DNA from: Candidatus Omnitrophota bacterium
GTDB lineage: Bacteria > Omnitrophota > Gorgyraeia > Zapsychrales > JANLHA01
Reading direction: 5' to 3'
DNA: 64,000 nt
Assembly (NCBI GenBank): GCA_029560465.1
Contig: JAKQKX010000016.1
Coordinates: 206,221 to 270,220 of the forward strand
Shown here in pieces: positions 1 to 64,000 of this stretch. Made by a program: the position numbers and the translations under genes. The notes under the pieces are model-generated. The model saw only the letters and a list, made by a program, of their open reading frames with translations. It did no database searches and was not told the origin of the DNA. The stretch's first letter is position 1. Each line of letters starts with the position of its first letter.

Positions 1-2278
1 CGGCCCGTGGCAGTATGGTCAATGCGGCTATCCCGGGTATTATGACGACACTTATCTTGTGGATTTCCGGGAGCCGACCAATCCTCTTTGCAGCCCGATT
101 TTTGGGGACGTGTTCGGCCCGAATAAAGATGAATGCTGCAATTATCCGGAGCCGAGCGTGCAGTGCGGCGGCACGTGGGATGGCGTGGATTATCCCGAAA
201 CCACGTGTATTTATGGCGCAAGTAAACCGGCCAATCCTAATTGCCCGGATTGTTTTGGCGGGGTCGAAGAAATGTGCGATTACTGCTGCGACTATGAGGT
301 CACCAGCGCCCATTGCGGGGACGGCGTGACTTATCCGGTGACAACGCTGTTTGAGACGTTGACACCTGCTAATCCCAGCTGTGATGTTCTTGTTGACCAG
401 GCGACGCCTGACGGCTGCTGCGGATACGGGGGATTCACCCGGATTTGCGGTTATGACGGCCGTCCCCTGACAACGTCTGTCCAGGTTATGACGCCGACGC
501 AGAATTTCGCGGAATGCCCCACGGTCGTGCAGAATGAAATCGCGAATGACCCGTTCTGCTGTGGTTACGGCGGCTTCCAGGCACCGCAATGCGGATATTC
601 CGGCTGGTATCCGGGTCATACGCTGCTGGAAGTGAACGAACCGAGCAATGCGTACCCGGGGTGTGACCCGCTGTTTCAGAATGTCGTCCCGAATGAATAT
701 ACCTGTTGCGCTTATGGATCGGCGACATCGGCCTGCGGGGACGGCGTGACGTACCCGACGAGTTCCTGGGTTACCACCCAGATATCGGCCACGGGGTGCG
801 ACCCGATCGTGACCGAACAGGCGAATCATCAGAGCTGCTGCGATTACCCGGCGTCCCCGACGACGGAATGCGGGGCTTTGAGCTATCCTATCACGTATCT
901 GGTTTCTTATTTTGAGTCGCCCACCAATCCTACCTGCGCGGTGCAGATTGTGGGGGTCCCGGCTTTTGATGAGGTATGCTGCCAGTATGGATCCCTGCAG
1001 CAAAGCTGCGGGGACGGGGTTATGTTCCCGGTCACGGATTACGTGAGCTGGCAGGAACCGGGGATTGTCCATGCGTCCTGCCCGATCAAAGTGATCAGCC
1101 AGATTCACAATGATAACACTTGCTGCGGATACCCGCCGACGTATACCCTGATGTGCGGATACGCGCCTTTAGGGTATCCGGAAACAACCCGGGTGGAAAT
1201 TAAAGAGCCGACTTTGACCGAATGTCCAGTCAGGTCCCGGAATCCGTATCCGTACCACGACACGTGCTGTGAGTATACGACGAACTATTATTGTGGATAC
1301 GGGGCCCCTTTAAACGTTCCGGCTACGCATTATGTTGCGGTGAAGGAACCCGGCGGGGGCAAAAGCTGCCCGGTCGTTAAGGTGAGCCAGACGAATTACG
1401 CGGAAATTTGCTGCGGGTACACGACCGGCACAACCGAGGATTTGGGCTGTGGGGCCTCCTATGACGGGCTGACCTGCAACTATGACCGAAGGTTGATCGT
1501 GACCACTCCGGTTAACACTAATTGTCCTGTGCAGAAGACGTGTACGTATGCCGCCTCGTGCACGACATGTTCAGCTGGAGAAACGCTGGCCTGTCCTCCG
1601 GTCAACGGCTGCCCGTATCAGCGCGTGTGCGTGGGCGGTGTCTGGAGCGCTTGCCAGCAGGCCAACCCGGTCTGCACGCCAGGAGAAGTCGTGAATTGCG
1701 AGCCGAACCCTGACGGGTTTATTTCCAGGAAAACGTGTAATATTTGCGGAACAGGCTGGGGGCCGTGCTGGTGCGACCCGCAGGAAACCCAGATATGCAC
1801 GACGTCATCTTCGTGCCCGGGGATCGGGACCTGTTCCGGCGGGGGATGGACGGCTTGTGAGCAGAGCAATCCGACCTGCGGGCCCGGCAGCACCCGGGAC
1901 TGTACTCTGGGCGATGGGAACCCGGGAGTGGAAGAGTGCGTCTCCTGCGGGAATGCCTATGAGGCGTGCCGGTGCCTTCCTGGGGTGGTGTATTGTTATA
2001 TTGATGGTGTCTTAGGGACGCAGAGCTGTAATACCTCAACCGGCCTTTACGGGACATGCGTTTGTATCAGCGGATCAACAAAGACCTGTACGGCCGCGAC
2101 CGGTTGCACTTCGGGGGTCGTGTATTGTAACAATGCGACCGGCGCTTTTGACGGGGCGTGCGAGCTTCCTTATAGTGACTGTACCCCTGGCGCAACCCGT
2201 TCCTGTTTGAAATATTTTATCATCCCCGGGACGGAGTCGTGTACGGACTGCGGGAATTGGAGCGGCATTTGTTTGTAA
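1..2278 (+). CDS. Cysteine-rich tandem-repeat protein (5-prime partial; reading frame open to window edge)
   Basis: Frame 2 is open from nt 2 (GPWQYGQCGYPGYYDD...), so the tracked GTG at 59 is internal. There are about 10 copies of a ~50-55 aa unit: CC-x-Y-x(5-9)-CG-x(3-5)-YP ... P-x-NP-x-C. The C-terminal ~230 aa is a different Cys-dense module (CPPVNGCPYQRVC, CWCDPQ, CRCLPG). The protein has more than 85 Cys. Confidence 0.6.
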   Translation, partial: GPWQYGQCGYPGYYDDTYLVDFREPTNPLCSPIFGDVFGPNKDECCNYPEPSVQCGGTWDGVDYPETTCIYGASKPANPNCPDCFGGVEEMCDYCCDYEVTSAHCGDGVTYPVTTLFETLTPANPSCDVLVDQATPDGCCGYGGFTRICGYDGRPLTTSVQVMTPTQNFAECPTVVQNEIANDPFCCGYGGFQAPQCGYSGWYPGHTLLEVNEPSNAYPGCDPLFQNVVPNEYTCCAYGSATSACGDGVTYPTSSWVTTQISATGCDPIVTEQANHQSCCDYPASPTTECGALSYPITYLVSYFESPTNPTCAVQIVGVPAFDEVCCQYGSLQQSCGDGVMFPVTDYVSWQEPGIVHASCPIKVISQIHNDNTCCGYPPTYTLMCGYAPLGYPETTRVEIKEPTLTECPVRSRNPYPYHDTCCEYTTNYYCGYGAPLNVPATHYVAVKEPGGGKSCPVVKVSQTNYAEICCGYTTGTTEDLGCGASYDGLTCNYDRRLIVTTPVNTNCPVQKTCTYAASCTTCSAGETLACPPVNGCPYQRVCVGGVWSACQQANPVCTPGEVVNCEPNPDGFISRKTCNICGTGWGPCWCDPQETQICTTSSSCPGIGTCSGGGWTACEQSNPTCGPGSTRDCTLGDGNPGVEECVSCGNAYEACRCLPGVVYCYIDGVLGTQSCNTSTGLYGTCVCISGSTKTCTAATGCTSGVVYCNNATGAFDGACELPYSDCTPGATRSCLKYFIIPGTESCTDCGNWSGICL

Positions 2279-2295
2279 GTTGATGTGATCCTATT

Positions 2296-2358
2296 CATGC
2301 GCCCCGCGGCGTTCTCATCGTGTTGTCAGGCATCATCGCGGGGCGCATGAACTTTTTG
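2296..2358 (+). terminator. Rho-independent terminator-like hairpin after Cys-rich gene
   Basis: A perfect 13-bp inverted repeat, CATGCGCCCCGCG (2296-2308) / CGCGGGGCGCATG (2337-2349), is followed by the T-run aacTTTTTgggg. Confidence 0.5.
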
Positions 2359-2504
2359 GGGCCCAAGTGTATCCCCATCTTCCTTCAATATTATTATCCG
2401 GCCAGCAGTTTAATTCGTGTTTCTTTTCTTCCCCCTTGACTTTGGTGTATTACTGTATTATGCTTATAATACACATGGGTTCTGTGGATTTTGGAGAATA
2501 AATT

Positions 2505-2909
2505 ATGACAGAAGAGTCTAATTTTTATTTTCATATTGCGACAACATCCGGCGTCCCGATTTACCGGCAGATTATCGATCAGGTGAAAACACTAGCTGCT
2601 TTCGGCCGGGTCAGCCCCGGCGATTTCCTGCCTTCTGTGCGGCAGGTGGCCCAGGAACTTGAGATTAATCCGATGACGGTTTCTAAAGCGTATTCCTGGC
2701 TTGAGAAGGAGGGGGTCCTTGAATCTGTCCGGGGGCAGGGGATGCGGGTTAAAGAAGACAGGATTTCAAAAAAGGACATGAAAGAACGTAAAGACGCTCT
2801 GCTTCCTCTTTTAAAGCAGGTCGTTATCCAGGCCAGCCAACTATCTCTTGAGCCGGAGACGGTTATGGCTCTGCTCGAACGTTTATGGAAGGAGACTCCT
2901 CATGAATGA
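2505..2909 (+). CDS. GntR-family (YtrA-like short) transcriptional regulator
   Basis: N-terminal wHTH (IYRQIIDQVK...GDFLPSVRQVAQELEINPMTVSKAYSWLEKEGVL) with a short C-terminal tail. It is immediately upstream of an ABC transporter, as is typical for YtrA-type GntR regulators. Confidence 0.7.
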   Translation: MTEESNFYFHIATTSGVPIYRQIIDQVKTLAAFGRVSPGDFLPSVRQVAQELEINPMTVSKAYSWLEKEGVLESVRGQGMRVKEDRISKKDMKERKDALLPLLKQVVIQASQLSLEPETVMALLERLWKETPHE

Positions 2910-3780
2910 TCCCGTGATCCAGGCGCAGCGTGTCACCAAGCGGTATAAGGCCAAAACGATCCTCAATGATTTGTTTTTAGCGGTGCCCCGGGGCTCGGTG
3001 TTCGGGCTCTTGGGCAAGAACGGCGCCGGGAAGACAACACTCATCAAATGTGTGTTAGGGCTTGTGTATCCTCAGGACGGGCTGATATCGGTTTTGGGTG
3101 ATAACCCTAGGAATTTTCTGGAGAGGACCAAAGAACGGATCGGTTACGTCCCGCAGTCTGACCGGCCTTATCCCTGGCTGACTGTCCGGCAACTTGTCAC
3201 GTACACGGCATCTTTTTATCCGCTTTGGAATATGGCTTTGGTTGACAGGCTGTTGAAGGAATGGGAACTGGAGGAGGAGGACAAGGTCGGGCTTCTCTCC
3301 GAGGGGCAGGCACAGAAGCTTTCCATTATTCTCGCTCTGGGGCATGAGCCTGAATTGCTGATTTTTGATGAGCCGGTGGCGAGTTTGGACCCGGCGGCGC
3401 GGCGGAAGTTTTTGAAAACGATTTTAGACATTGTTGCGGACCGTGAATGCACGATATTCTTTTCCACGCATATTACGAGCGATTTGGAACGCGTGGCAGA
3501 CCGGGTTGCCCTGCTTAAAAACGGGACGATCGATTTCTGCGGAGAACTGGATGTCCTGAAAGATGAAGTAAAGCGTTTAAGGATTGTCTCTCCCGTCCCG
3601 TTGCCCCGGGATATTCCCGTAAACGGCGTCCTGCGCTGCGAGCTGTCTCAATATGAGGCGGTCCTGTCCGTGCGTGGGTTTCATGCCGGGATCAAATCTC
3701 AAATGGAGCAGCGCCTTAACGCCAGGATTGAAGTGGAAGACTTAAACCTGGAAGAAATATTCCTGGAGCTGCACGCATGA
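2902..3780 (+). CDS. ABC transporter ATP-binding protein
   Basis: Walker A GKNGAGKTT, signature LSEGQAQKL, Walker B LLIFDEP. The start is taken at internal ATG (MNDPVIQ), which overlaps the GntR stop. The tracked start at 2848 lies inside the GntR gene. Confidence 0.8.
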   Translation: MNDPVIQAQRVTKRYKAKTILNDLFLAVPRGSVFGLLGKNGAGKTTLIKCVLGLVYPQDGLISVLGDNPRNFLERTKERIGYVPQSDRPYPWLTVRQLVTYTASFYPLWNMALVDRLLKEWELEEEDKVGLLSEGQAQKLSIILALGHEPELLIFDEPVASLDPAARRKFLKTILDIVADRECTIFFSTHITSDLERVADRVALLKNGTIDFCGELDVLKDEVKRLRIVSPVPLPRDIPVNGVLRCELSQYEAVLSVRGFHAGIKSQMEQRLNARIEVEDLNLEEIFLELHA

Positions 3781-5165
3781 AAACCCGTTATTGTCAGATC
3801 GTCCTTCTTTATTTCCGGTACCTGCCTTACCGGATCCTGGCGCTGAGTCTTCTTGGGACGGCCCTGCTTTCAAGATTTTCCTTAGAACACAGACTTGTGG
3901 CCATCGCGGATGATTTCTTCACGTTTTTTGTCGTTGTCAGCGTGTGGCTGGCTTTTACCGCCGGAGTGCTTTTAAAACGGCAGATGGCCCAGCACCGGGC
4001 TTCGCTCCTGCCGCGCTACCGGCTCCCGCACATTATAGTCCCTTTCGGATTTTTCGCGTTTTTTCTCATCGTTTTTTGTTACTGGCTGGTCAGCCTCTAC
4101 CCGATCATTATTGTGAACCCGGGTGCGATTTGGTCGGTGTTTGTTTTATGCGCCCTTGTGATCTCAGTGGTCATATGGGTGGGTTACCTGTCGATTAACA
4201 TGCTTGTTTACCTGTCTTATTTCTCCATGCTTTTGGTCTCCTGGCAGGCGTATAACCTTGTTGTTTTTTTGACGGAACATACGGCCTGGCAATTTATCGT
4301 GGGTTGCGGGAGCGCCGTGTTGATGTTGGCCTTGGCCAGGAGGGGGATGTTTCTTAAAGAAGAATCCTTTGAGTACGGGTATATTATGATGTGGCCCCAA
4401 AAAGAGTTTTTGCATAATCAAATCAAAGCGGGCGAACTGTACACCCGCAGTGTGCGCGCTTTCCGGAAACGTTTTGGGATGCCAGCTGTGGTCCTAACGC
4501 TTCCGGGATATCCTCGGCGTGCTGCGCTTTGGCGCCGGGCGTTCCACTGGCACCGGATTGATTTTGCTGAATTAAAGGGCATATGGATGGCCTTGCTGGT
4601 CATGACACCGGTGTACCTCGCCAGCATCAGCCGACTGCCTCTCTGGCATGGATTTTTAAAAGACCCGTACAATAATTTCTTGTTGTATACTGTCGCCCCG
4701 GTTTTGCTTGTGCTGTGTGCGAACCACCGTAATATGACGACGTGGGGTTATGACGTGCTGAAGCCTGTCCGCAAGGGAGATTTTGTGCAGGAGCAGGGGG
4801 TGGCCCTGGTCGCAGGGCTGGGCTTTTATTGGTTCCTGTTCGTTTTTTACCTGGTTTTAACCCCGCACCTGGTCCTTAAGCCGGCTGAGTTGGCCCTGCC
4901 GCGCTTTTGGGGGTATCTTCTGTTGACGGGAAGTTTCGCGTTGTTGACGTTGTCCTGGGTTATTTTTATGAGCTGTTATTCATCGCGGCCGTGGTTTGTC
5001 ATTATCCACGGGGGTATCCTGTGCATGCTCGCCCAGCTGTTATTCATGGTCAGCGTACGCTTTTCCGGGATGATCAGCCTGGCAGTCAGCGTGGCCTGTT
5101 GGGTGGGCATATATGTATTTTTAAAGAGCGGTTATCGGAAATGGTGTGAAGCCGAATTCAACTAG
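3777..5165 (+). CDS. Polytopic membrane protein, putative permease partner of ABC ATPase
   Basis: ATGA overlap with the ATPase stop. It has more than 10 hydrophobic helices and no recognisable soluble domain. Confidence 0.45.
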   Translation: MKTRYCQIVLLYFRYLPYRILALSLLGTALLSRFSLEHRLVAIADDFFTFFVVVSVWLAFTAGVLLKRQMAQHRASLLPRYRLPHIIVPFGFFAFFLIVFCYWLVSLYPIIIVNPGAIWSVFVLCALVISVVIWVGYLSINMLVYLSYFSMLLVSWQAYNLVVFLTEHTAWQFIVGCGSAVLMLALARRGMFLKEESFEYGYIMMWPQKEFLHNQIKAGELYTRSVRAFRKRFGMPAVVLTLPGYPRRAALWRRAFHWHRIDFAELKGIWMALLVMTPVYLASISRLPLWHGFLKDPYNNFLLYTVAPVLLVLCANHRNMTTWGYDVLKPVRKGDFVQEQGVALVAGLGFYWFLFVFYLVLTPHLVLKPAELALPRFWGYLLLTGSFALLTLSWVIFMSCYSSRPWFVIIHGGILCMLAQLLFMVSVRFSGMISLAVSVACWVGIYVFLKSGYRKWCEAEFN

Positions 5166-5207
5166 GGCGGGCTTGAGGAAAAATTTAATGAGAAAGGAGG
5201 GGTTCCT

Positions 5208-5417
5208 ATGACACCGGAAGCCATTCGAAGTTTATGTAAAGCGGCTGCTTTGGTTTCGGCTGTGGCAGGCGCTTACGGCATGATGTTATGTGTGCCGTTC
5301 ATCGCCGGCACGCAGGTGGTTTTGATTGCCGCCGCCAGCTTGCCGTTTATCGCCGGAGCCGTCTTGGTAGCCGGAGGGTTGGTCAGTTACACGCTGCTCA
5401 TTCGCAAAGAAGCATAA
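5208..5417 (+). CDS. Small membrane protein (2 TM)
   Basis: 69 aa, mostly hydrophobic, with a GGAGG RBS upstream. Confidence 0.35.
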   Translation: MTPEAIRSLCKAAALVSAVAGAYGMMLCVPFIAGTQVVLIAAASLPFIAGAVLVAGGLVSYTLLIRKEA

Positions 5418-5516
5418 TGTTTTTCAACAGGCGGCCGCCTGGTTTTTTGAAGCGGATGACCCGTGAATAAGAATGGTTTTGGCGGGGGCTAACGGGGAGC
5501 CAGAAGGAGGGGGGCG

Positions 5517-6314
5517 TTGCCGAAGGTCCAGGAATATTTTAAACTTGCGATGCATTTAGCCGGCTCCGCAGCGTTCGGGTGCGTCGCGGCGATCGCTTGG
5601 CATGAAGCCGGCCACATTATTTTTATCCTGGGTTGCGGGGGAGAGGTGACGGGAATCCACGTGCAGCCTTTTACCCGGTCGGCGGTGACATATAACATCC
5701 CGGCCACTGCGTCGTCCTGGATTGCGGCCTCGGGTATTTTAGCGGGGGTAACGGGCGGGGCGGTCCTGTTGGTGCCCTTGAGGGCAACCCGGAATCCTTA
5801 TGCGCTGCCGCTGGTGATGGCGGGGGTCGCGTCCTGGCTCGGGAACGGCTTATATCTCGTTTTAGGGAGCACCATTTTGAAGGGGTTCGGTGATCCGGGC
5901 CGGATGATCGCGCAGGGTTTCCCGGTCGGCGGGCTTTTTACGGCGGGGGTTTGTTGTGTGGCCTTGGGCGGCCTGGCGTTTATGCGGTTCCTTCCCCTGA
6001 CGGGTATTTCCCCGGACATGGCCATTTTGCCGCGGACGGGGATATTGCTCGGCGGTGTTTTCCCTTACCTGGCCGGGATCATTATTTATAATGGCATTCA
6101 TGATTTCCCTCGGCTCATGCGTTATTGCGTTTTTATGGCGTGGATACTGGGCCTGGCCTTATTGGGGAGCTGGATGGCGGGGCATCCGGCGGCGCGCTTG
6201 TTTAGAGGCGCGTATCCTGTTTTATCTGTCCGTTGGCCTCATGCCTGGACAGCGGCCGGCCTTGGGATTGGCGTTATTGCTGCGGCGCTTTATGCGGCGG
6301 GCGCCGCTGTTTAA
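5517..6314 (+). CDS. Integral membrane protein with HExxH motif (putative intramembrane metalloprotease-like)
   Basis: TTG start preceded by AGGAGG. WHEAGH is embedded in a hydrophobic segment. It has multiple Gly-rich TM helices. Confidence 0.35.
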   Translation: MPKVQEYFKLAMHLAGSAAFGCVAAIAWHEAGHIIFILGCGGEVTGIHVQPFTRSAVTYNIPATASSWIAASGILAGVTGGAVLLVPLRATRNPYALPLVMAGVASWLGNGLYLVLGSTILKGFGDPGRMIAQGFPVGGLFTAGVCCVALGGLAFMRFLPLTGISPDMAILPRTGILLGGVFPYLAGIIIYNGIHDFPRLMRYCVFMAWILGLALLGSWMAGHPAARLFRGAYPVLSVRWPHAWTAAGLGIGVIAAALYAAGAAV

Positions 6315-6359
6315 GGCAGTGTTGGCAGGGATGCTCCCGGTTCAAGAAGGATACTTTTT

Positions 6360-7049
6360 ATGCACGCGTTTTTCTCTTTTATAGCGGCGGTGTTGCCCGC
6401 CTTACTTTTGGTGAGGTATTTTTACAAGGCCAACCCTGCGCCGAAAAGGTTTATTGTTAAGGTGTTTCTCCTCGGAGTTATCTATACACTGCCGGTTTAT
6501 ATCCTGGAAGTGATCCTGGCTCGGTATAATATGTTTCCCCGCTGGTCATTTGTCCTTTATTATTTCTTTGAAGCCTTTATCGTCGCAGGATTATGCGAGG
6601 AATATATCAAATTAAGGATTATTAAAAAATATGTTTACGGAACCGTTTTTTTTCAGGGGGAGCGGGACGGCATTATTTTTACTGTGGTGGCCAGCATGGG
6701 GTTTGCCTGCATGGAGAACATCCTTTATGTGGTCAATCATTCTTGGAATATGGCGCTGGCCCGGGGCTTCACGGCGGTGCCCATGCATGCCGTTTGCTCT
6801 GGGGTGATGGGCTATTCTTTGGGGAAGGCCAAGCGTTCTCAGATATTAAACCGCCTTGCGGAAGAAAAAAAATATATAAATCAAGGGTTGTGGGAGGCGA
6901 TTTTGATCCACGGGTGTTATGATTTTTTTCTTTTTTTATCGCCGATATTAGGGTCTGTTTTCGCGATGTTCACGATCCCGCTTGTTTTAGGATATTACCT
7001 GGAACTCAGGAATAAGATGAAAAGGATGGGGCCGGAGGCCCGAATATAA
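6360..7049 (+). CDS. PrsW-family intramembrane protease-like protein
   Basis: EE-x-x-K (GLCEEYIKLR), FACMENILY and two His-containing TM motifs (HAVCSG, LIHGCYDFFLF) match the PrsW/CPBP-type signature. It has ~6 TM. Confidence 0.5.
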   Translation: MHAFFSFIAAVLPALLLVRYFYKANPAPKRFIVKVFLLGVIYTLPVYILEVILARYNMFPRWSFVLYYFFEAFIVAGLCEEYIKLRIIKKYVYGTVFFQGERDGIIFTVVASMGFACMENILYVVNHSWNMALARGFTAVPMHAVCSGVMGYSLGKAKRSQILNRLAEEKKYINQGLWEAILIHGCYDFFLFLSPILGSVFAMFTIPLVLGYYLELRNKMKRMGPEARI

Positions 7050-7064
7050 ATAAAGGAAGGTTGT

Positions 7065-7508
7065 TTGACAAATTTTATCTACAACTTGTTCGCTTACCCA
7101 TCGGCCTGGCTGACCGCTGTGTTTCATGACGCCGCGATTGCCTCCGCTAACGGGGGGGAGCTCTGGATCCTGCTCGTTCCCCGCCCGATTCATGTGACGC
7201 CGGAGTGCTGCGGGTTCAATTTTTTCGTTTTGCTCGGTGGTTATACGCTGTTGTTTATTTTACGCCGTTACCCTAGGCCCTGCGCCGGGCCTGCAGTTCT
7301 GCTGGCGCTTCCCGTGGTCTATGTGACAACCATTTGCGCCAACGCCGTACGGATGACATGTGCGTATCATGTGGCCTGTTTAAGCCGGACGCTGTTCCCC
7401 GCGTGTTTTCAGCCGGTGATTCACATGGCGGTGGGGATCGCCGTTTTTTTAAGTGCCCTTATCTTGAGCCATTTATTGATCGAAAGGATCGGCCTCTATG
7501 GAAAATGA
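7065..7508 (+). CDS. Minimal exosortase/archaeosortase-family protein (XrtN-like)
   Basis: TTG start with AAGGAAGG RBS. Candidate catalytic Cys (PECCGFNFF), Asn-x-x-Arg motif (ICANAVRMT) ~50 aa downstream, and a following His (AYHVAC). It has 4-5 TM and is only 147 aa. Confidence 0.45.
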   Translation: MTNFIYNLFAYPSAWLTAVFHDAAIASANGGELWILLVPRPIHVTPECCGFNFFVLLGGYTLLFILRRYPRPCAGPAVLLALPVVYVTTICANAVRMTCAYHVACLSRTLFPACFQPVIHMAVGIAVFLSALILSHLLIERIGLYGK

Positions 7509-10473
7509 CGCGCGGGAATCCGTTTTGCCCGGAATCTTAAAAAGGACCACGATGCTTTTCTGGGTTTTTATCCTGCCCCAAAGCGTGCTGTTAGCGCTCA
7601 ATTGTTTTTCCTTCTGGATTATCCGGGAGGAAATCCTCCCGCAAAATCTTATGGCGTCCTCGGTGTTGTTCGGCAGCGAAGTGTTCCTGATCGTGTTCCT
7701 TGGGGCTTTGTTTTATTCCTGGAAACGGGGCGGGCGCCGCGAGATCCCATGGACATGGAATTGGTTTTTTCTTTTGTTCCACATCGCCTATTTGTGGTTT
7801 GCGACGTCCGAGATCCCGCATATTATTCCCGGTGCTGTGGAATCCTGGGTTCTTGACCTGGGGCAGGTGATCCTGCAGCAATACACGTTTATGATGCCGG
7901 GATTATTTTATGCGGCGATGCGGCTGGCGTGTTTTGAAACCCGGTTGGACCGGGGGGTTGATATTGGGCGCAGCTTGCTGGTGGCGGTGGCGGCGCCCGC
8001 ATTATGGTATACGGCCATGCTGGGGTTGTCAACGTGCGTCCGGTGGACGTGGGGCTGGTTTCCGCCGGTTGTGGGGATTATTTTTTTCGTCGGGACCACC
8101 CTGGTCACGCTTGTTGCGCTGATCCGGCTGAGCGTGTTCTTTTACGGTTGGTATCAGAAGCGGGACCCTTGGATTCACAACACGGTTATCGCGCTGGTCG
8201 CAGTCGCCGGCCCGTTGGCGGGTTTGCTTTTGAACGCGCATATCCCTTTTCCGGCTGATTTTCAGGCCCCAGGGATATACATTTTAGCGATCTTAAACGG
8301 GCTTGTCTTGCTTGCCCCCTCGCTTTGGGGTGTCCGCGGCAAGGGCTGGCTTCTGTTTTTGCGCGCCTTGGCATATCCTTTTACCGTTTATTTCTTCCTG
8401 GTTTTTCTCCCCTTTCTGCCTTTATCGCTTTTAGCGATTTGCGCTCTGGGCCTGGGTTTTCTTTTCCTGATTCCGTTAACCTTGTTTTTGATTCATACGA
8501 AGATTCTTGTTGAAGACGCCCGGATGTGGTCGGCCCGGCGGGGACGGGCATCGGCTGCGGTTTTGCTTTGCTCCGCCTGTCTGGTTTTGCCGGGTTATTT
8601 GATCCTGGAAGCGGCGTGGGATAAGTCCGCCATTCAGCAGGCGCTGGATTACGTGTATTCTGCCGATTATGAACAACCGCAGCATTTTCAGGGTTCCCTT
8701 TATACGGTCAAGAAAGTTTTAGTCAAGATGAAGCGGGTTAAAGCCGGGGCCCGGATGCCGTATCTTTCCGCTTTTTATAATAAAGTCGTTTTTAACGGCA
8801 TGGTTTTGCCTGATGACAAAATCGAATATATGTACCGGCTTTTTACAGGGGAAGCTGTGCCGGATGTGCAGGCTCCGGCGGCTTTTTTCGGCGGGAGAGG
8901 TCGTTTGCGGTCTTCCCGGGGCGGGGGACAAGGCCGCCGGATACAGCGTAACCGCGAGGTTATATTGTCTTCGTTCAAGAGGTTCAGTGAGGATAAGGAG
9001 TTTACCACCGTCACAAGATTACAGTTGTATATGCAGAACACCGGCGGGGATGATGCGGCGGAATTTTTTCAGGAATGCGAGATCCCCGCTGGTGTTCTGA
9101 TTTCGGATTTCCGCCTGCTTGTGAACAAAGAAGTCGTGCGGGGGCAACTGTTTGAAAAAGAAACCGCCACGTGGGTTTATCATATGATTCGGGACTGGAC
9201 GCGCCGTGATCCGGGGCTCCTTGTTTATGTTTCGCCCACCCGGGTGGAGATGAGTGTCTTCCCGTTTCAGAAAAACGAAATGCGTTACGCCGAATTGGAA
9301 TTGACGTATCCCCGGGGGATGGCCCCGGTCATCAAGATCGGCCAATATCCGATATTTTTGAAAGATAGCCCCGTGCACAATGGGGCGATGCCGATGGCCT
9401 TGACGGGCGGCGATCCCGGCGGGGAGGATTATGCTTTTGTCCTGACGCATCCCGCGTATTCTTCCCTGTTCTTCAGGCGGAAGCCTTACCTGCATTTTAT
9501 CCTTGATTTTTCCGCCGGGTCGGAATTGTCTGCGGATGCCGCCCTGCCGAGGATTCTTGAGGCGGCTTCTGTGTTCCCTGAGGCGGACCTGGTCCATGTC
9601 AGCGCGGTGAATTTTGAAGTTGAGCTCTTGAGTCGGGATTATATTGCTGTCCGCGATAAGGCGCTGATCCGGGCGGCGATAGACGCGGCCCGTCTTCCCC
9701 GCCGGGGGAGCGTGGACCTGTCCCGGGCGATGAAACGGATTTTGTCGCTTTATCAGGCCAAGCGGGCAGCCGGGGTTCCCGAGACATGGCAGCGGTATCC
9801 GGTTTTTGTTGTTATCTCGGATAGGGCAGACCATCTCCTAGGGCCGGACGATATGGCGTTTTATCAGGACCTGGTTCCGGAACAGACCCGGTACTATATT
9901 TCGACCCTGGACCAGGGTTTAAAAGATTACCCCCTTTTCCTTCCCAGCGCGGTTGCCACGGAACAGGTCGTGGTGATTAAACACGGCCCGCACATTTCTT
10001 GGGTCCCGGTTTCCGCGGACCCGCAATGGCGGTTGGCCGCAAGCCTTGGACAAAATCTGAAGGCTGTTTATGAAGTGTATTTCCCCGGGGAAGACATGTT
10101 TGCTCCTTTACAGTCCATGCCCCTCCCTTCCCAGTCGGATTACGCGCAGGATATGGGGCTTTTTATCCGTAACGCCCGTATGATGAAGAACCCCGCCAGG
10201 TTGGCGTCGGGGCTGACGGCGCTGGTGCGGGACAGTAAGTCCAGGCGGGTCATGATCCCATCGACGTCCTATATTGTCGTTGAGCGCAGCTCTCAGTGGA
10301 AAACCTTGACTAAGAAAGAGGGGCAGAAAATGGCCAGCGCGCCGGGGTTGGAATTTGAAGAGGATTTTGATACTCCGGCGCCTTCGATGTGGCTGGTTGG
10401 AGGACTGTTTCTCCTGTGGTTGTGCCGGCGGCAGCGAAGACCGGGCCGTTTCCTGGCCCCGTCTGTCCGTTAG
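7498..10473 (+). CDS. Large polytopic membrane protein with VIT-like and vWA-like domains and a C-terminal sorting-signal-like tail
   Basis: Overlaps the upstream gene by 11 nt. The N-terminal ~330 aa has more than 10 TM. The central part is VIT-like (ECEIPAGVLISDFRLLVNKEVVRGQLFEKETATWVY), then vWA-like with a near-MIDAS motif LDFSAGSE. The C-terminus is PAPSMWLVGGLFLLWLCRRQRRPGR, i.e. motif, TM helix, then an Arg cluster. Confidence 0.55.
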   Translation: MENDARESVLPGILKRTTMLFWVFILPQSVLLALNCFSFWIIREEILPQNLMASSVLFGSEVFLIVFLGALFYSWKRGGRREIPWTWNWFFLLFHIAYLWFATSEIPHIIPGAVESWVLDLGQVILQQYTFMMPGLFYAAMRLACFETRLDRGVDIGRSLLVAVAAPALWYTAMLGLSTCVRWTWGWFPPVVGIIFFVGTTLVTLVALIRLSVFFYGWYQKRDPWIHNTVIALVAVAGPLAGLLLNAHIPFPADFQAPGIYILAILNGLVLLAPSLWGVRGKGWLLFLRALAYPFTVYFFLVFLPFLPLSLLAICALGLGFLFLIPLTLFLIHTKILVEDARMWSARRGRASAAVLLCSACLVLPGYLILEAAWDKSAIQQALDYVYSADYEQPQHFQGSLYTVKKVLVKMKRVKAGARMPYLSAFYNKVVFNGMVLPDDKIEYMYRLFTGEAVPDVQAPAAFFGGRGRLRSSRGGGQGRRIQRNREVILSSFKRFSEDKEFTTVTRLQLYMQNTGGDDAAEFFQECEIPAGVLISDFRLLVNKEVVRGQLFEKETATWVYHMIRDWTRRDPGLLVYVSPTRVEMSVFPFQKNEMRYAELELTYPRGMAPVIKIGQYPIFLKDSPVHNGAMPMALTGGDPGGEDYAFVLTHPAYSSLFFRRKPYLHFILDFSAGSELSADAALPRILEAASVFPEADLVHVSAVNFEVELLSRDYIAVRDKALIRAAIDAARLPRRGSVDLSRAMKRILSLYQAKRAAGVPETWQRYPVFVVISDRADHLLGPDDMAFYQDLVPEQTRYYISTLDQGLKDYPLFLPSAVATEQVVVIKHGPHISWVPVSADPQWRLAASLGQNLKAVYEVYFPGEDMFAPLQSMPLPSQSDYAQDMGLFIRNARMMKNPARLASGLTALVRDSKSRRVMIPSTSYIVVERSSQWKTLTKKEGQKMASAPGLEFEEDFDTPAPSMWLVGGLFLLWLCRRQRRPGRFLAPSVR

Positions 10474-10542
10474 GCCCGCCGGCTGTATGATCAGCTTTGT
10501 TTTTAATGGCAAAGTTGTTTAGTTTCTGTTAAGATAATCGCC

Positions 10543-11319
10543 ATGAAGCGATTCTCTCCGTATTGGTTTCGTTGCATTTTGCCTTTAGGGATCTTTTGGA
10601 TGGTGGTATGCGGCTTTTCTTCCGTCACCTTGGAGGACATTGAGACCGCGGTGATTGAGAGGGAGTACGCGAAGGCAAAATCTTTGGCCCAGAAATTCCT
10701 GGATGCGGGGCCCGGACTCGCCCAGAAAAACGAGGCCATGTATTTTTTAGGGTTAAGCGAGCTTTTTCTGGGGGAACCCGAGAGCGCCCGGGAAATATTT
10801 GTGAGGGTCTTGAATAATAATCCCAATCCCCATTTGAAAGGCCGGGTCCTGATTGGCGAAATCGATGCGTATTCTTTTCAGGATAAATATGAAGTGGCGC
10901 TGCATAAAGCTGAGGCGTTGTTGCGCGATAAACCCGACAGAGGGATGGAAGGGCTCATTTATTTGAAAATCGCCCGGGCGAATTTGAGGTTGGGCCGCTG
11001 GGAGGATTCCCGCCGGGCCCTGAATAAGATCATTGCCCTGGGTCCTGACAGCCTGGAAGCCGTTACCGCCCGGCAGCTTTTGGAGGAAAAACAATTTTTT
11101 TCCGTGCAGTGCGGATCTTTCCTGCAGAGGTCCCATGCCGAGAATCTGGTTGCGGAACTTAAAGATCGGGGAGAATACGCGTATATCGTTGAAACGGTTG
11201 ACAAAAACGGGACCGGCTTTTACCGTGTGCGGGTCGGGCGCTTGACAACGCTTCTTGAAGCAAAAAATTTAAAAACGAAACTGGCCAATTGGGGTTATCC
11301 TACCTTAATCTATCCCTAG
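10543..11319 (+). CDS. TPR-repeat protein with C-terminal SPOR (septal peptidoglycan-binding) domain
   Basis: Signal/TM at the N-terminus and TPR-like helices. The C-terminal FSVQCGSF...GFYRVRVGRLTT...A..L matches the SPOR consensus. Confidence 0.6.
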   Translation: MKRFSPYWFRCILPLGIFWMVVCGFSSVTLEDIETAVIEREYAKAKSLAQKFLDAGPGLAQKNEAMYFLGLSELFLGEPESAREIFVRVLNNNPNPHLKGRVLIGEIDAYSFQDKYEVALHKAEALLRDKPDRGMEGLIYLKIARANLRLGRWEDSRRALNKIIALGPDSLEAVTARQLLEEKQFFSVQCGSFLQRSHAENLVAELKDRGEYAYIVETVDKNGTGFYRVRVGRLTTLLEAKNLKTKLANWGYPTLIYP

Positions 11320-11320
11320 C

Positions 11321-12262
11321 ATGCCGCATAAGCGCATTATTTTTATCGTCGGCCCGACCGCGGTCGGAAAAACAGAGGTGGCCTGTTTGCTGGCACAACA
11401 GCTGGACGCGGAAATTGTGTCTTGTGACGCCATGCAGGTTTACCGGGATGTGGATATCGCCACGAACAAGCCTTCCTGGGATATCTTAAATCGGGTGCGT
11501 CATCATCTCATTGATATCCGGGACGTTGAGGAAGAGTTTGACGTCGCTGCTTTTGAAGACCTGGCGTTGCGGTCGATCCGGGAGATTCAGGCCCGGCAGA
11601 AAACGGCCCTTGTCACTGGCGGCAGCGGAATGTACATGCAGATTCTTTTAGACGGTATTTTTGAGGGGGCGCCTAAGCAACAACACGTGCGGGATGAATT
11701 GTGGCAGCGGGTCGAAGCCGAAGGGGCCGGCGCGCTTGTGAAAGAACTTGAGGCCCGGGATCCGGCTGCGGCGCAGAAAATTCATCCGCATGATGTCCGA
11801 AGGCTTGTCCGTGCGTTGGAGATTTGCCGCTCCACGGAGAAGCCGTTTTCACAACTTAAAAAAGAACGGCAGGGGCTCTGGGGGCGCTATGATATGACGC
11901 TGGTCGCGCTCAACCGCCAGAGGGAAGAATTATATGCCCGTATCGATGCCCGGGTGGAGAAGATGTTTGAGGACGGCCTTGTGGAGGAAATCCGCCGCCT
12001 TCTGCGCCGCCCTTTAAGTATAACGGCTGGGCGGATTATTGGTGTCAGCGAAGTGGCGGGTTGCTTAAACCAAGATTATGACGAAAATCATGCCCGGTAT
12101 TTAATGAAATTGCACACCCGGCATTACGCGAAACGGCAGCTCACATGGTTTCGCAAGGAGGCGCGGCTTCGCTGGGTCGATATCCAGAAGGAGATGACGG
12201 CGGATGATGTGGCTGAGCATATCAGGGCGAACGTTTTCCAGCCCGGCGGGCAGGAGCGTTAG
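11321..12262 (+). CDS. miaA: tRNA dimethylallyltransferase
   Basis: IFIVGPTAVGKTE P-loop, DAMQVYRDVDIATNKP, ...LIDI... conserved MiaA blocks. Confidence 0.85.
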   Translation: MPHKRIIFIVGPTAVGKTEVACLLAQQLDAEIVSCDAMQVYRDVDIATNKPSWDILNRVRHHLIDIRDVEEEFDVAAFEDLALRSIREIQARQKTALVTGGSGMYMQILLDGIFEGAPKQQHVRDELWQRVEAEGAGALVKELEARDPAAAQKIHPHDVRRLVRALEICRSTEKPFSQLKKERQGLWGRYDMTLVALNRQREELYARIDARVEKMFEDGLVEEIRRLLRRPLSITAGRIIGVSEVAGCLNQDYDENHARYLMKLHTRHYAKRQLTWFRKEARLRWVDIQKEMTADDVAEHIRANVFQPGGQER

Positions 12263-12293
12263 GATTGAACCTTTAAGATAGGACTATTAAAAT

Positions 12294-13565
12294 ATGGTGG
12301 GCGAAAAAGAAAAAGTTTTTTTGGTGGTTATAGATTATGAGTTGACTCGCGGTTGGCAGATTGACGAGGTCGCGCGGGAAATGGAAGAGCTGGTCCTGGC
12401 CTGTTACGGGGATGTGGTGGAAACCTTGATCTGCAGGCTGGAGAAGCCGACGGCGGCTTATTTCCTTGGAAAGGGGAAAGTCCAGGAGTTGGCCGCGCTT
12501 TGCGCCCAGCTTGAGGTGGATACCATGGTGTTCAGCCATGACTTGAAAGGGAGTCAGCAGCGTAACCTGGAGGAAATTCTTAAAGTCAAAACGATCGACC
12601 GCACCCAGTTGATCCTGGATATTTTCGTGCGTCACGCCACAAGCCAGGAAGGGAAGATGCAGGTTGAGCTGGCGCAGCTGGAATATCTTCTCCCGCGTCT
12701 CGTCGGGAAAGGGATCGCGCTTTCCCGGCTGGGCGGCGGCATCGGGACCCTGGGGCCGGGGGAAACCAAGCTGGAAGTGGACCGCCGTCGTATCGGGGAG
12801 CGGATTGCCAAACTGAAGAAAAATTTGAAAGAACTGTCATTCAGCCGCGCGACCAAAAGGAAGAAGCGTCATGATTTGTCTTTGCCGCTCATATCGCTTG
12901 TGGGCTATACCAACGCCGGGAAATCGACGCTGTTGAACCGCTTGACCGGCGCTGAGCAGTTGGTCCGAGACGGGCTGTTCACGACGTTGGATTCGTTGTC
13001 CCGGCAATGTGTCTTGCCCAACCGTCAGAAAGTGATCTTGTCTGATACAGTGGGGTTTATGCATAATTTGCCGCACAATTTGATTGAAGCTTTCAAAGCC
13101 ACTCTTGAAGAAGTGGTCTTTGCCGATATGCTCCTTTTGGTCCTGGATGTCAGCGATGTCCATTTCCGGAACCGGCACAACGCTGTTTTAGAGGTGTTAA
13201 AAGAGCTGGGGGCGGACCAGAAGTTGATTATAACTGTTTTAAACAAGATCGACCTCATTGATGACCGGGCTTGGTTGAGCGAGCTGAAAAGCATTTGCCA
13301 GCATCCTGTCGCGATTTCGGCCGGGACCGGAGAACAGGTGGAGGAATTGTTGAGGACAATTCAGCGGTTGCTCGGAGAGTTTGTCACGGAGGTGGACGTG
13401 ACCCTGCCGATATCCCGGATGGACCTTGTTCATCGCGCTTATTCTGAAGGCCAGGTTTCTGCGGTGAAATATTATAATGAGGCCATTTATCTGCGCGCAT
13501 CGGTTCCTTCTAAAACAGCTTCCTTTTATTATAACGGTCAAATTTCCAAGCCAGAAGAATCGTAA
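12294..13565 (+). CDS. hflX: GTPase HflX
   Basis: HflX N-domain, then G-domain with G1 GYTNAGKST, G3 DTVGF and G4 NKID. Confidence 0.85.
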   Translation: MVGEKEKVFLVVIDYELTRGWQIDEVAREMEELVLACYGDVVETLICRLEKPTAAYFLGKGKVQELAALCAQLEVDTMVFSHDLKGSQQRNLEEILKVKTIDRTQLILDIFVRHATSQEGKMQVELAQLEYLLPRLVGKGIALSRLGGGIGTLGPGETKLEVDRRRIGERIAKLKKNLKELSFSRATKRKKRHDLSLPLISLVGYTNAGKSTLLNRLTGAEQLVRDGLFTTLDSLSRQCVLPNRQKVILSDTVGFMHNLPHNLIEAFKATLEEVVFADMLLLVLDVSDVHFRNRHNAVLEVLKELGADQKLIITVLNKIDLIDDRAWLSELKSICQHPVAISAGTGEQVEELLRTIQRLLGEFVTEVDVTLPISRMDLVHRAYSEGQVSAVKYYNEAIYLRASVPSKTASFYYNGQISKPEES

Positions 13566-13626
13566 TGTTTTGTGAGTCAATGATTTCCGAATGGTTAGAT
13601 AATCTAACTAGAATAATTAGAAATAC

Positions 13627-13655
13627 TTGACAACACGGTTAGATTGTGTTATATT
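13627..13655 (+). promoter_or_regulatory. Sigma70-type promoter with embedded palindromic operator upstream of hspR
   Basis: TTGACA (13627-13632), 17-nt spacer ACACGGTTAGATTGTGT, then TATATT (13650-13655). The spacer is itself an ACAC...GTGT palindrome containing GGTTAGATT. A 7-1-7 perfect palindrome GTTAGAT-A-ATCTAAC sits at 13594-13608. Confidence 0.5.
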
Positions 13656-13683
13656 TTCCGTGAGATTAGGGAGAGATATAAAA

Positions 13684-13959
13684 ATGGATGAACCATATCC
13701 AGACAATTTTGATATTGAAATTAATCCAACCGAACCTTTATTCGTCATTAGCGTTGTCAGTGAAATGGTTCACATTCCCATCTGGACATTGAGGAAACTG
13801 GATGAAAAAGGAATTGTTTGCCCGGAGAGAATCGGTAAGAAAACCCGCTGTTATTCCAAGGAGCAGATCAAGAAATTGAATTATATCCGTTATTTGTTAT
13901 TTATCAAAAAAGTTAATATCAGTGGCATACGGATTATTTTAAATTTGGAAGAAGAGTAA
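13684..13959 (+). CDS. hspR: MerR-family heat-shock repressor HspR-like
   Basis: ISVVSEMVHIPIWTLRKLDEKGIVCPERIGKKTRCYSKEQIKKLNYIRYL matches the HspR HTH block. The start is taken at ATG 13684 (RBS GGGAGAG), because the tracked start at 13627 lies inside the promoter. Confidence 0.7.
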   Translation: MDEPYPDNFDIEINPTEPLFVISVVSEMVHIPIWTLRKLDEKGIVCPERIGKKTRCYSKEQIKKLNYIRYLLFIKKVNISGIRIILNLEEE

Positions 13960-14030
13960 TTTTTTTTATTCTAAAGATAGCAGTCTTAGGCAGAGTCTGC
14001 TAAAACGGAAAACAACAAAAGGAGGGTTTT

Positions 14031-14474
14031 ATGTCACTCATAAAATGGAAAAGAGCAGAATCAGATATGTGGAATGATGTTTTTGATTTGCAGCATCCGT
14101 TTCTGGGGTTGTCTCTTCTCCCTTTAATAGGGGAAGGCGGCGGCCCCCGGGTATTTTTCCCGGCCTTTGATGTTACGGATAACAAGGAACAATTCGTTGT
14201 TAAAGCGGATGTCCCGGGCTTGAAGAAAGAGGATATCCAGATTCATCTGGACCGGAATATTTTGACGGTCCGGGGAGAACGAAGACAGGAACCGGATAAA
14301 GAGGATGGGGGCTACCGGAGGATCGAGCGTTCTTCCGGGGCCTTTGAGCGTAGCGTTGTTTTTGATTCCAAGATCGATGCCGCGGGAGCGACAGCGAAGT
14401 ATCAGGATGGGGTGCTTGAGATCGTCCTCCCGAGAACGAAAGGATCAGAAGCGCAGCGCATTGAAATTAAGTAA
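14031..14474 (+). CDS. Hsp20/alpha-crystallin small heat-shock protein
   Basis: ACD block FVVKADVPGLKKEDIQIHLDRNILTVRGER...GAFERSV...DGVLEIVLPR. It has a GGAGGG RBS. Confidence 0.85.
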   Translation: MSLIKWKRAESDMWNDVFDLQHPFLGLSLLPLIGEGGGPRVFFPAFDVTDNKEQFVVKADVPGLKKEDIQIHLDRNILTVRGERRQEPDKEDGGYRRIERSSGAFERSVVFDSKIDAAGATAKYQDGVLEIVLPRTKGSEAQRIEIK

Positions 14475-14500
14475 TAATGGCGTATGGGACACTGGGGGCA

Positions 14501-14523
14501 GGGGAATGGCTGGGCCATTCCCC
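14501..14523 (+). other. GC-rich stem-loop in hsp20-clpB intergenic region
   Basis: GGGGAATGG-ctggg-CCATTCCCC is a perfect 9-bp stem. No downstream U-run follows. Confidence 0.4.
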
Positions 14524-14579
14524 TGTAGCTCAATCGCATATTTAATAAAATAGAATTTCTTTAAAGAAAAGAGGCGGCC

Positions 14580-17183
14580 ATGTTGCCTTTCAACAAATTT
14601 ACGAATAAAAGTCAGGAAACTCTGCAGAAAGCCGTTGAGCTGGCCGGGGAACTCCAGCATCAGCAGGTCGATGCGGAGCATGTGATTTTGTCGCTTTTGC
14701 AGGATAAGGCCGGAGTCGTTCCTGCGATCTTGGGGCGGTTGAGCGTCTCGGCGGAATCCGTGTCTTCTGTCTGTGAAAGGGAATTGAGTAAAAAGCCTCG
14801 GGTGGAGGGGCCGCCGCCTTTTTTATCGCCGGAGATAACGAAGCTCCTGTCCCAGGCCGTTAAGGTTGCGGGGCAGATGAAAGATGAGTACGCTTCCCAG
14901 GAGCATATGTTACTCGTCCTGTACCGGGAAGGAAAGAACTCCCTCGGCCGGGAATTAAGGAAACACGGCGTGTCCGAAGAGGATCTCTTGCGCATTCTCC
15001 GGGAAATCCGGGGGGGGCAGCAGGTCACGGATGCCAACGCGGAGGAGAAGTACCAGGCTTTGGAGCGCTATGGCCGGGATTTAACGGCTTTGGCGGGGGA
15101 GAGAAAGCTGGACCCGGTGATCGGGCGTGACGCTGAAATACGGCGGGTGATCCAAGTTTTGTCCCGGAGAACCAAGAATAATCCTGTCCTCATCGGCGAA
15201 CCGGGGGTCGGCAAGACCGCTATCGCCGAAGGCCTCGCCCAGCGGATTTTTTCCGGGGACGTGTCAGAGGGGTTAAAAAACAAAAAAGTTGTCGCCCTCG
15301 ACATGGGGGCGCTGGTCGCGGGGGCTAAATACCGGGGAGAATTTGAGGACAGGTTGAAAGCCGTGCTGAAAGATGTGGAAAACCGTGACGGCGATGTGAT
15401 CCTTTTTATTGACGAACTTCATACGATTGTCGGGACCGGGAAGGCGGAAGGCGCGCTGGATGCCTCCAATCTGTTAAAGCCCGCTTTGGCCCGTGGAACT
15501 TTGCGGTGCGTCGGGGCGACCACCCTGGATGAATACCGCACATATATTGAGAAAGACGCCGCTCTGGAGAGGCGATTCCAGCCGGTGATTGTCAGTGAGC
15601 CGTCTGTGGAAGACACGATCGCGATCCTGCGGGGGCTTAAAGATCGCTATGAAGTCCATCATGGCGTCCGCATCCAGGACGCGGCTTTAATCGCAGCCGC
15701 GACGTTATCCCAACGGTATATTACGGAGCGGTTTTTGCCGGACAAAGCCATTGACCTTATTGACGAGGCCGCTTCGCGGCTGCGTATTGAAATCGACAGC
15801 ATGCCTCAGGAGCTTGACGTCAATGAGCGCCGGATCCGGCAGTTGGAAATAGAACGGCAGGCGTTAAAAAAAGAAAAGGACGAAGCGTCGGTCAAGCGCC
15901 TGCGGGCGCTTGAAGCGGACCTGGAAGGGCTTAAAGAGGAGAATAAAAAGTTGCGGTTACGCTGGGAAGCCGAGAAAGAATCCATTCATAAAATTCAGTC
16001 GATCAAAGCGGAGATTGACCGGCAGAAGAGCGAGGAAAGCCGTTTTGAGAAAGAAGGGAACTTTGGGAAAGTCGCGGAGATCCGTTATGGAATCATAGTG
16101 GATTTGGAAAAGAAACTTCAGGGAGAAAATCAGTCGCTCTCTGTCCTGCAGGCCAGCGGCGCTCTTTTAAAAGAAGAGGTTGATGATCAGGACATCGCGG
16201 AAATTGTGTCGCATTGGACAAAAATACCGCTGTCCAAGCTGATGGAGGGGGAGACGGAGAAATTGGTTCACATGGAAGCGTGCCTGAAGTCCAGGATCGT
16301 GGGGCAGGAGCAGGCTGTGGATTTGGTCGCGGCCGCCATCCGCCGCTCACGGACGGGGCTCAGCGATCCGCATCGCCCGATCGGCTCGTTTATTTTTGTG
16401 GGGCCGACAGGAGTCGGGAAAACCGAGCTGGCCAAATCGCTGGCTTGGTTTTTGTTCGACGACCCGGAAGCGTTGATCCGGATCGACATGAGCGAATACA
16501 TGGAGAAGCACAGTGTGTCCCGGTTGATCGGGGCGCCTCCGGGTTATATCGGCTACGATGAGGGGGGGCAACTCACGGAGGCGGTTCGGCGGCGGCCATA
16601 TACGGTCGTGCTTTTTGACGAGATTGAAAAAGCCCACCACGACGTTTTTAACGCCTTGCTGCAGATTCTGGATGACGGGCGATTGACCGATGGCCAAGGC
16701 CGGGTTGTCAATTTCAGGAACACGATTATTATCATGACATCCAATATCGGGGCGGAGGTTTTTGCCGACAACACAAGTGACGCGCGCGTTGAGGCCCGTA
16801 TTAACGACGCGCTTAAAGGGGTCTTCCGCCCGGAATTTTTGAATCGCGTCGATGAGAAAATTATCTTCAACCGTCTTAAGGAGGAGGATATCCGGCAGAT
16901 TGTTGATATCCAGGTCAGCATTTTGAAGGACAGGTTGGCGCAGAAAAATATGGCGCTTTCCATTACTCCGGAAGCCCTGTCATGGCTCGGCCAAAAGGGG
17001 TATGATCCGGTTTATGGAGCCAGGCCGTTAAAGAGGGTGGTTCAAAAATACGTCCAGGACCCCGTGGCCCTCATGATCCTTCAAGGGGAACTTCGGGAGG
17101 GAGACGGGGTGAACGTGGATGTTTCCAGGGACCAGAAGGGCGCTCTGCTGGTCAAGAAATCTTCCCCCGATTCTGGAATATAA
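14580..17183 (+). CDS. clpB: ATP-dependent chaperone ClpB
   Basis: Clp N-domain, NBD1 GEPGVGKT, long coiled-coil M-domain, NBD2 GPTGVGKTE. 867 aa. Confidence 0.9.
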
Positions 17184-17292
17184 TAATTGAGAAATTATAA
17201 TGATTTGATAGAATAGGAATACTCTTGGGTGTCCCTTGGAATGGTGAACGGACGGTAGGTTGCGGTGGCTTAACAGATTAAAAGGATCGAAT

Positions 17293-17964
17293 ATGAATAA
17301 TTTTATTGTTCTCGGGATCATCGGCCTGGTTATTCTCATCTTTGTAAAGAAAGATACCAGCAAGTCCGCCGATGCCAAGAAATACCTTAAAGCTATGGCG
17401 AAGTTTTTGGGCCAGGGGCAGGATCTGCAGGGCGATGATCCGTGCCCGCAAAGGATAGATTTCATGTACGCAGGCAAGCCGTTTGTTTTTGAGCACATTG
17501 AGGAAAGCGTTTCCGGCGGCAAGAAACGCCACCGGGCCTGCCTCAAAGGGGAAACGCCCCTTCCCCTGACGCTTAATTTTTCCGAGCGCAGCCGGACGTC
17601 CATCCGGGTGAGCCTTGATTCCCTTTTGGATGTGACTAACCCGCAGGCGTTAACGCATATTCCATTGCCGAAAGGGTTGGGGGATTTTGAGCTGATCACG
17701 AATGATCGGCTTAAGGCGATAGAGTTGTTGAGCGATGAGAGAATCTTGAAGACTTTCGAAGCTTTTAAAAATCGGGACGCCGTGGGACACCCGGTTATGT
17801 CGTTGGAAATCGTTGAAGGATTTGTCATCCTGCATTTTCATCCTCCGGGGGGGCTCAAGCCCAGTTTGCTTAATTTGCAGTTGAATGTGTCGTCGATTGA
17901 AGAATATATAAAAAAGATCCTTCCCTTAATCTTAAAAATGACGGAAATGAAAGGACGCGCTTAG
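17293..17964 (+). CDS. Hypothetical membrane-anchored protein
   Basis: ATG at 17293 (MNNFIVLGIIGLVILIFV) gives an N-terminal TM helix. The tracked start at 17260 is less likely. There is no recognisable domain. Confidence 0.35.
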   Translation: MNNFIVLGIIGLVILIFVKKDTSKSADAKKYLKAMAKFLGQGQDLQGDDPCPQRIDFMYAGKPFVFEHIEESVSGGKKRHRACLKGETPLPLTLNFSERSRTSIRVSLDSLLDVTNPQALTHIPLPKGLGDFELITNDRLKAIELLSDERILKTFEAFKNRDAVGHPVMSLEIVEGFVILHFHPPGGLKPSLLNLQLNVSSIEEYIKKILPLILKMTEMKGRA

Positions 17965-17972
17965 GTCGCTTT

Positions 17973-18593
17973 ATGATCGCCAGGCTGAAACATTTCTTTA
18001 AAACTTCCGTTATCGGCGGACTCACCGTGATCCTGCCGGTGGTGATTTTATTGGCTGTTTTTAGCTGGTTGTTTAATTTCATCACGGGCCTGTTGCAGCC
18101 GATGACCGATCTGATTGTGGCCCATTCAAGGGTGAAGGAGCTTCTTGCCCATTTTTTGGGATTGTTTATTATCGTGATTCTGTGTTTTGTGGTCGGGGTT
18201 GTTGTCCGTACCGGGTTGGGGCGGCTTGCCCATTCCTTAATTGAGGAAAAATTTTTAAGAATTGCTCCGGGATACAATTTGATCAAAGAAACGGTGTCAC
18301 AATTTTTGGGGAGTAAAGAACATTTTTTTTCGAAAGTTGCGTTGGTAAAGCTGGGAGGCTCTGAGGCCCTGATGACCGCTTTTGTCACGGCCGAACATCC
18401 GGACGGAATTTATACGGTTTTTATCCCCACGTCTCCCAATCCTACCAGTGGGCTGATTTTTCATCTTCCGGCAAGTTCCGTTTTTCTTGTCTCGGTTTCC
18501 GTGGAAGACGCCATGCGGTCCATTATTAGTTGTGGAACCAGTTCCATCCCTCTGATAGACAGTTTCCTGAAAGCTCGAAAAAACACATTATAG
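17973..18593 (+). CDS. DUF502-family membrane protein
   Basis: N-terminal pattern LKHFFKTSVIGGLTVILPVVILLAVFSWLFNFITG followed by a second TM is typical of DUF502. Confidence 0.5.
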   Translation: MIARLKHFFKTSVIGGLTVILPVVILLAVFSWLFNFITGLLQPMTDLIVAHSRVKELLAHFLGLFIIVILCFVVGVVVRTGLGRLAHSLIEEKFLRIAPGYNLIKETVSQFLGSKEHFFSKVALVKLGGSEALMTAFVTAEHPDGIYTVFIPTSPNPTSGLIFHLPASSVFLVSVSVEDAMRSIISCGTSSIPLIDSFLKARKNTL

Positions 18594-18672
18594 CGTTCCT
18601 GTTCCTGCTGGTTCCCGGAAGTTCTCGGGAGAGGGCAACGGCAGGGCGGGGGGAAAGGAAAGAAAAACATTA

Positions 18673-18700
18673 TTGACAAGGATGTGAAATTTGTTATAAT
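18673..18700 (+). promoter_or_regulatory. Sigma70-type promoter of hrcA operon
   Basis: TTGACA (18673-18678), 16-nt spacer, TATAAT (18695-18700). Confidence 0.55.
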
Positions 18701-18706
18701 ATCCGC

Positions 18707-18733
18707 CTAGCAATCAAAGCGTAAGAGTGCTAA
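18707..18733 (+). promoter_or_regulatory. CIRCE (HrcA operator) element
   Basis: CTAGCAATC-N9-GAGTGCTAA against consensus TTAGCACTC-N9-GAGTGCTAA. The right half matches perfectly and the left half 7/9. It lies directly downstream of the -10. Confidence 0.6.
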
Positions 18734-18782
18734 CGGTCAAAGTTTGTGTAATATCAAGTAGTTACAATTTCAAGGAGCAGTT

Positions 18783-19520
18783 ATGGCCGTGAAAAATATT
18801 GATTATCAACTCAGGAAAGAACGGGTTTTGGGGATTGTCGTGAGGGAATATATCAAGACCGTATCTCCAGTGAGCTCATCATTTATCGCTCAGGAATATC
18901 TGCCGGATTTGAGTTCCGCGACAATCCGGAACATCCTCGCTGAGTTAGAAGAGGAAGGATACCTGACGCACCCCCATGTTTCTGCCGGCCGGATCCCCAC
19001 CCAGGATGGGTACCGGTTTTATGTGGATAACCTGATGTTTGAGATAAAACTCCTTGAAGAAGAAAAAGTCCGTATTAAGGGTGAATATGATCGGGGCATC
19101 AAAGACCTGGAAGCATTGCTGGAGAAAACTTCGGAACTATTGTCAGATATAACGCATTACACCAGTATTGTTTCTGTAGATTGCTGGCAAGGCCGCATTT
19201 TTTGCCGGGGCACAAATTATGTTGTGACATATCCAGAATACCATGATATTCAGAAAATTCGTGGTATTCTCGTCCTCCTGGAAGAAAAGGAACGGTTGTT
19301 ATCGATCATCAATCAGGAACTGGAAAAGAAGGTTAAGATTTTAATCGGGAACGAAATCGCGTGTGAAAGCATTTCGGATTCCTGCGCTTTAGCGGTTTTA
19401 GGATTTAGAACATCCCTGGGCGCGAGTGGCCGCATCGCTGTCTTGGGGCCCCAGCGCATGGATTATGCGCGGGTCGTTTCGACTTTGGATTATTTGAAAA
19501 GTGTTATTGAAGAAATTTGA
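18783..19520 (+). CDS. hrcA: Heat-inducible transcription repressor HrcA
   Basis: N-terminal wHTH (SSSFIAQEYLPDLSSATIRNILAELEEEGYLTHPHVSAGRIPT). It sits at the head of grpE-dnaK-dnaJ and is preceded by CIRCE. It is short for HrcA (245 aa). Confidence 0.7.
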   Translation: MAVKNIDYQLRKERVLGIVVREYIKTVSPVSSSFIAQEYLPDLSSATIRNILAELEEEGYLTHPHVSAGRIPTQDGYRFYVDNLMFEIKLLEEEKVRIKGEYDRGIKDLEALLEKTSELLSDITHYTSIVSVDCWQGRIFCRGTNYVVTYPEYHDIQKIRGILVLLEEKERLLSIINQELEKKVKILIGNEIACESISDSCALAVLGFRTSLGASGRIAVLGPQRMDYARVVSTLDYLKSVIEEI

Positions 19521-19545
19521 TAACTCCTCGTAAGGATAAAGAACT

Positions 19546-20205
19546 ATGTTCGAAGATAAAAAGAAAACTCAGGCGCCGGAGGATCAGAATTCAGCCCGGG
19601 AACCCAAGCCGGCTGAAAATGATCCTGAAAAAAGGGCGCAAGAAGTGAAATCAGATGCGGTTTTTGCAGATGACGGCGCTTTGTTGAAGGCGCAGTTGCG
19701 GGAAACTCGGGATAAATATATCCGCCTTTGTGCGGAATTTGATAATACGCGTAAACGGTATGAAAGGGAGCGGAGCGAATATGTGAAGTATGCCAATGAA
19801 AGGCTCCTGGTCGATTTCTTGTCGGTCCTCGATGACCTGGATCGGACTGTTGACGCAGCCCGCGCGCAACACCAGGACTACAAAGCTTTTCTGAAGGGGG
19901 TTGAAATGGTGATGGCCCGGGTGCGGGACGTGCTGAAGAATTATGCTGTCAAGCCGATTGAGGCGGTTGGGCAGAAATTCGACCCGCATTACCATGAAAT
20001 CCTTATGCAGGTGGAGAGCGATGAGGTGGAGGGCGTTCAGGTGGTTGAAGAATTTCAGAAAGGGTATTCCCTCGGGGACCGGGTGATCAGAACCGCCAAG
20101 GTCAAGGTGGCGGTCGAAAAAACTGCCCGGCCAGCCGTTTCTCAAGGCCCATCGTTGGAGCAGGTCGAGGGAGAGGATTCAGACGATAATAAAGAATTAA
20201 CGTAA
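19546..20205 (+). CDS. grpE: Nucleotide exchange factor GrpE
   Basis: Coiled-coil, then [17 protein letters not shown], and the C-terminal [12 protein letters not shown] block. Confidence 0.85.
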
Positions 20206-20222
20206 TACGGAGGGACGATATC

Positions 20223-22154
20223 ATGGCAAAAGCAATTGGAATTGATTTGGGTACATCTAATTCGGCGGCGGCGGTCCTGGAAGGCGGGCGTCCGGTCATC
20301 CTCCCTTCCGCCGAAGGGGCTGGCGTTGCCTCGGGGAAGGCTTTCCCCTCTTTTGTCGCGTTTACGAAAGAAGGTCAGCGGCTGGTGGGCGAACCTGCCC
20401 GCAGGCAGGCGCCGATTAATTCGGAAGGGACGATTTACGCGGCCAAGCGCAAAATGGGGACCAGCCATAAATTTAAGGTGTGGGATAAGGAATTTACCGC
20501 CCAGCAGATCAGCGCGTTTATTTTGCAGAAGATCAAGGTGGACGCTGAAAAATATCTCGGGGAGCCCGTTGAAGAAGCGGTCATTACTGTCCCGGCGTAC
20601 TTTAACGATAACCAGCGTCAGGCGACCAAGGATGCCGGGGAGATCGCCGGACTGAAAGTGTTGAGGATTATTAATGAGCCCACGGCGGCTTGTCTGGCGT
20701 ATGGCCTGGATAAAGCCGGCAAAGAGCAGAAGATTATGGTTTTCGATTTCGGCGGGGGGACCCTGGACGTCACAGTGCTGGAAATGGGGTGGGATGAAGA
20801 GAGCAAGGCGGCGACGTTTGAGGTTTTGTCCACCAGCGGCGACAATAATCTGGGCGGCACGGACATGGATAACGTGCTCATCGATTATATTACGGAAGAA
20901 TTTAAAAAGGAAACCGGTGTTGACCTGAGTAAGGATAAAATGGCCTTCCAGCGGCTGAGGGAAGCGGCGGAAAAAGCCAAGGTCGAGTTGTCCAGCACGA
21001 TCTCCACGGATATCAATTTGCCGTTTATCACGGCGGATCAGTCGGGCCCTAAACATATGAACATGACCATTGAACGGGCGAAGCTTGAGAGCTTGATCAG
21101 CAGCATTGTTGAGCGCTGCCGCGGCCCGATTCTCCAGGCGCTTAAAGATGCCAGCGGCAAGCTGGGTGAGCAGGTTAAAATTGACAGGATCATCCTTGTG
21201 GGCGGGCCGACGCGTATGCCGATCATTCAGCAGTTTGTCGAGAAAGAAGTGGGCCAGAAAATCGAGCGCGGGATTGATCCGATGGAATGTGTGGCTTTAG
21301 GCGCCGCGATCCAGGCGGGGATTGTGAGAGGAGAGGCCAAGGAAGTGCTGCTTTTGGATGTGACGCCCTTGTCGCTGGGGATTGAAACCCTGGGAGGCGT
21401 TTTTACGAAACTGATCGAACGCAACACGACGATCCCCACGAAAAAGAGCCAGGTTTTTTCCACCGCGGAAGACAATCAGCCGGCCGTCACTATCCGTGTT
21501 TTGCAGGGGGAACGGCAGATGGCCAATGACAACACCGAACTGGGGCGTTTTGACCTTGTCGGAATCCCCCCGGCTCCACGAGGGGTGCCTCAGGTCGAGG
21601 TGACGTTTGATATTGACACGGACGGGATCGTTCATGTGTCGGCCAAGGATAAAGGCACGGGCAAAGAACAGTCGATCCGGATCACTGCCCCGACGAAATT
21701 ATCCGAGGAAGAGATCGAGCGGATGGTCAAAGAAGCGGAAAAATACGCGGGGGAGGATAAGAAGAAAAAAGAGGAGGTTGAGGTCGTCAATCAGGCGAAC
21801 AGCCTTGTTTATTCAACGGAGAAATCCCTTAAGGATTACGGTGATAAAATTCCGGCCGGCGATAAAGAGAATATTGAAAAGGAAATCAATAATCTTAAAG
21901 AGGCGGTGAAAAGCCATGATTTGGAGAAGATGAAAGCCGGCATGGAGTCCTTGCAAAAGGTGAGCCATAAACTGGCGGAAGAAATTTATAAGTCGACGGC
22001 TTCACAGCAGGCGGCCCAAGGGCCGGCGGGGGAGCCCCAAGCCGAAACGCAGTCCCGGGAGCAGGACAGTTCATCTAAAAAGGAAGGCCCCGCAGGCGGG
22101 AGCAAGGATGATGTCATTGACGCGGACTTTAAAGCGGAAGATGACAAAAAATAA
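20223..22154 (+). CDS. dnaK: Molecular chaperone DnaK (Hsp70)
   Basis: [38 protein letters not shown], substrate-binding domain and acidic C-terminus. Confidence 0.95.
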
Positions 22155-22247
22155 GGCGCGCGCCAACTCTGCCGGTTTCGCACAGCGTGAGCCGGTTCAA
22201 GAAAAGAAGCCGTTTATAGTTTTGGCACCCTAGCTAGCGGTTTTTTT

Positions 22248-23420
22248 GTGACATATTTTGAGGTTATTATGAAGAAAGATTATTATGAGATTCTTGGCTT
22301 ACCCAAAGATGCCAGCCCCCAACAGGTGAAGAAGGCATACCGGTCGTTGGCGTTGCGGAATCATCCGGACCGTGTTCCGCAGGAGAAGAAGAAGGAGGCG
22401 GAAGAAAAATTTAAGGAGATTTCCGAGGCGTACGCTGTTTTGTCCGACCCGCAGAAACGCCAGATGTATGATCAGTATGGCCATTCAGGGATTGACCAGC
22501 GGTATACCACTGAAGACATTTTCCGCGGTGCGGATTTCAGCAGTATTTTCGGGGAAGGCGGGCTGGGGGATATTTTCGGCCAGTTTTTCGGGGACTCCAT
22601 CTTCGGCGATGTCTTTGGGGGGGCGGGTGCCGGAAGCCGCCGCGGACGGGCCAGGCGTGGCCGGGATATTCAATATGAAGTGAATATTTCCCTGGAAGAA
22701 GCCTTTGCCGGGGTGCGGAAGAATATTAAGGTGCCAAGAGAGGAAATCTGTACCCATTGTAACGGCAGCGGGGCCAAGCCGGGGACACAACCTAAAACCT
22801 GCCCGACCTGCGGAGGCCAGGGCCAGGTGTTTATGACGAGTGGGTTTTTCCGCATGGCCCAAGCGTGTGGCGCGTGCCGGGGGCAGGGTAAGATCATTGA
22901 GGCGGTTTGCCCGCAATGCCAGGGCCGCACGGTGGTCCGCACGACAAGGAATATTGAGGTTAATATCCCTGCCGGTGTGGATAATGACAGCCGTTTGAGG
23001 GTGCGTGGGGAGGGAGAGGTGGGGAGTGCCGGGGCCGGGGACCTTTATTTGTATATTGCTGTTAGCCCGCATTCCAAATTTGAAAGAGACGGTCGGGATA
23101 TTTATTGCCAGCTGCCAGTCAGTTTTGTGACTGCGGCGTTAGGCGGGGAGGAGAGCGTGGCGACCCTGAATGGCCAGGTCATGATGAAAGTGCCAGCCGG
23201 TACGCAAAGCGGTAAGATGTTCCGTTTAAAGGGAAAGGGCATGCCTGATTTGCACGGCGGAGCCCCTGGGGACCAGTTTGTCAAGGTGATGATCCATGTC
23301 CCGACCCGTTTGACTGCGGAGCAACGCCGTTTGCTGGAGGAGTACGCGCGCGTGAGCGGGCAGGATGTTCTCAAGGGGAATGATTCCTTCAAGGAAAAAA
23401 TTAAAAGTGTTTTCAAATAA
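22248..23420 (+). CDS. dnaJ: Molecular chaperone DnaJ
   Basis: J-domain with HPD (LRNHPDRV), G/F region, and four CxxCxGxG zinc repeats. Confidence 0.9.
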
Positions 23421-23436
23421 AATGAGGTGAACAATT

Positions 23437-23706
23437 ATGCCAACGTATCAGTATGAATGTGCCAGTTGCGGACAGAGTATGGAAATCATGCAAGCCATTA
23501 CGGATGCTAAGCTGACGCAGTGCCCTCAATGCGGGCAAAACACGCTTCAACGCTTGATTGGGGCCGGAAGCGGGATTATCTTCAAAGGCAACGGGTTTTT
23601 TGAAACAGATTATAAGCGGAAATCCGCCAAGAAAGATGCTCCTAAGCATTGCCCGGTTGGGGAAGGGAAATCCTCTTCCTGCCCATGCTCGTGCGATGAA
23701 TCCTGA
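23437..23706 (+). CDS. FmdB-family zinc-ribbon regulatory protein
   Basis: MPTYQYECASCGQ...CPQCGQ is the classic FmdB N-terminal zinc ribbon. It has a C-terminal Cys cluster. Confidence 0.7.
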   Translation: MPTYQYECASCGQSMEIMQAITDAKLTQCPQCGQNTLQRLIGAGSGIIFKGNGFFETDYKRKSAKKDAPKHCPVGEGKSSSCPCSCDES

Positions 23707-24043
23707 TTGCCGTTTCAGAGACTTCTTGGAATCATGGGGCACACTATCCCGTAAGTCTATAATATAAAATAAGTTCCGAAAGATTTCTTGCCGGCTGATT
23801 TCTTTGGGATTATGGATGCCCCTCTTTTAAAGTCCTTTATGCGGCATAAGGCCAACCTTTCACTTCCGGTAACAGCTTTTTTCCCCTGCAAATGAGAAAC
23901 GAAATTTCATAGAAATCAATTCCCAGAATGGCGTTATTTTGCTATTATGGCGTGTTAGTTCTGTTAATGGAAACAGGCAGGACCGTTATCAAACTGAAAG
24001 AAAGGAGATATTCCTTTTAAAGAAGGATGTTTTATAAATACAT

Positions 24044-25309
24044 ATGAGCGCAATACAACCTTTTAAAGCCCTTTATTACAACAAAACAAAACTGGGGGAT
24101 TTGTCAAAAGTCGTGTGCCCCCCTTATGATGTTATCACCCCGGAACACCAGGCGGATTATTATAATCAGAGCGAGTTTAATTTTGTCCGCATCATCCTTG
24201 GGAAGGATCAGCCGGAAGACGACCGGAACAGTAATAAATACAGCCGGGCCAAGGACCTTTTTCAGAAATGGCAGCAGGACGGCATTTTTCTTGAGGATGA
24301 TCAGCCTAGTATTTATTATTATAAACAAGAATATAGGGTCATGGGGGAGAAACACAGCCGGTTGGGATTTATTTCTCTGATGAGGATCCATGATGACCAG
24401 GATGCGAAAATATTTCCGCATGAGAACACCCATATGAAAGCTAAAGAGGACCGTTTAAAGTTGTGGAAGAGCCTCTCGGCGAATCTCAGCCCGATTTTTG
24501 TGTGTTTTTCCGATACGACCAAAAGAGTCAACACGATTTTTTTTGAGAAGGTCGCCTCGACCGAACCGATGCTTGACGTTGAAGATGACGAAGGGGTCCA
24601 CCATACGCTGTGGCGGTTGAGCGACGCCGGGCTGGTTCAGAAGATTGTCGAAGCCTTGGCGGGACAGCCGTTATTTATCGCTGACGGCCATCACCGTTAT
24701 GAAGTGGCGAGAGAACTTCAAAAGCAGATGAAAGAAAAGGTGTCTCATTATACCGGAGAGGAACCGTTTAACTTTGTGATGACGTATTTGACGGATATCA
24801 GCTCGCGGGACTTGAAAATATTTCCGATGCACCGGATTATCAAAAAGATATCGCTGAAAACAGAATGGCTGGAAGAACTGTTTCGCGTAGACAAATTTAA
24901 AACCAAGGAAGATTTGAGCATTCGCCTTGCGAAAGCCGGGAAGAATGAGCATGCGTTCGGCTTGTATACCGCCGACAGCACCAGGCTGTTGCGTTTGAGA
25001 AATCCGTCGCTTATTGATAAATATATCCAGGAAGGATCGGAAGAATTCCGCCGTTTGGACGCCACCATTTTGAAGCATTTTATCCTTGACCGGGCGGGCG
25101 TGGCTTCAGAGGATATTGTGTACACTCACGATTTGGCCCGTGCGACCCGTGACGTGGATGCGGGGCTGGCTGAGGCGAGCTTTATCATGAATCCGGTTAA
25201 GATTCAACAATTGAAAGCCATCGCGCTTAAGGGTGAGAAAATGCCTCCCAAGACAACGTATTTTTATCCCAAAGTTTTATCCGGCTTAACTATTCATAAA
25301 ATTCATTAA
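24044..25309 (+). CDS. DUF1015-family protein
   Basis: N-terminal I.PFKALYYN and overall length (~420 aa) are consistent with DUF1015. I could not verify this without an HMM search. Confidence 0.4.
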   Translation: MSAIQPFKALYYNKTKLGDLSKVVCPPYDVITPEHQADYYNQSEFNFVRIILGKDQPEDDRNSNKYSRAKDLFQKWQQDGIFLEDDQPSIYYYKQEYRVMGEKHSRLGFISLMRIHDDQDAKIFPHENTHMKAKEDRLKLWKSLSANLSPIFVCFSDTTKRVNTIFFEKVASTEPMLDVEDDEGVHHTLWRLSDAGLVQKIVEALAGQPLFIADGHHRYEVARELQKQMKEKVSHYTGEEPFNFVMTYLTDISSRDLKIFPMHRIIKKISLKTEWLEELFRVDKFKTKEDLSIRLAKAGKNEHAFGLYTADSTRLLRLRNPSLIDKYIQEGSEEFRRLDATILKHFILDRAGVASEDIVYTHDLARATRDVDAGLAEASFIMNPVKIQQLKAIALKGEKMPPKTTYFYPKVLSGLTIHKIH

Positions 25310-25335
25310 TTGAAGCGGGGATCAGGGCGGTCGCT

Positions 25336-26178
25336 ATGTCATTGTTCGGCAAAAAGCAGTACACGCTTATCAGTGTGAAGAAAAAAAATATCCCGGAAGG
25401 GATATGGTCCAAGTGTCCGGAGTGCCAGTCCCCGACCTATGTCAAAGCCCTGCAGGATAACCTGAACGTGTGCCCGAAATGCCGCTACCATTTTTCCCTG
25501 ACAGCCCAGCAACGCATCGATCTTTTAATAGATCCCGGGACATTTGAGGAGTTTGACGCACATCTGGTTTCCCAGGACCCTTTGGAGTTCAAGGGGCCCA
25601 AGACGTATCTTGAAAAATTGTTCAGCGACACTAAAATCACGGGATTGAAGGACGCCGTGATTACGGGGAGAGGGGACATGAATGGCCAGCCCCTGGTTTT
25701 TTGCGTGACAGATTCCCGTTTTATTATGGGATCCATGGGGTCGGTGGTCGGAGAACGGATCACGCGCGCGATTGAGTATGGCACGCGCCAGCAGCTGCCC
25801 GTGGTGATTGTGTCTGGTTCCGGTGGCGGCGCGAGAATGTACGAAGGCCTGTTTTCTTTGATGCAGATGGCCAAGACCTGTGCGGCCTTGGCAAAGCATC
25901 ACGAAGCGGGCTTGTTGCATGTTTCTGTGTTGACGAATCCTACGATGGCTGGAATTATGGCGTCTTTTGCCGGTATCGGGGATGTGATTATTGCTGAACC
26001 CAAGGCCCTGATAGGATTTACCGGCCCTCGGGTTATTGAGCAGACAATCCGGCAAAAGCTTCCGGGTGGGTTCCAGCGTTCAGAATTTCTCTTGGAGCAC
26101 GGCTTGATCGATATGATTACCGATCGTAAAGACATGAAGCAGCTCCTGACCCAGCTGATTCAGTATTGCCAAGTATAA
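25336..26178 (+). CDS. accD: Acetyl-CoA carboxylase carboxyltransferase subunit beta
   Basis: N-terminal zinc ribbon CPECQSP...CPKCRYHF and a carboxyltransferase domain (GSMGSVVGE, GGARMYEG). Confidence 0.9.
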   Translation: MSLFGKKQYTLISVKKKNIPEGIWSKCPECQSPTYVKALQDNLNVCPKCRYHFSLTAQQRIDLLIDPGTFEEFDAHLVSQDPLEFKGPKTYLEKLFSDTKITGLKDAVITGRGDMNGQPLVFCVTDSRFIMGSMGSVVGERITRAIEYGTRQQLPVVIVSGSGGGARMYEGLFSLMQMAKTCAALAKHHEAGLLHVSVLTNPTMAGIMASFAGIGDVIIAEPKALIGFTGPRVIEQTIRQKLPGGFQRSEFLLEHGLIDMITDRKDMKQLLTQLIQYCQV

Positions 26179-26267
26179 TTCTTAACTCCCGTAAAATAAA
26201 AAAGTTGCAAGATTTTAATTTTTTTAATAAAATAGAAACCATGTCTTTAACTTAAAAGGATAGCGTC

Positions 26268-27371
26268 ATGGCACAAATCAGCATTAAGAATGTTAGTAAA
26301 ATATATAAAGGCGGGGTCAAAGCCGTTGACAATGTGTCCCTTGGCATTGAAAATAGGGAATTCCTGGTCCTGGTCGGGCCTTCCGGATGCGGGAAGTCCA
26401 CGACCCTGCGTATGATTGCGGGGCTGGAGGATATTTCCGAAGGCAATATCTGGATTGGAGACAGGCTTGTTAATGATGTCCCGGCAAAAGACCGCAACAT
26501 TGCCATGGTGTTCCAGAATTATGCTCTTTACCCGCACATGACGGTTTTTGAAAATATGGCTTTTGGTCTTCGGCTAAGGAAATATCCCAAGAGTGAAATT
26601 ACCCGCCGGGTTCATGAAGCGGCGGAAATCTTGGGGATCAAAATGTACCTGGAACGCAAGCCTCGTCAGCTTTCCGGCGGGGAGAGGCAGCGCGTGGCCT
26701 TGGGCCGGGCGATTGTCCGTAAACCGGAAGTATTTCTGTTTGATGAACCCCTCAGCAACCTGGACGCGAAGATGCGGGTCTTGATGCGTACGGAAATCCA
26801 TAAGTTGCGGCTGCGGTTGCAGACCACGTTCGTTTATGTGACTCATGACCAGGTCGAGGCCATGACCTTGGGCGACCGGATTGCCGTCATGCTCAAAGGC
26901 AAGATTCAACAATGCGCGGATCCGATAACAATTTATGATAAGCCGGCGAACAAGTTCGTGGCGAGCTTTATTGGGTCGCCGCCGATCAACTTAATGGAAG
27001 GCCGTATCATCAAAAAGGACCGCCGGTATTATTTTGACGAGGGGAAATTCCATATTAAAATCGTTGAAGAAATGCATAAGCCGATCGCTCCGTACCAGGG
27101 GAAAGACATCATCTTCGGGATACGGGCGGAAGATATTTATGATAAACTGTTTGTGTCGGAGGCGTCTCCCGAGAACACGATCAAGGCGACCTGTGAAGTG
27201 GTTGAACCGATGGGCTCTGAAGTATATTTGTACCTAAATTCCGGGAAAAACACGTTTCTTGCCCGGGTAGGCGCTCATGACCGCCCGGAAGTCAACCGTG
27301 ATATGGATCTGGTTTTTGATATGAGCAAGGTACACTTTTTTGATAAGGACACTGAAGAAACAATTATATAA
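26268..27371 (+). CDS. ABC transporter ATP-binding protein, MalK/UgpC-type sugar importer ATPase
   Basis: GPSGCGKST, LSGGERQRVALGRA, FLFDEPLSNLD, and a C-terminal TOBE-like regulatory domain. Confidence 0.8.
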   Translation: MAQISIKNVSKIYKGGVKAVDNVSLGIENREFLVLVGPSGCGKSTTLRMIAGLEDISEGNIWIGDRLVNDVPAKDRNIAMVFQNYALYPHMTVFENMAFGLRLRKYPKSEITRRVHEAAEILGIKMYLERKPRQLSGGERQRVALGRAIVRKPEVFLFDEPLSNLDAKMRVLMRTEIHKLRLRLQTTFVYVTHDQVEAMTLGDRIAVMLKGKIQQCADPITIYDKPANKFVASFIGSPPINLMEGRIIKKDRRYYFDEGKFHIKIVEEMHKPIAPYQGKDIIFGIRAEDIYDKLFVSEASPENTIKATCEVVEPMGSEVYLYLNSGKNTFLARVGAHDRPEVNRDMDLVFDMSKVHFFDKDTEETII

Positions 27372-28641
27372 TCAACGCTGTTTCTACCTTACCGCTGTAT
27401 CCCTGCCCCTTATAGGTTTTTTTGTCTACGCCACCCTGTATCATCCCGCTTTTTTTTATCTTTTAGCTTTGGACCTACTGGTCGGCCTGCTTTACCTTTT
27501 TTATATTTATCAAGATATGGCGCAACGCCGCGCCGGTGTTGAACTCCAGAAACAGGACATGACGGAGAAAGCCAACCTTTTAGACGAAGAAATGAACCAG
27601 GAATGGACCAGCATTGAATCTTACTGTAAGAAAATATTGAATTATTCCCAGCTGAAGGGGCTCACGGAAAAATTGTGCGTCAGTTTTACGCTGCAGGAAA
27701 CGTCCGCGGTCCTCTCTTCGGAAGTGAATAAGTTTTTCGGAGACAGGGACGCGACGGTGATCCTGTACCTGTTTCATTCCCGTACGGGCGAATTGGGGTT
27801 GTCGGCGTCCCAAAAAGGCGAGATGCGCATTAATGTCGAGGCCAAAAAGGGGGATTTATATGACCAGTGGGTCGTGAAGACTTTAAAACCGCTTTTGATC
27901 GAGGATATCCGGACGGATTTCCGCTTCGACGCCGATAAACTGGAGGGCGAGCGCTCCCGGGCTGTCCGTTCTTTAATGAGCGTCCCGATGTGCCTGGGGG
28001 CCAAAGCGGTCGGTATCCTTCGGGTGGACAGCACGCGGGAGAATTATTTTACGACGGAAGATGTCCGGCTGCTGAATACGATCGCGGATCTGGGGGCCAT
28101 GGCGGTTGAAAACGCCCAGTTGTACGAACGGATTGAAGATTTGGCGATCCGGGACAGCCTGACAGGGCTTTTTTTGCGGCGGCATTTTCTTGAGAGGATC
28201 GGGCAGGAGATGGCCCGGCAACTGAAGCGCCAGCAGCCGCTTTCATTCCTGATGCTGGATCTTGACGAGTTTAAACAATACAATGACCGTTACGGCCATC
28301 CGGCCGGAGACATTGTCCTTAAAACCATAGGGCAGATTCTGAGGGAGATGTTTTCATCCCCGGAGTTTTTTATCTGCCGTTACGGGGGGGAGGAGTTCGC
28401 GGTGCTGTTACCGGATTGCCCCAAGGACGAAGCGTTGGTTCTGGCGGAAAGACTCCGGGAACGGATTCAAAACCAGCCGGTTGTGCTGCGCCGGGAACGA
28501 ACCCGCGTGACAGTCTCTATCGGGGTGGCGACATTCCCCGATGACGCTCAACTCAAGGAAGATCTGGTGGCGAAGGCGGATATGGCCATGTACCGGGCTA
28601 AAGCCACGGGGCGGAACCGAGTTTGCCCCGCGGCCCCATAA
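27340..28641 (+). CDS. Diguanylate cyclase (TM + GAF + GGDEF)
   Basis: Two N-terminal TM helices, a GAF-like region, and RYGGEEF (GGEEF) with the upstream D-x-LTG block. The tracked start overlaps the preceding gene by 32 nt, so the true start is uncertain. Confidence 0.75.
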   Translation: MIRTLKKQLYNQRCFYLTAVSLPLIGFFVYATLYHPAFFYLLALDLLVGLLYLFYIYQDMAQRRAGVELQKQDMTEKANLLDEEMNQEWTSIESYCKKILNYSQLKGLTEKLCVSFTLQETSAVLSSEVNKFFGDRDATVILYLFHSRTGELGLSASQKGEMRINVEAKKGDLYDQWVVKTLKPLLIEDIRTDFRFDADKLEGERSRAVRSLMSVPMCLGAKAVGILRVDSTRENYFTTEDVRLLNTIADLGAMAVENAQLYERIEDLAIRDSLTGLFLRRHFLERIGQEMARQLKRQQPLSFLMLDLDEFKQYNDRYGHPAGDIVLKTIGQILREMFSSPEFFICRYGGEEFAVLLPDCPKDEALVLAERLRERIQNQPVVLRRERTRVTVSIGVATFPDDAQLKEDLVAKADMAMYRAKATGRNRVCPAAP

Positions 28642-28662
28642 ACCCGTTTTGGGATAAAAAGC

Positions 28663-29697
28663 ATGATGAATTTCACCTCGATAGAATGGCTTTCCGCGGC
28701 AGGGTATTTTGCTTGTGTTGTGTTTGTCCTCCGGCGGATGCATGTGTCTTTTCAGCATAAATGCGCCATTGATGTGCTGGAAGCCCGCCGGTATTTCAAT
28801 TCCTTGCAGCAGAAAAAGATGGAGATTGATGAAGAGAAAGTAAAATTCGCCGAGGAAGCCCAGGAGATTTTTGCCCTGTATGATATGACAAAGGAGCTGA
28901 GCAAGAATTTCAGCGAGGACGATTCGATCCGCATTTTTAAAGCCAAGTTGTCCGACAGCGTCCGTTGCGACGAATGCCGGTTTGTGCTCCCGGCCGTGGA
29001 AGAAAAGAAAACCATCCCGCAGGCACCGGAAGGGTCCGTCATCCCTTTGATCGCTCAACAGCAGCTTTTGGGGTATTTGCTCCTGAAAGGGTGCTCTTCG
29101 GAGGGGCTTGAAAAAGCGGCCATCCTGGCGCATCAATTGGCTCTGGTGGTCCGGAGGGACCGGTTATACCGGCAGGTCGAGTCCCTGGCTATCACAGACA
29201 GTTTAACCGGGGTCCACACGCGCCGGTATATTTTGGAACGGTTCCACGAAGAGCTTCTCCGGGCCCGCACCCAGAAGATTCCTATTTCGTTTCTGATGAT
29301 CGACGTGGATTATTTCAAACACTTCAATGACCAATACGGGCATTTGACCGGGGACCAAATATTGAGAAACGTGGCCACTATTATTCAGGAGAATATCCGT
29401 CAGATCGATATTATCGGCCGGTATGGGGGGGAGGAGTTTTGTGTCATCCTCCCGGAGGCGGATGGCAGTGGGGCGCAGTATGTGGCGGAACGTATGCGCC
29501 AGGCTGTGGAAAAAGCGGTGGTCAAAGCTTACGATACCAAAGTGCGGCTGACGATCAGCATTGGCATTGCCTGTTATCCAGCCGATGGAAGAAAGGTGGC
29601 GGAGCTGATAGACAAGGCGGATTGGGCGCTTTACCGGGCCAAGAAAATAGGGCGCAATAAAGTGTGTGTATTCGGGGTTTATGACGAAAAAGACTGA
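28663..29697 (+). CDS. Diguanylate cyclase (TM + sensor + GGDEF)
   Basis: N-terminal TM helix, a GAF-like sensor, and RYGGEEF with the RxGGDE context. Confidence 0.75.
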   Translation: MMNFTSIEWLSAAGYFACVVFVLRRMHVSFQHKCAIDVLEARRYFNSLQQKKMEIDEEKVKFAEEAQEIFALYDMTKELSKNFSEDDSIRIFKAKLSDSVRCDECRFVLPAVEEKKTIPQAPEGSVIPLIAQQQLLGYLLLKGCSSEGLEKAAILAHQLALVVRRDRLYRQVESLAITDSLTGVHTRRYILERFHEELLRARTQKIPISFLMIDVDYFKHFNDQYGHLTGDQILRNVATIIQENIRQIDIIGRYGGEEFCVILPEADGSGAQYVAERMRQAVEKAVVKAYDTKVRLTISIGIACYPADGRKVAELIDKADWALYRAKKIGRNKVCVFGVYDEKD

Positions 29698-29803
29698 CGC
29701 GGGCCCACGGGCGAGACGGGTACGGCTTCCTCGCTTTTCACCTTGAATCCCTCCTGGAAATCGTGTAGAATGAAAGCAATTTTTCTTATTATAAAATATT
29801 ATT

Positions 29804-30730
29804 ATGAATAAAATTATTATAGGCGTTGATGTCGGCGGCACAAACACGAAATGCGGCCTTGTTGACACGCGGGGACGGGTTGTGGACAGGGCCCGGATTG
29901 ATACAAGGCAGTATTTGTCAAAACAAAGTTTGTTGTTTTCGGCTATCGTGGATACGGTCTTAGGCCTTATTCAAAAATACCGCGGCGAGCGTTCTGATAT
30001 CTTGGGGGTCGGGATGGGGCTGCCGGGGTTGATTGACACGGAGAAAGGGATCGTGAGAATCTTGCCGAATATCCCCGGATGGCGCAATGTCCCGCTCCAG
30101 CGCATGATGGAAGATAGACTGGGTCTGCCGACCAGGATTGAGAATGATGTGAACCTGATTACCCTAGGGGAATGGAAGTATGGCGCTGGCATTGGTTGCC
30201 GAAATCTTGTGTGTATGACTTTGGGCACGGGCGTCGGCAGCGGCTTGATCCTGGATAACCGCCTGTATCGAGGAGAAGGCTTTGCCGCCGGAGAAATCGG
30301 GCATATGCCGCTTAAGAGGCATGGGCTTAAGTGTAATTGCGGAGGTTCCGCCTGTTTTGAACGTTACGTGGGCAATACTGTCTTGGTGAAAAAAGCCAGG
30401 AGATTGTTCCGGGACAAAACAATAACTCTGGAACAGGTTTCTTTATTGGCCGCCCGGGAAGACCCCCGGGCGGTTGCTTTCTGGCACGAAACTGCGGTTA
30501 CGGTCGGCGACGCTTTAACCGGGGTCGTCAATCTGCTGAACCCGAGGCTGATCATTATCGGGGGAGGGGTTGCGAACGCTCACCGGTTTTTATTTAAAAC
30601 AATCACGGACACGATCCGGGCCCGGGCCATGACCGTCCAGGGCGCGATGTTTGTGATCAAGAGGGCCAATTTGGGGGATGACGCCGGTCTCATCGGCGCC
30701 CGGGTACTTGTTGATAATCCGGACCTGTGA
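29804..30730 (+). CDS. ROK-family sugar kinase (glucokinase-like)
   Basis: IGVDVGGTNTKCG, zinc motif GHMPL...CNCGGSACFE, and GGGV near the C-terminus. Confidence 0.75.
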   Translation: MNKIIIGVDVGGTNTKCGLVDTRGRVVDRARIDTRQYLSKQSLLFSAIVDTVLGLIQKYRGERSDILGVGMGLPGLIDTEKGIVRILPNIPGWRNVPLQRMMEDRLGLPTRIENDVNLITLGEWKYGAGIGCRNLVCMTLGTGVGSGLILDNRLYRGEGFAAGEIGHMPLKRHGLKCNCGGSACFERYVGNTVLVKKARRLFRDKTITLEQVSLLAAREDPRAVAFWHETAVTVGDALTGVVNLLNPRLIIIGGGVANAHRFLFKTITDTIRARAMTVQGAMFVIKRANLGDDAGLIGARVLVDNPDL

Positions 30731-30754
30731 TGGCGGCAGCGTATTATAAGGATA

Positions 30755-32899
30755 ATGTTTTCAATCCATTTTAAAATTCCGCGGACAAAAAGAAACCGGC
30801 CCCGGCTGTTCCTGTGGGGGGCGTTTTTATTGGTTCAGGGAATGTTTTTTTCCGGAGTGGCCGGGGCCGGAGGGGACATCACACCCGTCGAGATTAATGG
30901 CGACCGCGTCGAATATTTGATCCATGAGAACAAGGTTGTTGCTCAGGGGAACGTGTCTGTGAAAAAAGAGGGCGTGACGCTGCTTTGTGATTCCGTGGAG
31001 TTTTCCAACCAGTCCAGCATGGCTTATGCCGAAGGCAACGTTGTTCTAATCCGCGGCAATCAGAGATTGACTGGAGACAGCCTGAATTTTAATTTTTCGA
31101 GCATGAAGGGCGATTTTGAGGAGACAGTCATCGCCGCCGAACCTTTTTACGGGGCCGGGGAAAAAGTTTCCAGGATTGCAGAGAACCATCTGGTCCTTGA
31201 CCGCGGCTTTATTACGACCTGCGACCTGGATGACCCGCATTTTCGCTTTGTGGCCCGGAAGATTGATATTTACCCGGGGGATAAAGCTGTCGCCAGAAAC
31301 GTGCGGTTGCAGATCGGGCAGGTGCCCATCTTTTATCTTCCGAAATATACCCAGGACCTGACCGGCCGGAAACCGGCTTTTCTTGTGACTCCGGGGTATG
31401 ACAAAGACTGGGGGCCTTTTCTGTTAGGCCGGTGGCGGTATGAGTTGTCCCCGAAGGTTAAAGGGACCGTGCATGTGGATTACCGGCAAAAGAAGGATGT
31501 GGCGTGGGGCGTGGATACGGATTATAAAACGGACCGGTACGGGCACGGCCTGATCCGGACATATTACATGAACGAGCGTGACGTCAAAGCCGATTATTTT
31601 TTTGATGAACGGACCGAGCCCACTGTCGAACGGGAACGCTATAAAGTGGAGTGGCGGCATAAGTGGAACGTGGATCAGGATACGAGCGCGGTTCTGCAGT
31701 ATTATAGACTCAGTGACGCGGCTTTCCTGAAGGATTATTTCCAAAGAGAAAATGAGGCCGAGAACAATCCTTCCACCTATTTTCTTCTAAGCCGAAATTT
31801 CCCGACCGGGACATTAAGTTTCAGGACGGATGCCAGGGTCAACCGCTTTACAAGCATTGTGGAGCGGCTTCCCGAAATCAGTTATGCCCTCCCGAACCGG
31901 GAGCTTGGAAACACAGGGTTTTATTTCAAGGACACATCCACCTATTCGAACCTTTCGTTGAAACCGGCCAGCCCGTCCGAGGACGCGCTTAAAACCATGA
32001 GGGTGGACTCGGAAAACGAACTGTCTTATCCCCTGAAGGTCAGTTTTATCGAAGTCAAACCTTATGCCGGACTCCGGCAGACATATTACAGCCGCACCAA
32101 GGACCCGGCGGATTATAATTCTGTCCGGGGACTTTTTTTCACCGGCTCGGACTTGAGCACAAAATTTTATAAGATCTATGAAGCCTATATCGACCAGTGG
32201 GGGCTGGATATCAAGCGGTTACGGCACGTGGTTACTCCGTCGGTGTCTTATTTGTACCGTCATGACCCCACCCTGGAGAATGAGGCCCTCGACCAGTTTG
32301 ACAGTATCGATTCCCAGGTGCGGGCGCATTCGCTCAATTTCAACCTGGAAAACAAATTCCAGACCAAACGCCAGGGCAAAAGCGTTGATCTCGCCCGGGT
32401 GATGGTGGGGACCAATTTCCTTTTAAAAGAGGACCCGGGAAAGGGCGGCTTTAACACGGTTTCCGGGGACCTGGAGCTGATGCCGTATGACTGGTGGTCT
32501 TTGTATTTTGACGCCGGGTATGATACGATCGAGGAACATTTAAGCACCGCGAATGTCGATTTCTACATCAACGATGAAGGTGACCAGTGGTACGGGAAAT
32601 TCGGGAAACGTTTTAACCGGGAGGTGGATGACCAGCTCACCACGGAATTGGGGTGGAGAGTAAATCCTAAGTGGACGTTCAACGTGTATCACCGGTTCGA
32701 CCTTGATACGGGGGCCCTCAAGGAGCAGCAGTACGGTTTTAAGCGCGACCTTCATGCCTGGACGATGGCGTTGACGTTTAATGAAACCCGCGGGGAGGGC
32801 ACGGAAATCTGGGTTGTGATGACGATGAAAGCTTTCCCGGAGATCGGATTCGATGTGGGCACGAGTTTTAATCGCCGGAAAGCCGGTTCCCAGAATTAG
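30755..32899 (+). CDS. lptD: LPS-assembly protein LptD (OstA family)
   Basis: Signal peptide and an N-terminal OstA/LptA-like beta-jellyroll (INGDRVEY...AQGNVSVKKEGVTLLCDSVEF...AEGNVVLIRGNQRLTGDSLNFNF). This is followed by a ~550-aa beta-barrel-like region rich in alternating aromatics. Confidence 0.65.
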   Translation: MFSIHFKIPRTKRNRPRLFLWGAFLLVQGMFFSGVAGAGGDITPVEINGDRVEYLIHENKVVAQGNVSVKKEGVTLLCDSVEFSNQSSMAYAEGNVVLIRGNQRLTGDSLNFNFSSMKGDFEETVIAAEPFYGAGEKVSRIAENHLVLDRGFITTCDLDDPHFRFVARKIDIYPGDKAVARNVRLQIGQVPIFYLPKYTQDLTGRKPAFLVTPGYDKDWGPFLLGRWRYELSPKVKGTVHVDYRQKKDVAWGVDTDYKTDRYGHGLIRTYYMNERDVKADYFFDERTEPTVERERYKVEWRHKWNVDQDTSAVLQYYRLSDAAFLKDYFQRENEAENNPSTYFLLSRNFPTGTLSFRTDARVNRFTSIVERLPEISYALPNRELGNTGFYFKDTSTYSNLSLKPASPSEDALKTMRVDSENELSYPLKVSFIEVKPYAGLRQTYYSRTKDPADYNSVRGLFFTGSDLSTKFYKIYEAYIDQWGLDIKRLRHVVTPSVSYLYRHDPTLENEALDQFDSIDSQVRAHSLNFNLENKFQTKRQGKSVDLARVMVGTNFLLKEDPGKGGFNTVSGDLELMPYDWWSLYFDAGYDTIEEHLSTANVDFYINDEGDQWYGKFGKRFNREVDDQLTTELGWRVNPKWTFNVYHRFDLDTGALKEQQYGFKRDLHAWTMALTFNETRGEGTEIWVVMTMKAFPEIGFDVGTSFNRRKAGSQN

Positions 32900-32937
32900 G
32901 AACGGCCGGTGGGTGTTCTATTAAGAAAGGATTTTGT

Positions 32938-34248
32938 ATGAATATTTCAATCATTGGATGTGGTTATGTGGGGCTGGTGACGGGGGTGTGTTTGGCCTCG
33001 ATCGGGCACAGGGTTCTTTGTGTGGATAGTGACCAGGAAAAGATCAAGAAATTGAAGGCGGGCCATGTGCCGATTTACGAGCCCGGCCTGGATGCCCTTA
33101 TGCGTGAGGCGGTGAAGAAAGGTCGCTTGAGTTTTGGCGGGTCGGTCCGGGAGGCGACACAGAAGACGGACGTCATCTTTATCGCCGTGGGAACGCCGTC
33201 CAAAAAGAACGGGGAGGCGGATTTAACGTATGTTGAGAATGTCGCCCGGCAGATCGCCATGAGCATGACAGCTTATAAATTGATTATTGAAAAGTCCACC
33301 GTGCCGGCGGAAACGGGAAAGCGCATTGAACGCACGATCCGGCTGAATTTGCCTAAACGCAGTAAGACGATCCCTTTTGACGTGGCGTCCAACCCGGAAT
33401 TTTTACGGGAAGGCTCAGCAATCGAAGATTTTATGAACCCGGACCGGGTGGTGATCGGGGTCGAGTCCGCCCGGGCTGAGAAAATTTTGCGCGAAATTTA
33501 TCAGCCGCTAAACCCGCATATCGTGGTGACAAATATTAATTCCGCGGAAATCATTAAGCACGCGTCCAATTCGTTTTTAGCCACAAAAATTTCTTTCGCG
33601 AACGCTCTGGCGCAGATCTGCGACCGCGTCGGCGCGGACGTCCTGAAGGTGGCCGAGGGCATGGGGTATGATAAAAGAATTGGGAAAAGTTTTTTGAGGG
33701 CCGGAATCGGGTACGGCGGCAGTTGTTTCCCCAAAGACGTTGACGCCTTTATCCGCCTTAGCGAACGGAGCGGGTACCAGTTTAACCTTCTCAAGGAAGT
33801 CCGGCAGGTGAATGAGGAACAGAAAGCTATTTTTGTCCGGCTGATTGAGGACAAGCTGTGGATTTTGAAAGATAAAGTGATCGGCGTCCTGGGGCTGGCT
33901 TTCAAGCCGGACACGGACGACATGCGCAATGCCCCGTCCCTGGATATCATCGCCGCTTTGCAGAAAGAAGGGGCGAAAGTGAAAGCCTATGACCCACAGG
34001 CGATGGGGCAGGCCAGGAAAGTGCTTAAGAAAGTGACTTTTTGTAAAGATATTTACGCGTTAGCCAAGGGCTGTGACTGTTTGTTGTTGCTGACCGAATG
34101 GGGAGAGTTTAAGAAAATAAATTTTAAGAAAGTTAAAACGCTTATGAGGCAAGCTGTTATTTTCGATGGGAGAAATTTGTATCACGCAGACCGTTTGAAC
34201 GATTTGGGGTATGAATATTATGGCATCGGCCGGGGCGTTTCTGTTTAG
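32938..34248 (+). CDS. ugd: UDP-glucose 6-dehydrogenase
   Basis: IIGCGYVGLVTG Rossmann, catalytic GGSCFPKD, and the UDPG_MGDP_dh C-terminal domain. Confidence 0.8.
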   Translation: MNISIIGCGYVGLVTGVCLASIGHRVLCVDSDQEKIKKLKAGHVPIYEPGLDALMREAVKKGRLSFGGSVREATQKTDVIFIAVGTPSKKNGEADLTYVENVARQIAMSMTAYKLIIEKSTVPAETGKRIERTIRLNLPKRSKTIPFDVASNPEFLREGSAIEDFMNPDRVVIGVESARAEKILREIYQPLNPHIVVTNINSAEIIKHASNSFLATKISFANALAQICDRVGADVLKVAEGMGYDKRIGKSFLRAGIGYGGSCFPKDVDAFIRLSERSGYQFNLLKEVRQVNEEQKAIFVRLIEDKLWILKDKVIGVLGLAFKPDTDDMRNAPSLDIIAALQKEGAKVKAYDPQAMGQARKVLKKVTFCKDIYALAKGCDCLLLLTEWGEFKKINFKKVKTLMRQAVIFDGRNLYHADRLNDLGYEYYGIGRGVSV

Positions 34249-34266
34249 GAGACCGAAAGGGGAGAA

Positions 34267-35571
34267 ATGATGGCGGCTTCTTTGAAAAGAAAGATTGAAT
34301 CCCGGAAGGCGAAAATCGCTGTCTTGGGCCTGGGCTATGTGGGGCTTCCCTTGGCCGTTAATTTCGCCAAGCAAGGATATTCCGTCCACGGGCTCGATAA
34401 AGACCAGGACAGGGTTGATCATGTCCGGGAGAGGGTGAGTTATATTTCTGATATCCCGACCAAGGATGTCGCGGCTGTCGTTCAAGCCGGGCGCCTGGAT
34501 GCGGGAATGGACTTTTCCGTGATCTCGGACATGGATGTCCTGATCATTTGTGTGCCGACCCCGCTTAAAAGCAAGTACACGCCGGATATCTCGTATATTG
34601 TGGACGCCGTCAGGACCATCCGGCGTTATTTACGGAAAGGCACGCTGATTGTTTTGGAAAGCACGACCTATCCCGGCACCACCAAAGAGCTCATCCTGCC
34701 GGAGATTGAAAAATCCGGGCTGAAGAGCGGAAAAGATTTCTTCCTGGCGTTCTCTCCGGAGAGGATCGATCCCGGCAACAGCCAGTATGACGTGACAAAA
34801 ATTACCAAGGTCGTGGGCGGCGTCACGCCGGAAAGCGGGCGGCTGACGAAGGCCCTTTATGAAAAGATTATCTGTAAAGTCCATTGCGTGGCGACGGCGG
34901 AAGCGGCGGAGATGACCAAGCTCCTGGAAAACTCCTTCCGTATCATTAATATAGGATGGATTAATGAGTTGGCGATGATGTGCCACAAGTTGGGCGTCGA
35001 TATCTGGGAAGTGATTGAGGCGGCCAAGACCAAGCCTTTCGGCTTTATGCCTTTCTATCCCGGCCTGGGCGTGGGCGGACATTGTATCCCGGATGACCCG
35101 CTTTATTTATACTGGAAGGCTAAACAATACGGGTTCAGCTCGAAATATATTAAAATATCCGCAGACACGAATTCATACATGACGCAATACGCCGTTGAGC
35201 GCCTGCGTGATATTCTCGCCGGGAAAGGGAAGGATATGAAGGGGGCCCGAATTTTTATCCTGGGGGTTACGTATAAAAAAGACGTCAAGGACCTTCGCAA
35301 GTCGCCGCCGCTGAAATTGTTACAACTTTTGCAGGCGGCGGGGTGCCAGGTCGACTATCACGACCCGATGATCCCTTATCTGGATTTCCCCGGCATCCAT
35401 CTCACAGCTGTGCCGTTAACGCCCAAAACAGTTAAGGCGAGTGACTGCATCGTGATCGCGACGGACCACACAAAAGTTGATTACGCCATGGTCCGCCGCC
35501 ACGCGAGGCTGATTTTTGATATCCGTAATGTTTATAAAAATACGCCGCACACGAAGGTGATAAAACTGTAA
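34267..35571 (+). CDS. UDP-N-acetyl-D-mannosamine/glucosamine dehydrogenase (WecC/WbpA family)
   Basis: [23 protein letters not shown], nucleotide-sugar dehydrogenase family. Confidence 0.7.
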
Positions 35572-35593
35572 ATCAATAGCGAAGGAGTCTGCC

Positions 35594-36541
35594 ATGGGGT
35601 CGAGGAAGAAGGTCGCTGTCGTCACGGGAGGAGCCGGATTCTTGGGAAGTCACCTGTGTGATCGTTTGCTTAAGGAAGGTTGCCGGGTTTTCTGCGTGGA
35701 TAATTTTATTACCGGCAGCGAACAGAATATTCAGCATTTGTATGACAATAAATATTTCCGCCTCATCCGGCATGATATTTCCAAGGAGATACGGATGCCG
35801 GGGCCGGTTGATTATATCCTGCATTTTGCCTCTCCGGCGAGCCCGATTGATTATTTGTTGTTCCCTATTCCCACGTTAAAGGTGGGGTCGCTGGGGACAT
35901 ACAACACTTTGGGGCTGGCGAAATTGAAAAAGTCCCGGTATCTGTTAGCCTCGACATCAGAGGTTTACGGGGACCCGCAGGAGCACCCGCAGAAAGAAAC
36001 GTATTGGGGGCATGTCAATCCCATCGGGCCGCGCGGTGTTTATGACGAGGCTAAACGGTTCGCGGAAGCCATGACCCTGGCGTATCACCGGTACCACAGG
36101 TTGGACACGCGGATCGTGCGGATTTTTAACACCTACGGTCCGCGGATGCGGATCAAAGACGGGCGTGTTGTCCCCAATTTTATTTTTCAGGCGCTTCATC
36201 ATAAACCCCTTACGGTTTACGGGACCGGACAGCAAACCCGGTCGTTTTGTTTTTACACGGACCTTCTGGAAGGCATTGTGAGGCTTCTTGGTTCCGGCTA
36301 TACTGGCCCCGTGAATATCGGGAATCCTGAAGAGTTTACTATTTTGCAGTCGGCAAAATTGGTGTTAAAATTGTCGGGGTCAAAGTCCAAGATTGTGAAG
36401 AAACCCCTTCCCAAAGATGACCCTCAGCAGCGGCGGCCGGATATCTCATTGGCCAAACGCCTGTTGAAATGGTCACCCCGGGTTTCCTTGGAAAAGGGCC
36501 TGGCCGAAACAATAGAGTGGTTTAAACTGCAAAAAATTTGA
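35594..36541 (+). CDS. UDP-glucuronate decarboxylase (UDP-xylose synthase)
   Basis: [16 protein letters not shown]...VDNF.TG, YDEAKR. UXS-type extended SDR. Confidence 0.75.
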
Positions 36542-37536
36542 TATGCGCCATGAATGAAAACCATCAAAACGAGATTGGCACGGAACAGCTTTGGGACCTT
36601 TACCGGGTCATGGCTCGCATCCGCCTGGTCGAATTAAAGATCGAAGAGTTGTATCATCTGGATGACATGAAAACACCCATTCATCTCTCCTTGGGAGAGG
36701 AGGCCGTTGCGGCGGGCGTGTGTGCCCATTTACGTTTGGATGATTTTGTCTTTAGCAATCATCGCAGTCACGCGCATTATCTGGCCAAAGGCGGCGACCT
36801 TAAAGCCATGATCGCCGAGTTGTATTGTAAAGAAACCGGTTGCGCCAAAGGCCGTGGCGGATCCATGCATTTGATTGACACGGCCGTCGGCCATCTGGGG
36901 TCTTCCGCGATCGTGGGCGGGAGCATCCCTCACGCGGTGGGGGCGGCGTTGGCGTTTGTGATGCAAAACAAAACGGCTGTTGCTGTCTCCTTTTTCGGGG
37001 ACGCAGCCAGCGAGGAGGGGGTTTTCTTCGAAAGCATGAGCCTAGCGGCGCTGAAGCGCCTGCCAGTCGTTTTTGTCTGTGAAAATAATTTCTATTCCGT
37101 GTGTTCGCATATTTCCGCGCGCCAGCCGAATCCGGATATCGCCATGCGTGCGCGGGCTTTTGATATCCCTTCTGTGAAAGTTGACGGGATGGATGTGGGG
37201 CAAGTTTTTATGAAAGCAGGAGACGCTATTCATCACGCCCGTCAGGGGCGCGGGCCGTATCTTTTGGAATGCCGTGCTCAGCGCTGGCGCGCGCACGCGG
37301 GTTCCGGTGACCCGCTCCGGGAAAAATACCGCAAGCCGGAAGATTTAGAACCGGATTGGATGCGAGATCCTTTGTCCGAATTGGAACAGGTTTTGCGTTC
37401 CCGGCGGGGTATAGGGGAGCAGACGATTCGTGATATAACCGGAACATTGAATGCGGAAATTGACGAAGCGTTCTATGCGGCTCAATCCGGCCCGCTTCCC
37501 CGGAAAGAAGACCTTAAAAAATATCTATTCGCGTGA
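36538..37536 (+). CDS. TPP-dependent 2-oxoacid dehydrogenase E1 component, alpha subunit
   Basis: [14 protein letters not shown]...NN.Y TPP-binding fold. ATGA-coupled to the previous gene. Confidence 0.75.
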
Positions 37537-37539
37537 ACT

Positions 37540-38580
37540 ATGCCTTGGACAAAATTACAGATTGAAAGAGAAGAACCCGTTTTCGATGAAAACGCCGGGC
37601 AGGATGTCCGGAAGTTGAGTTTCGGGGAAGCCCTGCGGGAAGCGTTAGACCAGGCTCTTCAGAGAGACCCCCGCGTGTATGCCATGGGGCAGGGCATTGA
37701 CGATCCCGGTGGGATTTTTGGGACAACCCTCGGGTTGCAGGAAAAATACGGGCCGCAGCGGATTTTCGACGCCCCCTTAGCCGAAGAAGCGACGATCGGC
37801 ATGGCCATCGGGTCGGCTATGGCGGGTTTAAGGCCGGTGTCTATTCATAACCGCCCTGACTTCCTGATGATGGCCATGGACCAGATCGTCAATGCCGCGT
37901 CAAAATGGTGTTATATGTTTTCGGGCCAGGTGCCGATCCCGCTTGTTATCCGGGCCTGCATTGGCCGGGGCTGGGGCTCGGCCGCCCAGCATTCGCAGTC
38001 TTTGCACGGGCTGTTCACGCATGTCCCGGGCTTGAAAATTGTCATGCCCAGCACCGCTTATGATGCTAAGGGGCTGTTTATCGCCAGTGTGGCGGATAAT
38101 AACCCTGTGATATTTATAGAGCACCGGTGGCTCTATCAGCACAAGGGGTATGTCCCGCAGGATGTGTATGCGGTCCCCTTTGGCCAGGGTACGGTTAAAA
38201 GGCCAGGCCGGGACATCACGGTGCTCGCGATATCGCACATGGTGATCGAGTCCCTCCGGGCGGCGGAACAGTTGGAGAAACAAGGGATCAGCCTAGAGGT
38301 CCTTGACCCCCGAACCCTGTGCCCGTTTGACGAAGAGATTCTTCTTAAGTCGCTTGCGAAAACCGGAAAGCTGATTGTCGCGGATGTTGACTGGAAGACT
38401 GGCGGGTTCGCGGCGGAAGTCGTGGCCCTGGCCGCGGAAAAAGGGTTTGGCTATCTTAAGAAACCCCCGGTGCGGGTGTGCCTTCCCGATATCCCGACGC
38501 CGGCCAGTTATGTCCTGGAAGAGGCTTTTTATCCCGGGGTGGCGGACATTGTCGCCGCGGCGGAACACCTGATGGCATGA
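37540..38580 (+). CDS. TPP-dependent 2-oxoacid dehydrogenase E1 component, beta subunit
   Basis: Transketolase-like pyrimidine-binding and C-terminal domains (GEEATIGMAIG, FIEHRWLY, ISLEVLDPRTL). Confidence 0.75.
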   Translation: MPWTKLQIEREEPVFDENAGQDVRKLSFGEALREALDQALQRDPRVYAMGQGIDDPGGIFGTTLGLQEKYGPQRIFDAPLAEEATIGMAIGSAMAGLRPVSIHNRPDFLMMAMDQIVNAASKWCYMFSGQVPIPLVIRACIGRGWGSAAQHSQSLHGLFTHVPGLKIVMPSTAYDAKGLFIASVADNNPVIFIEHRWLYQHKGYVPQDVYAVPFGQGTVKRPGRDITVLAISHMVIESLRAAEQLEKQGISLEVLDPRTLCPFDEEILLKSLAKTGKLIVADVDWKTGGFAAEVVALAAEKGFGYLKKPPVRVCLPDIPTPASYVLEEAFYPGVADIVAAAEHLMA

Positions 38581-38643
38581 ATTTCCATGGCCTCAGGGCC
38601 CGGCGGGAAATTTGTAAAATACACGTATACAGGGGAGTGAAAC

Positions 38644-39576
38644 ATGAAAATACTGGTGACCGGCGGAGCCGGTTATATCGGCTCGGTTCTTGTGCCGCGC
38701 CTGTTGGCGGAGGGCCATGAGGTTGTGGTGCTGGATAATTTTATGTACAACCAGACACCGCTCTTGGACTGCTGTCATGACCCCCGGCTCACGATTGTGC
38801 GGGGTGATGCGCGGGATAAGGTGCTTTTGGAACGTTTGATGAAAGACGCGGATGCTGTTTTTCCCATGGCCTGTCTGACGGGCGCGCCCTTGTGCAAGAA
38901 AGACCCTTGGGCGGCGCAGACGGTATTGCTGGATGCGGTTCGACTGGTCATAAGCTTGAGCGGCCGTGATCAGAGGATCGTTTTCCCGACCACGAATAGC
39001 GGATACGGGGTGGGGCAGAAAGATCATTTTTGCACCGAAGAAACGCCCTTAAATCCGATTTCATTATACGGGCAGCTCAAGGTTCAGGCGGAAGAAGCTG
39101 TTTTGTCTTCGGGCCGGGGGGTCACGCTGCGGTTGGCCACCGCTTTCGGGATCAGCCCCCGTATGCGCCTGGATCTTTTGGTGAACGATTTTACTTACCG
39201 GGCTGTGAATGACCGTTTTATTATTTTGTTTGAGGCGCATTTTAAACGGAATTTTATCCATGTCCGCGATGTGGCCAAAGCATTTATTCATAGTTTGAAG
39301 AATTTCGAGTCTATGAAGGGCGAACCTTATAACGTCGGGTTAAGCGACGCGAACTTGAGTAAAAAAGAACTCTGCGATGAAATCCGCAAACAGGTCCCGG
39401 AATTTTATGTCCTGGAGTCTGCGATCGGAGAAGATCCGGATAAACGGGATTATGTCGTTTCCAATGAAAAGATTGAAAAAACCGGATATCGTCCGGATGT
39501 TTCCCTGCCGGCCGGCATCGGCGAGCTGATCAAGGGATATCAGATTATTAAGAGAAACCAGTTCGCCAACATTTAA
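38644..39576 (+). CDS. NAD-dependent sugar epimerase/dehydratase (extended SDR)
   Basis: ILVTGGAGYIGS Rossmann, Y-x3-K (YGQLK). Confidence 0.65.
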   Translation: MKILVTGGAGYIGSVLVPRLLAEGHEVVVLDNFMYNQTPLLDCCHDPRLTIVRGDARDKVLLERLMKDADAVFPMACLTGAPLCKKDPWAAQTVLLDAVRLVISLSGRDQRIVFPTTNSGYGVGQKDHFCTEETPLNPISLYGQLKVQAEEAVLSSGRGVTLRLATAFGISPRMRLDLLVNDFTYRAVNDRFIILFEAHFKRNFIHVRDVAKAFIHSLKNFESMKGEPYNVGLSDANLSKKELCDEIRKQVPEFYVLESAIGEDPDKRDYVVSNEKIEKTGYRPDVSLPAGIGELIKGYQIIKRNQFANI

Positions 39577-39739
39577 CCGCCGGCCGGGTTCCTGAAACGC
39601 GTGATGCCTTGTGTTTCTGGAAGAAGCTTATAATTTGTGGTGAGGAGAAAGGCCGCGCGGATTTCAGAGACGGCCTTGACCGCCTCGCGCATTCAACATA
39701 TAATGACCACACGGTTTATTAAAGAATCGGGGAGCGCCC

Positions 39740-41245
39740 ATGACGGACATTGTACTGATAAAAGCGAATAACCAGAAAAAAGCCTATCAGGACCTCAGCC
39801 GGGATTTTACCGGGCTGGAACCGCCGTTGTGGATCATTTTAACCGCCGCCTTCCTTCGGGAACAAGGGTTTCAGGTTCAGGTGATTGATGCTGAAGTGGA
39901 GAATTTTGACGCGCGGGAAACCGTTCAGAGGGCTTTGGCCTACAAACCCCTTTTAGTGTCTGTTGTGGTTTCCGGCACCAACCCATCCGCCTCAACGATC
40001 AATATGCCCGGCGCCAGTGAATGTTTGAAAGAGCTGAAGCGGAGGCAGCCGCAGTGCCCGGCGGCGATTTCAGGGCTTCATCCCTCCGTTTTGGCGGCGC
40101 AGACGATGCAGGAAGAGGTCGCGGACTTCTTGTGCGAGGGCGAGGGCTTCACCACGTACGCCCAATTGCTGAATCTCTTAAAATCGGGAAAAACCCTCGG
40201 AGATGATTTCACGGTTGACGGGTTGTGGTATAGAAAAGGCGAACAGATTATTTCCAACGCGCGGGCTGAGAATATCCCGGATTTGGGCGTACTGCCGATG
40301 CCCGCCTGGGACCTCTTGCCGATGCAGAAATACCGCGCGCATAACTGGCACGCATTTGATGACGTGGAGAAACGCCAGCCTTACGCGGTTATTTACACCA
40401 GCCTGGGCTGCCCGTTTCATTGCAGTTTCTGCTGTATTAACAGTATTTTCGGGGGGCCCGGCATCCGTTATCGTCCGCCGGAGAAGGTCGTTGAAGAAGT
40501 GGATTATTTGGTCCGGAATTACGGTGTGAGGCATATTAAGATTCTGGATGAAATGTTCGCCCTGAAGATCAGCCATGTGGAGGAACTGTGCGACCGGTTG
40601 ATCGCCTTGGGGCACGATTTGAATTTCTGGGTCTATGGACGGATTGACACGGTGAAAGAGCCCATGTTTAAAAAGATGAAACAAGCCGGCATCAACTGGA
40701 TCGCTTACGGGATCGAAGCGGGGAGCAAGAAAGTCCGTGAGGGGGTTTCAAAGGGGCGGTTCGATCAGGACCAGATTAAACGGGTTATTGAGATGACGCA
40801 TGCCGAGGGAATTCATATTGTCGGGAATTTTATCTTCGGTCTGCCGGATGACGACCTTGAAACGATGGGGGAAACTTTGACTCTGGCCAAAGAATTGAAT
40901 TGTGAGTACGGGAATTTTTACTGCGCCATGGCGTATCCGGGTTCGAAGCTGTATGATGAAGCCGTCGCCCAAGGGGTCCCTCTGCCGGACACGTGGTCCG
41001 GGTTTGCCCAGTTCAGCGAGGACACGTTGCCTCTTCCGACCAAATACCTTTCCAGCGGGGAAGTCCTGCGCTTCCGGGACAAGGCGTTTCAGGAGTATCA
41101 CACCAGCGGACCGTATCTGAATATGATTGAACACAAGTTCGGAATGAAAACGAGGAAACATGTTGAGGACATGTGCGCGATGAAGTTGAAACGGAAGCAT
41201 TATGATGACACGGAAGGCATCCATTTTCATCAGGAAGTGGACTAA
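39740..41245 (+). CDS. B12-binding-domain radical SAM enzyme (class B)
   Basis: N-terminal cobalamin-binding-like domain, CPFHCSFCC (CxxxCxxC) radical SAM core. Confidence 0.75.
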   Translation: MTDIVLIKANNQKKAYQDLSRDFTGLEPPLWIILTAAFLREQGFQVQVIDAEVENFDARETVQRALAYKPLLVSVVVSGTNPSASTINMPGASECLKELKRRQPQCPAAISGLHPSVLAAQTMQEEVADFLCEGEGFTTYAQLLNLLKSGKTLGDDFTVDGLWYRKGEQIISNARAENIPDLGVLPMPAWDLLPMQKYRAHNWHAFDDVEKRQPYAVIYTSLGCPFHCSFCCINSIFGGPGIRYRPPEKVVEEVDYLVRNYGVRHIKILDEMFALKISHVEELCDRLIALGHDLNFWVYGRIDTVKEPMFKKMKQAGINWIAYGIEAGSKKVREGVSKGRFDQDQIKRVIEMTHAEGIHIVGNFIFGLPDDDLETMGETLTLAKELNCEYGNFYCAMAYPGSKLYDEAVAQGVPLPDTWSGFAQFSEDTLPLPTKYLSSGEVLRFRDKAFQEYHTSGPYLNMIEHKFGMKTRKHVEDMCAMKLKRKHYDDTEGIHFHQEVD

Positions 41246-41272
41246 TTCAACCCAGAATCCGAGAGGTTCATT

Positions 41273-42268
41273 ATGATTATCAGCCGCACGCCGTTTCGAA
41301 TATCATTTTTTGGCGGGGGGACGGATTATCCGGCCTGGTATGAAAAGCACAAAGGGGCGGTGCTGGCGACGACGATTGACAAGTATTGTTATATCACCAC
41401 CCGTTATTTACCGCCGTTTTTCAGCCATAAATCCCGTATCGTTTATACCAAAACCGAACTGGTCAAGAAGCTTTCTGAGATCGACCACCCCGCTGTCCGG
41501 GAGGTTTTAAGATTTTTAAAAATTCATCAGGGGATTGAAATCCATCATGACGGCGACCTCCCCGCCCGCACCGGGCTGGGGTCCAGCTCTTCGTTTACGG
41601 TGGGGCTTTTAAACAGCCTTTACGCTCTTAAGGGGGTTATGCCGACCAAAGAGCGCCTGGCCAAGGAAGCCATTTATATCGAGCAGGAGATGTGCCGTGA
41701 TAATGTCGGGTGCCAGGACCAGGTCCTGGCCGCGTATGGCGGATTCAATTTTATCGAGTTCGGGGGCTCTAACCATCTTCAGGTCCGGCGCGTGACGTTC
41801 CGCAGCGACAAGATCAAGAAGCTGGAAAAACATCTGATGCTTTTTTTTACGGGTTTTGCCCGGATGGCCTCGGAGATCGCCGCGCATCAAATCAGGAACA
41901 TCCCGAAGAAAACGGCCGAACTCAAAACCATGCATCAAATGGCTTATCAGGCGATTGATATCCTCAATGCGAACGACATCCTGGCGTTCGGGAAACTCCT
42001 CGACGAATCATGGAAGCTGAAGCGGAGCCTCTCGGATAAGATTTCAACGCCGTTTGTGGATGACATGTATGGGACGGCTAAAAGGGCCGGTGCGGTCGGG
42101 GGGAAGCTGCTCGGCGCGGGAGGCGGGGGGTTCCTGCTTTTATGCGTTCCTCCGGCGCGGCAGAAAAGCGTGCGAGAAAAACTTAAGAAATCTCTGTTGA
42201 TCCCGTTTAAGTTTGAAGATTTGGGTTCGCAGATTATCTTTTATCAGCCCTATAGCGGAAAAGTTTAG
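41273..42268 (+). CDS. hddA: GHMP sugar kinase, D-glycero-alpha-D-manno-heptose-7-phosphate kinase-like
   Basis: RTPFRISFFGGGTD N-terminus and GHMP motif PARTGLGSSSSF, as in HddA. Confidence 0.65.
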   Translation: MIISRTPFRISFFGGGTDYPAWYEKHKGAVLATTIDKYCYITTRYLPPFFSHKSRIVYTKTELVKKLSEIDHPAVREVLRFLKIHQGIEIHHDGDLPARTGLGSSSSFTVGLLNSLYALKGVMPTKERLAKEAIYIEQEMCRDNVGCQDQVLAAYGGFNFIEFGGSNHLQVRRVTFRSDKIKKLEKHLMLFFTGFARMASEIAAHQIRNIPKKTAELKTMHQMAYQAIDILNANDILAFGKLLDESWKLKRSLSDKISTPFVDDMYGTAKRAGAVGGKLLGAGGGGFLLLCVPPARQKSVREKLKKSLLIPFKFEDLGSQIIFYQPYSGKV

Positions 42269-42296
42269 CACTTGAGGGCGAGGGCCGGGGAGACAC

Positions 42297-43040
42297 GTGG
42301 CGCATACGGGCACGACAGACGTGGTGGTTTTGGCCGGGGGGCTGGGGACCCGGCTCCGTTCCGAGATCGGGCTAACTCAAAAAACCATGGCGGCCATCGG
42401 GGATCGGCCGTTTTTGTTTTTTATGCTGAAGCGGCTCGCCTGGCAGGGCTTTCGCCGGATCATCCTGTGCACCGGTTTTCAGGCCCAGGCGGTGGAAGAA
42501 TATTTCAAAAGGGAACCTCTCGGGCTGGACATTGTTTTTTCAAGGGAGGACACCCCTCTGGGGACGGGCGGCGCTTTTAAAAAGGCGGCTAGTTTGGTCC
42601 AGGGCGACCTGTTCCTGCTCTTGAACGGGGATTCGTTGTGTGACATGGATTACGCGGCCCTGCTGGATTTTCACGCCCGGAAACAGGCGTTGGTGACGCT
42701 GACCCTGTCTGAGGTCCCGCCCCGCATGGATACGGGGTCCGTTATCATGAATTCCTCGGGTGCCATTGTGGATTTCCGGGAGAAATCGAATAGGGAAGCC
42801 CGGGTCCCCTCGGGGCACCACGTTTATGTGAATGCCGGCGTTTATTGTTTTAACAGGAGAATTTTTTCTTTTTTCCCACCGGGGGACGTGTTTTCCCTGG
42901 AAAACGATTTTTTCCCTTCTTTGCTCACGGAACGGGTTTACGGTTTTGTCATTAAGAAGGGTTTTTTGGATATCGGGACGCCGCAGCGCTACGCTGAGGC
43001 CAGAAGAGATTTGAAGTTAACGGGCTTGGGAGAAGAATGA
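42297..43040 (+). CDS. hddC: Sugar-1-phosphate nucleotidyltransferase (heptose-1-P guanylyltransferase-like)
   Basis: VVLAGGLGTRL at the N-terminus, short single-domain NTP-transferase, adjacent to an hddA-like gene. Confidence 0.6.
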   Translation: MAHTGTTDVVVLAGGLGTRLRSEIGLTQKTMAAIGDRPFLFFMLKRLAWQGFRRIILCTGFQAQAVEEYFKREPLGLDIVFSREDTPLGTGGAFKKAASLVQGDLFLLLNGDSLCDMDYAALLDFHARKQALVTLTLSEVPPRMDTGSVIMNSSGAIVDFREKSNREARVPSGHHVYVNAGVYCFNRRIFSFFPPGDVFSLENDFFPSLLTERVYGFVIKKGFLDIGTPQRYAEARRDLKLTGLGEE

Positions 43041-43094
43041 GGTTCCTCCCTGGAAAGTCCGACGGGCGTAAATTTAGAGAAAGGCAGGGATCCC

Positions 43095-44267
43095 GTGGCA
43101 ACGCATAAAGAGCAAAGCATCGAAACCAAAACGCAGTACCAGGTGCCGTTTGGCACTGTTTCTATCACTCCCGAAGCCCGGACGCTTATCGATAAAGCTT
43201 TAGAAACGAAATTTGTAACCCGCGGGAAATACGTCGCGGAATTTGAGCAACTGTTTGCCCGGCTTTTTAAACGGAAATACGCCATCGCGGTTTCCAGCGG
43301 CACGGACGCCGACGCCTTGTCCCTTGCGACGCTTTATGACTATGGGGCCCGCCGGGGTGATGAAATCATCGTGCCGGCTTTGTCTTTCGTCGCCACCGGC
43401 AACGCTGTTTTTCAGGCGGGTTTTAATCCGGTCTTCGTGGACGTTAAGCGGGAAACGTTGAATATTGACGTCGACAAAATTGAAGTGGCCATCACCCAGC
43501 GCACCCGCGCCATTATGCCGGTGCATTTGATGGGCAAACCGGCTGATATGGACAGGATCATGGCGATCGCTGAAAAGCACAAGCTGTACGTGATTGAAGA
43601 CGCGGCTGAAGCCCACGGCGCGGAATATAAAGGGCGGCTCATCGGCACGCTCGGGCACATGGCGGCTTTCAGCCTTTACGCCGCACATATCGTGACCTCG
43701 ATCGAGGGCGGGATGGTGATTACGGATGATAAACAGATGGCGGAAGCGGTCCGCTCGTTGCGGAACCATGGCATTGTCAACAAGTTTGAATTCCGGCGTA
43801 TCGGGTTTTCGGCCAAGATGAACGAAATAGAAGCCGCGGTCGGAATCGGCAATATCAGGATTTTTGAGGAAATCCTCAACACCCGGAGGCGCAATCTCCT
43901 GTATCTTATCGAACGCTTTCGGAAGTTTGACGAGTATTTTATCAGCGTCAAAGAAGACGAGGGGGAAAAAATCGGCCCGCACGCTTTTTCTATCATCCTC
44001 AGGGAGGGGCTGAATTTCACCAAAGACGAGATTGTCGCAGACCTGGACCGGCAGGGGATCGATTCCCGCAACCTGTTTTATTCCATGCCGACGCAGTGCC
44101 CGAGTTATGCGTTTTTGGGGCACACCCTGGGGGACTTCCCGGAAGCCGAATATTGCGCGGATCAGGGTTTTCATATCGGCATTCATCAGGATATCGGGTT
44201 GGCGCAACTCGATTATGTCGCCGAGGGCGTTGAGGCATTTCTAAAATCCAAAGGGCTTTCCGCGTGA
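43095..44267 (+). CDS. DegT/DnrJ/EryC1/StrS-family PLP-dependent sugar aminotransferase
   Basis: AVSSGTDA, IIVPA.SFVAT, and catalytic Lys region SLYAAHIVTSIEGG. Confidence 0.75.
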   Translation: MATHKEQSIETKTQYQVPFGTVSITPEARTLIDKALETKFVTRGKYVAEFEQLFARLFKRKYAIAVSSGTDADALSLATLYDYGARRGDEIIVPALSFVATGNAVFQAGFNPVFVDVKRETLNIDVDKIEVAITQRTRAIMPVHLMGKPADMDRIMAIAEKHKLYVIEDAAEAHGAEYKGRLIGTLGHMAAFSLYAAHIVTSIEGGMVITDDKQMAEAVRSLRNHGIVNKFEFRRIGFSAKMNEIEAAVGIGNIRIFEEILNTRRRNLLYLIERFRKFDEYFISVKEDEGEKIGPHAFSIILREGLNFTKDEIVADLDRQGIDSRNLFYSMPTQCPSYAFLGHTLGDFPEAEYCADQGFHIGIHQDIGLAQLDYVAEGVEAFLKSKGLSA

Positions 44268-44311
44268 GATCCTGATGCCACCCGGGCCTTCGGCTGCGGG
44301 GGATTGACTTT

Positions 44312-45481
44312 ATGCGTGTCGCGATTAACTGCCGATCATTTCTCAAAGAAAATAAGACGGGTATTGGCCGGTACGCCTTTAACCTGGTCCGCTCCTTGGG
44401 GGAGATTGACCCGGACAACGAGTACTGGCTTTATGCCCGGAAAAGGATATTGGACTTTAGGAGGCGGTTGCCGCGGTTCTCTTCCGGCAAGTTTAAGGTC
44501 AAGGCGGATTATTTTAACCGCGGGACGGATGCGGTCCTCCGCGGGGCGGATGTGTATCATTCCCCGAGCCTTGATTTTATCGGTTTCACATCCGGTAAAG
44601 TCGTGGTCACGGTGCATGACCTGATTTACAAGGTTTTCCCGCAGGGGCACACCCCGGAGACGCGTGATATTTCCGAGAGGCAGATGCGGGAGGTTGTCCG
44701 CAAAGCCGATCATATTATCTGCTGTTCGCAGGCGACGCTGGATGACCTGGTGCGGCATTTTCCTGTGGATAAGGCGCGGCTGTCGGTGATCCACCAGGGG
44801 GTTGACAAGGGTGTCTTTTTCCCTCTGCGCGGCCAGGCTTTGGCCGCCGCCCGGCGTGTCGTTCAACAAAAAGGCGTGGACGGCCCTTTCCTGCTTTTTG
44901 TGGGGACACTGGAGCCGCGGAAGAATCTTCTTCACCTGCTGGAGGCGTTTGAGCGGGTTAAAGCGCGCGGGACTTTTCGCGGCCGGTTGGTTGTCATTGG
45001 CATGCGGGGGTGGATGATGGAACAGCTGCAGACCCGTTTGGCGGGCATGAAAGCGCGGGCGGATGTCATTTTGCCGGGGTTCGTGACAGACGAGGAACTG
45101 CGCTGTTTTTATAATTGCGCGGATGTTTTTATTTTCCCTTCCTTTTATGAAGGCTTTGGTTTTCCGGTCCTGGAAGCGTTTTGTTGCGGGGCGCCGGTGA
45201 TCACATCACGGGGATCGGCGTGCGGGGAAGTGGCGGCCGGCGCGGCGGAAATGATTGATCCGGAATCCCCGGCGGAGATCTCGGAAGCCATCCGCCGTAT
45301 CGTGCACGATGAAGGGTGCCGCCAGCGGCTGAAAGCTGCTGCTTTAAAAAGAGCGGAGGATTTTTCTTTCCGCAAGACGGCGGAGGAAACGTTGCGCGTT
45401 TATCAGCGGGTTTTTAAAGGAAAGGGCGGCCACCCGTCCTGTTTTAGCCGGGGCATCCCCAAAGACAAGGAGTTGCAATGA
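44312..45481 (+). CDS. Glycosyltransferase family 4 (GT-B)
   Basis: C-terminal EGFGFPVLEAFCCGAPVITS E-x7-E motif. Confidence 0.75.
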   Translation: MRVAINCRSFLKENKTGIGRYAFNLVRSLGEIDPDNEYWLYARKRILDFRRRLPRFSSGKFKVKADYFNRGTDAVLRGADVYHSPSLDFIGFTSGKVVVTVHDLIYKVFPQGHTPETRDISERQMREVVRKADHIICCSQATLDDLVRHFPVDKARLSVIHQGVDKGVFFPLRGQALAAARRVVQQKGVDGPFLLFVGTLEPRKNLLHLLEAFERVKARGTFRGRLVVIGMRGWMMEQLQTRLAGMKARADVILPGFVTDEELRCFYNCADVFIFPSFYEGFGFPVLEAFCCGAPVITSRGSACGEVAAGAAEMIDPESPAEISEAIRRIVHDEGCRQRLKAAALKRAEDFSFRKTAEETLRVYQRVFKGKGGHPSCFSRGIPKDKELQ

Positions 45482-46320
45482 AGATCAGCGGTTTTACGAT
45501 CGCCCGCAATGCGGTTAAATTCCAGTACCCCTTAGTGGAATCTATCCGGTCTGTCCTGCCGTTGTGCGATGAAATGATTGTGAATGTCGGGGATTCTGAA
45601 GACGACACCCTCGGGCTTGTCCGGTCTATCCGCGACGCCAAGATAAAAATTTTACAAAGCCGCTGGGATATGTCCTTGGGTAAAGAGGTCCTTTCCCAAC
45701 AGACGAATTTGGCCTTGGCCGCTTGCCGCGGCGACTGGGCGGTGTATCTGCAGTCGGATGAAGTTTTGCATGAAAAAGACCTCCCCTCCCTTCGGAAACG
45801 CATGGAGGGGTGTTTGAGCGAACCCGGGGTGGACGCCTTAAGGTTCCGCTGGCTGCATTTTTACGGAAGTTATTACCGTTACCGGATCGACCGGGGCTGG
45901 TATCAGAAGCAGGACCGGATCGTCCGTAATAACGGGCAGGTCGAATCGTTTGGCGATGCCTATGGGTTCCGGAGGAAAGACGGCCGTCCCCTGGGGCGTA
46001 AGAACACCGGATGCCTGTTATACCATTACGGGTGGGTTCACTCCGGGGATGTCATGGCGCAGCGCCGGAGCAACGCCAAGGAGATCGGGTACGCGGCTTT
46101 GAGCCCGCAGGATAACCGGGATCAGTATTCTTTCGGGGCCCTGACCCGGTTTCCCGCTTATTTCGGGTCTCATCCCGCGGTGATGCGGGAGAAGGTTTTG
46201 TCTCATGCGTTGAGCATGTCGGACCTTCAGACGATCAACCGGACGTTCTGGTGGCACCCAATGAAAATTTTTAAAGTCCGGTACAAAACATTTAAACGCT
46301 ATAAAAAAAGTTTATCATAA
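45478..46320 (+). CDS. Putative glycosyltransferase (GT2-like)
   Basis: ATGA-coupled. MKISGFTIARNA...DEMIVNVGDSEDDT is a GT-A-like N-terminus. Confidence 0.4.
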   Translation: MKISGFTIARNAVKFQYPLVESIRSVLPLCDEMIVNVGDSEDDTLGLVRSIRDAKIKILQSRWDMSLGKEVLSQQTNLALAACRGDWAVYLQSDEVLHEKDLPSLRKRMEGCLSEPGVDALRFRWLHFYGSYYRYRIDRGWYQKQDRIVRNNGQVESFGDAYGFRRKDGRPLGRKNTGCLLYHYGWVHSGDVMAQRRSNAKEIGYAALSPQDNRDQYSFGALTRFPAYFGSHPAVMREKVLSHALSMSDLQTINRTFWWHPMKIFKVRYKTFKRYKKSLS

Positions 46321-46333
46321 ACGCGGCCAATGA

Positions 46334-47827
46334 TTGAGCCCTATGTTGCGAGGTCAATTTATACAATCCGCCTTTAACGGCGGAAAAGCTGTTGTGCCGT
46401 TGTTTTTCTGTTGCTTCCTCTTCGGAGGGGGCTGGGCGCAGCCGCTTTCCTGGGCCCAGGATGTTTTGGACCCTCCCTCCGGGCAGAACGCTGCCCGGGG
46501 CGGGGCCCAACAGTTTTTTACTTACGGCCCTCAGGGAAAGGAAGGCTCCGCCGCGTTGGTCCCCAACGAGGCGCTCCGGGAAGGGATATTCTTAAAGCGC
46601 AGCCAGCATTCCGGCCAGTTAACTAAAAAGGCGATCCAACTCATGCAACAGGGCGACCTTGAAGCCGGCCGGCAGGTCCTTTGGGATGCGCTTGCATACG
46701 CGCCCAATAATTCCATGGCGCACTCTTTGCTAGCCCAGATTTATTTTTGGCGGGGGCAGGACAATGAGGCCCTTGCCATCCTGGAACAGGCCGGGCGGTA
46801 TCAGGTCAAGGGAGACCTTATATACGGATTTTTAGACCGGGCCTTGTCTTTCTTTCGGCAAAAGAACCGGAACACGCCGGAGCTTCCGCTCGTGTCCGTC
46901 GCGCGCTATAAAGGGAACAAACAATGCGCGATTTCCTTTAATTTTGACGACGGATCCAAGACCGTCTACACCAAGGTGTTGCCGGTTTTTGACAGGTACG
47001 GCTATAAAGCGACGGTGCTGATTAACCCGGGATGGACCGCGGACCAGCCGGGCAACCCCTATTACGGCAGTTGGGAGGAATGGAAAGATGCTTCGGAGCG
47101 CGGGCATGAGATCGGGAACCACTCCATGAATCATCGTTATTTGATGCAGGTGCCGGATGATGTTTTTGACAGCGAGATTCATGAAAGCTATTATTTGATT
47201 TCGGAAAAGATCGGAACGCCTCCACGGTCTTTCGCGTTCCCGTTTGACCAGTCAACTCCAGAGATGATCAGCAAAGTCAGCGAGTTTCACCCCGCTATCC
47301 GTGACCGGGAGTACTTGTCGCGGCTTTCTGATAATCTTTTCTTGCCGGTTTACGGGGGCGATAAATTTTCCGCTGCCGTCGGCCGGAAACTTATTGATTT
47401 GGTGTTGGTCAAGCGCCTCTGGGTGGTGGCTGAATGCCACGCCATGCAGACTGAAGAGGTCATGACATTCAAGCCGATCACCGAGGAATTCCTGGAAGAC
47501 CATTTGGCGTATATTAAAGAGAATGAAGAACAGATATGGGTGGACACGTTCGCCAACACCTATAGTTATATAGCGGAACGCCAGGCCAGCCGTTTCAATA
47601 TCCTGGAGTCCGGAGACGGGCGCCTTGTTTTTGTCCTGGATCACGATTTGGACAAGTCATTTTATCAGGTGCCGCTGACCGTTGTCGTGAATGTTTCTCC
47701 CCAAGCGCCGTCCTCGGCCGGGGCTCAGAGGGAGGATGGACGGGCTTTATCCGTCGCTATCCGTGGGGCATGTCTCATCCTCGATGTTCTCCCGGGGCCT
47801 GAACCGGTCACGGTTTTCTGGGATTAG
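46334..47827 (+). CDS. Polysaccharide deacetylase (NodB homology) with N-terminal TPR region
   Basis: Signal peptide and TPR-like helices. NodB motifs FNFDDGSKT, HEIGNHSMNH. Confidence 0.65.
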   Translation: MSPMLRGQFIQSAFNGGKAVVPLFFCCFLFGGGWAQPLSWAQDVLDPPSGQNAARGGAQQFFTYGPQGKEGSAALVPNEALREGIFLKRSQHSGQLTKKAIQLMQQGDLEAGRQVLWDALAYAPNNSMAHSLLAQIYFWRGQDNEALAILEQAGRYQVKGDLIYGFLDRALSFFRQKNRNTPELPLVSVARYKGNKQCAISFNFDDGSKTVYTKVLPVFDRYGYKATVLINPGWTADQPGNPYYGSWEEWKDASERGHEIGNHSMNHRYLMQVPDDVFDSEIHESYYLISEKIGTPPRSFAFPFDQSTPEMISKVSEFHPAIRDREYLSRLSDNLFLPVYGGDKFSAAVGRKLIDLVLVKRLWVVAECHAMQTEEVMTFKPITEEFLEDHLAYIKENEEQIWVDTFANTYSYIAERQASRFNILESGDGRLVFVLDHDLDKSFYQVPLTVVVNVSPQAPSSAGAQREDGRALSVAIRGACLILDVLPGPEPVTVFWD

Positions 47828-47953
47828 GCGGGGCGTGCGGTGAAGGTTTTAAGGACGCCTTTCCCTGGAAATTGTGAAATGGGTTGAAAAGTCCGGGGCA
47901 TTTCAGTAGTCTATGTAAGAGGCATCTGTGAGATAAGGTTAAGGAGGTCTTCC

Positions 47954-48277
47954 ATGTTTATGAGTGAGGATAAAGTTAAAGCGTTGCTCCAGGACATTAT
48001 CAAGGAGGCGAACCTTAAACGCACGCTGACCGAAGTGATGTTCCGGGAGGATTACCAGGATTACCGAGTTATTCTGGATGATGTGTGCCGGTGTGAAATC
48101 AGAGAAAAACTTGTGCAGGATTATATTGAATTTCATCATAAGGACACTTTTAATGAAATGTGCTATCTGATGGAACACGCAATCGTTGATGAGGAATTGC
48201 AGTATGAAAAGGACCTTTCCAGCGGGGGAGGCCCGGATGGAGTTGTGACGGACGATAATAAATATGATTTTTTATAA
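47954..48277 (+). CDS. Hypothetical small acidic protein
   Basis: 107-aa ORF with AAGGAGG RBS and no recognisable domain. Confidence 0.3.
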   Translation: MFMSEDKVKALLQDIIKEANLKRTLTEVMFREDYQDYRVILDDVCRCEIREKLVQDYIEFHHKDTFNEMCYLMEHAIVDEELQYEKDLSSGGGPDGVVTDDNKYDFL

Positions 48278-48505
48278 ACCGCTGTTTTCCGCCCGGCGAA
48301 AGGGCCATGATTGCGCTTATGCCTAAGAAGAAAAAAAAGGTCATCTGGCACAAGAAACAATCCCGGTTTATCCCCTCCGCCTCCCTGAAAGGGCAGCATC
48401 CCGCTCCCGGAGGTGGGGGGCCAGCGTTACCGGCGGGGTCCTCCGCGCGCGGGAAGGGAGATTTTAAACAGAGCCTTGTTGAAAAGATCAGGCGGGCCGC
48501 GCAGA

Positions 48506-50014
48506 ATGGCTGAGCCCAGCGCCCGACGTGCGTTCCTTCGGGGTGTGTTAATAATAGCCGGCGCGGCCACGTTCTTCTGGCATAGTGTTACTCTTCATCC
48601 CGGGCATAACTGGGGCGGAGACTTCGCGCAATACATTTTGCACTCGCGCAACATCCTCACCGGAGAAGAATATTCTGCAGGCATCATGATGGATAACCCG
48701 GTTTTGTTCCCTCCCGGATTTCCCCTTTTGTTGGCCCCTCTTTTACGTTTTTTCGGGATGAATTTTAAAATATTGAAAATATGGAATATCGTATTTTGGT
48801 ACGGGACGTTAGTTTTTCTTTACACGCAGTTCCGCAGGAGTTTCGGCGAAGTCCTCGCGGGGTTAAGCGTATTGTTTTTTTCGGTTAACGCGTATTTTTT
48901 TTCTTTCAAACAGAATGTCTTGTCTGATATCCCCTTCGTCTTTTTTGTGTGGGCGTCGCTGGCCGCTGTTGCTTCTTATGAAAGGCATCGGGTGGCGGGG
49001 CGTAAATGGAAAGCCATGCTTACGTTCACGCTGGCGGTGAGCCTGACGCTTGTCGCGTTTTGCGTCCGGGCCGCCGGGGCCGCGTTGGTCGTCGCGGTTA
49101 TTTATTACCTCGCGGTGATCCGTAAGGAGTTTCTTAGGGCCGGGATCCTTGGGGCCGCTTTTCTGCTCTGTATTTTTGTTTTGGCCGGCACAATCGGTTC
49201 TCTCCCGGGGGATATCCGGCTTCTCGGGGAGCAACCGGCGGCTGCGGTTCGGGCGGTGATGGCTAATTTTTCTTTAATAACCAGAAGCCTGTGGATAGCC
49301 TGCTTTCCCATTGAGACCAGATTCATGCGGGCTCTTTATCAAGGGATGGCCCCTTTGTTAGACGCCGCGGCCGGGGTGTTTTATGCCGGCCTTTGTGTTT
49401 TTTTCGTCAGGAAATCTTTTGCAAAAACCCTGACGCTCCCGGAAACGTTTTTTGTTTTCTACTGTGGGATACTTTTTGTTTTGTCGGCGTTCGATAACAC
49501 GCCGTGGGAATTTATACGCTTCCTTTTGCCTGTTTGGGGATTTATGATTTATTTTATGATCCAAGGGGCGGTCAGGGTTGGCGCGGGGGGAAGCCCCGGA
49601 AAGGCCCTCCGGGGAGCTCCTGTGCGGGTTGTGAAAGCCGGGCTTGTTGTGATGATTTTGGTCAATATCGGAACGCTCGCGGTGGCACCCCCGCCTCAAG
49701 AGGATGTCCTTTTCAGACAAGAGAACAAGGAATTATTTTCCTGGGTCCGGGAGAACCTCACTCCGGAAGAGCATTATATTTTTTGGCATCCGCGGACCCT
49801 GGCCCTGATGACAGGACGCGTCGGGACTGACCGCTGGAACCATCCGTCCCAGCAGGGGCAGCTGGTTCAGCGTATCGTACGGATGGATATCCGGTTCCTG
49901 TTTTTGGACAGGATGGTAGACGCGGATTTGCTGGCCGCCGTGGATGCCGGATGCCTTCCCGCCGATGAAATATGGCAAAACAACCAGTACCGCGTTTTCC
50001 GAATGAAGAGGTGA
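48506..50014 (+). CDS. GT-C-fold membrane glycosyltransferase (ArnT/PMT-like)
   Basis: About 11 TM helices followed by a ~130-aa soluble C-terminal domain. The start is taken at MAEPSARR, because the tracked 48413 start adds a non-hydrophobic Arg-rich extension. Confidence 0.4.
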   Translation: MAEPSARRAFLRGVLIIAGAATFFWHSVTLHPGHNWGGDFAQYILHSRNILTGEEYSAGIMMDNPVLFPPGFPLLLAPLLRFFGMNFKILKIWNIVFWYGTLVFLYTQFRRSFGEVLAGLSVLFFSVNAYFFSFKQNVLSDIPFVFFVWASLAAVASYERHRVAGRKWKAMLTFTLAVSLTLVAFCVRAAGAALVVAVIYYLAVIRKEFLRAGILGAAFLLCIFVLAGTIGSLPGDIRLLGEQPAAAVRAVMANFSLITRSLWIACFPIETRFMRALYQGMAPLLDAAAGVFYAGLCVFFVRKSFAKTLTLPETFFVFYCGILFVLSAFDNTPWEFIRFLLPVWGFMIYFMIQGAVRVGAGGSPGKALRGAPVRVVKAGLVVMILVNIGTLAVAPPPQEDVLFRQENKELFSWVRENLTPEEHYIFWHPRTLALMTGRVGTDRWNHPSQQGQLVQRIVRMDIRFLFLDRMVDADLLAAVDAGCLPADEIWQNNQYRVFRMKR

Positions 50015-50104
50015 TTTTCGGGTATATCTTGGCTATGCTACAATAAAATAAGAGGGGAAGAAGGATGTTGGCTCTCTTTGGAATTATTTTAAGGGGAGGC
50101 TGGG

Positions 50105-50749
50105 ATGCGGGTTATTAAACAATCCGGCCGGGTTCCGAACCGGGCTGGGCAGTTGAGTGTTGAGAAAGTGGCGGTGTTGGTTTTGGCTCTGCTTCTCTTG
50201 GCGGTGGCTTGGTATCGGTTTCAACCGGTTAAGTTTAAAGACGGGCCTGTGGCGCCGGATTTCCCGCGGCAGCGGATGTTTGAGTCACCCTCGTTTGAAC
50301 ACATGGGGTATACGGTGACCCCGGTGGCGTCCTTTGAATTGGAAGCGCTGGTTTTGGGGGCTAAACATTATAACTGGGGCCGGACCGGCCGTTTGGTTCC
50401 CGTTGACCTCGCTTTGGGGTGGGGGCCGATGTCTGACGGCAAGGTTGTTCGTAAAATCGGGATTCATCAATATAACCGTTTTTATCATTGGTGGACGCGG
50501 GACTCGATTATTCAACGCCGGGAGATTGAAATCAACAGCGCGAACATGCATCTTATCCCGGCCCGGGAAGACGTGGCCAGGGAAATGAAGAAGGCCAAGC
50601 GGGGCCAGGTGGTTTCCATCGAAGGGCTTCTCGTTAACGTGTCGGGTGCTGATGGGTGGCGCTGGAATACGTCCCAGACAAGGGAAGATATTGGGTGGGG
50701 GGCGTGTGAGTTGATATGGGTGGAAAATTTTTCCGCGCGCACTCCGTAA
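50105..50749 (+). CDS. Hypothetical protein with N-terminal TM anchor
   Basis: VAVLVLALLLLAVAW TM segment, remainder without a recognisable domain. Confidence 0.3.
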   Translation: MRVIKQSGRVPNRAGQLSVEKVAVLVLALLLLAVAWYRFQPVKFKDGPVAPDFPRQRMFESPSFEHMGYTVTPVASFELEALVLGAKHYNWGRTGRLVPVDLALGWGPMSDGKVVRKIGIHQYNRFYHWWTRDSIIQRREIEINSANMHLIPAREDVAREMKKAKRGQVVSIEGLLVNVSGADGWRWNTSQTREDIGWGACELIWVENFSARTP

Positions 50750-50797
50750 TCAAGGATGGGGGCTGCGGGTTGGGGATCAAGCCAGGCAAGGAACTGG

Positions 50798-52234
50798 TTA
50801 CTGTTTGGGCAGGAAGGGGAGGGTGGATAACGTCGCGCTGTTTTCCTTCCACCAGGATTGGAGGCCGTTGACAAGTTGTTCCCAGAGGTAAGACTGCCAG
50901 CGTTCTTTGAACGCCAGTTTTTGCACCAAGGTGTCTTGGTTATAAATTTCTTCTGTTTTGATGAACCCGTTTTTATAATACGTCCGCACAAGGCCATGCA
51001 GTTTCCCTCCCAGGAAAGCGCCTTCCTGCAGAAGAGAGCCTTCTTCGTAATACATCTTAAACAGGCCGTCCAGTTGTCCGTCTTGAAACGTGAACTGCAC
51101 CTTGGGGGAGCCTTGGGGATAGTACTCCCACACAACGCCCTCGATTTTATCCTGTTCGTAGACTTTGACGTAATGAGTATAACCATCGGTGTAATATTCT
51201 TTTACAACACCCTGTAGCAGATCGGTTTTGTATGTGCCCTCCCGTTTTATCACGCCCGATCCGAAATATTCTTTAAAGGGGCCTTCTAGGTGGCCGTTTG
51301 TGTAATTCGCTTCTCTGAGCAGTTGCCCTTTCTCATCATATTCCAGCATCACTCCGTTTAAGACTCCTTCGGCGTAGTTGAGGTAGAGCTTGAGCTTGCC
51401 GTTGGGGTAATAAAACTTTCTCTCTCCATGAATTTGGTTGTCTTTCACAAGGGTTTCTTCTTTGGCCGTGAAATTTTTATGGTAGATCCTGTACCCCATC
51501 AAATTCCCTTCCGAGTAGTGCATCTGCATGTAGATTTGCCCGGAATCGTCAACGACCTTGGCCGCCCCTTCCAGGACGTTTTGGTTGTAATTATAAAAAT
51601 CAATGTCCCCGCTGTGATAATAACGGTTTTCGGAACCGCTTTTTTGCCCGTTTTTATAGCGGACTTTGAGCTTGGGGGATCCGTCCCGGAAATATTCCAT
51701 GTAGACGCCATTCAGTTTTCCAAGGTTGTAAAACCCTTCGGTCTTCAGGTTGCCGTTATCATAATATTCTTTGTAACTGCCGAAGATTTGCCCGTTTTTA
51801 TAATCATTTTCAATTTTTTTGGAGCCGTTTTCATAAAATTCTTTATAAGGCCCGTCGAGAGTCCCGTTCTTATATTCCGCCAGCAACGTGATCTGACCGT
51901 CGGGCAGCGCTTTTTTAATGACGCCGTGCAGAATGTCGTTTTGATATTCCACCGACTCTTTGATTTGCCCGTTTTCGTAATATTCGTTAAAACGGCCATT
52001 TTTCTTCCCTAGCGTGTAATGGGCGACGGTTTTCTGATTGCCATTTTCGTAGAATTCGACGAATTGCCCGTCTGGTTTTCCGTCCGTGTATTTTCCTCTT
52101 TTCCGGACCTCTCCGTTATTGAAGTACAGCGTGAACCACCCATCGGAAGGAGGCGGATCCTGTCCCGGCGAGGGACAGGGGAAGGAAACGAGAAGGCAGG
52201 CCGTGAAGAATATGATTTTAGCTGTGTGTTTCAT
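50798..52234 (-). CDS. MORN-variant (YwqK-type) repeat lipoprotein
   Basis: Signal peptide with lipobox-like FPCPSP. About 17 tandem ~23-aa repeats G-x-x-x-G-x-x-x-EYY-x-NG-x-x-K. Confidence 0.7.
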   Translation of the reverse strand: MKHTAKIIFFTACLLVSFPCPSPGQDPPPSDGWFTLYFNNGEVRKRGKYTDGKPDGQFVEFYENGNQKTVAHYTLGKKNGRFNEYYENGQIKESVEYQNDILHGVIKKALPDGQITLLAEYKNGTLDGPYKEFYENGSKKIENDYKNGQIFGSYKEYYDNGNLKTEGFYNLGKLNGVYMEYFRDGSPKLKVRYKNGQKSGSENRYYHSGDIDFYNYNQNVLEGAAKVVDDSGQIYMQMHYSEGNLMGYRIYHKNFTAKEETLVKDNQIHGERKFYYPNGKLKLYLNYAEGVLNGVMLEYDEKGQLLREANYTNGHLEGPFKEYFGSGVIKREGTYKTDLLQGVVKEYYTDGYTHYVKVYEQDKIEGVVWEYYPQGSPKVQFTFQDGQLDGLFKMYYEEGSLLQEGAFLGGKLHGLVRTYYKNGFIKTEEIYNQDTLVQKLAFKERWQSYLWEQLVNGLQSWWKENSATLSTLPFLPKQ

Positions 52235-53790
52235 GATTTTTTATTTTTCCGGCCGGGCAAAAATTCGTTCGCGGTTTCATTCCCAAGGATATTCATGCCC
52301 TGGAATTCTTTGAGCAGATGGTAAAATTCTTTATAATAACGGTTGATATGGCGGAAGTATTGATAAATAAGAGATATTTTAAGCTCGAGGGGTTCAATTT
52401 CGGTTAAAATTTCTTTTATAAGAGTGTCCTGCTCGGCCTGGTCGGGCGTGTCTTGGAAAGATTCCCGTAGCATGGCGTGGAATTGCCGGAAAATATTTGC
52501 TTCACTGAAAGGCATGTGGCTGAAGGTTTCCCTGAAATATTGTTCAACTTTTTCTTTTTTAATCAGGGCGCACTTAAGGTCTTCGGGGTTGTAATGCTTT
52601 TGCGTGATGACAGAGGCGCGCCGTATGCGGGCCGGTGTCAGGAAGTTGTCCAACTGAGCGAATTGACCCGAGATGATCTGGAGAAAGAATTTGTGGGGGA
52701 ACTGAAGGAAGTTCAGGATCCCCTGCTGCGCTTTGCCCCGTTGCAGCCTTAAAAGGGCGTTGTCCATCTGGGCAAAGGAGTCGGAAAAAATTTGGTAGCT
52801 GGGCTGGATGAATTCGCTGTAAAGTTTGTCCTGACCGGAGAACGGGGCCAGTTCAAACGCAATTAAAGACTTGAGTTCTTTGAGGTTCAGTATGTAAAGC
52901 AAGGGGAGCCCGATGCACAGGGAGCGCTGTTTGAGCAGGCCGTTAAATGTGTTGAGGTTGCTTTTTCGAACGATAATCTTGGGTTCGGCGTGCAGCACAA
53001 GAACCTCCGGCTCGGGAACCCGCAGCGCCACGCAGATTTCCTTGACAATTGCTTTGAGCGAGGAGTTCATCTCCGGGTCAATGAGGAGCCCGGGCTGAAT
53101 AGGGGGCTCCAGAATAAATGTCGTGTGTATGGCCTGAAATGTGATGAGGACACATACGGTCTGGATTGCGATCAGGAGGATCCAGATAATTTGGGGCATA
53201 GAGGTGGCGTTCAGCCCCAGGAACAGCAGCCAGAAGGCCAGGCACAGGGGGGAAAGGATGAATATGATAAAACTTAAATAGATCATGGGGAAAGAGAGGA
53301 TTGAAAACACAAAAAGGAATATCGAAATTTTTTGCGGTTGTGCGGTCATGTTTATCTTCAGGGATGACTCCGGGAGGTCCTCTTCCTGTTCGGATCGGGA
53401 AGACATGGACACATAAAGGCCGAGGAACGCCCCGATGGCGGTCATGCAGAGGCGCATCGTGCTTTCGGTGAGTTCAAGCAGCTCCTGGGTATTGCGGAAG
53501 ATGTCGAAATAAAGAATGGCCAGGAACAATAAACTGATAAAGGATGTCCCGGCTAAGACTTTCATCTTTTTCCTGACAAACAAAAGGCTCAGCCAGATTG
53601 CGGCACAAACAGAAACCGTGTCGACTAAAATAAATTCGAGCCCGGAGATGTCTTCCATCCCCATCCAGCTAACGAAATTATCCAGCGTGTTCACGAAAAA
53701 AAGATACGTGATGGCAAAAAAACTGGCGGAGAAAGCCAGGGAAAGGAAATCCCCAAAAGTAAGTTGTACGTCTTCCCGAGGTTTTGTCAT
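52231..53790 (-). CDS. Hypothetical polytopic membrane protein with large cytoplasmic/periplasmic C-terminal domain
   Basis: ATGA-coupled to the MORN gene. It has an ~8-TM N-terminal half, a soluble ~280-aa C-terminal half, and no confident family assignment. Confidence 0.35.
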   Translation of the reverse strand: MTKPREDVQLTFGDFLSLAFSASFFAITYLFFVNTLDNFVSWMGMEDISGLEFILVDTVSVCAAIWLSLLFVRKKMKVLAGTSFISLLFLAILYFDIFRNTQELLELTESTMRLCMTAIGAFLGLYVSMSSRSEQEEDLPESSLKINMTAQPQKISIFLFVFSILSFPMIYLSFIIFILSPLCLAFWLLFLGLNATSMPQIIWILLIAIQTVCVLITFQAIHTTFILEPPIQPGLLIDPEMNSSLKAIVKEICVALRVPEPEVLVLHAEPKIIVRKSNLNTFNGLLKQRSLCIGLPLLYILNLKELKSLIAFELAPFSGQDKLYSEFIQPSYQIFSDSFAQMDNALLRLQRGKAQQGILNFLQFPHKFFLQIISGQFAQLDNFLTPARIRRASVITQKHYNPEDLKCALIKKEKVEQYFRETFSHMPFSEANIFRQFHAMLRESFQDTPDQAEQDTLIKEILTEIEPLELKISLIYQYFRHINRYYKEFYHLLKEFQGMNILGNETANEFLPGRKNKKS

Positions 53791-54041
53791 ATGCGAGGAC
53801 TGTTTGGGAACTATTTATATCCTAAATTCTAAAAGCTTGTTATAATATAACCTCTTGTTTTTTATGGAACACGCGCAAGAGGCCCGCGCCTGAAAGCGTT
53901 AATGCGTATATTATACAATAAGAATGAGATTTTTGTACCAGGTTTATTGGAGTGTTTTTCCTTGACCTTGCCTCGGAGGGAGGGCTTCTTGCGGCTCACT
54001 GGCAGAGGAGACCCCGGCCCGGTTAATTCTAAATTAATATT

Positions 54042-54800
54042 ATGAAACGATCCCGGTCCCATATGTCTCGCACAGGGCAGGTTATCTCTTCGAAAATCGG
54101 GCAGGCGATCGGGGATTACAACCTTGTTGAAGAAGGGGATAAGATCCTGGTCGCAGTTTCTGGAGGGAAAGACAGCCTGACGCTTCTTCACCTCCTGGAA
54201 GCCCGGAGAGGATGGTCTCCGGTTTATTTTGAGATCAAGGCCGCGCATATAGAAACGGATATGGCCTGCAGCACGGCGGTGCCGAAATCTCCGCTGGAGG
54301 AGATGTTCCGGGCCCTGGGTGTCCCGTATTATTTCCGTGCCATGAAGGTTTTGGACGATCAGGCGCGGACAACCTGTTTCTGGTGTTCCTGGAACCGGCG
54401 TAAAATGCTTTTTAACCTCGCCGCTGAAACGGGGTGCAACAAGGTGGCTCTGGGGCATCATAAGGATGACATTATTGAAACGATTTTGTTAAACCTTTTT
54501 TATAAAGGAGAAGTTTCCACGATGCAGCCACGGCAAGAGATGTTTAAGGGGCAGTGCGTGATCATCCGCCCTTTATGCTATGTCGAAGAACGGATGACCC
54601 ACCGGTTCGCGCAGGAAAGCGGATTTCCTATGCAGACCCAACACTGTCCTTTTGGCGAAGACACGCAAAGGCGGCGGATGAAGGAGATGATTTGTCAACT
54701 TCAGAAAGAAACGCCGGGCACGAATATTAAAACCAATATTTTTAACAGCGTGGCCAGGGTCAACACGGAATACATCGGTCTTAAGGAAGAGGCCCGTTGA
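54042..54800 (+). CDS. ttcA: tRNA 2-thiocytidine(32) synthetase TtcA-like PP-loop ATPase
   Basis: PP-loop VAVSGGKDS, CxxC pairs (CFWC, CPFG). Confidence 0.7.
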   Translation: MKRSRSHMSRTGQVISSKIGQAIGDYNLVEEGDKILVAVSGGKDSLTLLHLLEARRGWSPVYFEIKAAHIETDMACSTAVPKSPLEEMFRALGVPYYFRAMKVLDDQARTTCFWCSWNRRKMLFNLAAETGCNKVALGHHKDDIIETILLNLFYKGEVSTMQPRQEMFKGQCVIIRPLCYVEERMTHRFAQESGFPMQTQHCPFGEDTQRRRMKEMICQLQKETPGTNIKTNIFNSVARVNTEYIGLKEEAR

Positions 54801-54894
54801 ACGCAGCCGCCCTTTTGTGCCTCTAGGGTGTTGGCCAGGAATAAAGGATGGGGAGGCGTGGGGCTGTTTAATATTAAACCATTGATTAAAGGGG

Positions 54895-55962
54895 TTGAGC
54901 ATGTCATCAAACCGGAATGCCTATGCGGTTATTTTAGCCGGCGGGTCGGGAACGCGTTTCTGGCCGCTGAGCCGTCCGCAAAAACCAAAACAGTTTTTGA
55001 ATATTTTGACCGCGAAGACACTGTTCCAAAAGACGGTGGAAAGGGTCCTTCCCCTTATCCCGGCGGAACGTATTTATATCGTGACCGGGGCGTCGTATAA
55101 AGAAACAGTGCGTCAGCAGATCCTGCCTTATAAGATCCCATCCCGGAATGTTTTCCTGGAGCCGGAGGGGAAAAATACCGCTCCGGCGATTTGCTGGGCG
55201 GCGGCGACGCTTTTTAGAAAGAACCCCATGGCGGTTTTGGCGGTTTTTCCTGCGGACCATTTGATCCTCAAGCCACGGGCTTTTTGCCGGCACCTGAAGG
55301 AGGCGTTCGCGCTGGCTGAACAGCAATATCTGGTGACCATGGGCATCGTTCCTCATCGCCCGGAAACCGGATATGGATATATGAAATGCAGGAAACAGCG
55401 TTTGGGGAAAACGACGGTTTGGGCCGTCGAGAAATTCGTGGAAAAACCGGACCTTAAGAAAGCGCGGCAATACCTTAAAGAGAAAACCTATTTGTGGAAT
55501 AGCGGGATTTTTATCTGGCGGGCGGATAATATATTGACAGAGTTTGCGGTCCATTTGCCGGAAGTTTATAACAGCCTGTTTGATCAGCCGTGTTCATCTG
55601 TGCGCGCGAACTGGTCGCGGCTGCCCAGCATTTCCGTGGATTATGCCATCCTGGAGAAGGCGGAGAACGTCATTTCTGTTCCGGCGGCTGATATGGGATG
55701 GTCTGATCTTGGGAGCTGGGAAGCCTTGTATGATGTCCTGCCTAAAGATAAAAATGGAAACCATTTGTCCGGGGATGTCATCGAACAGGAATGCCGGAAC
55801 GTTTTTATCCGCGCCGAAGGCCGCCCGGTGGCGGCGATTGGGTTGGAGGATATCGTGATTGTTTCGACGGGTGACGCTGTCCTGGTCTGCCGGAGGGACG
55901 ATTCGCAGAAGGTGCGCGTGGTCGCGGAGGCGTTTAAACAGCGCGGGAGGGGTGGTCGTTAG
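54895..55962 (+). CDS. manC: Mannose-1-phosphate guanylyltransferase
   Basis: AVILAGGSGTRFWPLSR, IVTGASYKE, short ManC lacking a PMI domain. Confidence 0.75.
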   Translation: MSMSSNRNAYAVILAGGSGTRFWPLSRPQKPKQFLNILTAKTLFQKTVERVLPLIPAERIYIVTGASYKETVRQQILPYKIPSRNVFLEPEGKNTAPAICWAAATLFRKNPMAVLAVFPADHLILKPRAFCRHLKEAFALAEQQYLVTMGIVPHRPETGYGYMKCRKQRLGKTTVWAVEKFVEKPDLKKARQYLKEKTYLWNSGIFIWRADNILTEFAVHLPEVYNSLFDQPCSSVRANWSRLPSISVDYAILEKAENVISVPAADMGWSDLGSWEALYDVLPKDKNGNHLSGDVIEQECRNVFIRAEGRPVAAIGLEDIVIVSTGDAVLVCRRDDSQKVRVVAEAFKQRGRGGR

Positions 55963-56026
55963 CCGGCTTTGCAAAGGGGCCTCCTGGAGCCTCGGGGTTT
56001 TGACCTGATCGGGGAAACATTTTTTC

Positions 56027-57148
56027 ATGGCGCAGCAGATAAAAAAAGTATTGGTCGTTAATATATTCGGCATCGGGGACGTGTTATTCACAACCCCGCT
56101 GTTGCGCAATATAAAGAATACCTATCCGGGCTGCTCGGTCATTTATGTGGCCAACCGGCGGGCGGCGGAAGCGCTTGAGCGCAACCCTTGCGTTGACCGG
56201 GTTATCATTTATGAGCGGAGTGATTTTGTCGCCGCTTTAAAGAAATCCCGGCGGCGGTACTGGTTGAAAATCGTTTCTTTTGTCCGGTCCATCCGCAACG
56301 AACAATGCGATATCGCCTTTGATCTGTCTTTAAACAGCGGCATCAATTTTTTGTTGTGGTGCTGCGGCATAAAAAATATCGTTGGCTATAAATATAGGAA
56401 CCGGAGTTTTTTCTTAAACCAGGCTATCCCGTTGTCGGGGTACGAGGACCGCCACGTCGTGGAGTATTACCTTGCCTTGGGAGAGGCCGCCGGCTTGAAA
56501 GGCGCGTCCCGGCATATGGAGTTGCCGTTCGCGTTTGAGGACCGGGCATGGGTGGAAGCGTGTTTTAAGAAAGAGGGGGTCCGGGGAGACGGCCCGGTTA
56601 TCGCGTTTTTCCCAGGCGGGGGCGCGTCCTGGGGCAAGGACGCCCGGTTCAAGCAGTGGCCCGTGGCTTCGTATGCCGGACTGATCAATAAAGTGATTGA
56701 AAAATTTTCAGCGAAGGTTATACTGTTGGGTGACCAGAAAGACCGGAGCTTGTCTCAGGGGCTCGCGCGGTCTGTTGCCGGGCCAGTCATCAATTTATGC
56801 GGGGACACGACCCTTTTGCAGATTGCGGCTTTGTTGACGCGCTGTGACGTCGCGGTGATGAATGATGGCGGGCCGCTGCATGTAGCGGTGGCTTCCGGCG
56901 TTCGAACCGTGTCAATTTTCGGCCCGGTGAATGAAATCGTGTATGGCCCTTACCCGAGGGAAGGGCATGAGGTCGTCACTTCTGCTATGATGTGCCGGCC
57001 GTGTTACCGGTATTTCCGCAGGGCGGAGTGCGCGCATGTGAGTTGTTTGAACCGCGTCACTCCGGAAGACGTGTTTGAAAAAATTGAAGTTATTTTATCA
57101 ACCCAGGGCAAAATCAAAGCCGGCGATAAAAACCGGGGGCAGGCATGA
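56027..57148 (+). CDS. Glycosyltransferase family 9 (LPS heptosyltransferase-like)
   Basis: KVLVVNIFGIGDVLFTTPLLRNIK N-terminus and GDTTLLQIAAL...NDGGPLH GT9 motifs. Confidence 0.75.
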   Translation: MAQQIKKVLVVNIFGIGDVLFTTPLLRNIKNTYPGCSVIYVANRRAAEALERNPCVDRVIIYERSDFVAALKKSRRRYWLKIVSFVRSIRNEQCDIAFDLSLNSGINFLLWCCGIKNIVGYKYRNRSFFLNQAIPLSGYEDRHVVEYYLALGEAAGLKGASRHMELPFAFEDRAWVEACFKKEGVRGDGPVIAFFPGGGASWGKDARFKQWPVASYAGLINKVIEKFSAKVILLGDQKDRSLSQGLARSVAGPVINLCGDTTLLQIAALLTRCDVAVMNDGGPLHVAVASGVRTVSIFGPVNEIVYGPYPREGHEVVTSAMMCRPCYRYFRRAECAHVSCLNRVTPEDVFEKIEVILSTQGKIKAGDKNRGQA

Positions 57149-57206
57149 GTCGCCGGGTGTCCTTGGGGTTGGCCGGTCAGCTTTATTTATATTAGAGAAA
57201 GGCAGG

Positions 57207-58316
57207 ATGTCCATGAAGGTACCGTTTATCGATTTTTCCGGTCAGTATGAAGCGATTCAGGATGAGATCGAGGTGAATCTTAAGGCTGTGTTCCGGAAAG
57301 GAAATTTTATCCTGGGGCAGGAAGAAAAGCAGTTTGAGGAAGCCTTCGCCTGTTATTGCGGGGCACGATATGCGGTCGGGGTGAACTCCGGAACAGATGC
57401 GTTGTTCCTTGCTTTGGCGTCCCTGGACATTGGCGGCGGTGACGAAGTCATCCTGCCCACGCACACGTTTATCGCGACGGCGTTGTGTGTTTCTTATACT
57501 GGCGCGACCCCGGTTTTTGTTGATATTGACGAAACAACTTATAACATGAGTGTCGCGTCTTTGCAGGGCGCGATCACCAAGAGGACGAAGGCGATTATCC
57601 CGGTGCATCTTTATGGGCAGGCCGCGGACATGGATGAAATCAAAGCGATGGCCCGCCCCCAGGGCATTCAAGTCGTGGAGGACGCGGCCCAGGCCCACGG
57701 CGCTGTTTATAAAGGACAGAAGGTGGGGTCTCTGTCTGACCTGGCCTGTTTCAGTTTTTACCCGACAAAAAGCCTCGGCGCCTTCGGAGACGGAGGCATT
57801 GTGGTGACGAATAACGAGTCTTGCTATAAGAAAATTCTTATGTTGCGGGATTACGGCCGGGAGGGCCGGTATGAGCACAAAATCAAAGGGTATAATTCCC
57901 GGCTGGATACTGTCCAGGCCGTCGTCCTAGCCGCGAAACTCAAATTTTTGGATGAATGGAACCGGAAGCGCAATACGGTCGCGGCGTGGTATGGGAATCA
58001 CCTCAAGGACGTGCCGGGCGTGGTGCTGCCGCGGACGCTCCCTGACCGGACGCATATCTTTCAAACTTTCGCGGTCAGGATTAAAAACCGGGATGCGGTT
58101 TTGGAAGAGTTGCAGAAGAAGGGCGTTGGGGTTTTGATCCATTACCCGATTCCGGTCCATCTGCAGGAAGCTTATGCGGATGCCGGATATCAAAGAGGGG
58201 ATTTGCCGGCCGCCGAACGCGTCGCGGACGAGATTTTATCCCTTCCGATGTTCCCTCATATGTCGGAAGAACAGGTGGAATATGTCTGCCAGTCTTTGAA
58301 GGACGTGATGAGATAA
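57207..58316 (+). CDS. DegT/DnrJ/EryC1/StrS-family PLP-dependent sugar aminotransferase
   Basis: FIDFSGQYEAIQ, GVNSGTDALFLAL, SFYPTKSLGAFGDGG (Lys). The start is taken at MSMKVPFIDF, because the tracked 57075 start overlaps the GT9 gene. Confidence 0.75.
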   Translation: MSMKVPFIDFSGQYEAIQDEIEVNLKAVFRKGNFILGQEEKQFEEAFACYCGARYAVGVNSGTDALFLALASLDIGGGDEVILPTHTFIATALCVSYTGATPVFVDIDETTYNMSVASLQGAITKRTKAIIPVHLYGQAADMDEIKAMARPQGIQVVEDAAQAHGAVYKGQKVGSLSDLACFSFYPTKSLGAFGDGGIVVTNNESCYKKILMLRDYGREGRYEHKIKGYNSRLDTVQAVVLAAKLKFLDEWNRKRNTVAAWYGNHLKDVPGVVLPRTLPDRTHIFQTFAVRIKNRDAVLEELQKKGVGVLIHYPIPVHLQEAYADAGYQRGDLPAAERVADEILSLPMFPHMSEEQVEYVCQSLKDVMR

Positions 58317-58579
58317 ATATTTTATGAGGTGAACTTAACCATCCGCCGCCTTTTGTAGAGGACCTGTCTCTAGGGAAAATTTTTTCCCTGTTGGATTGTT
58401 TTCCCTTCTGGAATTTTTTGTGGTTTTGGCAGCAGTATTTAAAGAATATCGTGTCTGATATCCCGCCGCAAGCCCATTTTCTTTTGATTGTCCCTGCTTG
58501 ATCTTCAGAGTAAAAAAAACGCTATTTGCATTGATTCTCACCCTGCCGTTTTGTATACTTATACAGTGATTTTAACAAA

Positions 58580-59356
58580 ATGGCCAAAATCCCGCTAACA
58601 GTTGTTATTCTTGCCAAGAATGAGGAAGCCGTTATTGGCGCCTGTTGTGAAAGCGTTTTTGGCTGGGTTGATGAAATTCTTGTTGTGGACGATACCAGCT
58701 CCGACCACACGGTTGATATTGTAAAACGTTATACAAGTCGGGTTTATACCCAGGCCATGTTGAACGAAGGGCGGCACCGAAACTGGGGGTATGCCTTGGC
58801 TCAAAACGATTGGGTTTTGAGCCTTGATGCCGATGAGCGGGTTTCTGAGGGGCTCCGGGACGAGATGTGTTCGGGGCTTTTTAAAACCGGCACTGAAAAA
58901 GCCTGGGCCATCCCGATTAAAACTTATATTGGTGACTATTGGGTCCGTTACGCTGGCTGGTATCCGGCCAGTAAGATTCGGCTTTTTGATAAGAATTTCT
59001 TCCGTTATGAAGAAGCGGAAGTGCATCCCAGGGCTTTTGTGGATGGGCCGGTCGGGGAACTGCGGCAGGCGATTGTTCATCTGGGATATCCTGATTTTGA
59101 ACATTTTTTGGCCAGTTTGAACCGCCAGACGACATTAGAAGCACGGAAATGGGCCCGGACGGGGGTCAATATGCCTTTGGGCCGTGCAGTTCGCCGCACG
59201 CTGGACCGTTTTATGAGGTCCTATTTCCGGAAAAGAGGCTATAAAGACGGGTTTATGGGATTTATGGTGGCGTTTTTTGCCGCATTATATCAGTTGATGA
59301 GTTATGCCAAATATTGGCAAATAAAGAAAAATGAAATAAATCATGAAAGGTTATGA
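58580..59356 (+). CDS. Glycosyltransferase family 2 (LPS-core-type)
   Basis: LTVVILAKNEE...DEILVVDDTSSDHT, DxD-type GT-A. Confidence 0.7.
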   Translation: MAKIPLTVVILAKNEEAVIGACCESVFGWVDEILVVDDTSSDHTVDIVKRYTSRVYTQAMLNEGRHRNWGYALAQNDWVLSLDADERVSEGLRDEMCSGLFKTGTEKAWAIPIKTYIGDYWVRYAGWYPASKIRLFDKNFFRYEEAEVHPRAFVDGPVGELRQAIVHLGYPDFEHFLASLNRQTTLEARKWARTGVNMPLGRAVRRTLDRFMRSYFRKRGYKDGFMGFMVAFFAALYQLMSYAKYWQIKKNEINHERL

Positions 59357-60021
59357 TGGAAAGTAAAGGGCAGCCAGTGTCTGAACGAGAACTTAAGATC
59401 GTATTTTTGGACCGTGACGGGGTGATTAACGTCTTTCCAGGGCATGGGAAATATGTGACCAAGGTCAAAGATTTCCATTTTTTGCCCCGGGCCCTGGATG
59501 CGATGAAATTGCTCTCGGATGCGGGGTACACCATCTTTGTGGTTTCCAACCAGGCCGGGGTCGGCCGGGGTGTGTTTTCCCAGGATAAATTAAACCGCAT
59601 CACTCGTAAAATGATGGCGGGCGTGGAAAAGGCGGGGGCCCGGATCAAGAAAGTGTATTATTGCACGCACCGTCCGGATGCGGGTTGCAGTTGCCGCAAA
59701 CCCGATATCGGTTCGGTTCGCCGTGCGCTGAAATCGGTTGAAAAAACGCTGGATTCCGCACGTAAAACATATTTTGTCGGGGATACCAAACAGGATATTG
59801 AAACCGGTTATAATGCCGGGTGCAAAACAGTTTTTGTCCTTTCCGGGCGGGAGAACCGGCGCTATATGAATGGCTGGATCGTTAAGCCTGATTATATTGT
59901 AAAAGACCTTTATGACGCGGCCAAAATCATTTGCGGTCAAAACGGTTTTCAGAAACCGGCGAAACCCGTGAAAACGGCTTGCCCTGCTCCCAACAAGTCG
60001 GGTACAGTAAAAAGAAAATAA
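59353..60021 (+). CDS. gmhB: D-glycero-D-manno-heptose 1,7-bisphosphate phosphatase
   Basis: HAD-IIIA DRDGVIN, zinc motif C.H....GC.CRKP, GDT.QD. Confidence 0.8.
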   Translation: MMESKGQPVSERELKIVFLDRDGVINVFPGHGKYVTKVKDFHFLPRALDAMKLLSDAGYTIFVVSNQAGVGRGVFSQDKLNRITRKMMAGVEKAGARIKKVYYCTHRPDAGCSCRKPDIGSVRRALKSVEKTLDSARKTYFVGDTKQDIETGYNAGCKTVFVLSGRENRRYMNGWIVKPDYIVKDLYDAAKIICGQNGFQKPAKPVKTACPAPNKSGTVKRK

Positions 60022-60058
60022 ACATTTTCCCGTTATCAACAAGGCGTTTTCATAACGT

Positions 60059-61138
60059 ATGAAAATTCTGGTGATTTACGCTACGGCCGGGGCTGGGCAT
60101 CGAAAAGCCGCTGAGGCCATTTCTAAGGGGTTTGTGCTTTCCTCTCACCAGGTTCATTACGTTGACGCGCTGGATTATACCAGCCGTTTTTATAAACATA
60201 TTTACACCCAGACATACACGTTCTTAATCAGCCGGATCCCCTGGCTGTGGGGATTATTGTTTCGCCTTTTGGATATCCCGGCCCTTTTGCCCCTGGTCAG
60301 GAGTCTCCGCCGTATTCAGAACGCGATTCATGCCGGGCCATTAGCCCGGTTTCTTGTCCGGGAGCAGTTTGACTGCATCTTTTCCACCCATTTTTTCCCC
60401 TGCGAGGTGGCGAGTTATTTGAAAAGGCAGGGGCGGATCTCGTCCCGGCTTATCTGCACCGTCACGGATTATGATGTCCACTCGATTTGGGTCAGCCGGG
60501 GAGTCGATTATTACACGGTCGCGACAGACTGGACCAAACGGAAAATGCAGCATCTCGGAGTTCCAGACTCGCTGATTGCGGTGACAGGGATTCCGACAGA
60601 TGAGAAATTTTCTCAGCACAAAAATCTGGGCGCGCTCCGGACGCGGCTGGGGTTGCAGCCCGGGGAGACGACGGTGCTGATTGCCACGGGATCGTTCGGG
60701 ATCGGCCCTATTGAAGAAATTATCAATCAGTTGAACGGGTTTCAGCTGGTGGTCGTCTGCGGTCATAATAAAAGCCTTTACCAGAAATTGAGTCAGCAGA
60801 AAAAAACGCTTGTCAAAGTGTGCGGGCTGGTTGACAATATGGATGAATTGATGGCGGCTTCTGATGTTATGGTGACCAAGCCGGGAGGTTTGTCGATCTC
60901 AGAGGCCTTGGTCACTGGCCTGCCACTTGTTTTCTTTAACGCGATCCCGGGCCAGGAAACCAATAACATCAAGGTCCTTGAAACATACGGGATTGGCCGG
61001 CTCTGCGTGACCGTTGACCAGATTGCGCAAACCCTCCGTGGATTCAAAAATGACCCCCAAGCATTGAGCGCCGCAAAGTCCCGGGTTCAGTTGCTGGCGA
61101 GGCCAGGGGCGGTCAAAGACATTATTAAGCTTTTGTAA
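60059..61138 (+). CDS. MGDG-synthase-family glycosyltransferase (GT28, UgtP/MurG-like)
   Basis: KILVIYATAGAGHRKAAEAI N-terminus, GT-B C-domain. Confidence 0.65.
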   Translation: MKILVIYATAGAGHRKAAEAISKGFVLSSHQVHYVDALDYTSRFYKHIYTQTYTFLISRIPWLWGLLFRLLDIPALLPLVRSLRRIQNAIHAGPLARFLVREQFDCIFSTHFFPCEVASYLKRQGRISSRLICTVTDYDVHSIWVSRGVDYYTVATDWTKRKMQHLGVPDSLIAVTGIPTDEKFSQHKNLGALRTRLGLQPGETTVLIATGSFGIGPIEEIINQLNGFQLVVVCGHNKSLYQKLSQQKKTLVKVCGLVDNMDELMAASDVMVTKPGGLSISEALVTGLPLVFFNAIPGQETNNIKVLETYGIGRLCVTVDQIAQTLRGFKNDPQALSAAKSRVQLLARPGAVKDIIKLL

Positions 61139-61220
61139 ATGAAATTCAAAAAAACGGTTTGACCTTCTGTGCCTTTGCAAAGGCTGTCCTTTCAAGAGGC
61201 TTGGAGAAGAGTTTAAGGTT

Positions 61221-63074
61221 ATGCCCCGAACTATTGCTGAAATTGTTGTCCCTCTTCCGATTGAAGGGCCTTTTGATTATGCGGTCAGCCCGGAGATGGC
61301 GGAAAGCATCGCGGAAGGGCAAAGGGTTTATGTCCCTTTCGGGAACCGGTCGCTTGTGGGGTTTGTGGTGGGGTTTAAGACGCAGAGCGTGTCAAAAGTT
61401 TTAAAGCCGATAAGCCAGGTTCTTGATATAATTCCGTCTTTGGATCAGAACGCCATGACTTTGGCCAGGGATTTTTCCTGTTATTATGGTTGTTCTTTAG
61501 GGGAAGCGATTGAGACAATCCTGCCCGCCGCCTTGCGTAAGAAGGTGCGGTGGGACGGCGGGGTGGCTGCTCCAGTTCCTTTTTCTTTAAAAAAACAAGA
61601 ATCCCCCCGGCATGTTGTGTGCCAGGAGTTCCTGGATGAGCGCGGTTGGGGCTGGCTTTGTGAACGGATAGGCCCGGCCTTGAAGGACGGGCGGGGGGTT
61701 CTTGTTTTGGCGCCGGAAGTGTTACAAGCGCAAAAAATTAAGCTCCGGCTTGAGAAAGATTTCAGGGCAGAGGTTGTGTTGCTGGGCCGTCGGCTTCCCG
61801 CCAAAACAGAGCTGGAAGTGTGGGCCAAGGTCAAGAGCGGGGAAAAAAAGTTTGTGGTGGGGACCCGGTCAGCGGTTTTTTCCCCGGTGCAGAACTTGGG
61901 GTTGATTGTGGTTATTGAGGAAGAGAACCGTTCTTTCAAACAGGAACAGACCCCATTTTATCACGCACGGGATATTGTCATGATGCGGGCCCGTATTGAA
62001 GGGGCGCAAGCCGTTTTCAGCTCCTGTGCGCCTTCGGCGGAATTGATGCATGAGGCGCGGTGCCGGGATTTTGAAAGAATATCCCTTCTGCCGGATTTCC
62101 AAGGCCGGATGCAGATTATTGATTTGTCTAATTACAGGCCGAACCGGAAAAGGATCCTTTCTTATCCGGTGCAAACCCGTATTCAGGAGGTTTTAAAGGA
62201 GCGGGGTCGCCTGTTGCTTTATTATAACCGTTTGGGTTTTTACACCGCCACCCGGTGTGGTGGTTGCGGAGAGGCTTTTCGTTGCCAGCGGTGCGACATT
62301 GTTGTCCCATATCTTTTTGAGCGCAAGAGCATGGTTTGCCCGTTATGTGGCTGGACAGCGCCTCTTCCGGATGTCTGCCCGCAGTGTCAGGGGAAATACC
62401 TGCGGTCCTGGGGCATTGGGCATGAGAAAGTCGAAAGTGAATGCGCCAGAATTTTCCCGGAGGCCCGGATCGTGCGGGTGGACAAGGACACAAACCGGAT
62501 CCCTTCAGGGGGGGATATCGTTGTTGCGACTCAGGCGGTCTGGCGTTATTTGGATGAGCTGAATTTCCATACTGTTGTTGTTCTTGACTTTGATGCTGAG
62601 TTGAGCCGTCCGGATTTCCGTTGCGGTCAACAGGCGTTTACCCTGTTGACCCGGCTGCATAAGTCTGCGGAACATCAGCTTATTGTGCAAACGCATCAGC
62701 CGGACAATTATATCCTTACTGCGGTGAGGGATGGGGATTCAGAGGCGTTTTATAAGAAAGAATTAAAACTCCGCCAGGAATCCGGGCTCCCTCCCTTTCG
62801 GCATTTGGTGGAAGTGACGTTGCGGGGTTTGATGGAAGAAGCTGTGCGGGAGCATATTCAGATTTTGTATGAAAAGCTGCGGGCCGGGCAGGAACCGGAT
62901 CTTGAAGTCTTGGCGCCCCAGCCGGATTTTCATCCGAAATTGCGGGACCAGTACCGTTTTATGATTATGCTCAAAACCTCCTCTTTGGAGAAGGCGCACG
63001 CTTTAATTCGCGGTGTTCAGAAAGCCATGAAGAGACGCAGCCGTTTGATTTTGACCGTGCAGGTCGACCCTTGA
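61221..63074 (+). CDS. priA: Primosomal protein N-prime (PriA), ATPase motifs degenerate
   Basis: N-terminal 3-prime-binding/WH region, Cys-rich zinc-binding insert (CGGCGEAFRCQRCD...CPLCGW...CPQCQ). Walker A is absent and Walker B reads VIEEEN instead of DEEH. Confidence 0.75.
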   Translation: MPRTIAEIVVPLPIEGPFDYAVSPEMAESIAEGQRVYVPFGNRSLVGFVVGFKTQSVSKVLKPISQVLDIIPSLDQNAMTLARDFSCYYGCSLGEAIETILPAALRKKVRWDGGVAAPVPFSLKKQESPRHVVCQEFLDERGWGWLCERIGPALKDGRGVLVLAPEVLQAQKIKLRLEKDFRAEVVLLGRRLPAKTELEVWAKVKSGEKKFVVGTRSAVFSPVQNLGLIVVIEEENRSFKQEQTPFYHARDIVMMRARIEGAQAVFSSCAPSAELMHEARCRDFERISLLPDFQGRMQIIDLSNYRPNRKRILSYPVQTRIQEVLKERGRLLLYYNRLGFYTATRCGGCGEAFRCQRCDIVVPYLFERKSMVCPLCGWTAPLPDVCPQCQGKYLRSWGIGHEKVESECARIFPEARIVRVDKDTNRIPSGGDIVVATQAVWRYLDELNFHTVVVLDFDAELSRPDFRCGQQAFTLLTRLHKSAEHQLIVQTHQPDNYILTAVRDGDSEAFYKKELKLRQESGLPPFRHLVEVTLRGLMEEAVREHIQILYEKLRAGQEPDLEVLAPQPDFHPKLRDQYRFMIMLKTSSLEKAHALIRGVQKAMKRRSRLILTVQVDP

Positions 63075-63093
63075 GGAGGCTTTAGGAGGGAAC

Positions 63094-64000
63094 ATGAAGA
63101 TTGTCTTTTTCGGCAGTGATGATTTTGCCGTCACGAATTTACAGGCTTTGATTCAGTCCGGGCGCCGGGTTATGGCGTGCGTGACCCCTCCGGATCCGGA
63201 AAAAGGGCGCGGGTTGCGCACCTCTTTCCCACCGGTGAAAGCGTGCGCCCTGGAACATGAAATCCCGGTCTTCCAGCCGGATAGCCTAGAAGACGGATCT
63301 TTTCTCCGGGCGATCCGGGGATTTCAGAGCGATCTTTTTGTGGTGATCGCCTACGGCAAGGTTCTACCGGAATCGCTTTTGTCCGTTCCGCGGCTTTTTT
63401 CTGTGAATGTCCATGCTTCGCTTTTGCCGAAATACCGGGGCGCGGCGCCGATCAACTGGGCGATTATCAACGGGGAACGGCAGACGGGGGTTACGGTCAT
63501 TAAATTGAGCCCCTGCATCGACGCCGGGGACATCTTGTCCCAGTCCCGGCTGGACATTGAAGACGCGGATACGGCCGTTACTTTACGCGAAAAGTTGGCC
63601 AGACTAGGGGCGGGATTATTAAATGACACGATTCAGGCGGTTCAGTCCGGGCAGGTTCAATGTGTTCCTCAGGAAAGAAAAGAGGCGACATTCGCGCCTA
63701 AATTGACCAAGCAACTCGGGAAAATTGATTGGCAGCACCCGGCGCAGCGCATTCATAACCTGGTGCGCGGCTTGCAGCCTTGGCCGTCCGCATATACTTT
63801 TTATAAAGGCAAATTGTTAAAAATTTTGGAAACGGAAGTCGTCTCTGGATCTGCCGGGACGCCGGGAACAGTCATCGGGGTTGTCCCTGCCGGTTTTATC
63901 GTTCAGACCGGGGATCAGGGCCTTTGCGTGAGGAAGGTCCACTTGGCGTCGGCCAAGGCCATGGTGGCTGAAGATTTTGTTCGCGGGCACCGGCTTGACC
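63094..64000 (+). CDS. fmt: Methionyl-tRNA formyltransferase (3-prime partial, runs off window)
   Basis: AGGAGG RBS. MKIVFFGSDDFAV, HASLLPKYRGAAPINWAIING formyltransferase core. There is no in-frame stop before the window end, which explains its absence from the ORF track. Confidence 0.85.
   Translation, partial: MKIVFFGSDDFAVTNLQALIQSGRRVMACVTPPDPEKGRGLRTSFPPVKACALEHEIPVFQPDSLEDGSFLRAIRGFQSDLFVVIAYGKVLPESLLSVPRLFSVNVHASLLPKYRGAAPINWAIINGERQTGVTVIKLSPCIDAGDILSQSRLDIEDADTAVTLREKLARLGAGLLNDTIQAVQSGQVQCVPQERKEATFAPKLTKQLGKIDWQHPAQRIHNLVRGLQPWPSAYTFYKGKLLKILETEVVSGSAGTPGTVIGVVPAGFIVQTGDQGLCVRKVHLASAKAMVAEDFVRGHRLD

Follow-up and report, generated by a model that had tools for sequence, protein, structure and literature searches.

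Which sugars are made by the row of genes at positions 32938-47827 of the 64-kb stretch of DNA analysed here (the window), and do these genes serve a single pathway? The ORF listing contained 13 consecutive forward-strand ORFs (g1-g13, Table 1) with intergenic distances of -4 to 163 bp and 4-bp overlaps at two junctions, g3/g4 and g11/g12. A previous sequence-only reading had claimed fourteen genes while naming 13, and no 14th forward-strand ORF of at least 80 aa was found in this interval. Its family assignments were all borne out by Pfam and NCBIfam profiles, which establish family membership directly. All 13 genes were syntenic in L005 and L007, MAGs of related bacteria, with protein identities of 55-95%. 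Moreover, an E1 alpha protein of identical sequence was encoded in several ENA metagenome assemblies, on contigs with a matching upstream gene order (ABC/GGDEF/ROK/LptD, g1-g6 and the start of g7, where the contigs end). This synteny and recurrence imply a conserved arrangement rather than a chance run of ORFs. The gene row is a genuine, composite cell-envelope glycan locus, probably LPS-associated, of an Omnitrophota-like uncultured bacterium.

Table 1. Features of the locus and its surroundings, in window coordinates.
Feature	Assignment	Length (aa)	Position	Strand	Remark
g1	UDP-glucose 6-dehydrogenase	436	32938..34248	+	supplies UDP-GlcA; add-on module
g2	UDP-HexNAc 6-dehydrogenase, WecC/Cap5O type	434	34267..35571	+	
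g3	UDP-glucuronate decarboxylase / UDP-xylose synthase	315	35594..36541	+	
g4	ThDP-dependent E1 alpha subunit	332	36538..37536	+	proposed alpha-KADH2-type sugar C-branching enzyme
g5	E1 beta subunit	346	37540..38580	+	
g6	Cj1427-type GDP-heptose C4-dehydrogenase orthologue	310	38644..39576	+	
promoter	putative sigma-70-like promoter, TTGACC-17 nt-TATAAT		39676..39704	+	in g6-g7 gap
g7	class B (B12-binding domain) radical SAM enzyme	501	39740..41245	+	tailoring step, predicted
g8	HddA-like GHMP sugar kinase	331	41273..42268	+	
g9	HddC/ManC-like sugar-1-phosphate nucleotidyltransferase	247	42297..43040	+	
g10	DegT-family protein, His replacing PLP lysine	390	43095..44267	+	predicted ColD-type sugar 3-dehydratase
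g11	GT4 glycosyltransferase	389	44312..45481	+	
g12	GT2-like protein	280	45478..46320	+	without predicted membrane segment
g13	TPR + NodB-type polysaccharide deacetylase	497	46334..47827	+	
d1	multi-pass membrane protein	533	48413..50014	+	beyond reported interval
GmhB-like	heptose 1,7-bisphosphate phosphatase	222	59353..60021	+	beyond reported interval

The genes had been read as one pathway; instead, they form three modules: g1-g3 for supply of UDP-GlcA, UDP-Xyl and UDP-HexNAcA, a widely conserved heptose cassette (g4-g10, 36538-44267), and the lineage-specific transferases and deacetylase g11-g13. The cassette consists of E1 alpha, E1 beta, a Cj1427-like SDR, a B12-radical SAM enzyme, an HddA-like kinase, an HddC-like transferase and a His-type DegT protein. 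Its conservation was observed directly: orthologues of g4, g5, g6, g7, g8 and g10 are contiguous, at 50-76% identity, in L014 (Omnitrophota-like), L015 (Sedimentisphaerales, Planctomycetota), L016 (Elusimicrobia) and L021, and g9 is the least conserved member with 35-39% identity between phyla. At least 21 contigs of at least 10 kb, matched up by equal length, were apparently common to the E1 alpha and radical SAM match lists, and the distant loci L010, L011, L012 and L018 follow the same logic with different two-subunit ThDP enzymes. None of the cassette proteins reached an NCBIfam equivalog cutoff, and their close homologues were all MAG or metagenome proteins rather than members of one characterised pathway. 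The main claim of the sequence-only reading, a heavily tailored sugar without an assignable known product, therefore stands, and its options of a carbon branch and a heptose origin are supported.

The supply genes are an add-on module separate from the cassette. g1 has the complete set of three UDPG_MGDP_dh domains (Pfam), scored 480 bits with TIGR03026 and 559 bits with TuaD (cutoff 700; NCBIfam), and lacks a counterpart in the cassette loci L014, L015 and L016. g2 matched TIGR03026 with 427 bits (NCBIfam), and its top PDB matches were the UDP-ManNAcA dehydrogenase 4R16 (238 bits) and Cap5O (205 bits). The extended SDR g3 is a true UXS, as structures of human UXS1 in the PDB were matched with 364 bits (E 5.5e-108). 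Together they would constitute an independent source of UDP-GlcA, UDP-Xyl and a UDP-HexNAc uronate. A eurekanate-type scheme would instead tie this module to the E1 pair: with UDP-GlcA from g1, g3 would leak UDP-4-keto-xylose, g4/g5 would acetylate C4 of this pentose, and g6 and g8-g10 would make a separate, unbranched, Campylobacter-like modified heptose. Translational coupling of g3 to g4 in this lineage, through the 4-bp overlap of stop and start, would also fit a pentose acceptor; likewise, the order UGD, NDP-DH, UXS, E1 alpha, E1 beta is common to L005, L007 and L020. There is also precedent in eurekanate, for which the PDH-like heterodimer EvdU5/EvdS3 has been proposed alongside EvdS6, a UXS-like enzyme that sets UDP-4-keto-xylose free (PMC10338323). 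However, human UXS1, which g3 matches, releases reduced UDP-xylose (PMC10338323), and in L014-L016 the orthologues of g4 (62-68% identity) and g5 (66-73%) lie in the same cassette, beside the Cj1427-like SDR, radical SAM and kinase genes, with no UGD or UXS gene adjoining. We regard this scheme as quite unlikely.

Several genes point to a heptose as the cassette substrate. The top PDB matches of g8 were heptose-phosphate kinases (WcbL 4USK, 130 bits; 3K85; C. jejuni 4N3O, 119 bits), compared to only 55 bits for fucokinase. Its NCBIfam HddA score was 148.5 bits (cutoff 600), and g9 scored 139.9 bits with HddC (cutoff 300) and 159.9 bits with the Man-1-P guanylyltransferase model (cutoff 440). 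As both proteins fall far under the HddA and HddC cutoffs, a sugar other than D-glycero-D-manno-heptose is possible. The GmhB-like phosphatase, which scored 161.5 bits with NF006506 (cutoff 178) and passed the cutoff of the HAD-IIIA model, likely provides a shared step in GDP-heptose supply. No GmhA (SIS) gene was found within the window. Among the related loci, L015 has extra SIS/GmhA-like, GmhB-like and transaldolase genes, L018 an SIS gene within the cluster, and L013 transaldolase and GmhB-like genes adjoining the radical SAM gene.

g6 matched PDB 6VO6/6VO8 with 400.8 bits (E 4e-119) and aligned without gaps to Campylobacter jejuni Cj1427 over its full length (309 aligned aa) at 55% identity. 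The gene for Cj1427 lies within the capsule heptose locus of C. jejuni, beside genes for an HddA-type GHMP kinase, a GmhA-type SIS protein and an HddC-type nucleotidyltransferase. g6 had been described as an SDR epimerase; the family holds, and the activity now predicted is that of a Cj1427-type C4-dehydrogenase orthologue. Cj1427 together with a PLP/glutamate-dependent C3-dehydratase was shown experimentally to yield GDP-3-deoxy-4-keto-heptose (PMC10680097).

g10 belongs to the DegT family (PF01041, 336.9 bits), as proposed earlier. In alignment with perosamine synthase 3BN1, FSLYAAH faces FSFFGNK, and this Lys-to-His change at the Schiff-base position was directly observed in all cassette copies, while the second DegT protein of the window retains Lys. 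The substitution leads us to predict 3-deoxygenation instead of the aminotransferase activity and amino sugar suggested before. Were g10 a functional aminotransferase even so, a septacidin-like 4-amino-4-deoxy-heptose would be expected; 4-aminoheptoses occur in septacidin (PMC9978623), and the best PDB match of g10 overall was GDP-perosamine synthase (224 bits), above ColD (about 176 bits). Against this, the His is invariant among cassette copies, the distant L012 copy has a Ser-His pair as in ColD, those of L015 and L016 have a Cys-rich insertion resembling RfbH/E1, and RfbH was the top NCBIfam match (252.6 bits). Furthermore, ColD itself is reportedly converted to an aminotransferase only by S187N/H188K. 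An aminotransferase is thus very unlikely, and judged by its ColD/RfbH signature g10 is probably a 3-dehydratase.

The E1 subunits were recognised by PF00676 (g4, 200.7 bits) and by PF02779 and PF02780 (g5, 114 and 118 bits), with scores under the NCBIfam cutoffs for PDH_E1_alph_y (g4, 300 bits; cutoff 394) and PRK09212 (g5, 308.7 bits; cutoff 321). g4 scored 160 bits against human PDH E1 alpha, and the resemblance of both subunits to genuine PDH E1 is about that expected for the family. The C2 branching of NDP-4-keto sugars is generally attributed to PDH-like E1 heterodimers (PMC4802897; PMC10338323; PMC12247030). Alternatively, the locus could make a plain Campylobacter-style GDP-heptose, 4-keto, 3-deoxy and then reduced, with g4/g5 and g7 acting off the sugar carbon skeleton, e.g. 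to make or modify a non-carbohydrate substituent. Kinase, nucleotidyltransferase, Cj1427 and C3-dehydratase alone make up a known pathway (PMC10680097), the Bacillota loci L017 and L019 carry Cj1427-like and kinase modules without E1 or radical SAM genes, and the 13.6-kb L013 contig encodes the radical SAM enzyme (44% identity) without detectable E1. Yet the E1 pair directly adjoins the Cj1427-like SDR in L015, L016 and L021, where E1 beta and SDR stop and start codons overlap, and at most one SDR gene separates them in L014 and L020. Moreover, Pfam and NCBIfam revealed in the window locus neither E2/E3 or acyl carrier genes nor genes for phosphonate synthesis (PEP mutase) or amide formation, and its cassette has no C4 reductase to complete an unbranched heptose. 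A plain heptose is therefore unlikely. Nor does the window cassette include a YerF-like or Fcl-like reductase for a branch carbonyl; Fcl-like SDRs are present in L010, L014, L020 and L021.

g7 combines PF02310 (58.8 bits) and PF04055 (70.2 bits) with the cluster motif C224-x3-C228-x2-C231 (CxxxCxxC), and its top NCBIfam matches, HpnJ (154 bits, cutoff 578) and BchE (144 bits, cutoff 481), were well under cutoff. Its AF2 model (pLDDT 91.9) matched AprD4 first, followed by TsrM, MgmA, CysS, OxsB and TokK. C-methylation and other radical chemistry appear about equally probable. The putative promoter in front of g7 agrees with the consensus at 11 of 12 positions; both of its hexamers are unchanged between the window and L005, L006 and L007, while the surrounding intergenic DNA has diverged.

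Altogether, we consider it moderately probable that g4-g10 constitute a route to an undescribed nucleotide-activated, C-branched, deoxygenated heptose via a GDP-heptose pathway, for which we infer the following substrates and order of steps. Heptose 7-phosphate, from a GmhA encoded elsewhere, would be phosphorylated at C1 by g8, the 7-phosphate removed by the GmhB-like phosphatase, and GDP-D-glycero-D-manno-heptose then formed by g9. g6 would oxidise C4 to a ketone, and g10, as a ColD-like PMP enzyme, would remove the C3 hydroxyl to give GDP-3-deoxy-4-keto-heptose. Decarboxylating pyruvate, g4/g5 would attach the resulting two-carbon acyl anion at the C4 keto group, generating a 4-C-acetyl tertiary alcohol that may finally be tailored by g7. 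Such a route would be a heptose version of yersiniose/paulomycose logic; acyl-branched LPS sugars generally arise from a 3-deoxy-4-keto sugar and a ThDP enzyme (PMC9306805). The conserved cassette is a worthwhile, if not revolutionary, target for sugar biochemists.

Glycan assembly would involve g11, g12 and possibly d1. Among the loci compared, orthologues of g11 (PF00534, 111.6 bits; PF13439, 59.1 bits) were confined to the close relatives L005, L007 and L008. g12 matched PF00535 weakly (25.9 bits, cutoff 23.3) over residues 18-111 only, had no relative in the PDB and showed no kinship with the polyprenyl-phosphate GT2 proteins of about 235 aa in L010, L016 and L021. d1, kept downstream of g13 in L005 (68%) and L007 (51%), has about eight hydrophobic segments and a PMT_2 score of 22.5 bits (cutoff 26.1), and is tentatively a possible GT-C (PMT_2-like) transferase. 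g13 (PF01522, 75.4 bits; TPR_19, 35.1 bits) has a hydrophobic, signal-like N-terminus, which suggests that it is probably periplasmic and may de-N-acetylate the glycan there.

The C. jejuni capsular GDP-heptose pathway comprises GmhA2, HddA, HddC, Cj1427, the HS:5 C3-dehydratase and Fcl-like reductases (PMC10680097). An HddA-type kinase, an HddC-type transferase, a Cj1427 orthologue and a PLP/PMP-type 3-dehydratase candidate also occur in the window cassette, some of whose relatives additionally have an Fcl-like SDR or RmlC-like epimerase. In contrast, the window cassette lacks GmhA, a C3/C5 epimerase and a C4 reductase, the identity of its kinase and transferase to their characterised counterparts is only about 30%, and it has both a ThDP and a radical SAM enzyme, which are absent from the Campylobacter loci. 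With the class B radical SAM enzymes acting on sugars (GenK C-methylase, AprD4 diol dehydratase, HpnJ ring contraction), g7 shares the B12-binding-type N-terminal domain and the CxxxCxxC core. The predicted fold of g7 is closest to that of AprD4, which acts on a sugar. Sequence identity to AprD4 is only about 20%, and g7 scored far under cutoff for every curated family. Yersiniose A and erwiniose, also in Gram-negative envelope glycan settings, share the logic of 4-keto formation, PMP-dependent 3-deoxygenation and ThDP-dependent 2-oxo acid carboligation at C4 (PMC9306805). Their acceptor is a CDP-3,6-dideoxyhexose instead of the probable GDP-heptose, and YerE/ErwE are single-chain, acetolactate-synthase-like enzymes instead of a PDH-like E1 alpha/beta heterodimer; the window also has a B12-radical SAM enzyme and no counterpart of YerF. 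By architecture and gene context, g4/g5 resemble the alpha-KADH2 heterodimers (AlmDI/DII, Plm8/Plm9, AviB1/AviB2, EvdU5/EvdS3, KbDH-alpha/beta), two-subunit PDH E1-like ThDP enzymes without E2/E3 amid NDP-sugar tailoring genes, for which pyruvate is the expected donor of the C2 branch (PMC4802897; PMC10338323; PMC12247030). Those belong to actinomycete (Actinomycetota) secondary-metabolite clusters and use nucleotide-linked deoxyhexoses or pentoses, whereas g4/g5 and their orthologues occur in Omnitrophota, Planctomycetota and Elusimicrobia, here in an LPS-type locus by lptD with heptose genes alongside.

The proposed glycan locus consists of 13 consecutive ORFs of 247-501 aa with intergenic distances of -4 to 163 bp. 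The sequence-only reading had counted fourteen genes but named 13; these 13 were found and there is no fourteenth, and every family it named was upheld in Pfam and NCBIfam searches. The first three genes encode a UDP-glucose dehydrogenase (g1, UGD), a second NDP-sugar dehydrogenase (g2), whose closest solved relatives are the UDP-ManNAcA dehydrogenase 4R16 and Cap5O, and a genuine UDP-xylose synthase (g3, UXS) that scores 364 bits against human UXS1 and only 78-80 bits against ArnA. They are followed by a cassette of seven genes (g4-g10), a GT4 glycosyltransferase (g11), a GT2 with a weak match (g12), and a TPR and NodB protein with a signal-like N-terminus (g13). In the closest genomes, MAGs labelled Candidatus Omnitrophota or "Planctomycetales", all 13 genes are retained at 55-95% identity, and an identical E1 alpha together with the order ABC/GGDEF/ROK/LptD, g1-g6 and the start of g7 was found again in several ENA metagenome assemblies. 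The idea of a riboswitch or another RNA was dropped: at the gathering score Rfam gave no match in the window, nor at E<=1 in the g6-g7 spacer of the related genome L005. tRNA genes are absent from the window. An Arn-like system for L-Ara4N modification of lipid A was considered because of the Ugd, decarboxylase, DegT, GT2, NodB and GT-C content. It was rejected on three defining features: an ArnA-type decarboxylase/formyltransferase is lacking, g3 being UXS-like and a formyltransferase absent; g10 lacks the lysine of ArnB; and there is no ArnC-type membrane GT2, g12 having neither a membrane segment nor a match to ArnC.

Coordinates of the features discussed; positions refer to the window unless a related locus (L number) is named
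Feature	Position	Description
ORFs of 739, 462, 265 and 991 aa	59-2278, 3777-5165, 5517-6314, 7498-10473	No Pfam family above threshold
Upstream gene order	27340-32899	GAF-GGDEF, GGDEF, ROK kinase, lptD; directly upstream of the sugar genes
Glycan locus, g1-g13	32938-47827	Plus strand
Cassette, g4-g10	36538-44267	
Promoter-like match	39676-39704	g6-g7 spacer; sigma-70-like: TTGACC, 17 nt, TATAAT; 11/12
107-aa ORF	47954-48277	
Membrane protein	48413-50014	Multi-pass; sub-threshold similarity to PMT_2
ORF d2	50105-50749	
Gene pair between both sugar clusters	50798-53790	Minus strand; 478-aa MORN-repeat protein, then 519-aa protein
Second sugar cluster	54895-60021	ManC-like guanylyltransferase, GT9, DegT, GT2, GmhB-like phosphatase
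Second DegT	57075-58316	
GmhB-like phosphatase	59353-60021	11.5 kb downstream of the glycan locus
L005, insertion	about 9830-9975	About 140 nt, between promoter-like site and radical SAM start codon; matching place in L006
L010, elaborate cassette version	4129-15589	Also in L011
L014		JGI metagenome contig, Omnitrophota-like synteny; cassette directly after lptD
L015		Sedimentisphaerales MAG
L015, His-type DegT	18658-19851	Cys-rich insert CKCKVC...C
L016		Elusimicrobia MAG
L016, His-type DegT	16214-17437	Cys-rich insert CQCEVC...C
L017 and L019, Cj1427-like module	7851-13465	Bacillota MAG and JGI contig
L021		Further metagenome contig

The ROK kinase and lptD genes adjoin the locus upstream, with the housekeeping genes clpB, hrcA, dnaK, dnaJ and accD farther out. 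Parts of the upstream gene order, which includes a ROK sugar kinase and two diguanylate cyclases, recur in fairly distant relatives, with all four genes in the related loci L001, L014 and L020, and ROK and lptD in L005 and L007. Downstream, the membrane protein precedes the second sugar cluster, which is probably devoted to LPS core biosynthesis and possibly a source of shared heptose precursors; its GT9 is heptosyltransferase-II-like (133.9 bits, cutoff 134.6). The MORN-repeat protein between the clusters weakly matches the Leptospira LIC20035 adhesin family, and the 519-aa protein, predicted to have some six membrane segments, matched no family. PDB and Pfam searches returned nothing useful for g12, d2 or the 107-aa ORF. 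Near the 5' end of the window, the sole Pfam signal of the 991-aa ORF is a sub-threshold VIT match.

The product of g6, an extended SDR, matched PDB entries 6VO6/6VO8 over its whole length (400.8 bits, E 4e-119), the next-ranked structure scoring 83 bits. The 6VO6 chain sequence led to a cluster of 313-aa C. jejuni proteins (96% identity) encoded between an Fcl-like SDR on one side and GHMP kinase, SIS and nucleotidyltransferase genes on the other, with capsule export genes adjoining. The identity of the Cj1427 reference was checked by this context, which is that of the capsule heptose locus known from C. jejuni. Orthology of g6 to Cj1427 extends over the full length, with 55% identity, zero gaps and alignment of the SDR catalytic Tyr-x3-Lys (YGQLK with YGIDK). 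Cj1427 oxidises GDP-heptose at C4, its tightly bound NAD(H) being recycled by 2-oxoglutarate, and GDP-4-keto-heptose has been made with it using 2-oxoglutarate as the oxidant (PMC10680097). We therefore predict that g6 is a GDP-heptose C4-dehydrogenase of the Cj1427 type. A Cj1427-like SDR 67% identical to Cj1427 also occurs in L017 and L019, with an HddA-like kinase, a 465-aa protein without known family, a methyltransferase, a GT4 and, nearby, an SLH-domain protein; with neither E1 nor radical SAM enzyme, these loci resemble a heptose module for the S-layer glycan of a Gram-positive bacterium.

The closest PDB relatives of the GHMP kinase g8 are heptose-phosphate kinases (119-130 bits), and its score against NCBIfam HddA was 148.5 bits, under the cutoff of 600. 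With the HddC model, whose cutoff is 300, the NTP transferase g9 reached 139.9 bits, and with the model of Man-1-P guanylyltransferase slightly more, 159.9 bits. Both enzymes are distant from characterised HddA and HddC. The GmhB-like protein reached 161.5 bits against NF006506 (cutoff 178) and passed the HAD-IIIA model. For GmhA, no SIS-domain protein was detected among the scanned ORFs of the window; SIS genes do occur in L015 and L018.

The DegT protein g10, an aminotransferase in the sequence-only reading, carries a histidine in place of the Schiff-base lysine, as seen from its alignment to GDP-perosamine synthase 3BN1 (FSFFGNK opposite FSLYAAH of g10). The histidine is retained in eight cassette copies, among them the orthologues in L005, L007, L008, L015 and L016 and the more remotely related DegTs of the L010 and L012 cassettes, of which the L012 one even has Ser-His; the usual lysine is kept in the second DegT of the window, a canonical aminotransferase (416 bits). 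ColD and RfbH/E1, which are PMP-dependent 3-dehydratases, are marked by this Lys-to-His replacement, and RfbH is the top NCBIfam match of g10. In ColD, the exchanges S187N/H188K are reported to give an aminotransferase. In addition, Cj1427 together with a PLP/glutamate-dependent C3-dehydratase yields GDP-3-deoxy-4-keto-heptose (m/z 616.08; PMC10680097). We therefore predict deoxygenation for g10 instead of amination, and the conservation of the replacement argues against g10 being a real aminotransferase. If a dehydratase at all, g10 would be of the ColD subtype, since it lacks a Cys-rich insert and the locus encodes no E3-like reductase partner. Such an insert is present in the L015 and L016 copies and recalls the Fe-S site in 3-dehydrases of the RfbH/E1 type.

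By domain content, g4 and g5 encode the alpha and beta subunits of an E1 enzyme among NDP-sugar genes, and no lipoyl, E2 or E3 gene is found in the window. The E1 structures available for comparison in the PDB are those of PDH and BCKDH only. Two established precedents exist for sugar branching by ThDP enzymes. In the general route to acyl-branched LPS sugars, a 2-oxo acid provides an acyl anion, bound to ThDP, which is transferred to C4 of a 3-deoxy-4-keto NDP-sugar; YerE does this for yersiniose and ErwE for erwiniose (PMC9306805). In actinomycete antibiotics, PDH-like E1 alpha/beta heterodimers (alpha-KADH2) add pyruvate-derived C2 branches to NDP-keto sugars, as exemplified by Plm8/9 (PMC4802897), EvdU5/EvdS3 (PMC10338323), and AlmD and KbDH (PMC12247030). 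The locus contains no single-chain, acetolactate-synthase-like ThDP (flavo)enzyme of the YerE type, its ThDP enzyme being of the E1 type. By domain content and gene context, the g4/g5 pair is a candidate alpha-KADH2 heterodimer.

The acceptor of the branch could alternatively be UDP-4-keto-xylose supplied by g3, as proposed for eurekanate, a reading that the 4-bp overlap of g3 and g4 favours. E1 alpha homologues of 62-68% identity were traced to their contigs (L014, L015, L016 and L021). In all four, the E1 pair adjoins a g6-type SDR, a g7-type radical SAM gene and a g8-type kinase or lies no more than one SDR gene away; the nucleotidyltransferase and the His-type DegT are usually present, and the cassette proteins are 50-76% identical to those of the window. 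No UGD or UXS gene lies next to the cassette in L014, L015 or L016, which implies that the E1 pair belongs to the heptose cassette and that g1-g3 are an add-on of the window's lineage; L020 has the UGD, NDP-sugar dehydrogenase and UXS arrangement in common with it. These UXS-less loci, and the canonical nature of g3, speak against the xylose acceptor. The E1 pair occurs in cassette context in eight loci. A further alternative, an unbranched Campylobacter-like heptose with E1 and radical SAM enzyme serving something else, is disfavoured by the close linkage of E1 and SDR and by the lack of any other acceptor pathway. A heptose origin is backed by SIS/GmhA-like, GmhB-like and transaldolase genes in L015, by a SIS gene within the cluster of nucleotidyltransferase, kinase, Cj1427-like and E1 alpha/beta genes in L018 (Nitrospirae), and by transaldolase and GmhB-like genes in L013 beside a radical SAM enzyme 44% identical to g7.

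Loci at a greater distance retain the genes for SDR, radical SAM enzyme, kinase, nucleotidyltransferase and His-type DegT but have a different two-subunit ThDP enzyme. In L010 and L011 (Pirellulales, Planctomycetota) this is a divergent E1-like pair, accompanied by a class I/II aminotransferase, an HMGL-like synthase and as many as four B12-radical SAM genes; in L012 (Nitrospirae) it is a split transketolase. In the L010 version, also seen in L011, the HMGL enzyme is homocitrate-synthase-like, the four radical SAM genes are successive, and a flavin reductase, a NUDIX hydrolase and a polyprenyl-phosphate-type GT2 are included; such a gene content suggests that the donor is a custom 2-oxo acid and that tailoring involves several radical steps. 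An Fcl-like SDR (L010, L014, L020, L021) and a polyprenyl-phosphate-type GT2 of about 235 aa (L010, L016, L021) are absent from the window. The cassette is abundant in metagenomes: 7,940 proteins matched E1 alpha at E<=1e-40 and 7,117 matched the radical SAM enzyme at E<=1e-60, and the best 120 of each list share 54-56% identity or more with the window proteins. A sugar not yet described may therefore be common on the surfaces of Omnitrophota and neighbouring groups. The close homologues of g4 and g7 are all unnamed proteins from MAGs or metagenomes, and a g7 search of genome contigs, which gave nine loci, revealed no cultured carrier.

The radical SAM enzyme g7 combines an N-terminal B12-binding-type domain (PF02310, 58.8 bits) with a radical SAM core (PF04055, 70.2 bits) bearing the CxxxCxxC cluster cysteines C224, C228 and C231. 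This layout places it in class B, with predicted cobalamin binding. Its nearest curated families are HpnJ and BchE, with scores far under the cutoffs. The AF2 model, a confident one (pLDDT 91.9), has AprD4, which is a sugar 1,2-diol dehydratase, as its nearest match (TM 0.71/0.78), followed by the cobalamin enzymes TsrM, MgmA, CysS, OxsB and TokK. Since a dehydratase, methylases and an enzyme that contracts a ring are all among these matches, the model leaves the chemistry undecided, and we hold C-methylation about as probable as all other chemistries together, such as dehydration or C-C bond formation. A weak hint at methylation by g7 comes from L018, which encodes a C-methyltransferase of class I together with a short-chain reductase and lacks a radical SAM enzyme in the stretch read.

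Both hexamers of the promoter-like match upstream of g7 are constant in four genomes (the window, L005, L006 and L007) and the spacer around them diverges. From this putative promoter, g7-g13 may be transcribed independently of g1-g6. The insertion downstream of this site in L005 and L006 is absent from the window and L007; the L005 copy had no Rfam match at E<=1, and its predicted fold was modestly better than that of shuffled sequences (z = -1.79).

On the basis of the two branching precedents, we propose that the sugar would be activated by g8 and g9, with GmhA encoded elsewhere and the GmhB-like phosphatase contributing, then oxidised at C4 by g6, deoxygenated at C3 by g10, given a C2 branch by g4/g5 and finally tailored by g7. 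We place g10 before g4/g5 because ColD chemistry requires a free C4 ketone. No dedicated reductase for the branch carbonyl was found in the window; the ketone would either persist or, more speculatively, be reduced by g6, whose Campylobacter homologue holds NADH tightly. A bolder version, which we consider improbable, draws on HpnJ and BchE, the C-C bond-forming or rearranging families nearest g7: here g7, instead of methylating, would link the acyl branch that the ThDP enzyme has placed on C4 with the heptose side chain (C6/C7). The result would be a bicycle with a fused carbocycle, a nine- or ten-carbon envelope sugar of a class not described so far and widely distributed in the LPS of Omnitrophota, Planctomycetota and Elusimicrobia. 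Such a bicycle would be comparable to bradyrhizose or caryose. The bradyrhizose link was kept as an analogy only: its candidate cluster centres on a dTDP-glucose 4,6-dehydratase, with genes otherwise undescribed (PMC4743980), and the predicted 3-deoxygenation is at odds with its galactose-like ring. Erwiniose and caryophyllose were dropped as heptose-derived products, the published route using CDP-3,6-dideoxy-4-keto-glucose, longer 2-oxo acids and YerE-like enzymes (PMC9306805).

None of the cassette proteins reached an NCBIfam equivalog cutoff, and a full-text literature search listed no paper that mentions manno-heptose, hence none that links it to radical SAM enzymes plus thiamine or cobalamin. 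The parts of the branched-heptose cassette are of known kinds; their combination and setting are not described. The seven enzymes are a small enough set to be reconstituted and tested in vitro, with GDP-heptose, already synthesised and purified (PMC10680097), as the starting substrate. ThDP-dependent sugar branching is known from two settings, YerE-like enzymes acting on CDP-dideoxyhexoses in LPS and PDH-like heterodimers in actinomycete antibiotics (PMC12247030); transketolases form a third class of branching enzyme (PMC12247030), which the split transketolase of L012 fits. What would be new relative to these systems is that a PDH-like ThDP enzyme serves an LPS-type locus, that its acceptor is a heptose and that a B12-radical SAM enzyme is coupled to it. 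The PDH-like class would then reach the envelope glycans of uncultivated Gram-negative phyla and include a heptose acceptor.
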